Shown here one piece after another: positions 1-60,000 of a stretch of DNA of 60,000 nt (within the stretch, counting starts at the first letter, position 1; each line of letters begins with the position of its first letter). The notes beneath the pieces are model-generated. The model was not told where the DNA came from, searched no databases, and worked only from the letters and a program-made list of their open reading frames with translations. The translations under genes and the position numbers were made by a program. Origin of the DNA: Malacoraja senta (Eukaryota); NCBI GenBank assembly GCA_038087875.1, contig CM075992.1:7256001-7316000 (forward strand). The letters run 5' to 3'.

Positions 1-3000
1 TGGGGTTATTTGAGCATTGGTTTATGCTCACAAGAATTGAAATTGCAACATGTATTGAAATTGCTGGGGTCAGGCATCACGGCATTTGCCAGAGGATTGG
101 ATGATGATTTGTATCAGATTCACAACAAGATGCTTCAGCACTGATGTGTGGTGCACACTTTGAAATAAATTGTATTCATAAAAATGCAATAACACCAAAT
201 ATTCATCCTAAGTATGCAGGGCTCTGCAAACCAACCAACATACAAATGCCTAAATCTGCTGTTTGGAGAGTTTAAAAAAAAATTTAAAAAAGAAAAAACC
301 TGAGTGGTATGATGATGCGACCACCAATGCTGAGCAGAGCAGTGCGAAGGCAGTATCCCTACAGGCGGAATGCTGGTGCTGGAGAAGGAACAAGTCGATC
401 ATTCTCGTATACACGTTGGCGTGCTGCACCGGGGATACGTGGAGGTTACAATATGCCTACCAGAAGGGGACAACAATGGCCGGTGGCAAACCCCGATGTA
501 GGTGGTCCTGGTCTGGTAAGGAAGACAAATGATTGATTTATTCTAAACAGCATTGTAGGATTCAAAATTGAGTTCTATCCACATTTGGATCCTCCAAGGC
601 AAGAAAATTCAAACTGGTCACGAATTTTCTCAAAAGAAGAGAATAAGTTGATCAAAGGAGAATTAGAAACTTTAACCAAAAAGGGGGTAATAGAGAAGTC
701 AGTAGAACAACACCATCAGTTTGTATCAAATATTTTTCCAAGAACAAAAAAGGATGGTGGATGTAGAATCATATTGGATCTGACAAATCTTAACCTTTAT
801 GTACAATACAAACATTTCAAAATGGAAACATTTACTAATGCAATTCAGCTAATCACGGAAAATTGCTACATGGCAAGCATAGATCTGCAAGATGCATATT
901 ATTCCATGGCAATGCATGGTAATGGTCAAAGATATTTGAAATTTAGATGGATGAGTCAGTTATGGCAATTTAAAGCATTGCCCAATGGTCTGACTTCAGC
1001 ACCAAGATTATTCACTAAATTGCTCAAACCAATTTTAGCTCTGTTAAGAGCTGAGGGCCATGTTTTAATGGCTTATTTAGATGATATCCTCATTGTAGGG
1101 GACACTTTGGCTGCTGCAAAATTGTCAGTATCCAGAGTCAAATACATTTTGAGAAATTAGGTTTCATTATTCACCTACAAAAATCTAAATTGTTACCAAG
1201 CAAAAAGATTGATTACCTAGGGGTCACAATTAACTCCGAACACATGGTAATCACTTTGCCAAAAGATAAAAAGCTGCAGTTAATTGAAGGTTGCATAAAA
1301 CTCATTAACGAGGACACACCTTCAATTAGAGAAGTGGCAAGCTTGCTAGGCAAATTAATTGCAGGGTTTCCAGCGGTCACGTTTGGACCATTGCATTATC
1401 AATGTTTACAGAGAGCTAAGGTACAAGCGTTAAAAATGAATAGAGGGCATTTTGACAGGCCCATGAAATTAACAATTGAATCCATTACAGAAATAGAATG
1501 GTGGATTAACAATGTTTCTAATGCTTCCAGAAAAGTTATGGTAGAAACACCTTCCGTCACTCTACAGACTGATGTAAGTGCGCTGATTTGGGGCGCTACT
1601 AACATGATTTCCAGCTGTGGAGGTAGGTGGAATGTGAATGAAGTACCTTTGCTGGAAAATCTGGGAATCAATTACCTAGAGCTATTAGGCGCATTTTACG
1701 GCCTTAGAGCTTATTGCACTGATATGGGAAATGTGCATGTTCAGGTACAGGTTGACAATACTACAGCTGTAGCATACATAAATCACATGGGTGGTATAAA
1801 ATCAGAATCATGTGATAAATTGGCAAATGAAATTTGGACCTGGGGTATTGCCAGAAAAATTTGGCTGTCAGCAATATATTTACCAGGTAAAAATTAATAC
1901 AATTGCAGACAAAAGATCACGTAAATTTAATGATAATACAGAATGGATGTTAAATCGGAAAATATTCACACAAATTATCACACAATTTGGAATGCCAGAA
2001 ATTGATCTGTTTGCATCAAGATTGAACCACCAGTTGCCTAAGTATGTGTCATGTGAACCTGATCCTGTAGCAGTAGCGGTGGATGCTTTCTCGCTACATT
2101 GGGGTGGTATGTTTCTGTATGCGTTTCCGCCATTTTGTTTAATCCACAGATGCATACAGAAAATTAAACAAGATTCAGCCTCAGGGATTTTGGTATTACC
2201 AGATTGGCCTAAACAGCTATGGTACCCACTGGTGTTAAAAATAATCACACACAAAAAACAAAAACAAAAAAAAAAACCCTTATGGTTATTCCAAAGCAGA
2301 TTAAACTGCTTGTACACCCTGTGACTGATGAACCACATCCTTTACATGATCGTATTGGTTTGTTGATTTGCAGATTCTAAGAAGGCCATATCTTGGAAAG
2401 GATTATCAGACCGTACGGTGGATGTTATGACAGCAGCCTGGAGGACTAGCACCCAGAAGCAGTACATCTCCTATATAAAGAAATGGGAGGAGTTTTGTTC
2501 AGGGAAACATATTGCATATAACGCAGCAGAAATTTCAGATGTAATAGAGTTCCTTTCTCCTCTATACTATGAATTAAAATTAAGTTATAGTGCAATTAAT
2601 ACTGCACGAAGCAGTGAATATTTAAGCATATTTAAGCAGTGAATCAGAACAAACTCCAATAGGAGCACATCCTTGGGTCTGTAGGTTTATGAAAGGAATT
2701 TTCAACTCTAATCCTCCCAGACCTAGGTATACAGAAATTTGGAATGTAAAAGATGTACTGATGTTGCTAAGGAATTGGAATCCAGTTGAAACTCTGCCAT
2801 TATCCAAAATCACCATGAAATTGGTTATGCTCATGGCATTAGTTTCAGCTTAGAGAGTTCAAACATTATAGAAACACAGAATTGATAGAATGAAAGTAGG
2901 GCAAAATGCCGTGAAATTCTATGTCTATGATTTACTGAAGCAAAGTAGACCTGGATTCACAGGATGCAAGTTGGAATTTTTAGCATATCCTACAGATCCA

Positions 3001-3872
3001 CGACTGTGTGTAGTAACATATGTGAAATGTTACATAGAAAAAACAAAAGTTTTAAGAGGCACCGAATTGGCATTTTTTATTAGTCATAAAAAGCCTCATA
3101 AGAAAGTGTCAACACAAACAATTTCACGATGGTTGAAACAAGTGTTGAGATATTCAGGTAATGATACTGATAAAATTAAATCTCATTCCACCAGGGCGGC
3201 ATCAACATCAGCGGCCAGGGATTCAGAGGTGCAATAGACCTTATTCTCGCGGCCACAGGATGGGCAAGTGAACAGATGTTTCACAAGTATTACCATAAGG
3301 AGATTAAAGATCTCAGAGGGTTTGGTGATGCCGTGCTGGATACACAATTAAATCCCCCATTATAATAAATGGGCCCAATTTTGTTACTTTTATTAAAATA
3401 AATAAAACCATTAACTGATTACATTCAAATGTTGTGGTTATGCATTGTTGATTGTGCTTACTCAAATAGAGTCAATCGATGCAGTGAACACCTGGATTTG
3501 AATCCACGGTGTGAAATCACAGAGCTTTGAAATCTTCACGTAGTCACTCACGTGACTCCGAAGTAAAATAGTAAGATTAAACGAGAACTTACCAGTTTGA
3601 AGTTTGATCTTTATTTTATGAGGAGTAACGTTGAGGGATTACGTGCCCTCCGCTCCCACCCTCATAAAAGGATCAAGCTGGTAGTTCTAAGTTATTTATG
3701 CATCTTACTATCATGCTTCAGTAATTATCGTCTGTGATTGTCACTCCGCTGCTTTGAAAGATTGACGCGTGTGCGGCTGGACGGCGTCTTCTTCACGTAA
3801 TCCCTCAACGTTACTCCTCATAATATAAAGATCAAACTTCAAACTGGTAAGTTCTCGTTTAATCTTACTATT
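1..3872 (+). mobile_element. DIRS1-like tyrosine-recombinase retrotransposon (degenerate; 5' end lies outside the window)
   Basis: Frameshifted pieces in order: RT (KDGGCRIILDL, IDLQDAY, LPNGLTSAP, YLDD; 585-1160), RNase H (TDVS..WGA, INYLELLGA, VDNTTAVAYINHMGG; 1190-1897), DIRS MT-like domain (IDLFASRLN, YAFPPF; ~1900-2324) and tyrosine recombinase (HSTRAASTS; 2418-3300), followed by ICR and right terminal repeat. Confidence 0.95.
3567..3872. repeat. DIRS internal complementary region (ICR) and right terminus: 79-bp inverted repeat
   Basis: 3567-3645 (AATAGTAAGATTAAACGAGAAC...GGATTACGTG) is the reverse complement of 3794-3872 with 1 mismatch. The sequence just upstream (TCACTCACGTGACTCCGAAGT) is complementary to the DIRS left end seen at 39108. 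Confidence 0.9.
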
Positions 3873-4356
3873 CCCTTTCTTCACTGCCTGCTGCACCTGC
3901 ATGCCTACTTTCAATTACAGGTGTACAATGACACCCAGGTCTCGTTGCATCTCCCCTTTTCCTAATCGGCCACCATTCAGATAATAGTCAACTTTCCTGT
4001 TTTTGCCACTAGTGGATATCCTCACATTTATCCACATTATACTGCATCTGCCATGCATTTACCCACTCACCCAACCTATCCAAGTCACCTTGCAGCATCC
4101 TAGCATCCTCCTCACAGCTAACACTGCCCCCCAGCTTCGTGTCATCCGAAGCAGATTGTGAAAGGAAAGGGAGTGAGAGGAACTGTGCGAAGGAAATTCA
4201 GACAAAAAGATTGGCAAAGTGCAGAGCTAGGGGACAGTATGAAAAGAGGAAGGTGAGGGAGTGAGCAAGACAACATGGAGAGACAAGAGATTGTGAAAGA
4301 GAGAGAAAGGGTATGGTCAGAGAGCTAGCCTAGTATGGAAGGAGTATGGTCAGGCG

Positions 4357-4655
4357 GGCAGCACAGTGGCACAGCGGTTGAGTTGCTGCCTTACAGCACG
4401 AGAGACGCAGGTTCGATTCTGACTATGGGTGCTGTCTGTATGGAGTTTGTACATTCTCCCCGAGTCCGCGTGGGTTTCCATCAGGTGCTCTGATTTCCTC
4501 CCACACTCCAAAGACATGTAGGTTTATAGGTTAGTTGGTTTCTGTGAAGTGTACATTGTCCCCAGTATGTAGGTCAGTGCTAGTGAATGGGGTGATCGCT
4601 GGCCAGCGCGGACACGGTGGGCAGAAGGCTCTGTTTCATACGCTGCATCTCTAAT
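4357..4655 (+). mobile_element. HE1-like V-SINE (tRNA-derived head, V-domain, CR1-like tail)
   Basis: A-box-like GTGGCACAGCGG, B-box-like GGTTCGATTC, V-domain GGAGTTTGTACATTCTCCCC...GGGTTTCC...TTTCCTCCCACACTCCAAAGAC. Confidence 0.85.
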
Positions 4656-5079
4656 TGTCTAAAGTAAAGCTAGTGTTGTAAACAATGTGGTGAGAGGGAG
4701 GGGAAGGTGTGAGGATGGAGTGTGAAAGCAAAGAGTGATGTTGATTGTGATATTAGAATATCAGAAGCAAGAGGGGTGAGAAGGTTGGAGAATAGAGAGA
4801 TAGAATGAAGTATGGAAGAGAGAATTTGGGATTAGTTTAGTTTAGTTTAGAGATGCAGCGTGGAAACAGGCCCTTCAGTCCACCGAGTGTGCAGACAATC
4901 TATCAACAGTTCACACATTAGTTTTATGTTTAGTTTAGTTAACCTTTACAGTACCATAATGGAGGGTGCATTTGCCACCATTAAACATTGACCCATCAGT
5001 CCTTAATGAAACCAAGGTTGACCCATAACCGAGCACCAACCTCGCTGCCTCTTCTCCCATCGCCCATCGTGCAGGGGGA

Positions 5080-5455
5080 GAAACATAGAAACATAGAAAA
5101 TAGGTGCAGGAGTAGGCCATTCGGCCCTTTGAGCCTCCACCGCCATTCAATATGATCATGGCTGATCATCCAACTCAGTATCCTGTACCTGCCTTCTCTC
5201 CATACCACTTGATCCCTTTAGCCGCAAGGGCCACATCTAAAACAATCTTAAATATAGCCAATGAACTGGCCTCAACTACTTTCTGTGGCAAAGAATTCCA
5301 CAGATTCACTACTCTCTGTGTGAAATATTTTTTTCTCTCTCGGTCCTAAAAGACGTCCCCCTTATCCTTAAACTGTGACCTCTTTTTCTGGACTTCCCCA
5401 ACATCGGGAACAATCTTCTTGCATCTAGCCTGTCCAACCCCTTAAGAATTTTGTA
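5080..5455 (-). mobile_element. CR1 LINE 3' fragment
   Basis: (AAACATAG)n is the reverse complement of the (TTCTATGT)n tail; 3' UTR stem AGGCCATTCGGCCC; end of ORF2. Confidence 0.85.
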
Positions 5456-6269
5456 AGTTGGAACGTGCCATATGCAACGTGCCATATTTCTACATCACCA
5501 GAGGAATATACCCTATACAAGGAGTGGGGAAAGGCAGTGGATAGACTGCACTCTGAATAAATATCTAAAACTGATGTAGGATTACGGAATCCTGCACAAC
5601 GTTTACAAAGATTTTCAAACAAAATATTTTTTCACTGGATCTCGGTACACTTGACAATAATAAACCTACTCACTAATAACTTGGCGGGCACGTGTATGCC
5701 CTTTCCTCACTCTGATAAAATGTCAACAAATTGACATTTTTCGTGAATGATTTTGGTGTTCTTGAGGGAAATAAAAAAGCACAGAATAGAAATAGCAAAT
5801 GCAAAATCAGCATGCCGACTCACTTCACATCCTACATTATTTATCCTGGATTGGCACTTCCTCTCGTTAGCACATTTCCACGGGGCTGGCAAGTCAGAGG
5901 CGATCAGCAGAGCGTTTGGACATTTCCATCGCAGCCTTCTATTTTTCTATTCCATCTGATGTACTCAGCCAGCCTTGGAACTTGACATCAAATGATCCCA
6001 TGGTCTGGGTAAGTGATGAAGCCCACAGCCGACATTGAGGCAAGAGTCAAGATGCTCGTGGTGAGGCAATAATGTGCTGTGTGTCATTAGACTGATGTAC
6101 AAAGTCATTGACGAGTGTCTTTGACCAGTGTCCCAGTAGGACATGGTAGAGGTCAACTAGAATCACCATCAATGCGAGGTGAACATGACGCAAGGGGTCA
6201 AGAGATGAGTACTAAGAGAGGGGATAATGCGGAGAAAGAGGGATAGTTTTAGAGGGAGAGTGCGGAGAG

Positions 6270-6296
6270 AGATAGAGGGAGGGCGAGGGCGGAGAG

Positions 6297-6348
<52 letters not shown>

Positions 6349-6493
6349 GAGACAGGGAGAGAGAGAGCAAGAGAGAGATAGAGAGAAAGAAAGAGAGGGA
6401 TAGCGTGAGAGAGAGAGGGCGGGAAGAGAGGGAGGGAGAGAGAGAGGGAGAGAGGGAGGGAGAGAGTGAGTGGGGAGAGAGAGAAAAGGAAGG

Positions 6494-6571
<78 letters not shown>

Positions 6572-6727
6572 AAGAAATAGAGGGATAGCATGAGAGAGAG
6601 AGGGGCGGAAGAGAGAGGGAGGGAGAGAGAGAGGGAGAGAGGAGGGAGAGAGTGAGAGTGGGGAGAGAGAGAAACGGAAGGGGAGAGAGAGAGTGAGAGA
6701 GAGAGAGAGAGAGAGAGAAGGAGAGAG

Positions 6728-6775
<48 letters not shown>
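6270..6775. repeat. (GA)n-rich microsatellite / low-complexity tract
   Basis: Long imperfect GA run; source of the spurious SL/ER ORFs. Confidence 0.95.
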
Positions 6776-6776
<1 letters not shown>

Positions 6777-6813
6777 GTGTAAAGAGAAAGAGAGAGAGTG
6801 CAAAGGTGTGGGA

Positions 6814-7727
6814 AACATAGAAACATAGAAAATAGGTGCCAGGAGTAGGCCATTCGGCCCTTCGAGCCTAAACCGCCATTCGATATGATCATGGCTGATC
6901 ATCCAACTCAGTATCCCATCCCTGCCTTTTCTCCATACCCCCTGATCCATTTAGCCACAAGGGCCACATCTAACTCCCTCTTAATTATACCCAAATTAAC
7001 TGGCCTCAACTACCTTCTGTGGCAGAGAATTTCACAGATTCACCACTCTGTGTAAAAAATGATTTTTTCATCTCGGTCCTAAAAGACTTCCCTCTTATCC
7101 TTAAACTGTGACGCCTAGTTATGGACTTCCCCAACATCGGGAATAATCTGGCCTGTCCAAACCCCTTAAGTATTTTGTAAGTCTATAAGATCCCCCCTCA
7201 ATCTTCTAAATTCTTGCGTGTACAAGCCGAGTCTATCCAGTCTTTCTTCATATGAAAGTCCTGCCATCCCAGGAATCAGTATGGTGAACCTTCTCTGTAC
7301 TCCCTCTATGGCAAGAATGTCTTTCCTCAGATTAGGAGACCAAAACTGTACGCAATACTCCAGGTGTGGTCTCACCAAGACCCTGTACAACTGCAGTAGA
7401 AACTCCCTGCTCTTATACTCAAATCCTTTTGCTATGCATGCTACATGCCATTTGCTTTCTTCACTGCCTGCTGCACCTGCATGCCTACTTTCAATGACTG
7501 GTGTACCATGACACTCAGGTCTCGTTGCATCTCCCCTTTTCCTAATCGGCCACCATTCAGATAATAGTCTACTTCCTGTTTTTGTCACCAGTGGATAACC
7601 TCACATTTATCCACATTATACTGCATCTGCCATGCATTTACCCACTCACCCAACCTATCCAAGTCACCTTGCATCATCCCAGCATCCTCCTCACAGCTAA
7701 CACTGCCCCCCCAGCTTTGTGTCATCC
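6814..7727 (-). mobile_element. 5'-truncated CR1 LINE
   Basis: CR1 ORF2 C-terminus (LVRPHLEYCVQFWSP, WQMQYNVDKCEVIH) plus tail. The matching empty site GTGGGAAGCTGATTGTG is present at ~9306. Confidence 0.9.
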
Positions 7728-7934
7728 GAAGCAGATTGTGAAAGGAGAGGGAGTGAGAGGAACTGTGCGAAGGAAATTCAGACAAAAAGATTGGCAGAGT
7801 GCAGAGCTAGGGGACAGTATGAAAAGAGAAGGTGAGGGTGTGAGCAAGACAACATGGGAGAGAAGAGAGATTGTGAAAGAGAGAGAATGGGTATGGTCAG
7901 AGAGCTAGCCTAGTATGGAAGCGTATGTTCAGGC

Positions 7935-8235
7935 GGTCAGCACAATGGCACAGCGGTAGAGTTGCTGCCTTACAGCACCAAGCACGCAGGTTCGATTCTG
8001 ACTATGGGTGCTGTCTGTATGGAGTCTGTACATTCTCCCCGAGTCCGGTGGGTTTCCATCAGGTGCTCTGATTTCCTCCCACACTCCAAGATGTGTAGGT
8101 TTATAGGTTAATTGATTTCCGTGAAGTGTACATTGTCCCAGTATGTAGGCCAGTGCTAGTGAATGGGGTGATCGCTGGCCAGCGCGGACACGGTGGGCCG
8201 AAAGCTCTGTTTCATACGCTGCATCTCTAACTGTC
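7935..8235 (+). mobile_element. HE1-like V-SINE (duplicated copy)
   Basis: Near-identical to 4357-4655. Confidence 0.85.
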
Positions 8236-8889
8236 TAAAGTAAAGCTAGTGTTAGTAAACAATGTGGCGAGTGGGTGGGGAAGGTGTGAGGATGGAGTGT
8301 GAAAGCAAAGAGTGATGTTGATTGTGATATTAGAATATCAGAAGCTAGAGGGGGTGAGAAAGTTGGAGAATAGAGAGGTAGAATGAAGTATGGAAGAGAG
8401 AATTTGGGATTAATTTTGTTTAGTTTGGAGATGCAGCGTGGAAACAGACCCTTCAGTCCACCGAGTGTGCCGACAATCGATCAACAGTTCACCACATTCG
8501 TTTTCTGTTTAGTTTAGCGGTGTTAACCTTTACAGTACCATAATGGGGGGTGCATTTGCCACCATTAAACATTGAACCATCAGTCCTTAATGAAACCAAG
8601 GTTGCCCCATAATCGAGGACCAGCCTCGCTGCCTCTTCTCCACACGCCCACCGTGCAGGGGTAGATAGATAAAAAAAATGCTGCAGTAACTCAGCCAGAC
8701 AGGCGGCATCTCTGCGAGAAGGTATGTGTGACGTTTTTGTGTCGAGACCCTTCTTCAGGGTCCCAGTAGGACATGGTGGAGGTCAACTATAATCACCATT
8801 AATGCAAGGTGAACATGACGCAAAGGGTCACGTGATGTGTAGGGAAGAGAGGGGATAATGCGGAGAAAGAGGGGTAGTTTTAGAGGGAG

Positions 8890-9300
<411 letters not shown>

Positions 9301-9521
9301 AAGGTGTGGGAAGCTGATTGTGAAAAGAAAGAGAGGGAGAGGGAACATTGTGCAAAGGAAATTCAGACAAAAAGACTGGCAGAGTGCAGACCTCGGGGAC
9401 AGTATGAAAAGAGGAAGGTGAGTGTGTGAGCAAGACAACATGGAGTGACAAGAGATTTTGAAAGAGAAAAGAAGGGGAATGGTCAGAGAGCTAGCCTAGT
9501 ATGGAAGGGGTATGGTCAGGC

Positions 9522-9825
9522 GGGCAAGCACAATGGCACAGCGGTAGATTTGCTGCCTTACAGCACCAGGCACGCAGGTTCGATTCTGACTATGGGTGCT
9601 GTCTGTATGGAGTTTGTACATTTTCCCCGAGTCCGCATGGGTTTCCCTCAGTGTGCTCTGATTTCCTCCCACACTTCAAGACATGTAGGTTTATAGGTTA
9701 ATTGGTTTCCGTGAAGTGGTACATTGTCCCAGTATGTAGGTCAGTGCTAGTGAATGGGGTGATCGCTGGTCAGCGTGGACGGGTGGCCGAAAGGCTCTTT
9801 CATACGCTGCATCTCTAACTGTCTA
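9522..9825 (+). mobile_element. HE1-like V-SINE (third copy)
   Basis: Near-identical to 4357-4655. Confidence 0.85.
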
Positions 9826-10472
9826 AAGTAAAGCTAGTGTTGTAAACAATGTGGCGAGAGGGTGGGGAAGGTGTGAGGATGGAGTGTGAAAGCAAAGAGT
9901 GATGTTGATTGTGATATTAGAATATCAGAAGCTAGAGGGGGTGAGAAGTTGGAGAATAGATAGATAGAATGAAGTATGGAAGAGAGACTTTGGGATTAAT
10001 TTTGTTTAGTTTGGAGATGCAGCGTGGAAACAGACCCTTCAGTCCACCGAGTGTGCCGACAATCGATCAACAGTTCACACATTCGTTTATGTTTAGTTTA
10101 GCGGTGTTAACCTTTACAGTACCATAGTGGAGGGTGCATTTGCCACCATTAAACATTGAACCATCAGTCCTAATGAAACCAAGGTTGCCCCAAATCGAGG
10201 ACCAGCCTCGCTGCCTTCTTCTCCACACGCCCACCGGGCAGGGTAGATAGATACAAAAATGCTGCAGTAACTCAGCCAGACAGGCGGCATCTTCTGGCGA
10301 GAAGGTATGTGTGACGTTTTGTGTCGAGACCCTTCTTCAGGGGTAGTGGTTGACAAAACGTATACCTCCAGATTCAAGAGAGGTTTCTTCCCTGCTGTTA
10401 CCGGGCAACGGGTGCAATAGAATAGGTCCTTTCCTGAACTGTCCAACGGCTGCACATTTTCTTTCCCCTCAG

Positions 10473-10604
10473 GTTTTGGGGGACCAATCAACGCCGATCA
10501 ACAGCAGGATGAAGACTGCGCTCTGATGCATCCAGATGGGATCATGCGCGATTGGCCAATGCAGTTCCATCTATTTCTTCATCTGTGAAAAACCAGAACA
10601 GTGA
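10473..10604 (+). pseudogene. Orphan terminal exon of a C-type lectin domain (gene A), QPD-like, two apparent frameshifts
   Basis: Acceptor TTTTCTTTCCCCTCAG, phase 2 like the last exon of gene B. Removing two single extra bases gives FWGTNQPDQQQDEDCALMHPDGIMRDWPCSSIYFFICEKPEQ*, parallel to gene B's ...WICEKPAQ*. Confidence 0.8.
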
Positions 10605-11360
10605 CACTTCCCCCCGGTCTTGACAGTCGGGACAAAACGGACAGCCAATCTGTCTATAAATGTCCCACACCTGTGTAACAAGTGAGCAGCCGGTAGCCGT
10701 GTTTGGCCATATGGGTGCGTAACCCTCCCTCTCCCTCCCTCCCTCTCACCACTGTATCCAAACTAAAGCCACTGATCAGATTCTGCATCGCTCCTTTATT
10801 CTACTCCAACATCGCATAGAACCACCATTCAGGTATATCCGAAGAAAGCACCCGATGTTGCCTGCCCCACGGAGTTACTCCAGCACATTGTATTCTCTGC
10901 GGGAATGTCTTATAATTCCCGAACCCACTCATACCCTCACTCACCCCCCACTCATGCATTCACTCTTTCTCCACCCCTCTCCCACCCTTGTCCTGTACTT
11001 TTGCTAAATTAAGTTGTTCTGCATTTCCCAAGTTTTGTTTTAATTTTTCACAACCTGTGTGCTTCATTTGCCGGTTTCCAAGCCAAGGTATCCTGGAATC
11101 TAAGGAATTCTGTAAGATCAAAATCAATGCACTTCCCTCACTTTGCTACAGAGCACACGCCCATGGATGTTGGCATATTGTAAAAAAAAACCACTAACTT
11201 TTGCTATGAATAGTCTGCAATCATCGGTGGCTCCATAATGAACCTGACAACAATGAGTTTAGCTCGTGCTTATATTTCCCGATTGCCCTTTATATATGGC
11301 GGCCTAGCTAGATTGCATTATATTGCCAAGCCCTGAGGTTTGGTGTGCCATTGAACTCAG

Positions 11361-11665
11361 ACGGCACAGTGGCGCAGCGGTAGAGCTGCTGCCTTACAGC
11401 GCCAGAGACCCGGGTTCGATCCTGACTACGGTGCTGTCTGTGCGGAGTTTGTACGTTTTCCCCGTGACCCGCATGGTTTTCTCCGGGTTCTCCGGTTGCC
11501 TCCCACAATCCAAAAGACTTACAGGTTTGTAGGTTAATTGGCTTCTGTAGAACTTGTAAATTGTCCCCAGTGTGTGTAGGGTAAGTGTTAGTGTGTGGGG
11601 ACCGCTGGTCGTCATGGACTTGGTGGACCGAAGGGCTGATTAAGCGGTGTATCTCGAAACTGAAC
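11361..11665 (+). mobile_element. HE1-like V-SINE
   Basis: GGCACAGTGGCGCAGCGGTAGAGCTGCTGCCTTACAGCGCCAGAGACCCGGGTTCGATCC head followed by V-domain. Confidence 0.85.
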
Positions 11666-14055
11666 TAGAAGTAAACTCACCATGCTGTTGTACCCTAAAT
11701 TGTATCAAAAGGAATCAGCACCATCCGCTGTACACTAGTGGGAACGTGCCATATTTCTACATCACCAGAGGAATATACCCTATACAAAGAGAGGGAGAAA
11801 AGCAGTGGATAAACTGCACTCTGAATAAACATCTAAAACTAATGCAGGATTACGGAATCCTGCACAACTTTTACAAAGATTTTCAAACAAAATATTTTTT
11901 TCACTGGATCTCGCTGCACACGACAATAATAAACCTACTCACTAATAACTTGGCGGTCACTTGTATGTCCTTTCCTCTCTCTGATGAAATGTCAACAAAT
12001 TGAAAAATTTCGTGAATATTTCTGACGTTGTTGGGGGATATTTAAAAAAAAAGCACAATAGAAATAGCAAATGCAAAATCAGAATGCTGATCTCACTTCT
12101 CATCCTACATTATTTATCCTGGATTTTCTCTTCCTCTCGTTATTACATTAATAGGTGGACACAAAATGCTGGAGTAACTCAGCGGGGGCAGGCAGCATCT
12201 CTGGAGAGAAGGAAAGGGTGATGTTTCAGGTCGAGACCCTTCTTACAACTCGACCCGAAACATCAAATGGGTTAATATAAGTGACTGGGTGACCAGTGGT
12301 CAGCATGGACTCAGTGGGCCGGAAGGGCCCGCTTCAATGCTGCATCTCTAAACTGAAGTTAACTGAGCGTGATTGGGGGAGGGGGTCAAACACAGTCACT
12401 GTGGGAAGGGAAGAGCAGGGTATTAGCTGCCTTAGCTCAGGCCGATGCAATACAGAGCTGCAAATCCAAGCATCCACCCTGCAGAACATTGAACAGCTCA
12501 ACAAAGGAACGGGCCCTTCAGCCCACAATGTCCATGCCGAACATGATGCCAGATTAAACTAATTGATTCTGCCTGTACATGATCCATATCCCTCCGTTCC
12601 CTGCCTGTCTATGTTCCTATCTAAAAGCCTCTTAAATATCTGTTAAAATAGTTTAATTTGGCATCGTATCTTCCTCCACCACTACCCCTGGCACCCACAA
12701 CCCTCTGTGTAAAGAACTTACCCTGCACATTTACATCAAATTTTTCACCCTCTCATATTTTCCTTCGTGGGGAAAAGGATTCTGACTGTCTACCCTATCT
12801 ATGCCTGTCAGAATTTTACATAATTTTTATGAAGTCTCCCCTCAAACCTCTGACCTTCCAGAGAAATCAATTTAAGTCTATCCAACCTCCAACATTAGGT
12901 TTAGACGAGCTACGTACCAATATTTGACTATGGGAGTGTGTAGGGGGTCACCTGAAATGAACGGAACTGGGCGTCTGCCGGGTTCCCACCCGGCTGCGTG
13001 TAGACCTGGGGAACTCCCCAAAGGACCAAAATATGGGTGCTAAATAGATGAGTTAAATCAATACCATGGTGTACTGACTGCCACGGCTATATCAACAACA
13101 CAAACGGCAGACATTTTCCCGCTGCAAAAGTGGCCGCCGGACACCCCACAAAGGGCCTAAAAAATGGACTAGCATTTAGACGAGCAATCTACCAGTCAAA
13201 AATAATGCCAAATGAACAAGTTGAATTCATAGAGTACAAAATGGGTTAGGCCAGAAAAACAGTCCGCTGCACTACAGGTACCAGACACCCAAAAAGTGGA
13301 CACCCTAGACCCTGCAGTCCAAATAGGCTAGCCTAGATATTGTGGGGTACCAGTTTAAACCAAGTTTAAATAATCCAGCACACCTTGGGGTAAATAAATT
13401 GACCTATGACAGAACGATTATATGCTGCATTGGGCATACCAGACACCCTAAATGGACCCTTGGGCCAATCTAGGCTTGCCTAGATATTAAAGGTACCAGC
13501 TAAAATCAGGTTTAGATGGTCAGTCACAGCCTGTGGAATACAAAATGACCCATGCCAGAATGATAACCAATTGCCTTGGCCGTACCAGACCCCCCCCCCC
13601 CCCCCCCCCCAATATGTCCTTGGACCCAAGTAGGCTAATCTAGGTATTAAAGAATGAGCTGAACCAGGTTTATATGATCAACCACAACCTTCGGCTAGTG
13701 AATACAAAGTGGCTCATGTCAAAATATTAACCACTTTTATCCCCCCTCATCCTTCTTAACTCCAGTGAATACAAGCCTAGTCTTTTCAATCTTTCCTCAT
13801 ATTACAGTCCCGCCATCCCAGAGATCAATCTGGTGAACCTACGCTGCACTGACTCAATCACAAGGACCAGTCTAATGAAATCATCTTGTTATGAAGGCCA
13901 AATTTCCATTAGCTTGCTTCACTGCCTGCTGTACCTGCACGCCACCTTTCAGTGACTGGTGTAGAAGGACACCCAGATCTCGCTGTACCTGTCCCTTACC
14001 TAACCTAACACCATTGAGATAATAATCGGCCCCCTTGTTTTTGGCACCAAAAGCG

Positions 14056-14135
14056 GATAACCTCACATTTATCTATATTCACGTGCATAACCTCACATTT
14101 ATCTATATTCACGTGGATAACCTCACATTTATCTA
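14056..14135. repeat. 30-bp tandem repeat (~2.7 copies) inside the CR1
   Basis: ATAACCTCACATTTATCTATATTCACGTG(G/C) repeated. Confidence 0.85.
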
Positions 14136-14262
14136 TGTCACGCATCTGCGCACTCACTCAACCTGTCCAGGTCACCCTGCAACCTCCTAACATCCTCTTC
14201 ACGTGTCACACTGCCACCCAGCATTGTGTCATCCGCAAACTTGCCAGTGTTGCTCCTCATTC

Positions 14263-14496
14263 AAGATTCAAGATTCAACATTTCCTTTATTGTCATTCAG
14301 ACCTTTCGGTCTCAATGAAATTGTGATGCCTGCAGTCATACACAGAACCAATAATAACAAAACATACAATAAACACAAATTAAAACACCCACCACAGTGA
14401 GTTCACCAAGCACATCCTCACTGTGATGGAGGCAAAGTCTTAGGCTCCGTCTCTTCCCTCCTTGTTCTCCCTCTGCGCTGAGGCGATCGATCCAGG
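14263..14496 (-). mobile_element. Short non-LTR insertion (LINE 3' end or SINE) with AATAAA and (TCTTGAA)n tail
   Basis: Interrupts the CR1 RT between ...CTCCTCATTC and ATCCCTCTTCC. The minus strand ends ACAATAAAGGAAATGTTGAATCTTGAATCTTGA. Confidence 0.6.
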
Positions 14497-16175
14497 ATCC
14501 CTCTTCCATATTATTAATATAGTTGGTAAACAGTTGCGGCCCCAACACCGAGCCTTGCGGCACTCCACTCGCCACTGCCTGCCATTCTGAAAAGGACCCG
14601 TTCACTCCTATTCTTTGCTTCCTGTCGGCTAACCAATTTTCTATCCTTGTCAACACCCTACCCCAATACCATGTGCTCTAATTTTAGTCACCAGTCTCCC
14701 GTGCGCGACCTTATCAAAGGTTTTCTGAAAGTCGAGATACACTACACCCAATTGTTCCCCTTCAACCATTTTACTTGTCACATCCTCAAATAATTCCAGA
14801 TTAGTCAAGCATGATTTTCCTTTCATAAATCCATGATTACTTCGACTAATCCTTTTACTGCTATCCAAATGCCCCATTATTACCTCTTTAATAATTTACT
14901 CCAGCATCTTTCCCACCACCGAAGTCAGGCTAACTGAATTGTAATTCCCAGTTTTCTCTCTCGCTCCTTTCTTGAAAAGTGGGATAACATTAGCTATCCT
15001 CCAATCCACAGGAACTGATCCTGAATCTATTGAACATTGGAAAATGATCACCAATGCGTCCACTATTTCTAGAGCCACCTCCCTGAGGACCCTGGGATGC
15101 GGACCATCAGGCACAGGGGATTTATCATCCTTCAGTCACATTAGCCTACCCAATACTATTTCTCGCCAAATGAAATTTCTTTCAGTTCCTCTACCCCCTT
15201 AGGTCCTCTGTCCTCCAATACACCTGGGAGATTGTTTGTGTCTTCCTTAGTGAAGACAGATCCGAATTACCTGTTCAACTCTTCTGCCATTTCCTTGTTA
15301 CCCATAATAATTTTACCCGTGTCTGCCTTCAAGGGACCCACATTTGTCTTTGCAACCCTTTTTCCCTTAACATATCTAAATAAACTTTTACTGTCCTTCT
15401 TTATATTCCTGGCCAGCTTCCCGTCACACTTCATCTTTTCAGCCTGTATTGCCCGTTTTGTTTCCTTCTGTTGTCCTACGAAAGTTTCCCAATCCTCTGG
15501 CTTCCGGCTACTCTTTGCTGTTTTATACATCTTTTCTTTCAGTTGTATTCTATCCCTAACTTGTCTTGTCAGCCACGGTTGCCTCCTACTCCCCTGAGAT
15601 TCTTTCTTCCTTTTTGGAATGAAATGATCCTGCATCTTCCGGATTATTCCCAGAAATTCCTGCCATTGCTGTTCCACCGTCATTCCTGCTAGGATCCCTT
15701 TCCAGTCTACCTTGGCCAGCTGCTGTCTCATGCCTTCATAATCCCCTTTGTTCAACTGCATCACCGACACTTCCGATTTAACCTTCTCCTTCTCAAATTG
15801 CAGATTAAAAGGAATCATATTATGATCACTACCTCCAAGAGGTTACTTTACCTCGAGTTCTCTTATCAAATCTGGTTCATTAGACAACACTAAATCCAGA
15901 ATTGCCATTTCTCTGGTCGGCTCCATTACAAGCTGCTCTACGAATCTATCTCGGAGGCACTCTACAAACTCTCTTTCTTGGGGTCCTGAACCAACCTGAA
16001 TTTCCCAGTCTACCTGCATATTGACATCCCCCATCACCACCGTGGCATTACCTTTGTTACATGCCAGTTTTAACTCCTGCTGCAACTTACACCCTACATC
16101 CGGGCTACTATTTGGGGGTCTGTAGATAACACCAATTAGTGTCTTCTTGCCTTTACAATTCCTCAACTCAATCCA

Positions 16176-17153
16176 TTGCTACGCAGACGATACACAACTC
16201 TATCTCCCACTGAAGCCCCAAAACCAATCAAATCTGTTTAACCTTACCCACTGCCTGGAGGATATAAAGTGTTGGATGGCCCAGAACTTCCTCCAACTAA
16301 GCGAGAGTAAGTCTGAGGTCATCCTTCTCGGCCCCTCGGACTCAATCAAAATGATAGCAGGCAGCCTTGGAAGCCTTACCCCACTACTCCAACCTCACGT
16401 CAAAAACCTTGGCGTGATATTTGACTCAGCACTGAAATTTGACAAACAAGTCAATGCCGTGGTAAAAGTTAGCTTCTTTCAGCTTCGGACGATAGCTAAA
16501 ATAAAACAATTCCTCCAGTTTGATGACCTGGAAAAGATCATCCACACATTCATCTCCTCCCGCCTAGATTACTGCAACCCCCTTTACACTGGCATCAGCC
16601 AATGTTCCCTGTCCCGCCTGCAACTGGTCCAAAACGCCGCAGCGAGACTCCTGACGGGCACACGAAAAAGGGACCACATCACCCCGATCCTGGCCTCTCT
16701 CCACTGGCTCCCTGTGCGGTTCCGTATAAACTTCAAGATCCACCTCCATGTCTACAAAGCCCTCAATGGGCTTGCCCCCACCTACATAAAAAGTCTTCTC
16801 ACCCACCACTCCACCCCCAGGCCCCTCAGATCGGCCTACTTGGGTTGCTGAATATCCCGCGGTCTAGGCATAAGCTCTGGGGCGACCGTGCCTTTGGGGT
16901 TGCAGCCCCTAGACTGTGGAACAGCAACCCCTTTCCCATCAGAACTGCCCCCTCCATCGACTCTTTTAAGTCAAGACTAAAGACTTATCTATACACCCAA
17001 GCCTTTCCTGACGTCCTCTGAGTGAGGACTACATGTATATATGTATGTAGTCTGTTTTGTTGTGCTATTCTTATAAAAAATGTAAAGCACTTTGGCCAAG
17101 GAGAGTTGTTTTTTAAATGTGCTATATAAATAAATGTGACTTGACTTGACTTG
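16176..17153 (+). mobile_element. 5'-truncated L2-clade LINE inserted into the CR1
   Basis: YADDTQLY, WMAQNFLQL, SRLDYCN, LQLVQNAAARLL, HITPILASLHWLPV; (GACTT)n tail; TSD AATCCA at 16170-16175 and 17154-17159. Confidence 0.92.
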
Positions 17154-18454
17154 AATCCACAGTGACTCTACCTCGTCAGTCCCTATGTCTTCCCTCGCAA
17201 GGTACTGAATTCCATCCCTCACCAGCAGAGTTACCCCCCCCACCCCCCTCCTCTGCCTACCTGCCTGTCCTTTCTATAGGATGTATAACCCTGAATATTA
17301 AGTTCCCAGGCCCGATCCTCCTGCAGCTACGTCTCAGTAATCCCCACAATGTCATATCTACCAGCTCATCTACTTTACTTCTTATACTTCGCGCATACAT
17401 ATGCCATACTTTTAATTCCTTATGCATCTCACCTTTCACATCGATCCATATTAAACTTGGCCATACTCTCCTATCCCTTCGTGAGCTTTCTTTCCCGTTA
17501 ATTCTGGGGTCATTAACCATCCCTTTACTCTCTTTCCCTTTAACTCCGTCCTCGACTATCCCATTTGACAACCCCCCACCCCCCTTATTTAGTTTCAAAT
17601 TTGGAGTTAATATCTTTCGAATTTAAAGGTTTAATGTAACTATGTAACATAACTAACATTAGGGGTCGGGTTAACATTTGAGTCTGTATTCTTTAATGAA
17701 TCATTCCTTACACAAGTATATTAATAATAAACTTTTAAAATACATTGGGCTTCATACAAATGAGCTTGGGACCAAAGTGTCAATTTTGGACCACATGTTT
17801 GCCATCGGGCTAAATGTTTGTTTTAAATGATCAACCACACCTTGGGGAATGCCTTGTGCCTATCAGTCCCTCAACTCCCTCCAGTTGGCCAATTAAGGGA
17901 CTATTTGGGGAGTCTGGTAGGACCATGGCAATGGATTATTATTCTGGCGTGGGTGATTTTGTATTTCCTAGGCTGTGATTGATCATCTAAACCTGGTTTT
18001 AGCTGGTACCTTTAATATCTAGGCTAGCTTAGATGGGCCCAAGGGCCCATTTAGGGGGGTCTGGTAGACCTAAGGCAGCGGATAATTGTTCTGTCATAGC
18101 TCATTTTATATCCCCCAAGGTGTGATAGGTCATTTAAACTAGGTTGTAGCTGGTACCCACAATATCTAGGCTAGACTAGTTGGGCAGCAGGTGTCCATTT
18201 TGGGGGTGTCTGGTACCTGTATTGCAGCGGACTATTTGTCTGGCGAAACCCATTTTGTACTCTATGAACTGAACTTGTTCATTTGGCATTATTTTTGAGA
18301 GGTACCTTGCTCGTCTATATGCTTGCCCCATTTTAGGCCTTTTGTAGGGAGTCTGGCGGGCCTTACAGAACAATGTCTGCGTTTTGTGTTATTGATATAG
18401 GCGTGACATTCAGCACACCATGGTAGTGGATTTAAGTGATACCTCACATCACAT

Positions 18455-18595
18455 CCCGTTAGCGCCAAGAGTCGCTAAGTTGCGTCCACGAGTTCCGAAG
18501 TTCCCGCTACGTTAATTGTACGTGATTACCACGAGTTAAATTTGTTTTAAACTCGGGGTCACTCCTGGGTCAACTCGCACAGTGAGACAGCCCTT
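18455..18595. mobile_element. Probable end of a PIF/Harbinger-type MITE
   Basis: Ends CACAGTGAGACAGCCCTTTA, resembling GGGCTGTCCCACTG-type TIRs with a TWA target. The other end was not found. Confidence 0.4.
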
Positions 18596-18720
18596 TAAGA
18601 CGTAAATAACATGCCCCGAGTCGCAGACCGTAATTTTGGCAAGAATCTCTCTCTCATCACTACGAGCCTTCGGTTCGTACCACTCCAGTTTTGAAAAACA
18701 TTCAAAATTAGAAGCAGCTG

Positions 18721-18795
18721 CACTTCCTGAATTAAGCAGAAGTAATTTGGAATTGTGAATTTCATCACGTCATTTGACCATTGGTATTGCGTAAC
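18721..18795 (+). promoter_or_regulatory. Putative myeloid promoter of gene B: ETS/PU.1 site and C/EBP site
   Basis: CACTTCCTG at 18721-18729 (= CAGGAAGTG on the other strand) and ATTGCGTAAC at 18786-18795, 80-150 bp upstream of the ATG. Both are identical in the paralogue. Confidence 0.55.
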
Positions 18796-18874
18796 CTTGT
18801 GGGAGGCGCAGATGATTTTACTCTCATTCGGCCGCGCATGTTCTTCAAAGACTAGAAGGTCTTCAAGCTGAAAC

Positions 18875-18956
18875 ATGGAGCAGATGGACTGTTGTGCAAA
18901 CACTGATGAAGTTCGCCCCAATGAAAAGAATAGCCGGCGGAGAAATCTGAAGACAG
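18875..18956 (+). CDS. C-type lectin gene B exon 1 (cytoplasmic tail)
   Basis: ATG in AACATGG context; MEQMDCCANTDEVRPNEKNSRRRNLKT; phase-1 donor ACAG|GTGGGC; conserved in the paralogue. Confidence 0.8.
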
Positions 18957-19327
18957 GTGGGCTCCTTGGTGTTTTGAATTTATTCTGTTCCAGCGGTTGA
19001 GGTGGCATTCAGTTTCGAAGAAAGGAGAGACGGGGGTTGATTATCCTCTACTTTGATCTTGCATAAGCGGGTGCCCTTATAGGTCCATTGGGATCCAATG
19101 TCAAGAATGCGCAACACCTCTATTCCCTGTCGAGTTTAGATATCTATCCTGCTGTGGGTTCCGATATTGAGGAATCGGGTGTTGGACAGTTTACAGATTC
19201 CAGTACTGACAAAACACGGCTCCTTTGCCCCAATCCTCCGTAGTAAACAAGGAAATACATTCCGATTTTTTTTCTACTGACGTTTCCCTCACCTACTTTA
19301 TGAGATGTCCTTCATTGCATTTTGCAG

Positions 19328-19447
19328 ACCGTAGCATGAAAGCGGAGGACCGTAGCAGACACAAACTCTCCGCCCCGATCGTCTACTCTCTGCTGGGACT
19401 CAGCATCCTGTTATCGGCTGCGGCTCTCTGCGTTGCAGTTATTTTGT
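19328..19447 (+). CDS. C-type lectin gene B exon 2 (type II transmembrane anchor)
   Basis: TTTTGCAG acceptor, 120 nt, phase 1-1; DRSMKAEDRSRHKLSAPIVYSLLGLSILLSAAALCVAVIL; GTAAGT donor. Confidence 0.88.
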
Positions 19448-19988
19448 GTAAGTTGTGAAATAATAAATCTCCAAAATGTGAAACATGTCTTATTGTATAA
19501 AATAGCAAAACTAACAAATGTGCCGATAATTATTTGATTGGTAATTGTTGGATCAACCTTCGTGGTTCTGATATTGATTGAGGGGCAGGGGGCGGGAGCG
19601 TATGCAGTGAGCTGAACCAATTCAGGGGAATATGAGAATTAAGCTCATTGTGTCTGTCGGAGGCTTTTCCACCCGAAAATGCTGTTAATTCCGTATTTTC
19701 CATGCCTTTTTGCGGGTGGAACCGTGATAAACACACAACTCCAAAGCGGATTAAAAAGCCCGCAGCAAGGTCCATTTTGAATTGAGTTGAGAGAAGTGCA
19801 AAATTCTAAAGTGGGTCATCACTTTCATGGACTGATCCCCCCAACCTCTCCCCCCGTTGATTCGTGTTTCTTGTGATACGCACCTAGTTTGTAAGAAGCC
19901 GGATGATAACGTTTCTAAGCAAGGAGAAAATGGAACTTGCCCGAGTATAACAAAAGTCATATTTCGAAAATTTCAAATGTCTGCACGT

Positions 19989-19998
19989 ATTGCGCAAT
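19989..19998. promoter_or_regulatory. Perfect C/EBP palindrome in intron 2
   Basis: ATTGCGCAAT, also present at 58834-58843 in the paralogue. Confidence 0.4.
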
Positions 19999-20320
19999 GT
20001 TCTTTAGTAACCTCACCGAGTCAAAATAATACTTGGCGCGCTTCGTGCTCCTCGGGTCACACTGGGCGTTATTTCTGCCTTCTGAAACTACCCGGTTTCA
20101 AAACTCCACAAGGAACTGATTCTCAAAGTAGACGCAGTTTCACTGCCTAACTTCAATATCAGCATGCACAAACCCCACTCCCCAATTCTCGCACTATGTG
20201 TCCCCACTAACGGAAAACCAGTGTGTCGGAAGGAACTGCAGATGCTGGTTTAAACCGAAGATAGACACAAAAAGCTGGAGGAACTCAGCGGGACAGACTG
20301 CATCTCTGGAGAAAAGGAAT

Positions 20321-20357
20321 GGGTGACGTTTCGGGTCGAGACCCTTCTTCAGACTAG
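20321..20357 (-). ncRNA. Minimal hammerhead ribozyme motif in a Penelope-derived fragment (~20222-20410)
   Basis: Minus strand reads GT-CTGAAGA-A-GGGTCTCGACCC-GAAACGTC-ACCC: CUGANGA core, 4-5 bp stem II, GAAA, palindromic ACGT and a GUC triplet. Confidence 0.7.
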
Positions 20358-22201
20358 TTAGGGAAAAGGGAAACGAGAGATATAGATGAGGATGTAGATA
20401 GATGGAGAACAGTGAATCTCGGGATGTCAGCAGACTTGGTTAAACATCCCACTGATAAAACAATCCCCAACATAGATATTTTTGTAGTTGCCACTTCCTT
20501 CCAATCCGGTTATCCTACCTTCTCCCACCTAACCAGTCTTTGAGAGGGGCACAGTGCCATAGGTTTTCATTTTCATCAACAGCCTTCCGAATGTCAGACC
20601 CTGGTATTCTGATGGGATTTCCCCATTGGAAAAGGAATGGTGAGTGTGAAATTCAATCTGACACAGGTCCGTTTCTCAAATGCAGGGAGATCTCTTGTTG
20701 GCCTCTGTTCATATCCAGACTCCAGTCCTGTCTCCGCCTGGAGCTAATTTCTCGGCTGGTGGATTGGAATCCATCTAGTGGAATTTGCAACAAAGAGTGC
20801 ATCAGTGTAGGTCAAACTCGCAGCAATATATATCCTGTAACCACTTCACTGGTTAGATTGTGTCTGGGGTGACATTGGACGGAAAGTCTTCAAAGAAAAA
20901 CGGATCTTGGGACAGAATGTTTAGAGTGTGGCTGAATAGTTTGAGTCGATTGGGGGTGGAAGAGCGGTGCTAGAGGTGACGTGTTCGTTTCTATGCCACA
21001 GGAATTACGTCGAGGCTTGTAGCAGAGGCGAGTGGTCCTGAGATAATACACGTTTCTGACTTGGGATTCTAAAGTCAGGGACGAGTGTGAGGTGTGTAGG
21101 GTGGGGTAAAGTTGGAGAAGAGCGACGAATGGAAGTGGGAGAGGGGGTAGAAGAATGTGGGAGTGGGAGATGGTGGTGAGTGAGTGCGAGGGTGGATACA
21201 GGCAAGATGGACCAGGAGTCATTGTACCGGGGGTAAAGTGAAATCCCTTTGTTGCGTGCTAACCAGTCAGCAGAAGGATAATACATGATTACAATCGAGC
21301 CATGATTACAATCGGATCAAAGATTGTCCGATGGTCACCAATGACGTAGATAGTAGGTTAGGGCTTGTCTCTAGTTGTGGTCGGATGATCCAGTTGCTTC
21401 TGTATCTGGGATGGGGTGTGTTGGTGGGGGGGGGGGTTGGTTTTTAAACTTGCCCAGCTACTCATCCTTTCTTACCAACGATACCAGTTGCCCTGGAAGG
21501 GAAGATTACATGGAAGGGTGATATGAACACGATAGAACTCCTGTGAAATGAAATTGGTTGCAGCTGCTTCGGGCTGGGTCACCAGTACAGTGAGAGTGAA
21601 AGGCAACCGTTTGGGTGCCCAATGTGAGGGGAGTTTAAAGAGTGAGGTTCAGCCTATTTGCTCAGTGGCCTCTTATTCAATAGCAACATACCAGGTCCTT
21701 TGACCGACATGCCCAATATTCACTACACTGCGCAGTCAGATCGCAATCTAAGCTGCGTCCATTACAGAGATTCATTGACAGGGAGGGTGAGATAGATGGT
21801 GGGAATTAACTCGGCAGGTAAGAAAGATGGTGAGCAAAAACTCAAGTCTTACAATGGCAATGTAAAAATGTCCGGGATACCATGGAGAAAAGCTTGGAAT
21901 AAAAGCACAAAGCCGGCTGAGCGCACGTCAGATCAATTTATGGTCAATCCAATTAGTCCAATCCAGTATGCCCGTGGCTAACCCGGACTTTCTCCAACTG
22001 CAACTAGTGGTTCTTGGGGCCCTGCTATATTCTTGCAGGATGATGTGAATCATCGCAAAACGATTCAAATTTCCCAGATTCTCAAACCTATAGAAACCGT
22101 AGATTTCAGGTGAATTATGGAAGGGACTGGAATGCCGCCGTCGGAACAGGTTTAATCGAGAAACAGGCTCCGAACGATCTAAACTATTATCCCTTTTTCA
22201 G

Positions 22202-22267
22202 TTATAGGGAACATTGAGAAGGCAATTGCCCAACTCTACAAGGTCCAGACTGAGATTCCACGGCACG
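22202..22267 (+). CDS. C-type lectin gene B neck exon
   Basis: CCCTTTTTCAG acceptor, 66 nt, phase 1-1; (F)IGNIEKAIAQLYKVQTEIPRH(G); GTAAGT donor. Confidence 0.72.
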
Positions 22268-22769
22268 GTAAGTATGATGATCTTTGAAATGAGAAGAGGA
22301 TTCACAAATCAGAGATGCAAGGGGACTTGGAAGTGCTTGTGCAGGATTCCCAAAAGATTAATTTGCATGTTAAGTCGGTGCAAAGGAAGGCAAATGCAAT
22401 ATTGGCATTAATTTCGAGGGGTCTAGAACATAAAAGGATGTAATCCTGAGGCTTTAAGAGACGAAGGTCAGGTCATATTTGGAATATTGTGAGGAGTTTT
22501 GACCTCTGTACCTGAGGAAGGGTATATTGGCATTGGAGAGAGTCCAGAGGCTCTGGATTTTAGGATAAGCGAGATCGCATTGAAAAGCCAAGATAGAGTG
22601 GATGAAGAAAGCATAGTGACTTTCATCATTCTAATCAGATCTTTCCGCAGTCTTCGCCTTCTCCCTATAATAGCAATGATTGAGGTTATTCGTTGCTACC
22701 CGATGGTCTGGGCTGACACCTTTGTTCTGGAATCAACCTCGCCCATGTTTCCCACACGTTCCGCAATGT

Positions 22770-22995
22770 TTAGTTTAGTTTTGAGATATAGCGCGGGAAC
22801 AGGCCCTTCGGCCCACCAACTGAGCACCGACCAGCACACTAACAATATCCCACACACACCAGGGACCAAGCCAATTTACTCAAAACCTGTACGTCTTTGG
22901 AATGTGGGAGGAAACAGAAGATCTCGGTGAAGACCCACGCGGGTCACAGAGAGAACGTACAGACAGCACCTCTACCGCTGCGCCACCGTGCCGCG
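22770..22995 (-). mobile_element. Internally deleted HE1-like SINE
   Basis: Reverse complement of the SINE head (CTACCGCTGCGCCACCGTGCCG), V-domain and tail. Confidence 0.7.
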
Positions 22996-23168
22996 CTGCT
23001 TTCTATTATGTAAAACGTTTATCTAAACTGGCCCCGCATGATTGTCTCGATAATTGAAACTGGAAGAGTGGTGAAGGTTTTTTACCCTCGTTTCGATCAT
23101 CCAGATATGGCCGGAAATATTCCCGTCTGAAGCGGACTCCTCTAACATTTACCTCAATATCTTCACAG

Positions 23169-23314
23169 GTGTGCATTCTTGTCCCGAGGAATGGACCAAG
23201 TTCAACCAAAGCTGTTATGACTTTTCCTCAAGCTTGGCCATCTGGGTGTTGGCCCAAAGATCCTGTGCATTAGACGACGCCCACTTAGTTGTCATTAATA
23301 ATGCTGAAGAACAG
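23169..23314 (+). CDS. C-type lectin gene B, CTLD exon 1
   Basis: GVHSCPEEWTKFNQSCYDFSSSLAIWVLAQRSCALDDAHLVVINNAEEQ; long-form CTLD cysteines; CTTCACAG acceptor, GTAGGA donor, phase 1-0. Confidence 0.95.
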
Positions 23315-23940
23315 GTAGGAGTTTTTCTGTGATAACACCTGCAGGCCACGACCCCTGTTAAGTGATACTTTCGATCCACTACGATGCGTGTTGCTATTCC
23401 TATTAGAAATTAAAGTAATGTTTGACCCGGACAGTTTGCGTTCACACGCGGGATAGTCTGAGCGCAATCACACACCACTTGTATTTTCGTGGAAATATCA
23501 CCTGTTTCTTTGTATCGCATGAAATAGCGGTAGATATCTGGATCTGGATCTGGATCTGGGTGTAATACGCTGAAAAGCTCTAGGTGGAGCATCACTCAGC
23601 TCTATGATGGTGATGGACGTGCTAGTCGAGATGGAGATGCTTTTGGAGATGCATCTTTGTATGTGTTGATGTTTTAGAGATCTCTGATGCTGGCTGGTGG
23701 GGTATTCCAATCCCTTGCTGTCTTGAAGAAAAACGAGTTAGAAAGTGCTAATGAAGTGCCGTGCGGAATGAAATAATTTCCAGGTTGGTAGCTTCTGGTT
23801 GACATGCCTATGGGTGCTTGGATTAACTGGATGTGTTCCTCCATCTTTAAATCAATGGTGGTATTCTTGATCTTGTGGAATGTTGTCAGTCTGATGAACT
23901 TGCCACGAGTACTAGGTGGATGAAGTTTAAGGTCCTTTAT

Positions 23941-26900
23941 TCAATTCAATTCAATTAAATTCCTTTATTGTCATCTTGCAAGCAACAGTTGTGCAATGCA
24001 AAACGAAAAGACGTTTCCCAGGGAATACCGGAGCATCGCACATGACGTTTAAAACATTTCACACATAATAATAACAACACTAAAACAATCCAGTCCCTGG
24101 TGGAACAGTATAAGTTAAAATAGATACAAACAACGTTGAAGTACAGTGAGACCAATCATAAACATGTCCGGGGTGGCTGATTTGAGTGGCCAGTGCCAGT
24201 TATTGAAGTGGCCAGTGCCAGTTATTATAGTGTCCGTGCCAAGCCGCAGAATCAGGTGACTGTGAGTACAGAGTGGCTGTTTAGCAGCCTCACAGCATAT
24301 GGCAGGAAGCTGTTTAGCAGTCTTGTAGTCCGGGCTTTGATGCTGTGATATCTCTTGCCTGATGGCAGGAGATCCAGGTGTATGTGGAGGGGGTGCATTT
24401 TGTCCTTGGCAATTTTTTGAGCTTTTTTCCGACAGCGGCTCAGGAACAGTTCTTGTACCGAGGGTAGGGAGACGCCAATGATCTTCTCTGCTCCCCTCAC
24501 TACCCTCTGCAGAGCCTTCCTGTCCGAGCAGTTGCAGGTGGAGTACCACGTATTTAAACAGTACGTGAGCACAGACTCCACCGTACCCCTGTAGAAAGTC
24601 CTGAGGATGTTGGTGGGGAGTGAGGCCTGTTTTAGTTTCCTCAGGAAGTGCAGTCGCTGATGGGCCCTTTTGACGGTCCCAGTGGTGTTTCTGGACCAGG
24701 TGAGGCTGTCCGTAATTTGCACCCCGAGGAACTTTCTGCTCTCCACTCTCTCCACTGTGGCGCCACTGATGTTAAGGGGTGCATGCTTTGGCTGCGCCCT
24801 CCTGAAGTCGACAACCATCTCCTTTGTTTTTTCCACATTTAGTTCTAGATTATTTTTGCCGCACCAGTCCACTAGTTGTTTTACCTCCTCCCTGTACATT
24901 GATTCATGATCTCCGCTGATGAGTCCCACCACTGTTGTGTCGTCTGCGAATTTTATGATCTTATTGTCCCTGAATCTGGCCGCACAGTCATGTGGGAGCA
25001 ATGTGAACAACAGCGGGCTGAGCACACCGCCTTGAGGTGAGCCGGTGCTCAGCGTGATCGAGCCTGAACTGTTCTTGCCCACACGGACTGACTGCGGTCT
25101 CTCTGTCAGAAAGTCCAAGATCCAGTGACACAGGGTGGTGTTGAGGCCCAGCAGGGTTAGTTTCTCCATAAGTCTCTGTGGGATGATGGTGTTGAACGCA
25201 GAGCTGAAGTCAATGTACAGGATTCTGGCGTATGTGTTACTTTTTCCCAGATGCATGAGCACTGTGTGCAGCGTGGTAGAGATGGCATCCTCTGTAGAAC
25301 GGTTGGGGCGATAGGCAAACTGGAGGGGGTCTAACGATGAGGGGACGCTGGCAGTAATGTGGGGTTTCACCAGGCGTTCAAAACACTTCATTATTATAGT
25401 AGGTATGTTACAAAACTTACCTTCAGTCGCGCTGTAATTCTGCCACTGGCCGTGTGCGCGATTTTGGCGCCTTTAAGGGGGGGCGGGGTTAAAACGCGGT
25501 TTCTCCTCCCTTGTCCTGGAAATATTTTGTTGGAGTACAAACCTTGGCTGACAAAATCGTTCCTACCGGCGTTTTGTGAATTTTTTATTTTTATTAAATC
25601 GTCAATGTCAGCGCTACAGTCATTTTAAAAGCAGCTCCTAAGCGTCAACGCCGATAACGGGGACGGATTTCACACAATGGACAGGTAAACGAAAGTGCTT
25701 TCTTTAAATGTATAAAAGTGCTTCTTAAGAAGCCTTTAATTCACATTTTGTCATGCGACACGGTGATTTTATTCCCCGAATTAACGGCAGTATTTTTCAT
25801 GCCAATACGGGGTTAAATTCACCGCAAATCAATGTTCCAAATGATCGCGTTCCAGCAAATCCTCACTCGCAAGATGAATTAAATCCCCATTAATTTACAG
25901 GTATTAAACATTCAATTCCTTCCATTTGGCCTGTAAATTCATGAAAATTAGATTTAAAAATTATGTTATATTGTGAATTCTTGTGTGAATGTTATTTGGA
26001 CACTTAGGCTATTTAAAAATGTTAATCTATTCTTAAGAAATTTATAGATGTTTAGATCTAGTAATTGAATTTTGTAATTAGCTACAATTAGGTAACTAAC
26101 TAATTATATGCTTTACTTTCATGTCTTCGAAGTAAGATTGGTTCATATTTGTTTCAGAATGCTTTAATCTATAATACCTGAAAATTTCTTTCAGTTACCA
26201 TAATTTTTAAGAAAGTTATGGGCTTTTAACTGTCCTCGATCACAGCTTTTGTGTTAAGTCAATGGAAAAGCAATAGGGAACTAGATGCTAATTTCTGAGT
26301 ATGATAATGGCCATAACTTGTTTAATACTGAAGATATGAAAGTGAATTAAGTGTCAAATTAAACTTCTTTTTATGCTTTATCTGATGGGATAAATTGCAG
26401 ACTTTATTTTTAAAATCTCAAAATTTTGTAACATTGCTAATTATAGGGGTCAGGGCGACAGGGCGGTAATCATTTAGGCAGGCCACAACTGGTTTCTTCG
26501 CTATTGGGATAATTGTACTCGTTTTGAGGCATGTGGGGACAATAGCTTGACTGAGGGAGATGTTATAGATGTCCACATATGCTAACTCCTCAGCACATTC
26601 CTTAAGCACACGTCCTGGGATGTTATCGGGTCCGACTGCTTTCCACGGGTTGACCTTAGACAGGATTCTCCGTGTGTCCATCGGGTCTATGGTCAGTACT
26701 GGCTGGTCTGTTTGTATGCGGGGACTGGCTCTCCCCTTGGGTGTGGTGTTTGCTGCATCAAAACGAGCGAAGAAGTTGTTTAGTTCATCAGGGAGAGAAG
26801 AATCCGTGTCAGTTACCTGCTGCCTTGCCTTGTATCCCGTCAGTGTTTGGATTCCCTTCCACATCCTCCTGGTGTCTCCGGTGTCACAGAGGTGTCCCTG

Positions 26901-28487
26901 GATTTTTCCCGCGTAGGCACGTTTTGCTGCCCTGATTTCTTTTTCCAGTGCAGTCCTGCTAGATCGAAGAGCGGATGTGTTACCGGCTCTGTAAGCTTCA
27001 TCACGAGCCCTCAGCAGTGAGCGTACCTCTGCTGTCATCCATGGCTTTTTGTTTCCACGTGCAGTGAAGGTTTTCATGATGGTGACATCCTCGGTGCACT
27101 TGGCAATGTAGCTGGTTACAGTCTCTGCGTACTCCTCGATGTTGATGAGGTCGTCATAGAATGCCGCTGTCCTGAACACATCCCAGTCAGTGTGCAGGAA
27201 GCAATCCTGCAGTGCTGAGGCTGCTCCCTCTGGCCAGACCCTGGTGTGTTTTCTCTCCGCTCTGACTTGTTTCTGCCGAGGTCTGTAGGCTGCTGTTAAA
27301 AACACTGAAATGTGGTCCGAGTGGCCCAGGTGAGGGCGTGGGGCTGCCTTGTAAGCCTCTGGGTGTTGGTGTAAACCAAGTCCAAGATGTTCTCTCCCCT
27401 GGTCTCAAAATCCACATAATGCTTGAATTTTGGGAGCACCGTCTTAAGGCTGGTGTGATTAAAATCCCCGGCCACCACAATGAAGCTATCAGGATGTTTG
27501 GTCTGGAACTCACTGATGGCGTCATGCAGAGCTCCCAGTGCTTCGTTGGCCTTAGAATTTACATTAGCACTTGGAGCAGATAGAAAGGCCGACATTTCAC
27601 AATGAGGAATTTTATCAGCCGAGAGCAGTGTTTCCCGGCTATCGTAGCGTTCACACACCAGTCCTTGTTCATGTACAAGCACAGGCCTCCACCTCGGCTC
27701 TTACCAGAGCCAGCTGCCTCTCTGTCCGCACGGAACGATGTCATTCCCTCCAGCTGTATTGCTGTGTCTGGGACATTACCGTGGAGCCATGATTCCGTGA
27801 AAACAAATACACAGCAGTCTCTAATGTCCCTGTATGTTGTTATGAGAAGACGCAGTTCGTCAGGTTTGTTGTCCAGGGAGCGGACATTAGAGAGGAGAAG
27901 AGAGGGCACTGCAGGTCGGGTGGGGTTAGATGTTAGCCTGGCGCAGATGCCTGCTCTTTTCCCCGTCTCCGCCTCGTGTAAGATCCTGCTCTTTTACCTC
28001 GTTTCTGCCTCCTCTCGCACCGCTTGCGTCTCCTCCTCCTCTCTCTCCTCTCTCTCCTCTCCCGCCTCAACTCTCCGTTCGTATACCTTTCTGTGGCCGT
28101 TATGTTTGACTCCGCAGCCGGTAGTAGTAGTCCATAACGGCGTATTTTGTCTAAGTCGCACCAAAACGCGCCCGTACTGCTGCTGTGGTTAGCCCCGATG
28201 TTTAGGAGCATGTTCCTACTTTCTGTGGCCGTTATGTTTGACTTTGAATTTGACTTTGCAGCCGTTGACTTTGCAGCCGTTGACTTTGCAGCCGTTGGTA
28301 GTATATTTCCTAAATCGCACCAAAACGCGCCCGTCCTACTGCTGTGGTTAGCCCCGATGTTTAGGAGCATGTTCCTACTGTACATATATCTTGGACAGAC
28401 TGGACAAGACACACAAAACTCATTTTTTAACGCTCCGACTATCTCCCGAGGGGCCGCTGTGACTATGCGCGCCGCCATCTTGGATTC
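23941..28487 (-). mobile_element. Near full-length Rex1/Babar-type non-LTR retrotransposon, antisense within a lectin intron
   Basis: APE endonuclease ([19 protein letters not shown]); RT ([36 protein letters not shown]); C-terminal [11 protein letters not shown]. 5' AAGATGGCG start and 3' AATAAA + (ATTGA)n tail. Confidence 0.92.
25400..26439. mobile_element. 1040-bp non-autonomous DNA transposon (MITE) inserted in the Rex1 RT
   Basis: 16-bp TIRs TAGGTATGTTACAAAA / TTTTGTAACATTGCTA (14/16); TSD ATTATAG at 25393-25399 and 26440-26446. Removing it restores [13 protein letters not shown]. Confidence 0.9.
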
Positions 28488-28951
28488 ATATATCATGTGG
28501 AGACTGAGCTCTGTCACGCAGTTGTTAGATATGAACCTTGCTGCTCTGTTTTGCTGGTATTCAAAGCACCAGGCTGAGCAACAAGGCACAGGAGGTAGCC
28601 CCAGTAGCAGGGGTTTGATGTGGGAGGGTCTTGTTGTGTGTGTGGTTCTTGGAGACCGTTTGTGGGCCGTGTTCTACGAGTTAACCTCCAAATGCAGAAA
28701 GAGCTTTCCGTACACGAGCACCGCCATAAAAGACATCGTCAAAGTCCTGCTTGATATTTAGGACATCAGCTTTGTAACCAGGACATGTAAACATGGAAAA
28801 TGCAAAACACATATCCCTCTCACCCTATATCTGCATAGACGAGCGTTATAGAGCAGGATAAATATTACACGGGGTTGTATATACAAGTAATACAGTACTG
28901 TCATCAGCTATTGTTCGCACATGTACTGACATCATTTTGTTTACATGACAG

Positions 28952-29061
28952 AGATTTTTGAAGAGAAAAAATAATGTCCGTCGGTGGATTGGCCTGAGCG
29001 ATTCGGCCTCTCAAGATGACTGGCGCTGGGTAGATGGAACTGATTATAATTCCATTGTAAA
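28952..29061 (+). CDS. C-type lectin gene B, CTLD exon 2
   Basis: RFLKRKNNVRRWIGLSDSASQDDWRWVDGTDYNSIV(K) with WIGL motif; phase 0-2; GTGAGT donor. Confidence 0.95.
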
Positions 29062-30357
29062 GTGAGTTGCTTTCCGGTCGCACGTTCTGTTCAGTATCTG
29101 TGGTGTTGAATGTTGAAGAGAAAACACAATACTGTATGTCAATACCTTGGAATCCACCTGGTGGCCTACAACCCAATGGCATGAACAATGAATTTCTAAT
29201 TTCAGGTGACCCTTAGGATTGCGAAGGAAAATCTCTCTGGTTGCAAAATCCTCCATTAGAATTGGACCTCTTCCAGCTCATCCTTTTGTGCTGATCTTTA
29301 GTCAGAGGATGGTGAATTTAGGGAATTATTTGCCTCTTCTTATTCTTCTTAGGAAAATGTAAAACTTCATCTTCCACTGTGTAGACTTTCAGTTGAGACA
29401 CCGATCCACCCATGCCATGCATGTATCTCCTTAAAATTCATTCGCCTCATCCTGTTGTGCTGATCTTTAGTCTAGGGAATTGTTTGCCACAGAAGGCTGT
29501 GGAGGCCAAGTCAATGGACATTTTAAGGCACAGATTGATAGATTCTTGATTAGTACAGGTGTCAGAGGTCAATGGGAGAAGGGAGGAGAATTGGGCAAGG
29601 AGGGAGAGATAGATCAGCCATGATTGAATGCCAGAGTAGACTTGATGAGCCAAATGTCCAATTTCTAGTCATATTACTGATAACCTTGTGATCAAAGGCA
29701 ATGAAGGACAATCTCTCAATTTCCGGGAGCTAATCCATCCACAATAATCTCAGGGAGCACGACTCCAGACAGGATAAAATAGACGTCTTGGGGCGGCAGT
29801 CCATTGATTATTCATCATCGTTAATTTCCCCACCAGTTATGCACTGTGGCACCACCCACACAACAAACCACATTGACCTCCAAGGCGTATGACAATAGCT
29901 ACACCCAAAGCCTCATCCTCTTTCGCCAGAATATGGATAGAAAGAGGAAAGTATCGCCACTAATTCCCTTACTCCCTTATCACGTATCTACACACTGTAA
30001 ATGGCTCGATTGTAATAATGTATTCTAATTCTGATGACTGCAAAGCACGCAGCAAAAGCTTTTCACTGTACCTCGGTACACGTGACAATAAACGAAATTG
30101 AAACTGAAACAACAGGTTTGAGATCAACATGCCCTCCATCCTGTCTTGGAAATTCAATGCTGTTTCTTTATGGCCATTGAATCGAAATGCTGAAATAGAC
30201 GACGAAACACCTTTGTGGGAATACCTTCAGCAGACGGAATTCATAATAGCATCTAAACATTTGATAAGAAATACAGGTCATGCTAGGGGCACTACAGGCT
30301 GTTAAGAAGTAGGAATCCTTGTAACATTTATATTTTCCATGTTCTATTTTATTATAG

Positions 30358-30489
30358 GTTTTGGAATGAGGGAGAACCCAATAATGCGAACAAGAATGAA
30401 CACTGCGGGGAAATTTTCATGATGGAAGTTGGAATGATCAACCGTGTGAAAATAATCAGAAGTGGATCTGTGAGAAACCAGCTCAGTGA
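30358..30489 (+). CDS. C-type lectin gene B, CTLD exon 3 (EPN, WND) with a 1-nt frameshift
   Basis: FWNEGEPNNANKNEHCGEI, then one base short in the T4 run at 30414-30417, then HDGSWNDQPCENNQKWICEKPAQ* (TGA at 30487-30489). Confidence 0.9.
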
Positions 30490-33227
30490 TGTGCTCCTTA
30501 ATTCGAAGTTCGTGCAAAATGTGCAATGAACCGGCTTGGCATGTTGAACATGTCGCAGGAATGTGATAGCAGTGTAGGAGGCCATTCGAATTACGTGGTC
30601 TTTGCTGACATTTTGCAAAATGCTTTCGAACCTTTTCGCACCTTTTCTCCAGTAGCGCTACCCAATATTTGGCATCGTGTTCTGAGCAGATGCCATTTCC
30701 AAATCCTTGAGTTGTCTGTTTCAGACAATCCCGCAGCACAATTTTCGATCAACACCACTAGCAGTGAAAAGAGGGCTTTCTCCACCCCCCCCCCCCCCAC
30801 ACACACACACACACACACACGCACACCCCTATCAACCGCAAATCCTATGTGTATCACTTTGAATTAATCCCTGCTGATTCTTGGAGCATGCTGTAATGGA
30901 CTAACTTCACTATCTTAGCTCAATCAAATCCACCAGAACCCCATGTATCTCATGGAATGCTCTACTATGTGACTCCCAAACTACTATCCGGTATATATTC
31001 AGAGTTCGAAAGTCTCAACCCCGGAGGCAGTCTAATTCACTACCATCCCACTCTGGCCGTCCGACAAGATGGTTCATTACAGTCCCTTGGACCTCCAGTG
31101 CAACTACTCACAGGTTATGCCTCGTCCTTTAAAATGCTCGAATGATTTTGGTTGTGCAAACCTAACAACTATAAACGTGCCTTGTTTCGTAGCTGTAACT
31201 GAACCTGTGTAGGTAAGCTGATTTATTTTCTATTCCCTGGCATGGAATGGATTTGAAAACATTATTCTTATAATACTTCCACAGGAACTTCATCTCTTTA
31301 GACAGTCCTCTCTACCTAACCTCATCTTTCTCCGCCCCACACACACTTCCCAATTCCTCCCGGTCTCAGGGGCAATTTAATAAACTGTTTTGTAACTGTA
31401 GGATTGTTCTTTGGATCTGAAAGTTTATAAACCACTGGAACGTGTTTATCTCTTTATTTTACACCGTTAAATAAATCCCACATCTGTGATCTTCAATAAC
31501 GCAATGTGTGGGATTAATTCTGCGGGTCGGACAGTGTGTGTGCGTGTGCGTGTGCGTGTGCGTGTGCGTGTGCGTGTGCGTGTGCGCGCGTGTGTGTGGA
31601 GGTAGGTGGCGTTTCGCTCCTGACCCTGGTATGGGAGATGAAGGAGTACATACAGGTCGTTGTTGGAATGGGAAGGACAATTGAAATGTCATCCAACACG
31701 GAGCTCGGCATGTGAGTGTAGAGGGATCAGAGGGGTCGTGACGTCACGGGCGGAATGGTCCCTGACGGAAGCGGAAATGTAGGGGGTTGGGAAGATGATG
31801 CTAGAGGTGGAATGTCATTGTAAATGGCAAATATGGCGACGATGCAGGAGCATGGCCCTTCCCTCTATTCATATCCACACCTCCCAGAGCAGCAGGAATC
31901 CCTCGAGAATACATCGCTCTTCCCGTTAGGTTTCTTGACAGACTAAATGAACATTTACTGCTATAATGACATCAAACCTCAAGCAGGTAGTACTGGGTTA
32001 ATAACCGGGCAGGAGTAAAGCTATCGTCTCCCCACCATCATTTAATTACATCATTCTTATATTGCCGTGTGAATGAATGGAGGCGATAGGTCTCCTGATT
32101 AAATTAAACTTACTTTCTATACGCCATGACATCTCAGTCTGAAATTCCGCTTATTTACTCAAAGTTGTCTGTAAAGGGGAGCAACGAGTTGCCGGGTGGA
32201 TTAGTTGAGGCAGGTAAAATAATAATATTTAAAAGACATTTGCAGGAGGGGATAGACCGTCAGCCCAGAGACATTAGGTTAGACGAACTAGGTACCAATG
32301 ACTGACTATGGGAGTGTGCAGGGGTCACCTGAAATGAACGGAATTGGGAGTCTGCCGGGTACCACCCGCTGCGTGTAGACCTTGGGGACTCCCCAAGTGG
32401 CCAAAAAATGGTGCTAAATAGATGAGTAAGGTACCACTTAAATCTACCACCATGGTGTGCTCACTGTCACGCCTATATCAACAACACAAACGGCAGACGT
32501 TTTTCGCGCTGCAAAAAGTTTCGCCAGACCCCCACAAAACAGCCTAAAAAATTGCTAGCATAGACAAGCAAGGTGCCACTCAAAAATAATGCCAAATGAA
32601 CAACTTGAGTTCATAAGAGTACAAAATGGCTTACGCCAGACAAATAGTCCGCTGCAATACAGGTACCAGACACCCCAAAATGGACACCTGCTGTCCAACT
32701 AGGCTAGCCTAGATATAGTGGGTACCAGCTAAAACCAAGTTTAAATGATCTATCACACCTTGGGGGATATAAAATGACCTATGACATCACAATTATCCGC
32801 TGCCTTGGGTCTACCAGACCCTCTAAATGGGTCCTAGGGCCCATCTAGGGTAGCTTAGCTATTAAAGCTATCAGCTAAAACCAGGTTTAGATGATCAATC
32901 ACAGCCTAGCAAATACAAAATCACCCATGCCAGAATAATAATCCATTGCCTTGGTTATACCAGACTCGCCAAATAGTCCCTTAATTCCTCAACTGGTGGT
33001 GGGGGGTGGGGGGGGGGTGAGTTGAGGGTCTGATAGGCACAAGGCATTCCCCAAGGCGTGGTTGATCATTTAAAGCAAACATTTAGCACGATGGCAAACA
33101 TGTGGTCCAAAATTGACACTTTGGTCCCAAGCTCATTTGTATTAAGCCCAGTGTATTTTTAATGTTTATAATTAATGTACTTGTGTAAGGAATGATTCAT
33201 TAAAGAATAACAGACTCAAATGCCGTT

Positions 33228-33728
33228 GTGATAGGGGATAGTATTATTCGGGGGGTAGATAAGGTTCTCTGCGGCCAGCAGAACATGTCCCGAAGGCTGT
33301 GTTGCCTACCCGGTGCTAGGGTTAAGGATATCTCTGCGATGCTGGAGAGAAATTTGCAGAGGGAAGGGGAGGATCCAGTGGTCGTGGTCCATGTGGGGAC
33401 CAATGACATAGGAAGGACGAGGAAGGAGGATCTGCTGAAGGAGTTTGAGCAGTTAGGGAATAAATTAAAAAGCAGAACCTCGAGGGTACTGATCTCCGGA
33501 TTGCTACCTGAGCCACGGGCCAAATCGGCGAGAGTACGTAAAATTAAAAAGCTGAATGCGTGGCTCAAAGACTGGTGTGGGAAAAATGGGTTTGGTTTCT
33601 TGGGCCACTGGCACCAGTACTGGGACAGGGGGGATCTGTTCTGTAAGGACGGACTTCACCTGAACGGTGCTGGGACTGGGGTCCTGGCAAATCATATAAC
33701 TAGGGCAGTAGAGAGGTCTTTAAACTAA
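33228..33728 (+). CDS. CR1 ORF1 C-terminal SGNH/GDSL esterase domain (partial)
   Basis: GDSIIRG, CLPGA, HVGTND and DGLHLN blocks all intact. Confidence 0.9.
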   Translation: MIGDSIIRGVDKVLCGQQNMSRRLCCLPGARVKDISAMLERNLQREGEDPVVVVHVGTNDIGRTRKEDLLKEFEQLGNKLKSRTSRVLISGLLPEPRAKSARVRKIKKLNAWLKDWCGKNGFGFLGHWHQYWDRGDLFCKDGLHLNGAGTGVLANHITRAVERSLN

Positions 33729-33752
33729 GTAGCGGGGGGGGAGATATCAAGG

Positions 33753-36713
33753 GTGGTAATAACGGCAGGGGTAGAGGAAATAGAGCAGGGTATCAGTGGG
33801 GAAACGGAAAATCAAAATGTGACAGGAGGATCCAGAATGTGTGAAGATAAAGCTCTAGATGTAAAAGAGGCAAAAACAGAAAGGAAGGGTAGTAAAAATC
33901 ATCTGAAAGTGCTGTATCTAAATGCACGGAGTATTCGAAATAAGATAAATGAATTAACGGTGCAATTAAGTATATATAGTTATGATATCGTGGCCATTAC
34001 GGAGACATGGCTGCAAGGGGATCAGGACTGGGAGTTAAATATAGAGGGGTACTCGACAATTAGAAAAGATAGACAGGAAAGAAAGGGAGGAGGGGTGGCC
34101 CTTTTAATAAGGGAGGGAATAACGGCAATAGAGAGGAAGGATATTGCGTTGAAGGATCAGGATAGTGAAACAGCTTGGGTACAGATAGAGAATAACAAGG
34201 GGAAAAAAATACTAGTGGGTGTAATTTATAGACCTCCAAATAGCTGTGACGCTGTTAGTCAGAACATAAATCTGCAAATAGTTGACGCATGTAAAAAGGG
34301 AACTGCTGTAATCATGGGGGACTTCAATTTTCATATTAATTGGGCAAACCAAACTGGACAGGGTAGACTAGAGGAAGAGTTTATAGAATGTATTAGAGAC
34401 GGGTTCCTAGAACAGTATGTCACAGAACCGACAAGGGGGGAGGCAATCTTGGATCTGGTCCTGTGTAATGAAGCAGGATTAATTAAAAATGTCATAGTTA
34501 GGGACTCGTTGGGAACAAGTGACCACAATATGGTCGAATTCCATATTCAAATAGAAGGGGAGCAGGTTGAAACTCAGGCTAGGGTACTTAGTCTAAATAA
34601 GGGGGATTATGAAGGTATGAGGACTGAGCTGATCAAAGTTGACTGGGATAGCAGACTCAAGAATAAGACGGTACATGAGCAGTGGTGTACGTTTAAGGAT
34701 CTACTGTATAACCTTCAAGAAAAATTTATTCCTATGAAGAAAAAAAGGGGTAAGGGTAAGAACAGTCAGCCATGGCTCAGTAAAAATATAAAGGATAGTA
34801 TTCGGCTGAAGGCAAGGGCATATAAGGTAGCCAGAGATAGTGGGAGGGTAGAGGATTGGGAAGCATTTAAAGGTCAGCAAAAAATAACTAAGAGATTAAT
34901 TAAGACGGGGAAAATAGACTATGAAAGGAATTTAGCGAACAACATAAAAACTAATAGTAAGAGTTTTTATAGCTATATAAAAAGAAAAAGGGTGGCTAAG
35001 GTGAATGTTGGTCCATTGGAGGGTGAGACTGGAGAGTTGTTGGTGGGGAACATGGAAATGGCAAAGGCATTAAACGAGTATTTTGTATCAGTCTTCACCA
35101 TAGAAGACACAAAAAATATTCCAACGCTGGATAAACAGGGGGCGGTAGGAATGGAAGAGCTAAATAATATTAAGATCACCAAGGAGGTGGTATTAGGGAA
35201 ATTAATGAGACTAAAGGAGGATAAATCCCCTGGGCCTGATGGATTACATCCAAGGGTCTTGAGGGAGATAGCGGTGGGGATTGTGGATGCATTGGTGATA
35301 ATTTTCCAAAACTCCCTGGAGGCAGGAACGGTCCCAGTGGATTGGAAAATGGCCAATGTAACACCTATATTTAAAAAAGGAAGTAAACAGAAGGCGGGTA
35401 ACTATAGACCGGTTAGTCTAACATCGGTGGTGGGTAAAATGTTAGAGACAATTATTAAAGAAACACTAACGGGGCACTTGGATGGACATGACTTCATCGG
35501 ACAGAACCAGCATGGTTTTGTGAAGGGGAAGTCCTGTTTAACGAATCTGCTCGAATTCTTTGAGGAAGTAACAACCCGGGTGGATAAAGGGGAACCGGTG
35601 GATGTGGTATACTTGGACTTCCAAAAGGCTTTTGACAAGGTGCCACATAAGAGACTATTGCTAAAAATAAAAAATTATGGGATTGGGGGTAATATATTAG
35701 CATGGGTAGAGGATTGGCTAACAAATAGGAAGCAGAGAGTGGGGATAAATGGTTCATATTCGGGATGGCAACCGGTAACTAGCGGGGTTCCGCAAGGGTC
35801 GGTGCTGGGACCCCAGTTGTTTACAATTTATATAAATGATTTGGAGGAGGGAACCAAGTGTAATATATCAAAATTTGCGGACGATACAAAAATGGGAAGA
35901 AAAGTAGGGGATGAGGAGGATAGGAAGAGTCTGCAAAAGGATATAGATAAGCTAGGTGAGTGGGCAACAACTTGGCAGATGAAATTTAATACTAATAAAT
36001 GTGAAGTCATTCACTTTGGGAAAAAAAATGATAGGGCAAGTTATTTTTTAAATGAGGAGGAGCTGCGTTGTAATGCAACGCAAAGGGATCTAGGGGTAGT
36101 AGTACATGAATCACTAAAAGTTAGTATGCAGGTGCAGCAAGCTATCAGGAAGGCCAATGGAGTTTTGGCCTTTATTGCTAGGGGGATTGAGTATAAAAAC
36201 ACGGAGGTCTTGCTGCAGCTGTACACAGTATTAGTGAGACCACATTTGGAATACTGTGTACAGTTCTGGGGTCCATACTTAAGGAAGGATGTACTGGCCC
36301 TGGAGGCAGTGCAGCGAAGGTTTACAAGATTAATTCCTGCAATGAGGGGATTGACATATGAGGAAAGGTTAAGTAGGCTGGAACTCTACTCTTTGGAGTT
36401 TAGAAGAATGAGAGGCGATCTCATTGAAACATATAAGATCGTGAGGGGCCTTGATCGGGTGGATGCACCGAGGATGTTCCCAATGATCGGGGAAACTAGA
36501 ACTAGGGGACATAGTTGCAGAATAAGGGGGGGCTCTTTTAAAACTGAGATGAGGAAGAACTTCTTCACCCAGAGGGTGGTTAATTTATGGAATTCACTGC
36601 CCCAGGGAGCAGTGGAAGCAGAAACATTAAATATATTTAAGTCTAAAATAGATGTTTTTTTAGCTGCCAAGGGGATAAGGGGCTACGGGGAGAGGGCAGG
36701 GATATGGACCTAG
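33753..36713 (+). CDS. CR1 ORF2: APE endonuclease + reverse transcriptase, uninterrupted (986 codons; first in-frame ATG at 33837)
   Basis: YLNARS, ITETW, GDFN, SDH; GVPQGSVLGP, FADD; C-terminal LVRPHLEYC and FFTQRVVNLWNSLP. Confidence 0.97.
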   Translation: MVITAGVEEIEQGISGETENQNVTGGSRMCEDKALDVKEAKTERKGSKNHLKVLYLNARSIRNKINELTVQLSIYSYDIVAITETWLQGDQDWELNIEGYSTIRKDRQERKGGGVALLIREGITAIERKDIALKDQDSETAWVQIENNKGKKILVGVIYRPPNSCDAVSQNINLQIVDACKKGTAVIMGDFNFHINWANQTGQGRLEEEFIECIRDGFLEQYVTEPTRGEAILDLVLCNEAGLIKNVIVRDSLGTSDHNMVEFHIQIEGEQVETQARVLSLNKGDYEGMRTELIKVDWDSRLKNKTVHEQWCTFKDLLYNLQEKFIPMKKKRGKGKNSQPWLSKNIKDSIRLKARAYKVARDSGRVEDWEAFKGQQKITKRLIKTGKIDYERNLANNIKTNSKSFYSYIKRKRVAKVNVGPLEGETGELLVGNMEMAKALNEYFVSVFTIEDTKNIPTLDKQGAVGMEELNNIKITKEVVLGKLMRLKEDKSPGPDGLHPRVLREIAVGIVDALVIIFQNSLEAGTVPVDWKMANVTPIFKKGSKQKAGNYRPVSLTSVVGKMLETIIKETLTGHLDGHDFIGQNQHGFVKGKSCLTNLLEFFEEVTTRVDKGEPVDVVYLDFQKAFDKVPHKRLLLKIKNYGIGGNILAWVEDWLTNRKQRVGINGSYSGWQPVTSGVPQGSVLGPQLFTIYINDLEEGTKCNISKFADDTKMGRKVGDEEDRKSLQKDIDKLGEWATTWQMKFNTNKCEVIHFGKKNDRASYFLNEEELRCNATQRDLGVVVHESLKVSMQVQQAIRKANGVLAFIARGIEYKNTEVLLQLYTVLVRPHLEYCVQFWGPYLRKDVLALEAVQRRFTRLIPAMRGLTYEERLSRLELYSLEFRRMRGDLIETYKIVRGLDRVDAPRMFPMIGETRTRGHSCRIRGGSFKTEMRKNFFTQRVVNLWNSLPQGAVEAETLNIFKSKIDVFLAAKGIRGYGERAGIWT

Positions 36714-39700
36714 GTAGGGTTAGTATAGTAAGACCTGAGTGATCTCCTGGACAAGTGTCGATCGCCTGGATTGGGGTCGGAGAGGAATTTCCCGGATTTT
36801 TTTCCCGAATTGGACCTGGGTTTTTATCCGGTTTTTTGCCTCCCCCAGGAGATCACGCGGTTCTTGGGGTGGAGAGGGGTGATAGCGGTATAAAGGGGAG
36901 GGTAGCGTCTTGTGTTCTGTGTCTTGTGTCTACTGTTTGTGGGTAGGGGTGTCTGTTTGGTGTTCAGCCATGAGCGAATGGCGGTGCAGGCTCGATGGAC
37001 CTGGTGGTCTACTCTCGCACCTACTTTCTATGTTTCTATGTTTCTAATGTTAACCCTACTCCGAATGACATTTTCTTTCGTTATGTTACATAGTTACATT
37101 ACATCTTTAAATTCGAAAGATGTAAACTCCAAATTGTGTAACAATAGTTGGAAGATACCCAATAAGATGTTTTCTAAACTTATTTGTGTGAAACGCTGTT
37201 AAACTACAATAATCATTTCAGTTTTCTAACATTGCTGGAAGATCAAAATCTCGAGGTCGCCATGATAACTGTATATGAGGTTGGAGGACACATGTACAAA
37301 AAATGAAAAGTTTCTCATGGCAAAAATAGTAAATGATTTCAGTTTTTGAAAGAAAATGTAAATGATTACTGTACCAACAGTTGTGCAAGTTGCTTTGGTA
37401 TTTTTTTCAATCAAAACCTCACCTCATTTACAAATAAAAATGGACGTGATATGATGACCTAAGACTAGATATGCAGCTGTTGGTACTTAGTATTTTGGTC
37501 TTTCAATGGGAGTATGTATTGCTAAAACCACACAGTCATTAGAGTAAAGCTCACTGGCATTTTAAGATGCATCCAAAAACTGCTTCCCCAGGTCATTTAC
37601 CCGGTCTACACTAAATCTTGATTTACAAAATGAATTAAAAATGCTTAATGAATTTAAATTACATGACTTTCTTAAGATGGCTTGGGCATTACGAAGCAGC
37701 TCAATAACTTTTCTTCCAGTTCACATATTCTGTACTTCAATATGTTTACCTGAGAATAATTCAGATAAGAAAACTGGGTCTGCCGTTACGCAGTTCTTAG
37801 ATATGGCGATTTCAAAACAAACAGTATACACAAAAAGCAGTCTGAAGTTGCCATTAGCAAACCTGCCAAAAAGTGAACAGCTGGGACATGTTTTTGCAAT
37901 GAAAAAAAAATTAGCAGACAGACAGCAGGGCATGTTTTACATCTCATATTCATTGTCCGAGTCATCGCTCCATTCTGGTCCAGAACTTGTCTCATCAATT
38001 TCAAGTGTATGTCCATTTTCATCCTGCAGTGGATCCAAATCTTGATCTGGTTTGTGGCAGGTGAAAACTCAATCAACTTAATCTTGGAATGGTAAATCAT
38101 CATTACAGTTTACAGGATCCTCCATGTACATTGTCTTACTACTAGTACTAGCTGGGTTAGGTAATTTGCCCAGGATAATATTAGCCTGAACTGTACTAAA
38201 AAGCTTTTAATGGGAGAACAATGTGGACTAAAAATACTCTCCTTCAAAGCTTTTTCCTCCATTTGCATGTAGAAAACTTTGAAATCCTAGGTCATCTAAG
38301 TGTTTTTTTATTAGTTTGGTTCAAGGTGGTAAACCTATCAAACATAAATAACAAATTATCAGTTTATGAATCACTAAAAAAATAACATTATTGTGGCTAT
38401 TATCTTCTTGATCTGTGATATAAGGTAGGTAAATATTGCAAATGTTCCACTGTGATATATGGTAAGTAAACATTGCAAATATTCCAAAATTCATACTTAC
38501 ATTTTTAAACATGAGACTGAATGTAATGAATCTAAAGTACATGGCATTACCCCATGGCATTGGTTTTAACGTAAATTATCAACTGAACACTATAACTGAA
38601 TCATGCATCATATCCATGCATTATATTAGCAAACTATAATTATGTAGCAAAGTAAACAACTTACCTCAAACAGCCATAAACAGTGATTCTTTACTGCAAA
38701 AACTCCCATCCAATCCGATGATGATATATTGTTTGGCTGCAGCTAAGGAGAGCTTGTCACAGCATTCAGCCAAATGGCCAAATATATGGAAAGCCAAATA
38801 GGACACTCCAACAATTTATACCTACTATTAGCTTCTTCTCCCTCTTTTCTCATTGAAATGGGTTGTTGTGAAAATGGTCGGTAAAGTGGTCAATTTTTTG
38901 ACATAAGTCACTTTGTATTCACTAGCCGAAAGTTGTGGTTTATCATATAAACCTGGTTCAGCTCATATCTTTAATACCTAGACTAGCCTACTTGACTCTA
39001 AGGACATATTAGGGGGGGGGGGGTGGTACGGCCAAGGCAATGTGTTGTCCTTCTGGCATGGGTCATTTTGTATTTCACAGGCTGTGATTGATCATCTAAA
39101 CCTGATTTAACTTCGGAGTCACGTGAGTGAAGAAGGCCGTGAAAAAAGAAGGCCGTCAGCCCGCATGCGCGTCATTACGTCTAGCGCATTGCGCAACGGC
39201 TGACTGGCAGGCGCGCTGCTCCTGCCAGTGGTAAGTTTAAACCTGCAAGGTAAGTTTAAAACTTATTTCTAGGTTTGATTTTTGTATTGCAGGAAGCTCT
39301 TTACAGAGTTTGCCTGCTGGATTCGGGGCGAAGTCGGACGGGCCGCGGGGAAACCAGTTATGGACCGTGGGGAGATCCCGGTCCGGACCGCGGAAGCGCG
39401 GGTAGCCGGCGGCCGTCGGGTTCGCTTCCCAAGTCGCTGACAAGGAGGTCAGCGACACCCAGGAGGGGAGTGTGTGTGGTGGTTCCCCAAGAAAGGGGGT
39501 AGACCAAGAGAAAGTTGGTCTCGCTACCCCAGTCGCCACAATGGGGTCAGCAGCTCCCAGACCGCTATGGTTTCCCCAGAAAAGGGGTAAAACCGGCAGT
39601 AAGCCGGTCTCACTACCCGAGTCGCTGACATTGCGGTCAGCGGCTCCCAGACCGCAATGGTGCCTCAGAGACGGGGTCAAACCACGAGGAAGCCGGTCAG

Positions 39701-40712
39701 GCCTTGGGACTCGGGCGAGTCAGGCCAGGAGGGTTCCCCTCCTTCAATGGGTAGCGTCTGCGGACGCCTTAACCCACATGGAGCACCTGATGGAGAGGTG
39801 CTCCACAATGATATGTTCCAAAAGAGGGAGTTATCAGCGCGGGTCTCCTCGGGGGCCCGCGGCAGCGGCATCTCTCTCAGGGCTGCATAATGTCTCCCTC
39901 TCTGAGGAGGGAAGCATTCAGGGTCAGTTTCAATCAGAGCAAAAATCCTGATATAGGCCCGGACGAGGGGCCATGTCAGCGCAGGTATCCTCAGGGGCCT
40001 GCGGCAGCACCTGTTTTCAGGGCTGCCTACGAATCTCCCTCTCTGTGGAGGGGAGTGCGAGGAAATACTCGCAAGCGAAGGGGTTACTGCCGGAAGAATT
40101 GGTTCCAATCGTGGGCAGAAAACCCGGAAGGGGCCAGAGTTCCCCTCACGCTGCAAGTGCCGGCAGTGAACAGCGCTATCAGGGGTGACATTGGAGGTAC
40201 CAGCCGCCGAATCTTCTCTTCAGGTAAGGACTTATCTAACAGGTATACCTGGAAGAGGAAGCAAAGGCTGGCAGACTGATCTAGGTACCGACGACGAACA
40301 TAGCTTCATCATATAGGCGACGACCACACCCCACGCCTCATCGGCAGTAAGCAGTTCACTGAACCTGGTGGCAGTTTGAAAGCTGGGCAGAGGTCTTCAG
40401 GCCAAGGTCCAAGCCGGTCTCAGGAAATATGGAATCCACATACACTACCATTCCTACTCTCCAAATCAAGGAGGAGAATAGAACCCACATCAGGGGCCTT
40501 TGGGCTTACCCTAAGACCACTGGTCAGGTGGGTCTGGTTCTTCCAAAACATGGGGTAAGTGAACCATTTACAAGTTGGTAATATTTACACATGTTTTTGT
40601 ACAAATTACAATGATAACATGAGATTCAGATCATTTATATACTAAAATGATAACATGTGATTGGGTTATTATTGCCCAGTATACAAGGGTACCAAGCATG
40701 GCTTGGAATTGG

Positions 40713-40977
40713 GGCCAGGGTTGTCTTTCGAGGCAGGCTCAGTATTACGGCCAGGATTGCCTTCCGAGACAAGCTCAGAAATCTGGCCAGAGTTGTCTTT
40801 CGAGGCAGGCTCAGAATTATGGCCAGGGTGTCTTTCAAGGCAGGCCCAGTATTATGGCAGAGTTGTCTTTCGAGGCAGGCTCAGTATTATGGCCAGATTA
40901 CCTCTCGAGGCAGGCTCGGGAATATGGCCAGAGTTGTCGTTTCAAGGCAGGCACGGAATTATGGCAGGCTTGTCTGT
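40713..40977 (+). repeat. ~36-bp minisatellite (~7.5 copies) within the DIRS RT region
   Basis: Unit GGCCAGAGTTGTCTTTCGAGGCAGGCTCAGTATTAT, head-to-tail with no spacers. Confidence 0.9.
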
Positions 40978-42667
40978 TCATTGTGAAAGATGGAGGATGT
41001 CGGTTCATAATTGATTTAACTCCCATGTGCAACATAGACTTTTCAGTATATGGAACTTCGTTACTGTCTAACAACTGATTTCCTTAGATCTTTATTGCAT
41101 GCATCGATCTCAAAGATGCATACTATTCAGGTCCCATTCACAGGGCAGCTCCCAGGTCATCTACCAAATTACTAACCGGTGCTTGGACTGAGCTCAAGAA
41201 CACTTGTTATGGCTTAACTGGATGATAACGCTGTGTCTTTGGTAAAATCAACTGTTTCAGCTGCGACTACATTTGAGGAATTGAGGTTCCTCAGCCATCC
41301 AGTTAAATTTAAGTTAATACAACTAGAGTTACTGATTATTCGGATTTACTTTTAACTATTAATTTATCTGTGACTCCGCCCTGGGGCAACAGATTGGAAT
41401 CAATAGAAGCCTGTAACAAACCTTGTTATCAAGCAGTCTTCTATTCATCAAGTGTAATTGGCAATATAGCAGCTGTGTTTCAGCTGTGCAATTGGGCCTT
41501 TGCATTATCAGAACTTACAATGTGCAAAATAGTAACCTCTCAAGTGCCATATAGGTCATTGTTAACAGACCTAAGCTATTACCAGCTGAAGCTACCAAAG
41601 TCACAATGGTGGACGAATAATATTCAGCATTGCTCCAGTAGTTTTGGTCAATAAATCTTCAGTTATATTACAAACTGATGCTAGTGCTCAAAGATGGAAA
41701 ATTACGAATGCCATCTCTAGTTACGGAGGCGGATGGATTTGCATGAATCACCAATTCTTCAGTTATTGGTATCAACTACCTATAGACACTGGGTGCATAC
41801 TATGGGTTAAAGGGTTATTGTGCAAATATGCATAATCTGCATGCTCAGTTCCAAGTTGATACACTGTGGTGGTGGCATATTTCAGTCACATGGGTGCAAT
41901 CAAGTCAAAGTATCCTGTCATAATTTACCCAACCTCATTTGGCGCCAGTGTATCATCGCGTAAAATCAATGACAACACAGAATGGATGTTGGATCACAAG
42001 TATTTTATGACATTATGGCTCGATGGCACACCGAATTGCATCCAGGCTCATTCACCGGATGTAAAAACATGTGGCATCGCAGTGGCGAGAGATACATTCT
42101 CGCTACACGGGGGAGGAATGTTCTTTTATGTGGTTTCTCCATTTTGCTCCACAGTCGGGTCTTGCAATAAATTCAGCAAGATCCCGCTTCAGGGTTCTCG
42201 TACTGTCTGACTGGCCTATGCAGCCATGGTTTCGCGCAAATGTTGGGAATAAAAACAGAACCTTATATGGGGTTTCTAAACATAAAACTTTGCTGGTTCA
42301 GCCTGGGACTCGGGAACCAGCCTTTGCATGATTAATCAGTTTATTGCCTTATAGAATCTGAGAAGACCGCTTCTGCGTCTCGGGTTGTCAGACGATCCAT
42401 GTGTGTGCAGGGAAAGCACCAAAAAACTGTACATTTCCTCTTCAGGAGATGGGAAGCATATTGTTTAAATGCTATGTTACATATAATATGGCACGGACAC
42501 TGACGTCTTAGATTTCATTTCAAATGGGTCCTTAACAATAAATTAAGTTATAGTCCATTAACTGTGCCCAACGTGCTTTCTCATCATATTTGCTGTAGCA
42601 AGCGGGACCCGCTCTGTCGGGCCTCACCCTCTGATAACCAGTTTATTAAGGATATCTTTAGCACAAC

Positions 42668-43314
42668 CTAATATGGAATGGATTATATTTGGAATAATAT
42701 TAGAAGATATCAATATAAACAAAGACCAAAAAGTATTCTTTAATTATGGGTTGATAATTCGAAAGAAATTGATACTTAATTTTGGAAAAATACAGCTATA
42801 CCAACTATTAAAATGTGGATTAGGAATATGACGGACATAGCACACCTTGAAGAAATGAGACTCCGCCTAGTAGATAAATATGACCAATTCTTAAGGAGTT
42901 GGTCCCCTTTCATCGACTTTTGGAATCATGTGATGCAGCAGTACCGTAAAGATTACTGATTTCAGGTCAGGTCGTGGATAGATTTACATCTCCAAACAAA
43001 GATTTGAAAATTTCTTTTTAAGGGTCTTTTTCTACTATTTCTACTTTCTATTTTTTCTTTTCTTATATACACACTTCACGTTTTTCTATTTTCTACTATT
43101 TATTTTTCCTCTTTCTTTTCTCTATTTTTTTCTTTATTTTTTTTTATTTTTTACCTCCTTTTCAAAAACATAAAACTAGAGGTTGTACATAGAATGCATT
43201 ACGTTGTGATATAGTTGGCACCTAAAATTAGGTGCCACTGTATTGTTTTGTATTGTATTAACTTCTAATAAAATAAACAACAAAAAAACAACAAAAAAAA
43301 CAACAACAAAAAAA
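42668..43314 (+). mobile_element. L1-clade LINE 3' fragment inserted in the DIRS recombinase region
   Basis: WIIFGI..FNYGLII..FWKN..WSP homologous to the L1 at 55304-55867; AATAAA followed by an A-rich tail. Confidence 0.85.
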
Positions 43315-44403
43315 GAATCTGAGAAGACCGCTTCTGTGTCTCGCGTTGTCAGACCGATCCATATGTGTGCTCTGATAACCAGTTTATTAAGATATCTTTA
43401 ACACAAGTTCTCCCAGACCCAAGTACACGGAAGTATGGGATATTGACATTGTGTTAACACTTCTTCACCACGGGGCTCCAGCGATATCCCTATCTTTGGC
43501 TCGGCTCTCATAAGGTAGTTATCCCCTTGGCGCTGTCCTCAGCGCAACGGGTCCAGTCATTACATAAATTGCGACTCGACAGGATGGTTACACCTGCTAC
43601 ATACAATATTTCATGTTTACGATTTAGTAAAGCAGGGCAGCCCAGGGGTGTCAGGTATCAAACTAGTTCTCATGGCATACCCCATGCACCTTCGGTTATG
43701 TGTGGTCACACATTTACAACATTACGTCAAGGTAATCTAGAGCCTTAGAGGCTTTGTACTAGCGATGTTTGTTAGTTACAAAAAAACCCTCATAAGAAGG
43801 TATCAGTTCAGATCATCTCCAGGTGGTTAAAACGGGGTTTTGGCTTATACATGAGTAGACAACTAATTTTCAAATCTCACTCCACCAGGGCTGCTACAAC
43901 ATCAGCAGCAAGGGTTATGTACGGTCACTGTGGACCACATCCTGCCGACTGCAGGATGGTCTAACGAACGAGGTTCCAACATTTTATTTTAACCATTGCC
44001 AGACCAGGGGTATTTGCCAACTCTATTTAGATTCTATTTTATAGTTACCCCTGGGATGAGAGGGGTTACTACTATTATTATTTGTTCATTTATCAGCATC
44101 AGCATGTTTTAAATCTATGTCATGTCTGTATGCATTATGAATGTTTCCCTTATCTGTGGTCAACTGATGCAGTCGTGCTTGTGTGGACTCGTTTTTCCAC
44201 GGCATGAAATCACAGAGCTTCAAAATCTTCACGGAGTCACTCACGTGATTCCGAAGTAAAATAGTAAGATTAAACGAGAATTTACCAGTTTGACGTTTGA
44301 TCTTTATTTTATGAGGAGTTACGATGAGCGATTATGTGCCCTCCAACTCCCAACCCTCGTAACATAAAGATCTTCTGGAAGTTCTAGTCATCTCTAATCT
44401 TAC

Positions 44404-46466
44404 ATTGAATTCTCCCAATTCTGCTAGCCCTGGCTGTCCCCTCCCCTTCATCAGCCCTCTGGTTGTCTCCTCCCCTCCCCCAGCCCTCGGGCTCCTCCTC
44501 CGCCTTTTTCCTTCTTCTCCCCACCCCCTATCAGTCTGAAGAAGGGTTTCGGCCCGAAACGTTGCCTATTTCCTTCGCTCCATAGATGCTGCTGCACCCG
44601 CTGAGTTTCTCCAGCATTTTTGTGTACCTTCGATTTTCCAGCATCTGCAGTTCCTTCTTTAACACTTTGTCTACTCCACTGCGAAATCTCCTCAAGGTAT
44701 GCCTACTTTGAAGAAGTTCTCCTCCTCTCTCCGGAGACTGTTCCACAACCACCTCTCTAACTGCCCCATCTCTGTGACCCCCCCCCCGCCCTCCAACTCT
44801 ACGACCACATCCTTACCCAAACTCGATACCACAGCCACATCTGCTTCCATCTCACAGCCTGCGCCTCCATCTCATACCTCATGGCTTCCAGCTCCAGTTC
44901 CTACCTCCCAGTTCGGACCTCAGCCGGACTATCGTACCGATTGGCTATCTCTACCGGCATACCCAACAATTCTCCACTGAGATCCACTTTGACTGCGATG
45001 CGCCGACACCAGCAGGACCTCGCATTGACCCTCCCCGAACTTCGGGCCTCACTCACCCAGACCTGCAACGGGCCTCAACTGTAATTTACCTGCCGGAAGA
45101 TCGACCTCTTCATAAAAGATTCCTGGCCCACCTCAACTCCACCAAGGACCTCAAATTATCCCGCCTCCAGGCCGCTCCCGCCGCCGACACTCCACGACTC
45201 AACAGCCCGCAGGCTCCCGGCCCCAACTCCGGCCTGCATCGCCTGCCCGAGTCCCCGCGACGCCATCTTGTCCACGAGGAGCGCCTCCAGTACTCACCAG
45301 GACGCCGCCTTCGCCGACCTCCACGTCGATGCTGCCGCCGACCTTCACCTGCCTACCGATGACGCCCATCCTCGCCGCTTCTACGGTAACTCGGACTTCC
45401 TCCCCCTCGTCGATTCTTCCGAAACTCGCCACCCCCCGGGACCTCCTAACATCATCACCGCACCGGGCCCATCCGACATCGCCGTCGCACTGGGCCCGCC
45501 GAACATCACAGCCGCACCGGTCCTCCTAACATCGCCGCCGGACCGGGCCCATCCAGCATCGCCGCCGGGACCGGGCCTACTCTACACGGCCGCCGGACCG
45601 GGGCTCCCCGAACATGGCCGCCGCACCGCACCCTACTCACCCCGTCGCCTCAGCGGGCTTGCCGAACCGCGCCGCCCCACCGACCATCCGCCCACCGGGA
45701 CCTCCCACGCATCGCCCGTGGACCCCGACTCTACTGCCCACGGACCCCGACCATCGGGTCCGCCGACCCTCGCCACTGCAACGCCCTCCAGCCCCGCCGA
45801 CCCCGACTCTACAGCCCGCGGACTCCCACTATCGGGTCCACCGGCCCTCGCCACTGCACCTCCCTCCAGCAGCCCGCAGCCGTCGCCTCAGGTGCAGACT
45901 GGACTCTGTACTGGGCCTGAAGCCTCCACGCTGCTCACTCCCACTCTTCTGGGTTTGACTCCACTGGGTCCTAGCGCTAGTCTGCCTAGCCCTGGTGACC
46001 TCGGTGTTAGTTCCATTGATTCTTCCCCATCCTTCTCCAACTATGGGACCCCTTCTCTTCCCACCCACACTACAGCCCTCTCACCCCCCCCATCCCCTGA
46101 CCACCCACCACCCCCCACCACACATCGCCTCGTCCCCATTCCACCCACCTGCCTGCCTCCGGCCCCAACCCCCATCCCTGCCGGGTTTTCACCATCCCCC
46201 CCGACCTCCCCCTCTCCGACATCGAATGGTCTGTCCTCAGCAGAGGTCTTACCTTTGTCCCCCTTCGTCCCCACCTCAATGAGTTCCGCGCCCTCCATGA
46301 CTTGGAAGGCTTTTACCGTCGCCTCCGCCTCACAGCTCACTTCCATGGGAAGGAGTCCTCGCCCCCCACTGATGACTCCTTTTCCCGTCTCCACGCACCC
46401 CCTCCTCGTGGAACCCCCCTCGTACCCTTCCGGCTTTAGAACTCTCATCAAAAACTGCCGCCGGGA
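44404..46466 (+). mobile_element. Penelope-like element (pLTR plus start of the RT ORF), running into the gap
   Basis: Begins with an ORF-end relic (IEFSQFC*), then a hammerhead motif, then VFTIPPDLPLSDIEWSVLSRGLTFVP..FYRRLRL, which resembles a PLE RT N-terminus. Confidence 0.85.
44532..44566 (+). ncRNA. Minimal hammerhead ribozyme motif in the Penelope pLTR
   Basis: CTGAAGA (44536-44542), stem II GGGT-TTCG-GCCC, GAAAC-GTT. Confidence 0.7.
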
Positions 46467-46666
46467 NNNNNNNNNNNNNNNNNNNNNNNNNNNNNNNNNN
46501 NNNNNNNNNNNNNNNNNNNNNNNNNNNNNNNNNNNNNNNNNNNNNNNNNNNNNNNNNNNNNNNNNNNNNNNNNNNNNNNNNNNNNNNNNNNNNNNNNNNN
46601 NNNNNNNNNNNNNNNNNNNNNNNNNNNNNNNNNNNNNNNNNNNNNNNNNNNNNNNNNNNNNNNNNN
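46467..46666. other. Assembly gap (200 N)
   Basis: Run of N. Confidence 1.
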
Positions 46667-47335
46667 AGGAGACGTGGAAGTGAAGATTGGGGAAGTCAAC
46701 ATGGAGGGATGTGTACAAAGGAGAGAGGGTGAAGGTCTGGTTGTGTGGAGAGTGGCGGATGTTGCTGCCTGCTCAATTGAGGCTTGGTCCCCTTCCCAGA
46801 AGCCGAAGCAAAGAAGTCGAAGCCAAAGAACCGAATGGAAACGAGGCCGAAACGTCAAATAAAAGAGTACGAAGCCGAAACACCAACTAACCGAAAGGAT
46901 GGGACGCCTAAAAGGCAACTAGCCTGAAAGCTGTGTCGCCTTAAAGCAAACTCACCGAATGGCCACCTTGTTCAAACGCCACGTACCCGAAAGGCGGCGT
47001 CGCCTAGAAGCCAACAAACCAATTGCCGCTCACCAGAAAAGTCAAATAACGGACATGACGTTGCCGGGTGCAGGACTTGTCAGCGATTGGTCCAGACCCC
47101 TGCGTCCATCACATCATTGTGGAGGGATGAACATTGTCCCACACCTCCGCTCCACCCGACCCACAGCCCGCGGAGTGTGGCCGTGGGAGAGTAGGGGCTG
47201 TCCCGAGGGATGCGCACCTTCGGCCGCTTACAACTTGGTGCTTGGGTTCAGATTGCCCATTCACCTATGGCTTGTGTGAAAAAATGACCCCCATGCTCCC
47301 GGCTCCCCCTTCTCTCTCTCTAATCTCTCTAATCT

Positions 47336-48470
47336 AACTAAAATTAGAGCACATGGTATTGTGGTAGGATGTTGACATGGATATAAAATTGGTTAGCAGA
47401 CAGGAAGCAAAGAATAGGAGTGAACGGGTCCTTTTCAGGATGGCAGGCAATGGCGAGTGAAGTGCCGCATGGCTCGGTGTTGGGGCCGCAACTATTTATC
47501 ATCTATATTAATGATTTGGAAGAGGGAATTAATTTGCGGATGACACGAAGCTGGGTGGCAGTGCAAATTGTGAAGAGGAGATTAGGAGGTCGCAGGGTGA
47601 CCTGGATTGGTTGAGTGAGTGGGCAGTACGTGGCAGGTGCAGTATAATATAGATAAATGTGCGGTTATCCAATTTAGCGACAAAAACAAGGGGGCAGATT
47701 ATTATCTCAATGGGGTTAGGTTAGGTAAGGGGCAGGTAGAGCGAGACCTGGGAGTCCTTGTACACCAGTCACTGAAAGTTGGCGTGCAGGTACAGTAGGC
47801 AGTGAAGAAAGCTGGTGGTATGTTGGCCTTCATAACAAGAGGATTTCATTATAGGAGTAAAGATGTTCTTCTGCAGTTGTATAGGGCTCTGGTAAGACCG
47901 CATCTGTAGTATTGTGTACAGTTTTGGTCTCCTAATTTGAGGAAGGGCATCCTTGTGATTGAGGCAGTGCAGTGTAGGTTCACGAGATTGATCCCTGGGA
48001 TGGCGGGGCTGTAATATGAGGAGAGATTGAAAAGTCTAGGCTTGTATTCACTAGAGTGTAGAAGGATGAGGGGGTGATCTTATAGAAACATATAAAATTA
48101 TAAAAGGACTGGATAAGCTGTATGCAGAACATTTTTCCCCAATGTTGGGCGAGTCCAGAACCAGTGGCCACAGTCTTAGAATTAAGGGGAGGTGATTTAA
48201 GACTGAGGTGAGAAAAAACCTTTTCACCCAGAGAGTTGTGAATTTGTGGAATTCCCTGCCACAGAGGGCAGTGGAGGCCAAATCACCGGATGGATTTAAG
48301 AGGGAGTTAGACAGAGCTCTAGGGGCTAGTGGAGTCAAGGGATACGGGGAGAAGCAGGCACGGTTTATTGATTGGGGATGATCTGCCATGATCACAATGA
48401 ATGGCAGTGCTGGCTCAAAGGGCCGAATGGCCTCTTCCTGCACCTATATTTCTATGTTTCTATGTTCCTA
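47336..48470 (+). mobile_element. Degenerate CR1 3' part, embedded in long-TIR element copy 3
   Basis: VPHGSVLGPQLF through the (TTCTATGT)n tail; closely resembles the CR1 at 13740-17595. Confidence 0.9.
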
Positions 48471-50751
48471 GGTTGTGTAACAATGGTTCGAAGATGCCCA
48501 ATATGATGTTCTTTAAACTTATTTGTGTGAAACGCTGTTAAACCACAATAATCATTTCAGTTTACTAACATTACTGAAAGAACAAAATCTCGAGGTCGCC
48601 ATGGTAACTGTATTTGAGGTTAGAGGACACCTGTACAAAAAACGAAAAGTTTGTTATGGCAAAAATAGAAAATGATTTCAGCTTTTGAAGGAAAATGCAA
48701 ATGATTACAGTACCAACAGTTGTGCAAGTTGTTTAGGTAATTTTTTCAAGCAAAACCTCACCTCATTTACAAATACAAATGGAAGTGATATGATGACCTA
48801 AGACTAGATATGCAACTGTTGGTACTTTGCATTTTGGTCTTTCAAATGGACTACGCATTGCTAAAACCACACAGACATTAGAGCAAAGCTCACTGGCATA
48901 TTAAGATGCGTCCAAACACTGCTTCACCAGGTCATTTACCCGGTTTACAAAATGAACAAAAAATTCTTAATGAAATTAAATTACATGACTTTCTTAAGGT
49001 GGCTTGGGATTTACGCTAAGCTAAGTAAATATTGCAAATGTTCCACTGTAATATATGGTAAGTAAATATTGCAAATATTCCAAAATTCATACTTACAATT
49101 TTAATCACGAGACTGAATGTAATGAATCTAAAGTACAGAACAAATATCTTCAAACTATTTGCTGACCATGCCACAGATAAAACATCCTATAATGGCACTA
49201 ATTGAACCTGACCATAAACAAAATTATTGAGTTTAATATTTTACGCTTACACTCAATGCATTACTACTGATATTGCAATTATGTCCATACTATAGGATGC
49301 ATGATACGGCTTTCCATAGATTTTCTTAATGACGGGGGATGGCTGTAAGCTGATCAAATTAAAGTCCATCCCTCCTTAAGCTAAATCACCATCAAATAAT
49401 ATAATATTCCGGCTTAAATTGTACTTAGGCCTATATAGCAGAGTTTATTGCACAAATTCCACATGGATTTTATATGCACTTGCTGATACATGATCCTAAC
49501 CACGTGTCAGTCATTGTACCTCTATGCAGGCCATGTGCTCTGGGCATGGCATTGCCCCATGGCATTGGTTTTAACGTAAATTATCAACTGAACACTATAA
49601 CTGAATCATGCATGATATCTCTGCATTATAATAGCAAACTATAATTATGTAGCAAAGTAAAACAACTTACCTCAAACAGCCGTAAACAGTGATTCTTTAC
49701 TGCAAAATCTCCCATCCAATCCGATGATGATATATTGTTTGGCTGCAGCTAAGGAGAGCTTGTCACCGCATTCAGCCAAATGGCCAAATATATAGAAAGC
49801 CAAATAGGACACTCCAACAGTTTATACCCACTATTAGCCTCTTCTCCTTCTTTTCTCATTGAAATGGGTTGCTGTGGAAATGGTCGATAAAGTGGTTAAT
49901 TTTTGGACATGAGTCACTTTGTATTCACTAGCCGAAGGTTGTGGTTGATCATATACACCTGGTTCAGCTCATTTCTTTAATACATTGACTAGACTACTTG
50001 GGTCTCAGGACTTATTAGGGGGGGGGGGCTTGTACGGCCAAGGCAATGGGTTATCATTCTGGCATGGGTCATTTTGTATTTGACAGGCTGTGATTGTTCA
50101 TCTAAACCTGATTTTAGCTGCTACCTTTAAAATCTAGGCTAGCATAGATTGGCCCAAGGGCCCATTTAGGGGGTCTGGTAGGCCCAATGCAGCAGATAAT
50201 TGTTCTGTCATAGGTCAATTTATATTCCCCAAGCTATGGTAGATCATTTAAACTTGGGTTAAACTGGTACCCACAATATCTAGGCTAGCCTAGTTGGACA
50301 TCAGGGTCTAGGGTGTCCATTTTTGGGGTGTCTGGTACCTGTATTGCAGCGGACTATTTGTCTGGGCTAACCCATTTTGTACTCTGAATTCAACTTGTTA
50401 ATTTGACTATATTTTTGAGTGGTACATTGCCCGTCTATATGCTAACCCGTTTTCTAGGCCCTTTTTGTGATGGGTCTCGCGGGCCTATTGCACCGGGAAA
50501 AATGTCTGCCGTTGGTGTTGTTGATATAGACGCGGCGGTGAGCACACAATGGTAGTGGATTGAAGTGGTACCTCGCTCATCTCATTAGCAACCATTTTTT
50601 GGGCCCTTGGGGAGTCCCCCATGTATACACGCAACGGGCGGTATCCGGCAGACTCCCAATTCCGTTAATTTCAGGTGACCCCCTGCACACCCCCATAGTC
50701 ATATATTGGCACCTAGTTCTTCTAACCTAATGTCTCTGGGTTGACGGTCTA
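48471..50751 (+). mobile_element. Long-TIR DNA element, copy 3 (internal part plus intact right TIR)
   Basis: Direct repeat of 37135-39107 with large indels; ends TCTAACCTAATGTCTCTGGGTTGACGGTCTA. Confidence 0.85.
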
Positions 50752-50868
50752 AAACCCACGCGGTCACTGGGAGAACGTACACACTCTCTTCAGACAAGTA
50801 CACGTTGTCGGGATCGAACCCAGATCTCTGCAAGCGCTGTAAGGCAGCAGCTCTGCCGCTGCGCCACC
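50752..50868 (-). mobile_element. HE1-like SINE 5' half
   Basis: Reverse complement of the SINE head (GGATCGAACCC...GCTGTAAGGCAGCAGCTCTGCCGCTGCGCCACC), abutting the TIR element's right end. Confidence 0.7.
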
Positions 50869-51094
50869 AACCCGCCCTACATATGGACCTGGCTTCGGAT
50901 TTTCCGGCTGATGTCCGTTTCCAGGGTCAGATGCACCGGGAGTTTCACGCAGCTCCTGGATCTCCATGTTCTCAACTTGAAGACCTCCTTATCTTTGAAG
51001 AACATATCAGCGGAAATTATTTGGTTTTGGCTGCAGTTCCCCATGTTGTACTTCAATATTCCGTGTAAGATATGGGTCTGAATTCCATATAATC

Positions 51095-51305
51095 TAACCA
51101 CTTCTGTTTCTGCTACTGCCATCTGGATCTCACGGTTACCTGCCATTTTAATTCCTCTTTCATTTCCCACAGAGACTGGTTTCTCTTCGGCCTCATTCAC
51201 TGCCAAGGTGCGTCTAAAAGCAAACGAGAGGAATATCACATCATATTCCACATGGGTACCTGCAAACTATCGGCGGGGTATCATGAATTCTCCAATTTCA
51301 GATAA
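51095..51305 (+). mobile_element. Old Penelope GIY-YIG C-terminal fragment
   Basis: VTCHFNS..H, GLIHCQ, REEYHIIFHMGT, EFSNFR*. Confidence 0.6.
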
Positions 51306-51709
51306 TGCCAACCCCCGGTGTACCTTTCCATCTCCTCCTATATATCCTGGTTCTCTCACACCCACTATTTTTATCACAAAGCGCCCGACCACGATCACCC
51401 TATCGTCTGTCCCGTACCCTATGTGCACATTGCCTACTCACACACTCCACCCATTGGATTCACTTGCCCTCACTTCGTACCCACTCCTTCTTTTTGTTCT
51501 TACTATCTGTCCACCACCCTCATTTGTCGGCTTCACTCTGCCGCTTCATTTCGTATCAGGTTCGGAAACGGCACCCTTTTGTTCGCCACTTGCCACCTCC
51601 CACCTCCCAGCCTCTGGTGCTATCTTCACCGTTCCCACCTCAGCTGACACTTATCTACCAGTCAAGCCCTCTTCACATGTATCCATCTATTGCATTCTGG
51701 CTCTTGCCC

Positions 51710-52150
51710 CACAATTCATTATTAAGGACCCCCATCATCCATCACACCACATCTTCTCCATTCTGCCATCTGGGAAGAGGTACAGGAGCATCAGCTGCAA
51801 AACCAGCAGGATGCTACACAGCTTCTTCACACAGGCAATAAGACTGGTTAACGGACTGTGCCCCCCTCCCCATATATCATACACCAACACATCTAATCTC
51901 GCCCATACTTTGACAGCTAGGCACCTGTCAAAGCAAAGCCACTGTTCGGTCTGAATGTCTGTTTTTATTTCAATTATTAGGCCTATTTTAAAAATCGAAA
52001 TTTTCATTTTTAAAGCTATATGTATTTATTCTGTTTTTATTAACTGCACTGACGGGAACTGATTGAGAAACAATTTTTCGTTTCATCTGTGCATGTAAGT
52101 AGTCAGTTAAAAGGACATTAAGGTAAATACTGAATACTGAATACTGAAGT
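51710..52150 (+). mobile_element. Rex1-type LINE 3' fragment
   Basis: KDPHHPSHHIFSILPSGKRYRSI..SFFTQAIRL; (TACTGAA)n tail. Confidence 0.8.
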
Positions 52151-54944
52151 ATCTGCATCCGAATCTCCGTTTCCCTCCACAGATGAGCCCGACCAGCTCA
52201 ATTTCTCCAGCAGCTCTACTTTATTGCTTTCATCATCTGCAGTGTCTTGTTGCTCAACTTCTGCCTCTTGCCGTTGGGCTCCAGTGGCACTATCATATTT
52301 CCCGAGCCTGAAGGGTCAATACACATTCCCGCAAAGATGTGCGTCCACATAATGTCAGTATAGAACGCCAAAGGAGATCCTTTCCCTGTGGCAATCAAAC
52401 TGTACAACGCCTTCCTCTTCTGTCGTGGGGTACACTGACTCCTCTGCCCCCACCCCCACCCCCCTCCCCAATCTTTGCACATCCCCAATCCTTTCCACTC
52501 GTCAATTTATTTTCATGTATATTATGTTTTATGACTGTTGTCAGATCAATTTCCCTCCTGGGATAAATAAAGTTCCATCGTATCGTAAAAACACCTGCAT
52601 TTATTTGCCGATTTCCTGTTAAAGGTGGGTGGGGTTCAGTTGTGGTTATCGGTTGGAAGGTCTTTTATCCTGAAATGAATTGTAAGAAATAACGAGGGGA
52701 GTGCACTGTTTTGACATCCATCTATTTCTAAGCCTTGAGTATTTCCCGCAAAGATGAGCTTCCACATACTGTCATGGAGCAACATAGCGTGGAACTTGTC
52801 TCTTTGACCCAGTTTGTCCATGTCGACCAAGATGGTGGAATCCCCCCGCATTTGGCCCATATCTCTCCAGACTTTTCCCATCAATGTTCCTGTCCAAATG
52901 TCTTTTAAGTGTTGTTATTGTACCGGCCTCGACTACTGGCAGCTGGTTCCACATACCATCCACCCTGACATGAACAATATGAATCCCAGTGTATATTGTG
53001 TATATTGTGCATATTGCATGTGTATAAACACATTCCCTGTGACGTGCTGTACTGCCTCCAATGTTTGAATATGGGGACTAAAGGGCAACAATGTGAATCT
53101 CAGTGCGCTGCCTGGTGATGAACAAAACAGAGATAGTTTCAGCCGGAAAGCTAAAACTTGCGGTTTGATTGATGTTGTAGCCATTGTAGTTACTAATGGT
53201 TGGTTTGACCTACCAGTATACTACGCAAAATAAAGATTTTCCACTAAATCTCTGTACACCTGAGAACAATCACCCAACCCATACCAGAGTTTCGAATGCT
53301 CCAGTAAATTAGCAGATATGCATCGCACATTCACAGTCACAGATGACGGTGGAAGTAACCGTGAGGGGAATTGGGTAAACTGTGAGGAGGAAGGTGGAAG
53401 ACGTATGAATGCAGAACTAGTAATACCTCTTTCCCTCTGTCCGTTTAGATCACTTCCATTCGTCGGGCGAAGGATCCAAGATGTTTGTTTTGGGAAATTT
53501 AATGATCTTTGTGTTGAGGACAGCATTGGAGTATTCTGCCATTTGTCAAAGACTAAACGATAAAACGTTTGGCGTCTTTCTCACTGGTCGATCCCACTCG
53601 TACGTTCAGCAGCGATTTTCTTTTTTTTCATTCCTAAATTTCAGCATGTGGTGTTAGACGGGTGGGATCAGACTTAGATAATGCCACCCAACCCCCAAAT
53701 AACAGGGTCCAAACATCACCATGGAACATGACCTGCTTCTGGGCCTTTTGGCTGTCTTAATGGCTCCTTGACTGCCCTATTTAGCTCTCTGCACTGATTG
53801 TGTGAACACGCTGAATTTTTTTTAAAAAAGTAATAGGAAGCTCTGGAAATTATCGCTAGCTCAGTTTGGTTTCCTCTGGGAGAGATGGAGGTAGTATTTT
53901 GGACCATTGAGAACCCTCGTCAATTTGGTTGTGAAGGAAGAGTGAGAGAATAACTGTGTAATGGTGTTAGAAAATTGTTTCGCCTTTCGACTGCTGTTGT
54001 TCTACGACATCTCGCTGGAGGCCTCGTTGCATCCAATATATTTAATCCCGCTTTACATCACGAAATGGACAAAGACACTTGTATGCAGCGGATGTTACGG
54101 GACCTGCCAAATTCTTAGCAGTATTGGCGGTGATGTCAGTGGGTTAATACGGGTGTCGGTGGTTACAATTATGGGGGGAAGGCAGGAGAATGGGGTTAGG
54201 TGGGAGGCCTAGATCAGTCATGATTCAATGGCGGAGTAGCCTTGATGGGCCGAATGGCCTAATTCTGCTCCTGAGACTTGTGAGTATGACCTCAGTGATA
54301 ATGAAGCTTTGTTCAATAAAGTGGGTGCACATAAACCATTCGATTGCAGGCCGCCAGTTTAATCTAGGAGGATGTAGACTTTACTGAAACATTAATCTGG
54401 GGTAAAAATGATTCTCGGACAATAGAGGCAAACCAACGTGGATTAACTAAGACCAAATTCCGTTTAAACATATTATAGGACTTTCTTGAAAAGGCCGCAG
54501 ATAAGGTGGACGAGGCCACTTCAGTCGCTATTTTGTATATAATCCATGATGATGACACGTTGTATGAGGGCGGGTTGGGGACTCGGGGCTGCAAACATAG
54601 AATCATATCATATTATGAGTACTCCGAAATCTATCAATAAAATGTTTAAAATATCTTTCTAGGGTATCCGTATAGGATGGATCACCAAGCCCACGGAAGT
54701 TTTGATGAAACTTCACCGTTCAATTGTGGTAGACGATGGCTGAAGGTGAAGGGCCAGAGGCAGAAATAAAATGTGCTGACGTGCCACTCCTCTTGTCCAA
54801 GAGGCCAGTGATTATCTCGTCAGCTTGAGCCCTGGAGACGATGGTCAGTCTTGCCGGGGCAAACATCTAGGACAACTCTGGAGTCACCTTTTCACCGGCC
54901 TCTAACTGCTCAGGAGTGTCTACACGTCCACCGAAATGCAATTA

Positions 54945-56780
54945 GTTTTTTAATTAAAATTGTTATTAGAAGCAGTGTACAGTAATATAAACCGCGCCAT
55001 ATGACAAAATACATTTATTGTACATCTTCCATTTTAAATGTAACAAAAATAAATAGAACAAGAGAGAAAGAGCGAGAAAGAGAGAAAGTGAAAGAAATAG
55101 TGAATGTGTAAACCCCTAAAGTACCAAATAGTGCAGTCCAGGAGTGAATAAGTAAAAGCCTAAAAAAGTATAAGAAGACAAAAACATAGAATAATAAATA
55201 TGAAAAAAGGGACCATTACGTGTTGATATACCTGCTTCATTTCTCACCACACCCACCACCCTGTCCGTGAATCGGTTTAATTCCAGAATTGTGTTGCACC
55301 ATACTATACTTGTAATGAATCAATGAAAGGAGACCATATCTTAAAAAAATGCTCTGATTTTCCTGCTAAGACGAGTCTCATATCTTCAAGATGTGGCGTC
55401 TCAGACATGCTTGTAATACACATTTTGAGAGTTGGGGTAGAAGCATTTTTCCAAAATTTAAGTATACGTTTTATTGCCATTATCAGGCCATAATTAAGGA
55501 AACGTCTTTGAAATATTGATAGCTCAGCGGAGACTCCTGTTATTCCAAAAATAATACATTCTGTGTGGGGGTCCAGTTTTGTTTTTAATAATTTTGAGAA
55601 GATTTCAAAGATTCCTTTCCGAAATTTATGACGTTTTATACAAGAGGCAAAGGAGTGTGTTATAGTTGCTTCTTGAGATAAGCATTTGTCGCAAATGGGA
55701 GATACATTTGGAGAAATTATGTTCAGTTTAGTTTTTGAGTAATATAGTCTGTGTTGTATTTTAAATTGGATTAGAATATGTCTTACATTAATCGAACAAT
55801 TATGTACATATAAAATATATTTTCCCATCTGTCTTTGGGAATTTTTAAGCTTAATTCCTGTTCCCACTCTCTTCTAATTACATCTGACGATGGAGTTTCT
55901 ATATTTAAAAGGATATTGTACAAGTATGATATTAAATTATTTGACTGCGTTTCTATTCATACCTTCATCTAATATATCTGGCAACAGAGTTTGGTATTCG
56001 TGGGTATATGTTTTCAAATAATCTCTAATTTGAAGATATCTAAAATATCGATTACTTTTCAGACTGTATTTCCACTGTAATTTCTGGAATGATAAGAGGT
56101 TTCCCATTTCGTACAAATCTCCAACCTTTTTAATTCCTAGTCTTTCCCAATGAATAAACGTTTTTATCTATAACAGATGGTTTGAACGACGGGTTATTAG
56201 CTATTGGGGAGAGAAGAGATAGATTTCTTAGTTTAAAAGTAAATTTTACTTGTCTCCAAATTCGTAAAGTACTATGAATAATCGGGTTTTTCTTGTATGT
56301 TGTGTTCTTCAACTTTATTGGAGAGAGAAGGATCGCGCCTATATTAAAAGGCAGGCCATCCTCTCTCTCCATTACTAACCAATCTACCTGTTGACATGAA
56401 CTATCAGCCCGTGAATTACATTTTTAATTTTCGCTGCCCAATAATGGTATAAGAAACTGGGGAGCGCCAATCCACCAAATTGTTTGGGTTTACTTAAATG
56501 TCGTCTATGAATTCTGTGTGATTTATAATCCCAAATAAAATTTGTAATCTGGGAATCAAGTAAAAACAAAAATTTAGGTAGATATATCGGTATTCATTGA
56601 AATAAATAGAGAATTTGTGGGAGAAAAATCATTTTTATGTCATTTATTCTGCCTATTAGCGACATCGGAAGTGTTTTCCAGAATTGAATCAGAGAGTTTA
56701 ATTTAGTAACTAAAGGCAGGAAATTTGCATTGAATAAAGAATTATATTTTCTAGTTACTTGGATACCCAGGTATTTACTG
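54945..56780 (-). mobile_element. Degenerate L1-clade LINE, 3' part
   Basis: KYLGIQV, WKTLPMSLIGRIN, FIWDYK, GGLALPSF; CCHC knuckle CDKC..ATITHSFASC; WSPFI. Confidence 0.88.
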
Positions 56781-57569
56781 TAAATGCCATGGGGAGAACG
56801 CACAGACTCGGTACAGACAAGCAACCGTGGTCAGGATCGAACCCGGGTCTCTGGCTCACTGAGGTGGTGCAAGGCATTTGATAAGGTTCAGCGTGGTAGG
56901 CTGATTGCACGAGATCGAGGGAGAGCTAGCCGAAATATATGGAGAATTGGCTTCATGGACGGACTGAAATTGAATACATAACCAATGGCATAGAATAGTC
57001 AATCGCTGGTTGGAGGTACACAACTCTGATGGTCGAATTAAACATAGGCATACGCACACACAGACACACGAGCGCGCGCACACACACACAAACACAAACA
57101 CACGCACGCACGCACATTTCTAAGGGATGGAGAATAGAAGGCAGCGACTACATAGTTGCAATGGAGTTCTTAAACCAATGGTTAAAACAAAACCACTTCA
57201 GCCACTAGTGGTGGGAGGGTTGTGTATAGCGGCAGCAATCGCACTACTCAGTACTAACGATCTCCAGCCTCTTGATGTTTGACCTAACGCCTCTCAGTCA
57301 AGGGAGTTAGGAATGTTACATCAACCTGAATCTTGGGCATGGCGGAGAGCGTTGAATTAATTAGCAGCTAATTTAATTTAATGATGAAGTTTACATCTGG
57401 CCCCGGACGAACGGTAAATCTATACGCGTCCACAGAGACGGGAATAACCCCCCCCCCCCCCCCCCCCAGTCGCAGACCGTATTTTTGGCGGGAATCTCTC
57501 TCTCATCACTAGGACCCTTCAGTTCATACCACTCCAGTTTTGAAAAACATTCAACATTAGAAGCAGTTG

Positions 57570-57644
57570 CACTTCCTGAATTAAGCAGAAGTGATTTGGA
57601 ATTGTGAATTTCACCACGTCATCTGACCATTGCTATTGCGTAAC
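57570..57644 (+). promoter_or_regulatory. Putative myeloid promoter of gene C (ETS/PU.1 + C/EBP)
   Basis: CACTTCCTG at 57570-57578; ATTGCGTAAC at 57635-57644. Confidence 0.55.
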
Positions 57645-57723
57645 CTTGTGAGAGGCGCAGATGATTTTACTATAATTCGACCGCGCATGTTCTTCAAAGA
57701 CTAGAAGGTCTTCAAGCTGAAAC

Positions 57724-57814
57724 ATGGAGCAAATGGACTATTATGCAAACATTGATGCAGTTTCGCCCAATAAACAGAATAGAGACGATTGCTGGCCGGG
57801 GAAGCTGAATACAG
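57724..57814 (+). CDS. C-type lectin gene C exon 1 (cytoplasmic tail with YxxI motif)
   Basis: MEQMDYYANIDAVSPNKQNRDDCWPGKLNT; phase-1 donor ACAG|GTGGGC. Confidence 0.8.
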
Positions 57815-58184
57815 GTGGGCTATTTGTTGTTTTGTCTTTATTCTGCTCCAGTGATGGAGTTGGCATTCAGTTTTCGAAGGGAGGGATGGGGGTTGATTAT
57901 TCTCTATTTTAATCTTACATAAGCGGGTGCCATTATCGGTCATTTGGGATACAGTGTCGAGAATGTGCAACACCTCTATTCCCCGTCGAGTTTAGATATC
58001 TATCCTGCTGTGGGTTCCCATATTGACGAATCTGGTGTTGGACAGTTTACAGATCCCTGTATTAGCAAAACACAAGGCTCCTTTGCCCCGTGCTCCGGAG
58101 TAAACAACGAAATACATTCCGATTTTTTTTCTACTGATGTTTCCCTCCCCACTTTATGAGATGTCCTTCACTTCCACTTTGCAG

Positions 58185-58304
58185 ACCGTGGCATGAAAGC
58201 GGAGGACCGTAGCCGACACAAACTCTCCGCTCCGATCGTCTACTCTCTGCTGGGATTCAGCATTCTGTTATCGGCTGCGGCTCTCTGCGTTGCAGTTATT
58301 TTGA
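58185..58304 (+). CDS. C-type lectin gene C exon 2 (transmembrane); remaining exons presumably beyond the window
   Basis: DRGMKAEDRSRHKLSAPIVYSLLGFSILLSAAALCVAVIL, 120 nt, canonical AG and GTAAGT sites. Confidence 0.88.
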
Positions 58305-60000
58305 GTAAGTTGTGAAAAAAACCTCTAAAATGTGAAGCTTGTGTTATTGTATAAAATGTCAAAACTAATGTGGATATAATTAATTGATTGGTAATTGATG
58401 GGTCAAATTTCGTGGTTCTGATATTAATTGAGGGGCAGGGGGCTGGAGCGTGTGCCGTGAGCTGATCCACATCAGGGGAATATGAGAATTAAGATCATTG
58501 TGTCTGTCGGAGGCCTTTCCACTCGAAAATACTGTTAAATCTGTGTTTTCCGTGCCTTTTTGCAGTTGGAGCCGTAAATAAAACACAACTCGGATTAAAA
58601 AGCCTGGAGCAAGGTACATTTTGAATTGAGTTGAGAGATGCGCTAAATTCTAAAGTGGGTCATCACTTTCATGGACTGACCCCCCCCTCCCCCCCCCAAC
58701 CTCTCCCCTCGTTGATCCGTGTTTCTTGTGATACGCAAGAAGCCGGATGATAACGTTTCTAAGCAAGGAGAAAAGGAACTTGCCCGAGTATAAAAAAAAG
58801 TGTTATTTCGAAAATTTCAAAGGGTCTGTACGTATTGCGCAATGTTCTTTAGTAACCGCACCGAGTCAAAATAATACGTTGGCGGGCTTCTTGCTCTACA
58901 CGCCACACTGGGCGTTATTCCTGCCTTCTGAAACTACGTGTTTTCAAAACTCCACAAGGATCTGATTCTCAAAGTAGACGCAGTTTCACTGCCTCACTTC
59001 CCAAGCAGCATGCACAAACTCCAATCCCCAATTCTCGCAATATGTGTCCCCGCTAACGGAAAACCAGTGTGTATGAAGGAACTGCAGATGCTGGTTTAAA
59101 CCGAAGATAGACACAAAAAGCTGGAGGAACTCAGCGGGACAGGCAGCATCTCTGGAGAAAAGGAATGGGTGGCGTTTCGGGTCGAGACCTTTCTTCAGAC
59201 TAGTCAGGGAAAAGGGAAACGAGAGATATCGATGAGGATGTAGATAGATGGAGAACAATGAATGAAACATCATTAAATCACGGGTTATCAACAGACTTGG
59301 TTAAACACCCCACTGATAAAACAATCCCCAACATAGATTTTTTGTAGTAGCCACTTCCTTCCAATTCGGTTATCCTACCTTCTCCCAGCTAACCAGTCTT
59401 TGAGAGGGGCACAGTGCCATAGGTTTTCATTTTCATCAACAGCCTTCCGAATGTCAGACCCTGGTTTTTGGATGGGATTTTCCCATTGGAAATGGAATGG
59501 TGAGTGTGAAATTCAATCTGACACAGGTCCGTTTCTCACATTCAGGAAGATCTCTTGTTGGCCTCTATTCATATCCAGATTCCCGTCCTGACTCCGCCTG
59601 GAACTAATTTCTCGGCTGGTGGATTGGATCTCATCTAGTGAAATTTGCAACAAAAGGTGCATCAGTGTAGGTCAAACTCGCAGCAATAGATATCCTGTAA
59701 CCACTTCGCTGATTAGATTGTGTCTGGGGTGACCTTGGACGGGAAAACTTAGAGTGTGGCGGGAGAGTTTGAGTCGATTGGGGCGGGGGAAAGCGGTGCT
59801 AGAGGTGACGTGTTCGTTTCTATGCCACAGGAATTCCGTCGAGGCTTGTAGCAGGGGCGAGTGGTCATGAGATAATACACGTTTCTGACTTGGGATTCTA
59901 AAGTCAGGGACCAGTGTAAGATGTGTAGGATGGGGAAAAGTAGGAGAAGGGCGACGGATAGAAGTGGGAGAGGGGGGTAGAAGGATGTGGGCGTGGGAGT

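Follow-up and report, generated by a model that had tools for sequence, protein, structure and literature searches.

A tandem group II C-type lectin receptor array with frameshifted copies in the skate Malacoraja senta

The stretch of DNA analysed here (the window) comprises 60,000 nucleotides of Malacoraja senta (GenBank assembly GCA_038087875.1, contig CM075992.1, positions 7,256,001 to 7,316,000, forward strand). It contains three C-type lectin (CTLD) loci, A, B and C, all on the + strand (Table 1). A first-pass annotation made from the sequence alone had described three same-strand lectin loci in a cartilaginous fish. Both points stand, given the GT-AG boundaries of the B exons, the Lectin_C matches and a 5′ block shared by B and C, while the homologues identify the animal as a skate. 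A W-I-G-L sequence at 43361 on the minus strand was rejected as a CTLD, being without CTLD context and without a tblastn match.

Table 1. Features of the three lectin loci (window coordinates)
Feature	Position	Strand	Basis
A, terminal CTLD exon, QPN/W[HR]D class	10473..10604	+	tree grouping with class-mates; two frame changes
B, 5′ flank homologous to C 57463-57723 (putative promoter)	18614..18874	+	B/C alignment
B exon 1, cytoplasmic tail	18875..18956	+	spliced translation, B/C alignment
B exon 2, transmembrane segment, helix without charged residue	19328..19447	+	35/40 residues identical to homologue P0009
B, homologue of first neck exon of C, acceptor CGG instead of CAG	19716..19769	+	B/C alignment
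B, neck exon	22202..22267	+	matches necks of homologues P0001, P0004
B, first CTLD exon	23169..23314	+	homologue matches, Pfam Lectin_C
B, second CTLD exon (WIGL)	28952..29061	+	Pfam Lectin_C, alignment
B, terminal CTLD exon, EPN class, frameshifted	30358..30529	+	homologue alignment in two frames
C, 5′ flank, TATA-like hexamer 57671-57676 (putative promoter)	57463..57723	+	homology to B flank
C exon 1, tail with YYANI motif, open	57724..57814	+	25/30 residues identical to P0009
C exon 2, transmembrane segment, open	58185..58304	+	translation
C exon 3, first neck exon, open	58566..58613	+	B/C and homologue alignment

Group II CTLD receptors consist of an N-terminal cytoplasmic tail, one transmembrane (TM) segment, a neck and one C-terminal CTLD, with separate tail, TM and neck exons and a CTLD spread over three exons. 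The domain is of the long form, with six cysteines, a WIGL motif and a Ca2+ site 2 that reads EPN or QPD, then WND; the receptors oligomerise, are expressed at the surface and bind glycans in a Ca2+-dependent manner. Locus B has this layout, as had been proposed. Its six used exons, all with GT-AG boundaries and in the splice phases 1-1-1-0-2 noted earlier, include separate tail, TM and neck exons and three CTLD exons, and the order tail-TM-neck-CTLD is read in the spliced translation; tail, TM and neck are also present in C. The B homologue of C's first neck exon is probably skipped in frame. Pfam Lectin_C matches the CTLD pieces of B with E values of 0.031, 0.00012 and 0.0013 (three of the five window pieces scanned), and each CTLD exon is 65–82% identical to its best matches among the EPN-class skate rows.

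However, the claim that B is complete has to be abandoned. The frame of the terminal exon changes at a T run (30414-30417), and P0004, P0006, P0008 and P0009 each align to this exon in two frames meeting at 30415-30424. The stop lies at 30487-30489 in the homologous frame and at 30527-30529 as written. Owing to the frame change the 231 aa protein as written contains EPN and lacks WND and the last two cysteines; the DNA across the break holds all six CTLD cysteines. Within the window, six cysteines and WIGL are not found in one open frame, since B loses the last two as written, A is broken and the CTLD of C lies outside. The same is true of the Ca2+ site 2 motifs, with EPN of B in frame and WND out of it and with A broken in the tripeptide; homologues P0004, P0007 and P0009 have them in one open frame.

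Other departures of B concern the tail, the neck acceptor, the TATA-like hexamer and a conserved Glu. Both tyrosines of the YYxNI motif seen in C and the skate homologues are cysteines in B, and exon 1, compared with that of C, has a deletion of 9 nt. The TATAAT hexamer of C, noticed by a bacterial promoter scan whose model is not eukaryotic, differs at two positions from B 18822-18827. In the second CTLD exon, Gln replaces a Glu conserved in at least 80% of 30 other elasmobranch rows, and sequencing run X1 gives no deviating letter at either 29012 or 29016 in this exon. At conserved columns the CTLD of B departs four times, within the range of 0–17 in those 30 rows, so that the domain has hardly decayed. 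Four sequencing runs aligned to 10460-30459 were swamped by repeats: no listed row, in a table that leaves out 94 indel rows, spans the B frameshift or the A breaks, and no exon-exon joint appears among the 15 joints listed of about 6055; such absences say nothing on the frameshift or on splicing. A sequencing-run search with the last exon of B and its 3′ flank gave no RNA run among the matches listed. We infer that B is a young pseudogene or a null allele of the EPN/WND class.

Locus A carries two frame changes that are absent from the first-pass annotation, one at 10492-10495 within the Gln-Pro-x sugar motif and one at 10559-10562 at the third cysteine. A reading of the first motif as QPD was discarded because the frame break sits in it; the second Ca2+ site 2 motif reads M-R-D. 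The exon groups with seven class-mates from shark, ray and skate at 100/99 support, and at 100/100 with a mixture model and without the motif columns. It had been called an orphan, and a search of 1-10472 gave no further CTLD exon ahead of it. This is not yet proof, as the search ends where the window begins and intron 4 of B alone measures 5637 nt. One X12 contig (1137 letters) aligns to the exon at 10494-10701, where 17 of its letters differ and 11 gaps occur; it is a relative and no test of A. Within the QPN/WHD class, locus A would be a dead terminal exon.

For locus C, promoter, tail and TM had been listed. The tail and TM are open, what was called a 'promoter' amounts to no more than a 5′ flank with homology to that of B, and the third exon was overlooked. 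With three visible exons open and the remainder beyond the window, C is a candidate live copy. The duplicated 5′ block of B and C extends over 2.5 kb, with 216 substitutions against 2277 matches, 22 gap events and a non-coding divergence of 8.3%. Exon 1 differs more strongly (16/82 sites versus 186/2243 non-coding sites, Fisher p=0.002), its 16 differences exceeding the maximum of 13 in 27 non-overlapping non-coding windows. This divergence extends into intron 1 (10/56), and pN in the tail (0.22) is close to pS (0.18); in exon 2, pN is 0.023 versus a pS of 0.095. The proposed diversification of cytoplasmic motifs is real as divergence but not demonstrably adaptive. Positive selection on the B tail is unsupported, and decay or conversion fits equally well.

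In a profile search, the best 36 of 67 matches were type II lectins of elasmobranchs; they represent 12 named species, with several on a chromosome. Single contigs hold eight rows in Hemitrygon, six in Hypanus and five in Hemiscyllium, some of which are isoforms. The accessions of an A-type and a B/C-type model (P0003 and P0001) directly follow one another on a single Leucoraja contig of 205,564 nt, and P0002, an uninterrupted homologue with the same exon 1-2 junction, comes from Logan contigs no longer than 1471 nt that are presumably of transcript origin. Elasmobranch RefSeq models (CD209-like, CLEC17A-like, hepatic lectin-like and ASGR-like, e.g. XP_032872926.1, XP_032868215.1, XP_032868216.1, XP_055522194.1 and XP_055522195.1; the names are best-hit labels, not orthology) resemble the window in family, domain order and clustering on one contig, and differ in that A and B are frameshifted and B lacks the tail tyrosines. 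The best single-domain PDB matches of P0004 are DC-SIGNR (E 3.5e-33), Mincle and DC-SIGN, outscored by four multi-CTLD receptors that sum several domains; in a 50%-cluster search with P0003 the best 150 matches were almost all multi-CTLD proteins. A predicted fold of P0036 (mean pLDDT 62.5, residues 184-221 under 50) was of no use for the sugar site.

In whole-CTLD trees the paralogues group by lineage (stingray/mobulid 99/93, shark 99/96); the skate rows do not form a single clade. B falls among the skate rows in a tree with unstarred deep branches and without mammalian CD209/CLEC4 sequences. The earlier idea of a lineage-specific expansion agrees with this clustering, but such arrays occur across elasmobranchs and the A/B sugar-site split is older than skates.

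The individual exons tell different histories. The tree of the last CTLD exon separates two classes, EPN/WND (B) and mostly QPN/WHD (A, 100/99 support), which span sharks, rays and skates, while the tree of the first CTLD exon follows lineage, and the last-exon grouping is rejected there (AU test, p=0.00017); these trees rest on 35–46 columns. Over tail and TM, B shares 48–51 of 64–67 residues with P0002/P0009/P0010 and 19–22 of 65–67 with P0004/P0006/P0007, an affinity that is reversed in the last exon (22/39 against 29–32/40). In our reading B would combine the tail and TM of one skate subfamily with a CTLD nearer to that of another. Chimeric gene models could also account for the conflict, as could alternative last exons in tandem arrays, in place of recombination between genes. 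Most homologues are automatic models, able to join exons of neighbouring tandem genes, and errors are present among them, as the end of P0001 matches intron 5 of B (29834-29950, 77%) and P0019 lacks a TM; moreover, the skate mosaic of the A class depends on one model, P0003. Nevertheless, the shark mosaic turns up repeatedly, in Hemiscyllium ocellatum, Chiloscyllium plagiosum and two C. punctatum records, the ray mosaic is present in both Hypanus and Hemitrygon, and the tail-CTLD mismatch of B is read in genomic DNA, so we hold this source of the conflict to be unlikely, if still of some weight.

A live B is also to be considered. The frameshift would then be a homopolymer assembly error, and B a tyrosine-less, short-necked EPN receptor paired with the tyrosine-bearing C, as the earlier reading implied. 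The lesion concerns one base of a T run, the most frequent kind of long-read error, and this speaks against a dead B. The GT-AG boundaries, the five open exons besides the last, the few CTLD departures, the low pN of exon 2 and the excess of differences in exon 1 point the same way. On the other hand, an intact, stop-free LINE frame of 994 codons (2982 nt, 82 homopolymer runs of at least 4) in the window suggests that the assembly is not generally error-prone, although it bounds the error rate only loosely. Four more changes in B point towards loss, and the two frameshifts of A indicate that real decay occurs at this locus. We therefore regard a live B as distinctly unlikely. It is very improbable that B and C represent alternative haplotypes of a single locus, made falsely tandem across the 200-N assembly gap (46467-46666) that separates them. 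The stretches on either side of this gap do repeat at 88–94% (37134-39108 and 48473-50114), but the non-coding divergence and gap events of the 2.5 kb block are far above usual allelic levels and relatives carry several paralogues per chromosome.

The probable explanation, in our view, is that the window holds part of a tandem group II lectin array common to elasmobranchs, with A a dead exon, B a young pseudogene or null allele and C a candidate live copy. Such an array would turn over by unequal crossing-over and conversion, leaving exon mosaics and dead copies. The birth-and-death turnover suggested before is more strongly supported than first claimed because two of the three copies are frameshifted; tandem paralogues and lineage-wise clustering accompany them, with the reads not confirming B as a pseudogene. 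In intact members, the neck helix would oligomerise Ca2+-dependent sugar-binding domains on the leukocyte surface, as in DC-SIGN or Mincle, and the tail tyrosine motif (YxN-hydrophobic) may serve uptake or signalling. As a locus it is unexceptional, one more tandem array of genes that would encode sugar-binding immune receptors, for which gene models exist in related genomes.

Group II genes in tandem have known precedents in other vertebrates, as has the partial homogenisation of genes. Mammalian DC-SIGN/DC-SIGNR, Mincle, CLEC10A and ASGR1/2 likewise have the type II topology, a neck and a long-form CTLD; the EPN...WND site is the point of agreement with the B class. The ASGR/CLEC10A rows form a clade of their own in the CTLD tree (100/99), and ASGR has QPD/WND where the A class has QPN/WHD. 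The Fugu genes DC-SIGN-F1 to F8 also form a lineage-restricted tandem group II cluster with DC-SIGN/Mincle as top matches and without one-to-one tetrapod orthologues; they belong to a teleost, and the account, as far as it goes, describes no two-class last exon or pseudogenes (PMC514892). Merohomogenization, an exon-wise homogenisation within species of CTLD paralogues that predate speciation, is reported for KLRC/NKG2 and DCIR/DCAR, with last-exon indels in some members. In those receptors homogenisation takes in the entire ligand-binding domain while opposing signalling parts persist (PMC3210942), whereas in the elasmobranch array it affects the first CTLD exon and leaves two old classes of sugar-site exon in place.

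Two old forms of the sugar-binding exon seem to have been reshuffled within the array. We give about even chances to a fuller scheme in which both sugar-site exons (EPN/WND and QPN/WHD) predate the shark-ray split. Sharks, stingrays and skates would then have joined the QPN/WHD exon to the receptor body of their own lineage in separate events, each using a different exon boundary. Tails would be swapped likewise, giving a modular germ-line repertoire of tail, neck and sugar site. We found no paper on this elasmobranch array in the literature searched, which covers few subscription journals. The array is modestly important because cartilaginous-fish lectin receptors seem little studied and sharks are reported, in the sources cited, to lack NK-cluster lectin orthologues (PMC8455134) and MBL (PMC6795676). 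If the two-class exon swapping is true, it would provide a testable case of specificity modules kept through the whole age of the elasmobranchs.

The tandem C-type lectin (CTLD) cluster that the first-pass annotation read in this repeat-rich vertebrate DNA is real and of an ordinary kind; one central point was misdescribed, however, since gene B is not complete. A Pfam Lectin_C match was returned for three of the five window pieces scanned, and the cumulative splice phases 1-1-1-0-2 claimed for B hold across its six GT-AG-bounded exons. The first CTLD exon of B is 77% identical to a Leucoraja erinacea model, which makes a skate the most likely source of the DNA. As written, the spliced gene nevertheless encodes 231 residues in which the lectin frame still covers the EPN motif but is lost at the T run 30414-30417; WND, the final pair of cysteines and the closing strand are encoded out of frame. 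Four homologues align to the last exon in two frames with their junction at this run. From known CTLD structure, the product as written lacks both core disulphides and should fail to fold.

Coordinates of lectin exons, repeats and mobile elements
Feature	Position	Strand	Remark
B exon	18875-18956	+	
B exon	19328-19447	+	
B exon	22202-22267	+	
B exon	23169-23314	+	
B exon	28952-29061	+	
B last exon	30358 onward	+	
A terminal exon	10473-10604		two frame changes
~800-nt repeat copy	12892-13737		
~800-nt repeat copy	17675-18447		
~800-nt repeat copy	32253-33222		
~800-nt repeat copy	38883-39108		
~800-nt repeat copy	49889-50751		
Repeated block	3875-10342		directly upstream of exon A
Long frame, B intron 4	24255-25472	-	reverse transcriptase match
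Long frame, B intron 4	26421-27404	-	no Pfam match
LINE frame	33729-36710	+	994 codons
Gap	46467-46666		200 N

Besides the frameshift, four further changes set B apart from its paralogue C. Both tail tyrosines are replaced by cysteines relative to C, the acceptor of a neck exon (19716-19769) that has counterparts at 58566-58613 in C and in Leucoraja P0001 reads CGG, the TATAAT hexamer of C is altered, and the second CTLD exon carries Gln at a conserved Glu position. The B CTLD departs at only four conserved columns (range 0-17 in 30 other elasmobranch rows), which argues against heavy decay. All three visible exons of C are open; its tail motif is YYANI, and 25 of 30 tail residues are identical to Amblyraja P0009. 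Exon 1 differs between B and C at 16 of 82 sites, whereas in non-coding sequence the figure is 186 of 2243 (p=0.002). Values of pN (0.22) and pS (0.18) are similar, and the divergent patch extends into intron 1; the tail divergence is explained equally well by decay, by selection or by conversion from another, third paralogue. The C-terminus of P0001 matches B intron 5 (29834-29950) at 77%; the little-skate counterpart has thus been modelled without the last two CTLD exons and may be broken too.

Taken alone, the B frameshift could possibly be a single assembly error. In one read alignment crowded by repeats, none of the rows listed, which left out 94 indel rows, falls on any of the breaks. 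The two frame changes of the A exon fall inside the sugar tripeptide and at the third cysteine, and three frameshifts within 264 nt of terminal exons cannot be put down to an overall error rate low enough to leave 2982 nt of LINE frame with 82 homopolymer runs free of stops. Sequencing run X1 has no other letter than the window at 29012 and 29016, where X2, X10 and X12 carry the Glu-Gly of the family; the odd B residues thus exist beyond the assembly, although X1 could derive from the very sample that was assembled. No exon upstream of A was found in 1-10472; one may sit outside the window. The block preceding A is tandemly repeated (91-93% identity) with long GA microsatellites.

Five copies of an ~800-nt repeat with a 147-nt internal unit (82-88% identity) occur in mixed orientation, one just upstream of B. 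The LINE located between the two genes B and C is a young insertion whose frame encodes endonuclease and reverse transcriptase domains, and two long antisense frames occupy the 5.6-kb B intron 4. Decayed elements at 1-3700 and 39100-44400 are related to each other and presumably resemble DIRS-type retrotransposons; the two frames scanned gave no Pfam match. Duplicated stretches (88-94%) flank both sides of the gap separating B from C.

A profile built from nine homologues gave 67 matches among 8000 candidates scored, the top 36 being elasmobranch (35 named, 12 species). Single contigs hold eight rows in Hemitrygon, six in Hypanus and five in Hemiscyllium, some of them isoforms, and P0003 (A type) and P0001 (B/C type) have consecutive accessions on the same Leucoraja contig. 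The best single-domain solved structures for Leucoraja P0004 are DC-SIGNR and Mincle. In a whole-CTLD tree of 54 rows, four others having been dropped by selection pattern, stingray/mobulid paralogues and shark paralogues each form a well-supported clade, which the skate rows do not; B lies nearest Amblyraja P0007 and Leucoraja P0004. No paper describing this elasmobranch array turned up in the literature searched, largely open-access articles. The cluster is of a known kind: Fugu carries tandem, lineage-restricted group II arrays (PMC514892), and for KLRC and DCIR/DCAR homogenisation exon by exon has been described (PMC3210942).

Exon trees (35-46 columns each, mostly from automatic gene models) comprised 29 of the 36 elasmobranch rows, P0009, eight of 31 other rows, B and A; the seven elasmobranch rows left out were identical isoforms or truncated models. 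For the last CTLD exon, three shark, two ray and two skate rows join A in a clade with support 100/99, which becomes 100/100 with a mixture model and likewise without the two motif blocks. Six of its seven database members carry QPN and WHD; the seventh, P0003, has ELH and WRD. For this exon the data reject one clade per lineage (p-AU 0.0011, 0.0009, 0.0016), whereas for the first CTLD exon a clade of those seven rows is itself rejected (p-AU 0.00017) and rays group together (93/94). The second CTLD exon gives the seven-row clade p-AU 0.014, with four of the seven still together. The B tail and TM share 48-51 of 64-67 residues with P0002/P0009/P0010 and 19-22 of 65-67 with P0004/P0006/P0007, while its last exon shares 22 of 39 and 29-32 of 40, respectively; judged by these identities B is a mosaic, its two parts resembling different homologue sets. 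The shark mosaic recurs across three species. We give an even chance to the reading that the array swaps two classes of last CTLD exon between receptor bodies. In two QPN/WHD-class models, P0027 (Rhinoraja) and P0041 (Hemiscyllium), the first two CTLD cysteines are missing; both models may represent the unshuffled form of the class.

By analogy with DC-SIGN and Mincle, intact members would most likely be Ca2+-dependent glycan receptors on leukocytes, with a neck mediating oligomers and a tail carrying a tyrosine motif. EPN/WND confers mannose/fucose-type binding as an established rule, which suggests such binding for this class. The ligand of the QPN/WHD class is, by comparison, not predictable; bivalve lectins bearing motifs of this sort differ from one another (PMC12842671). 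Among repeat-laden tandem copies, unequal crossing-over and conversion would produce both mosaics and dead genes.
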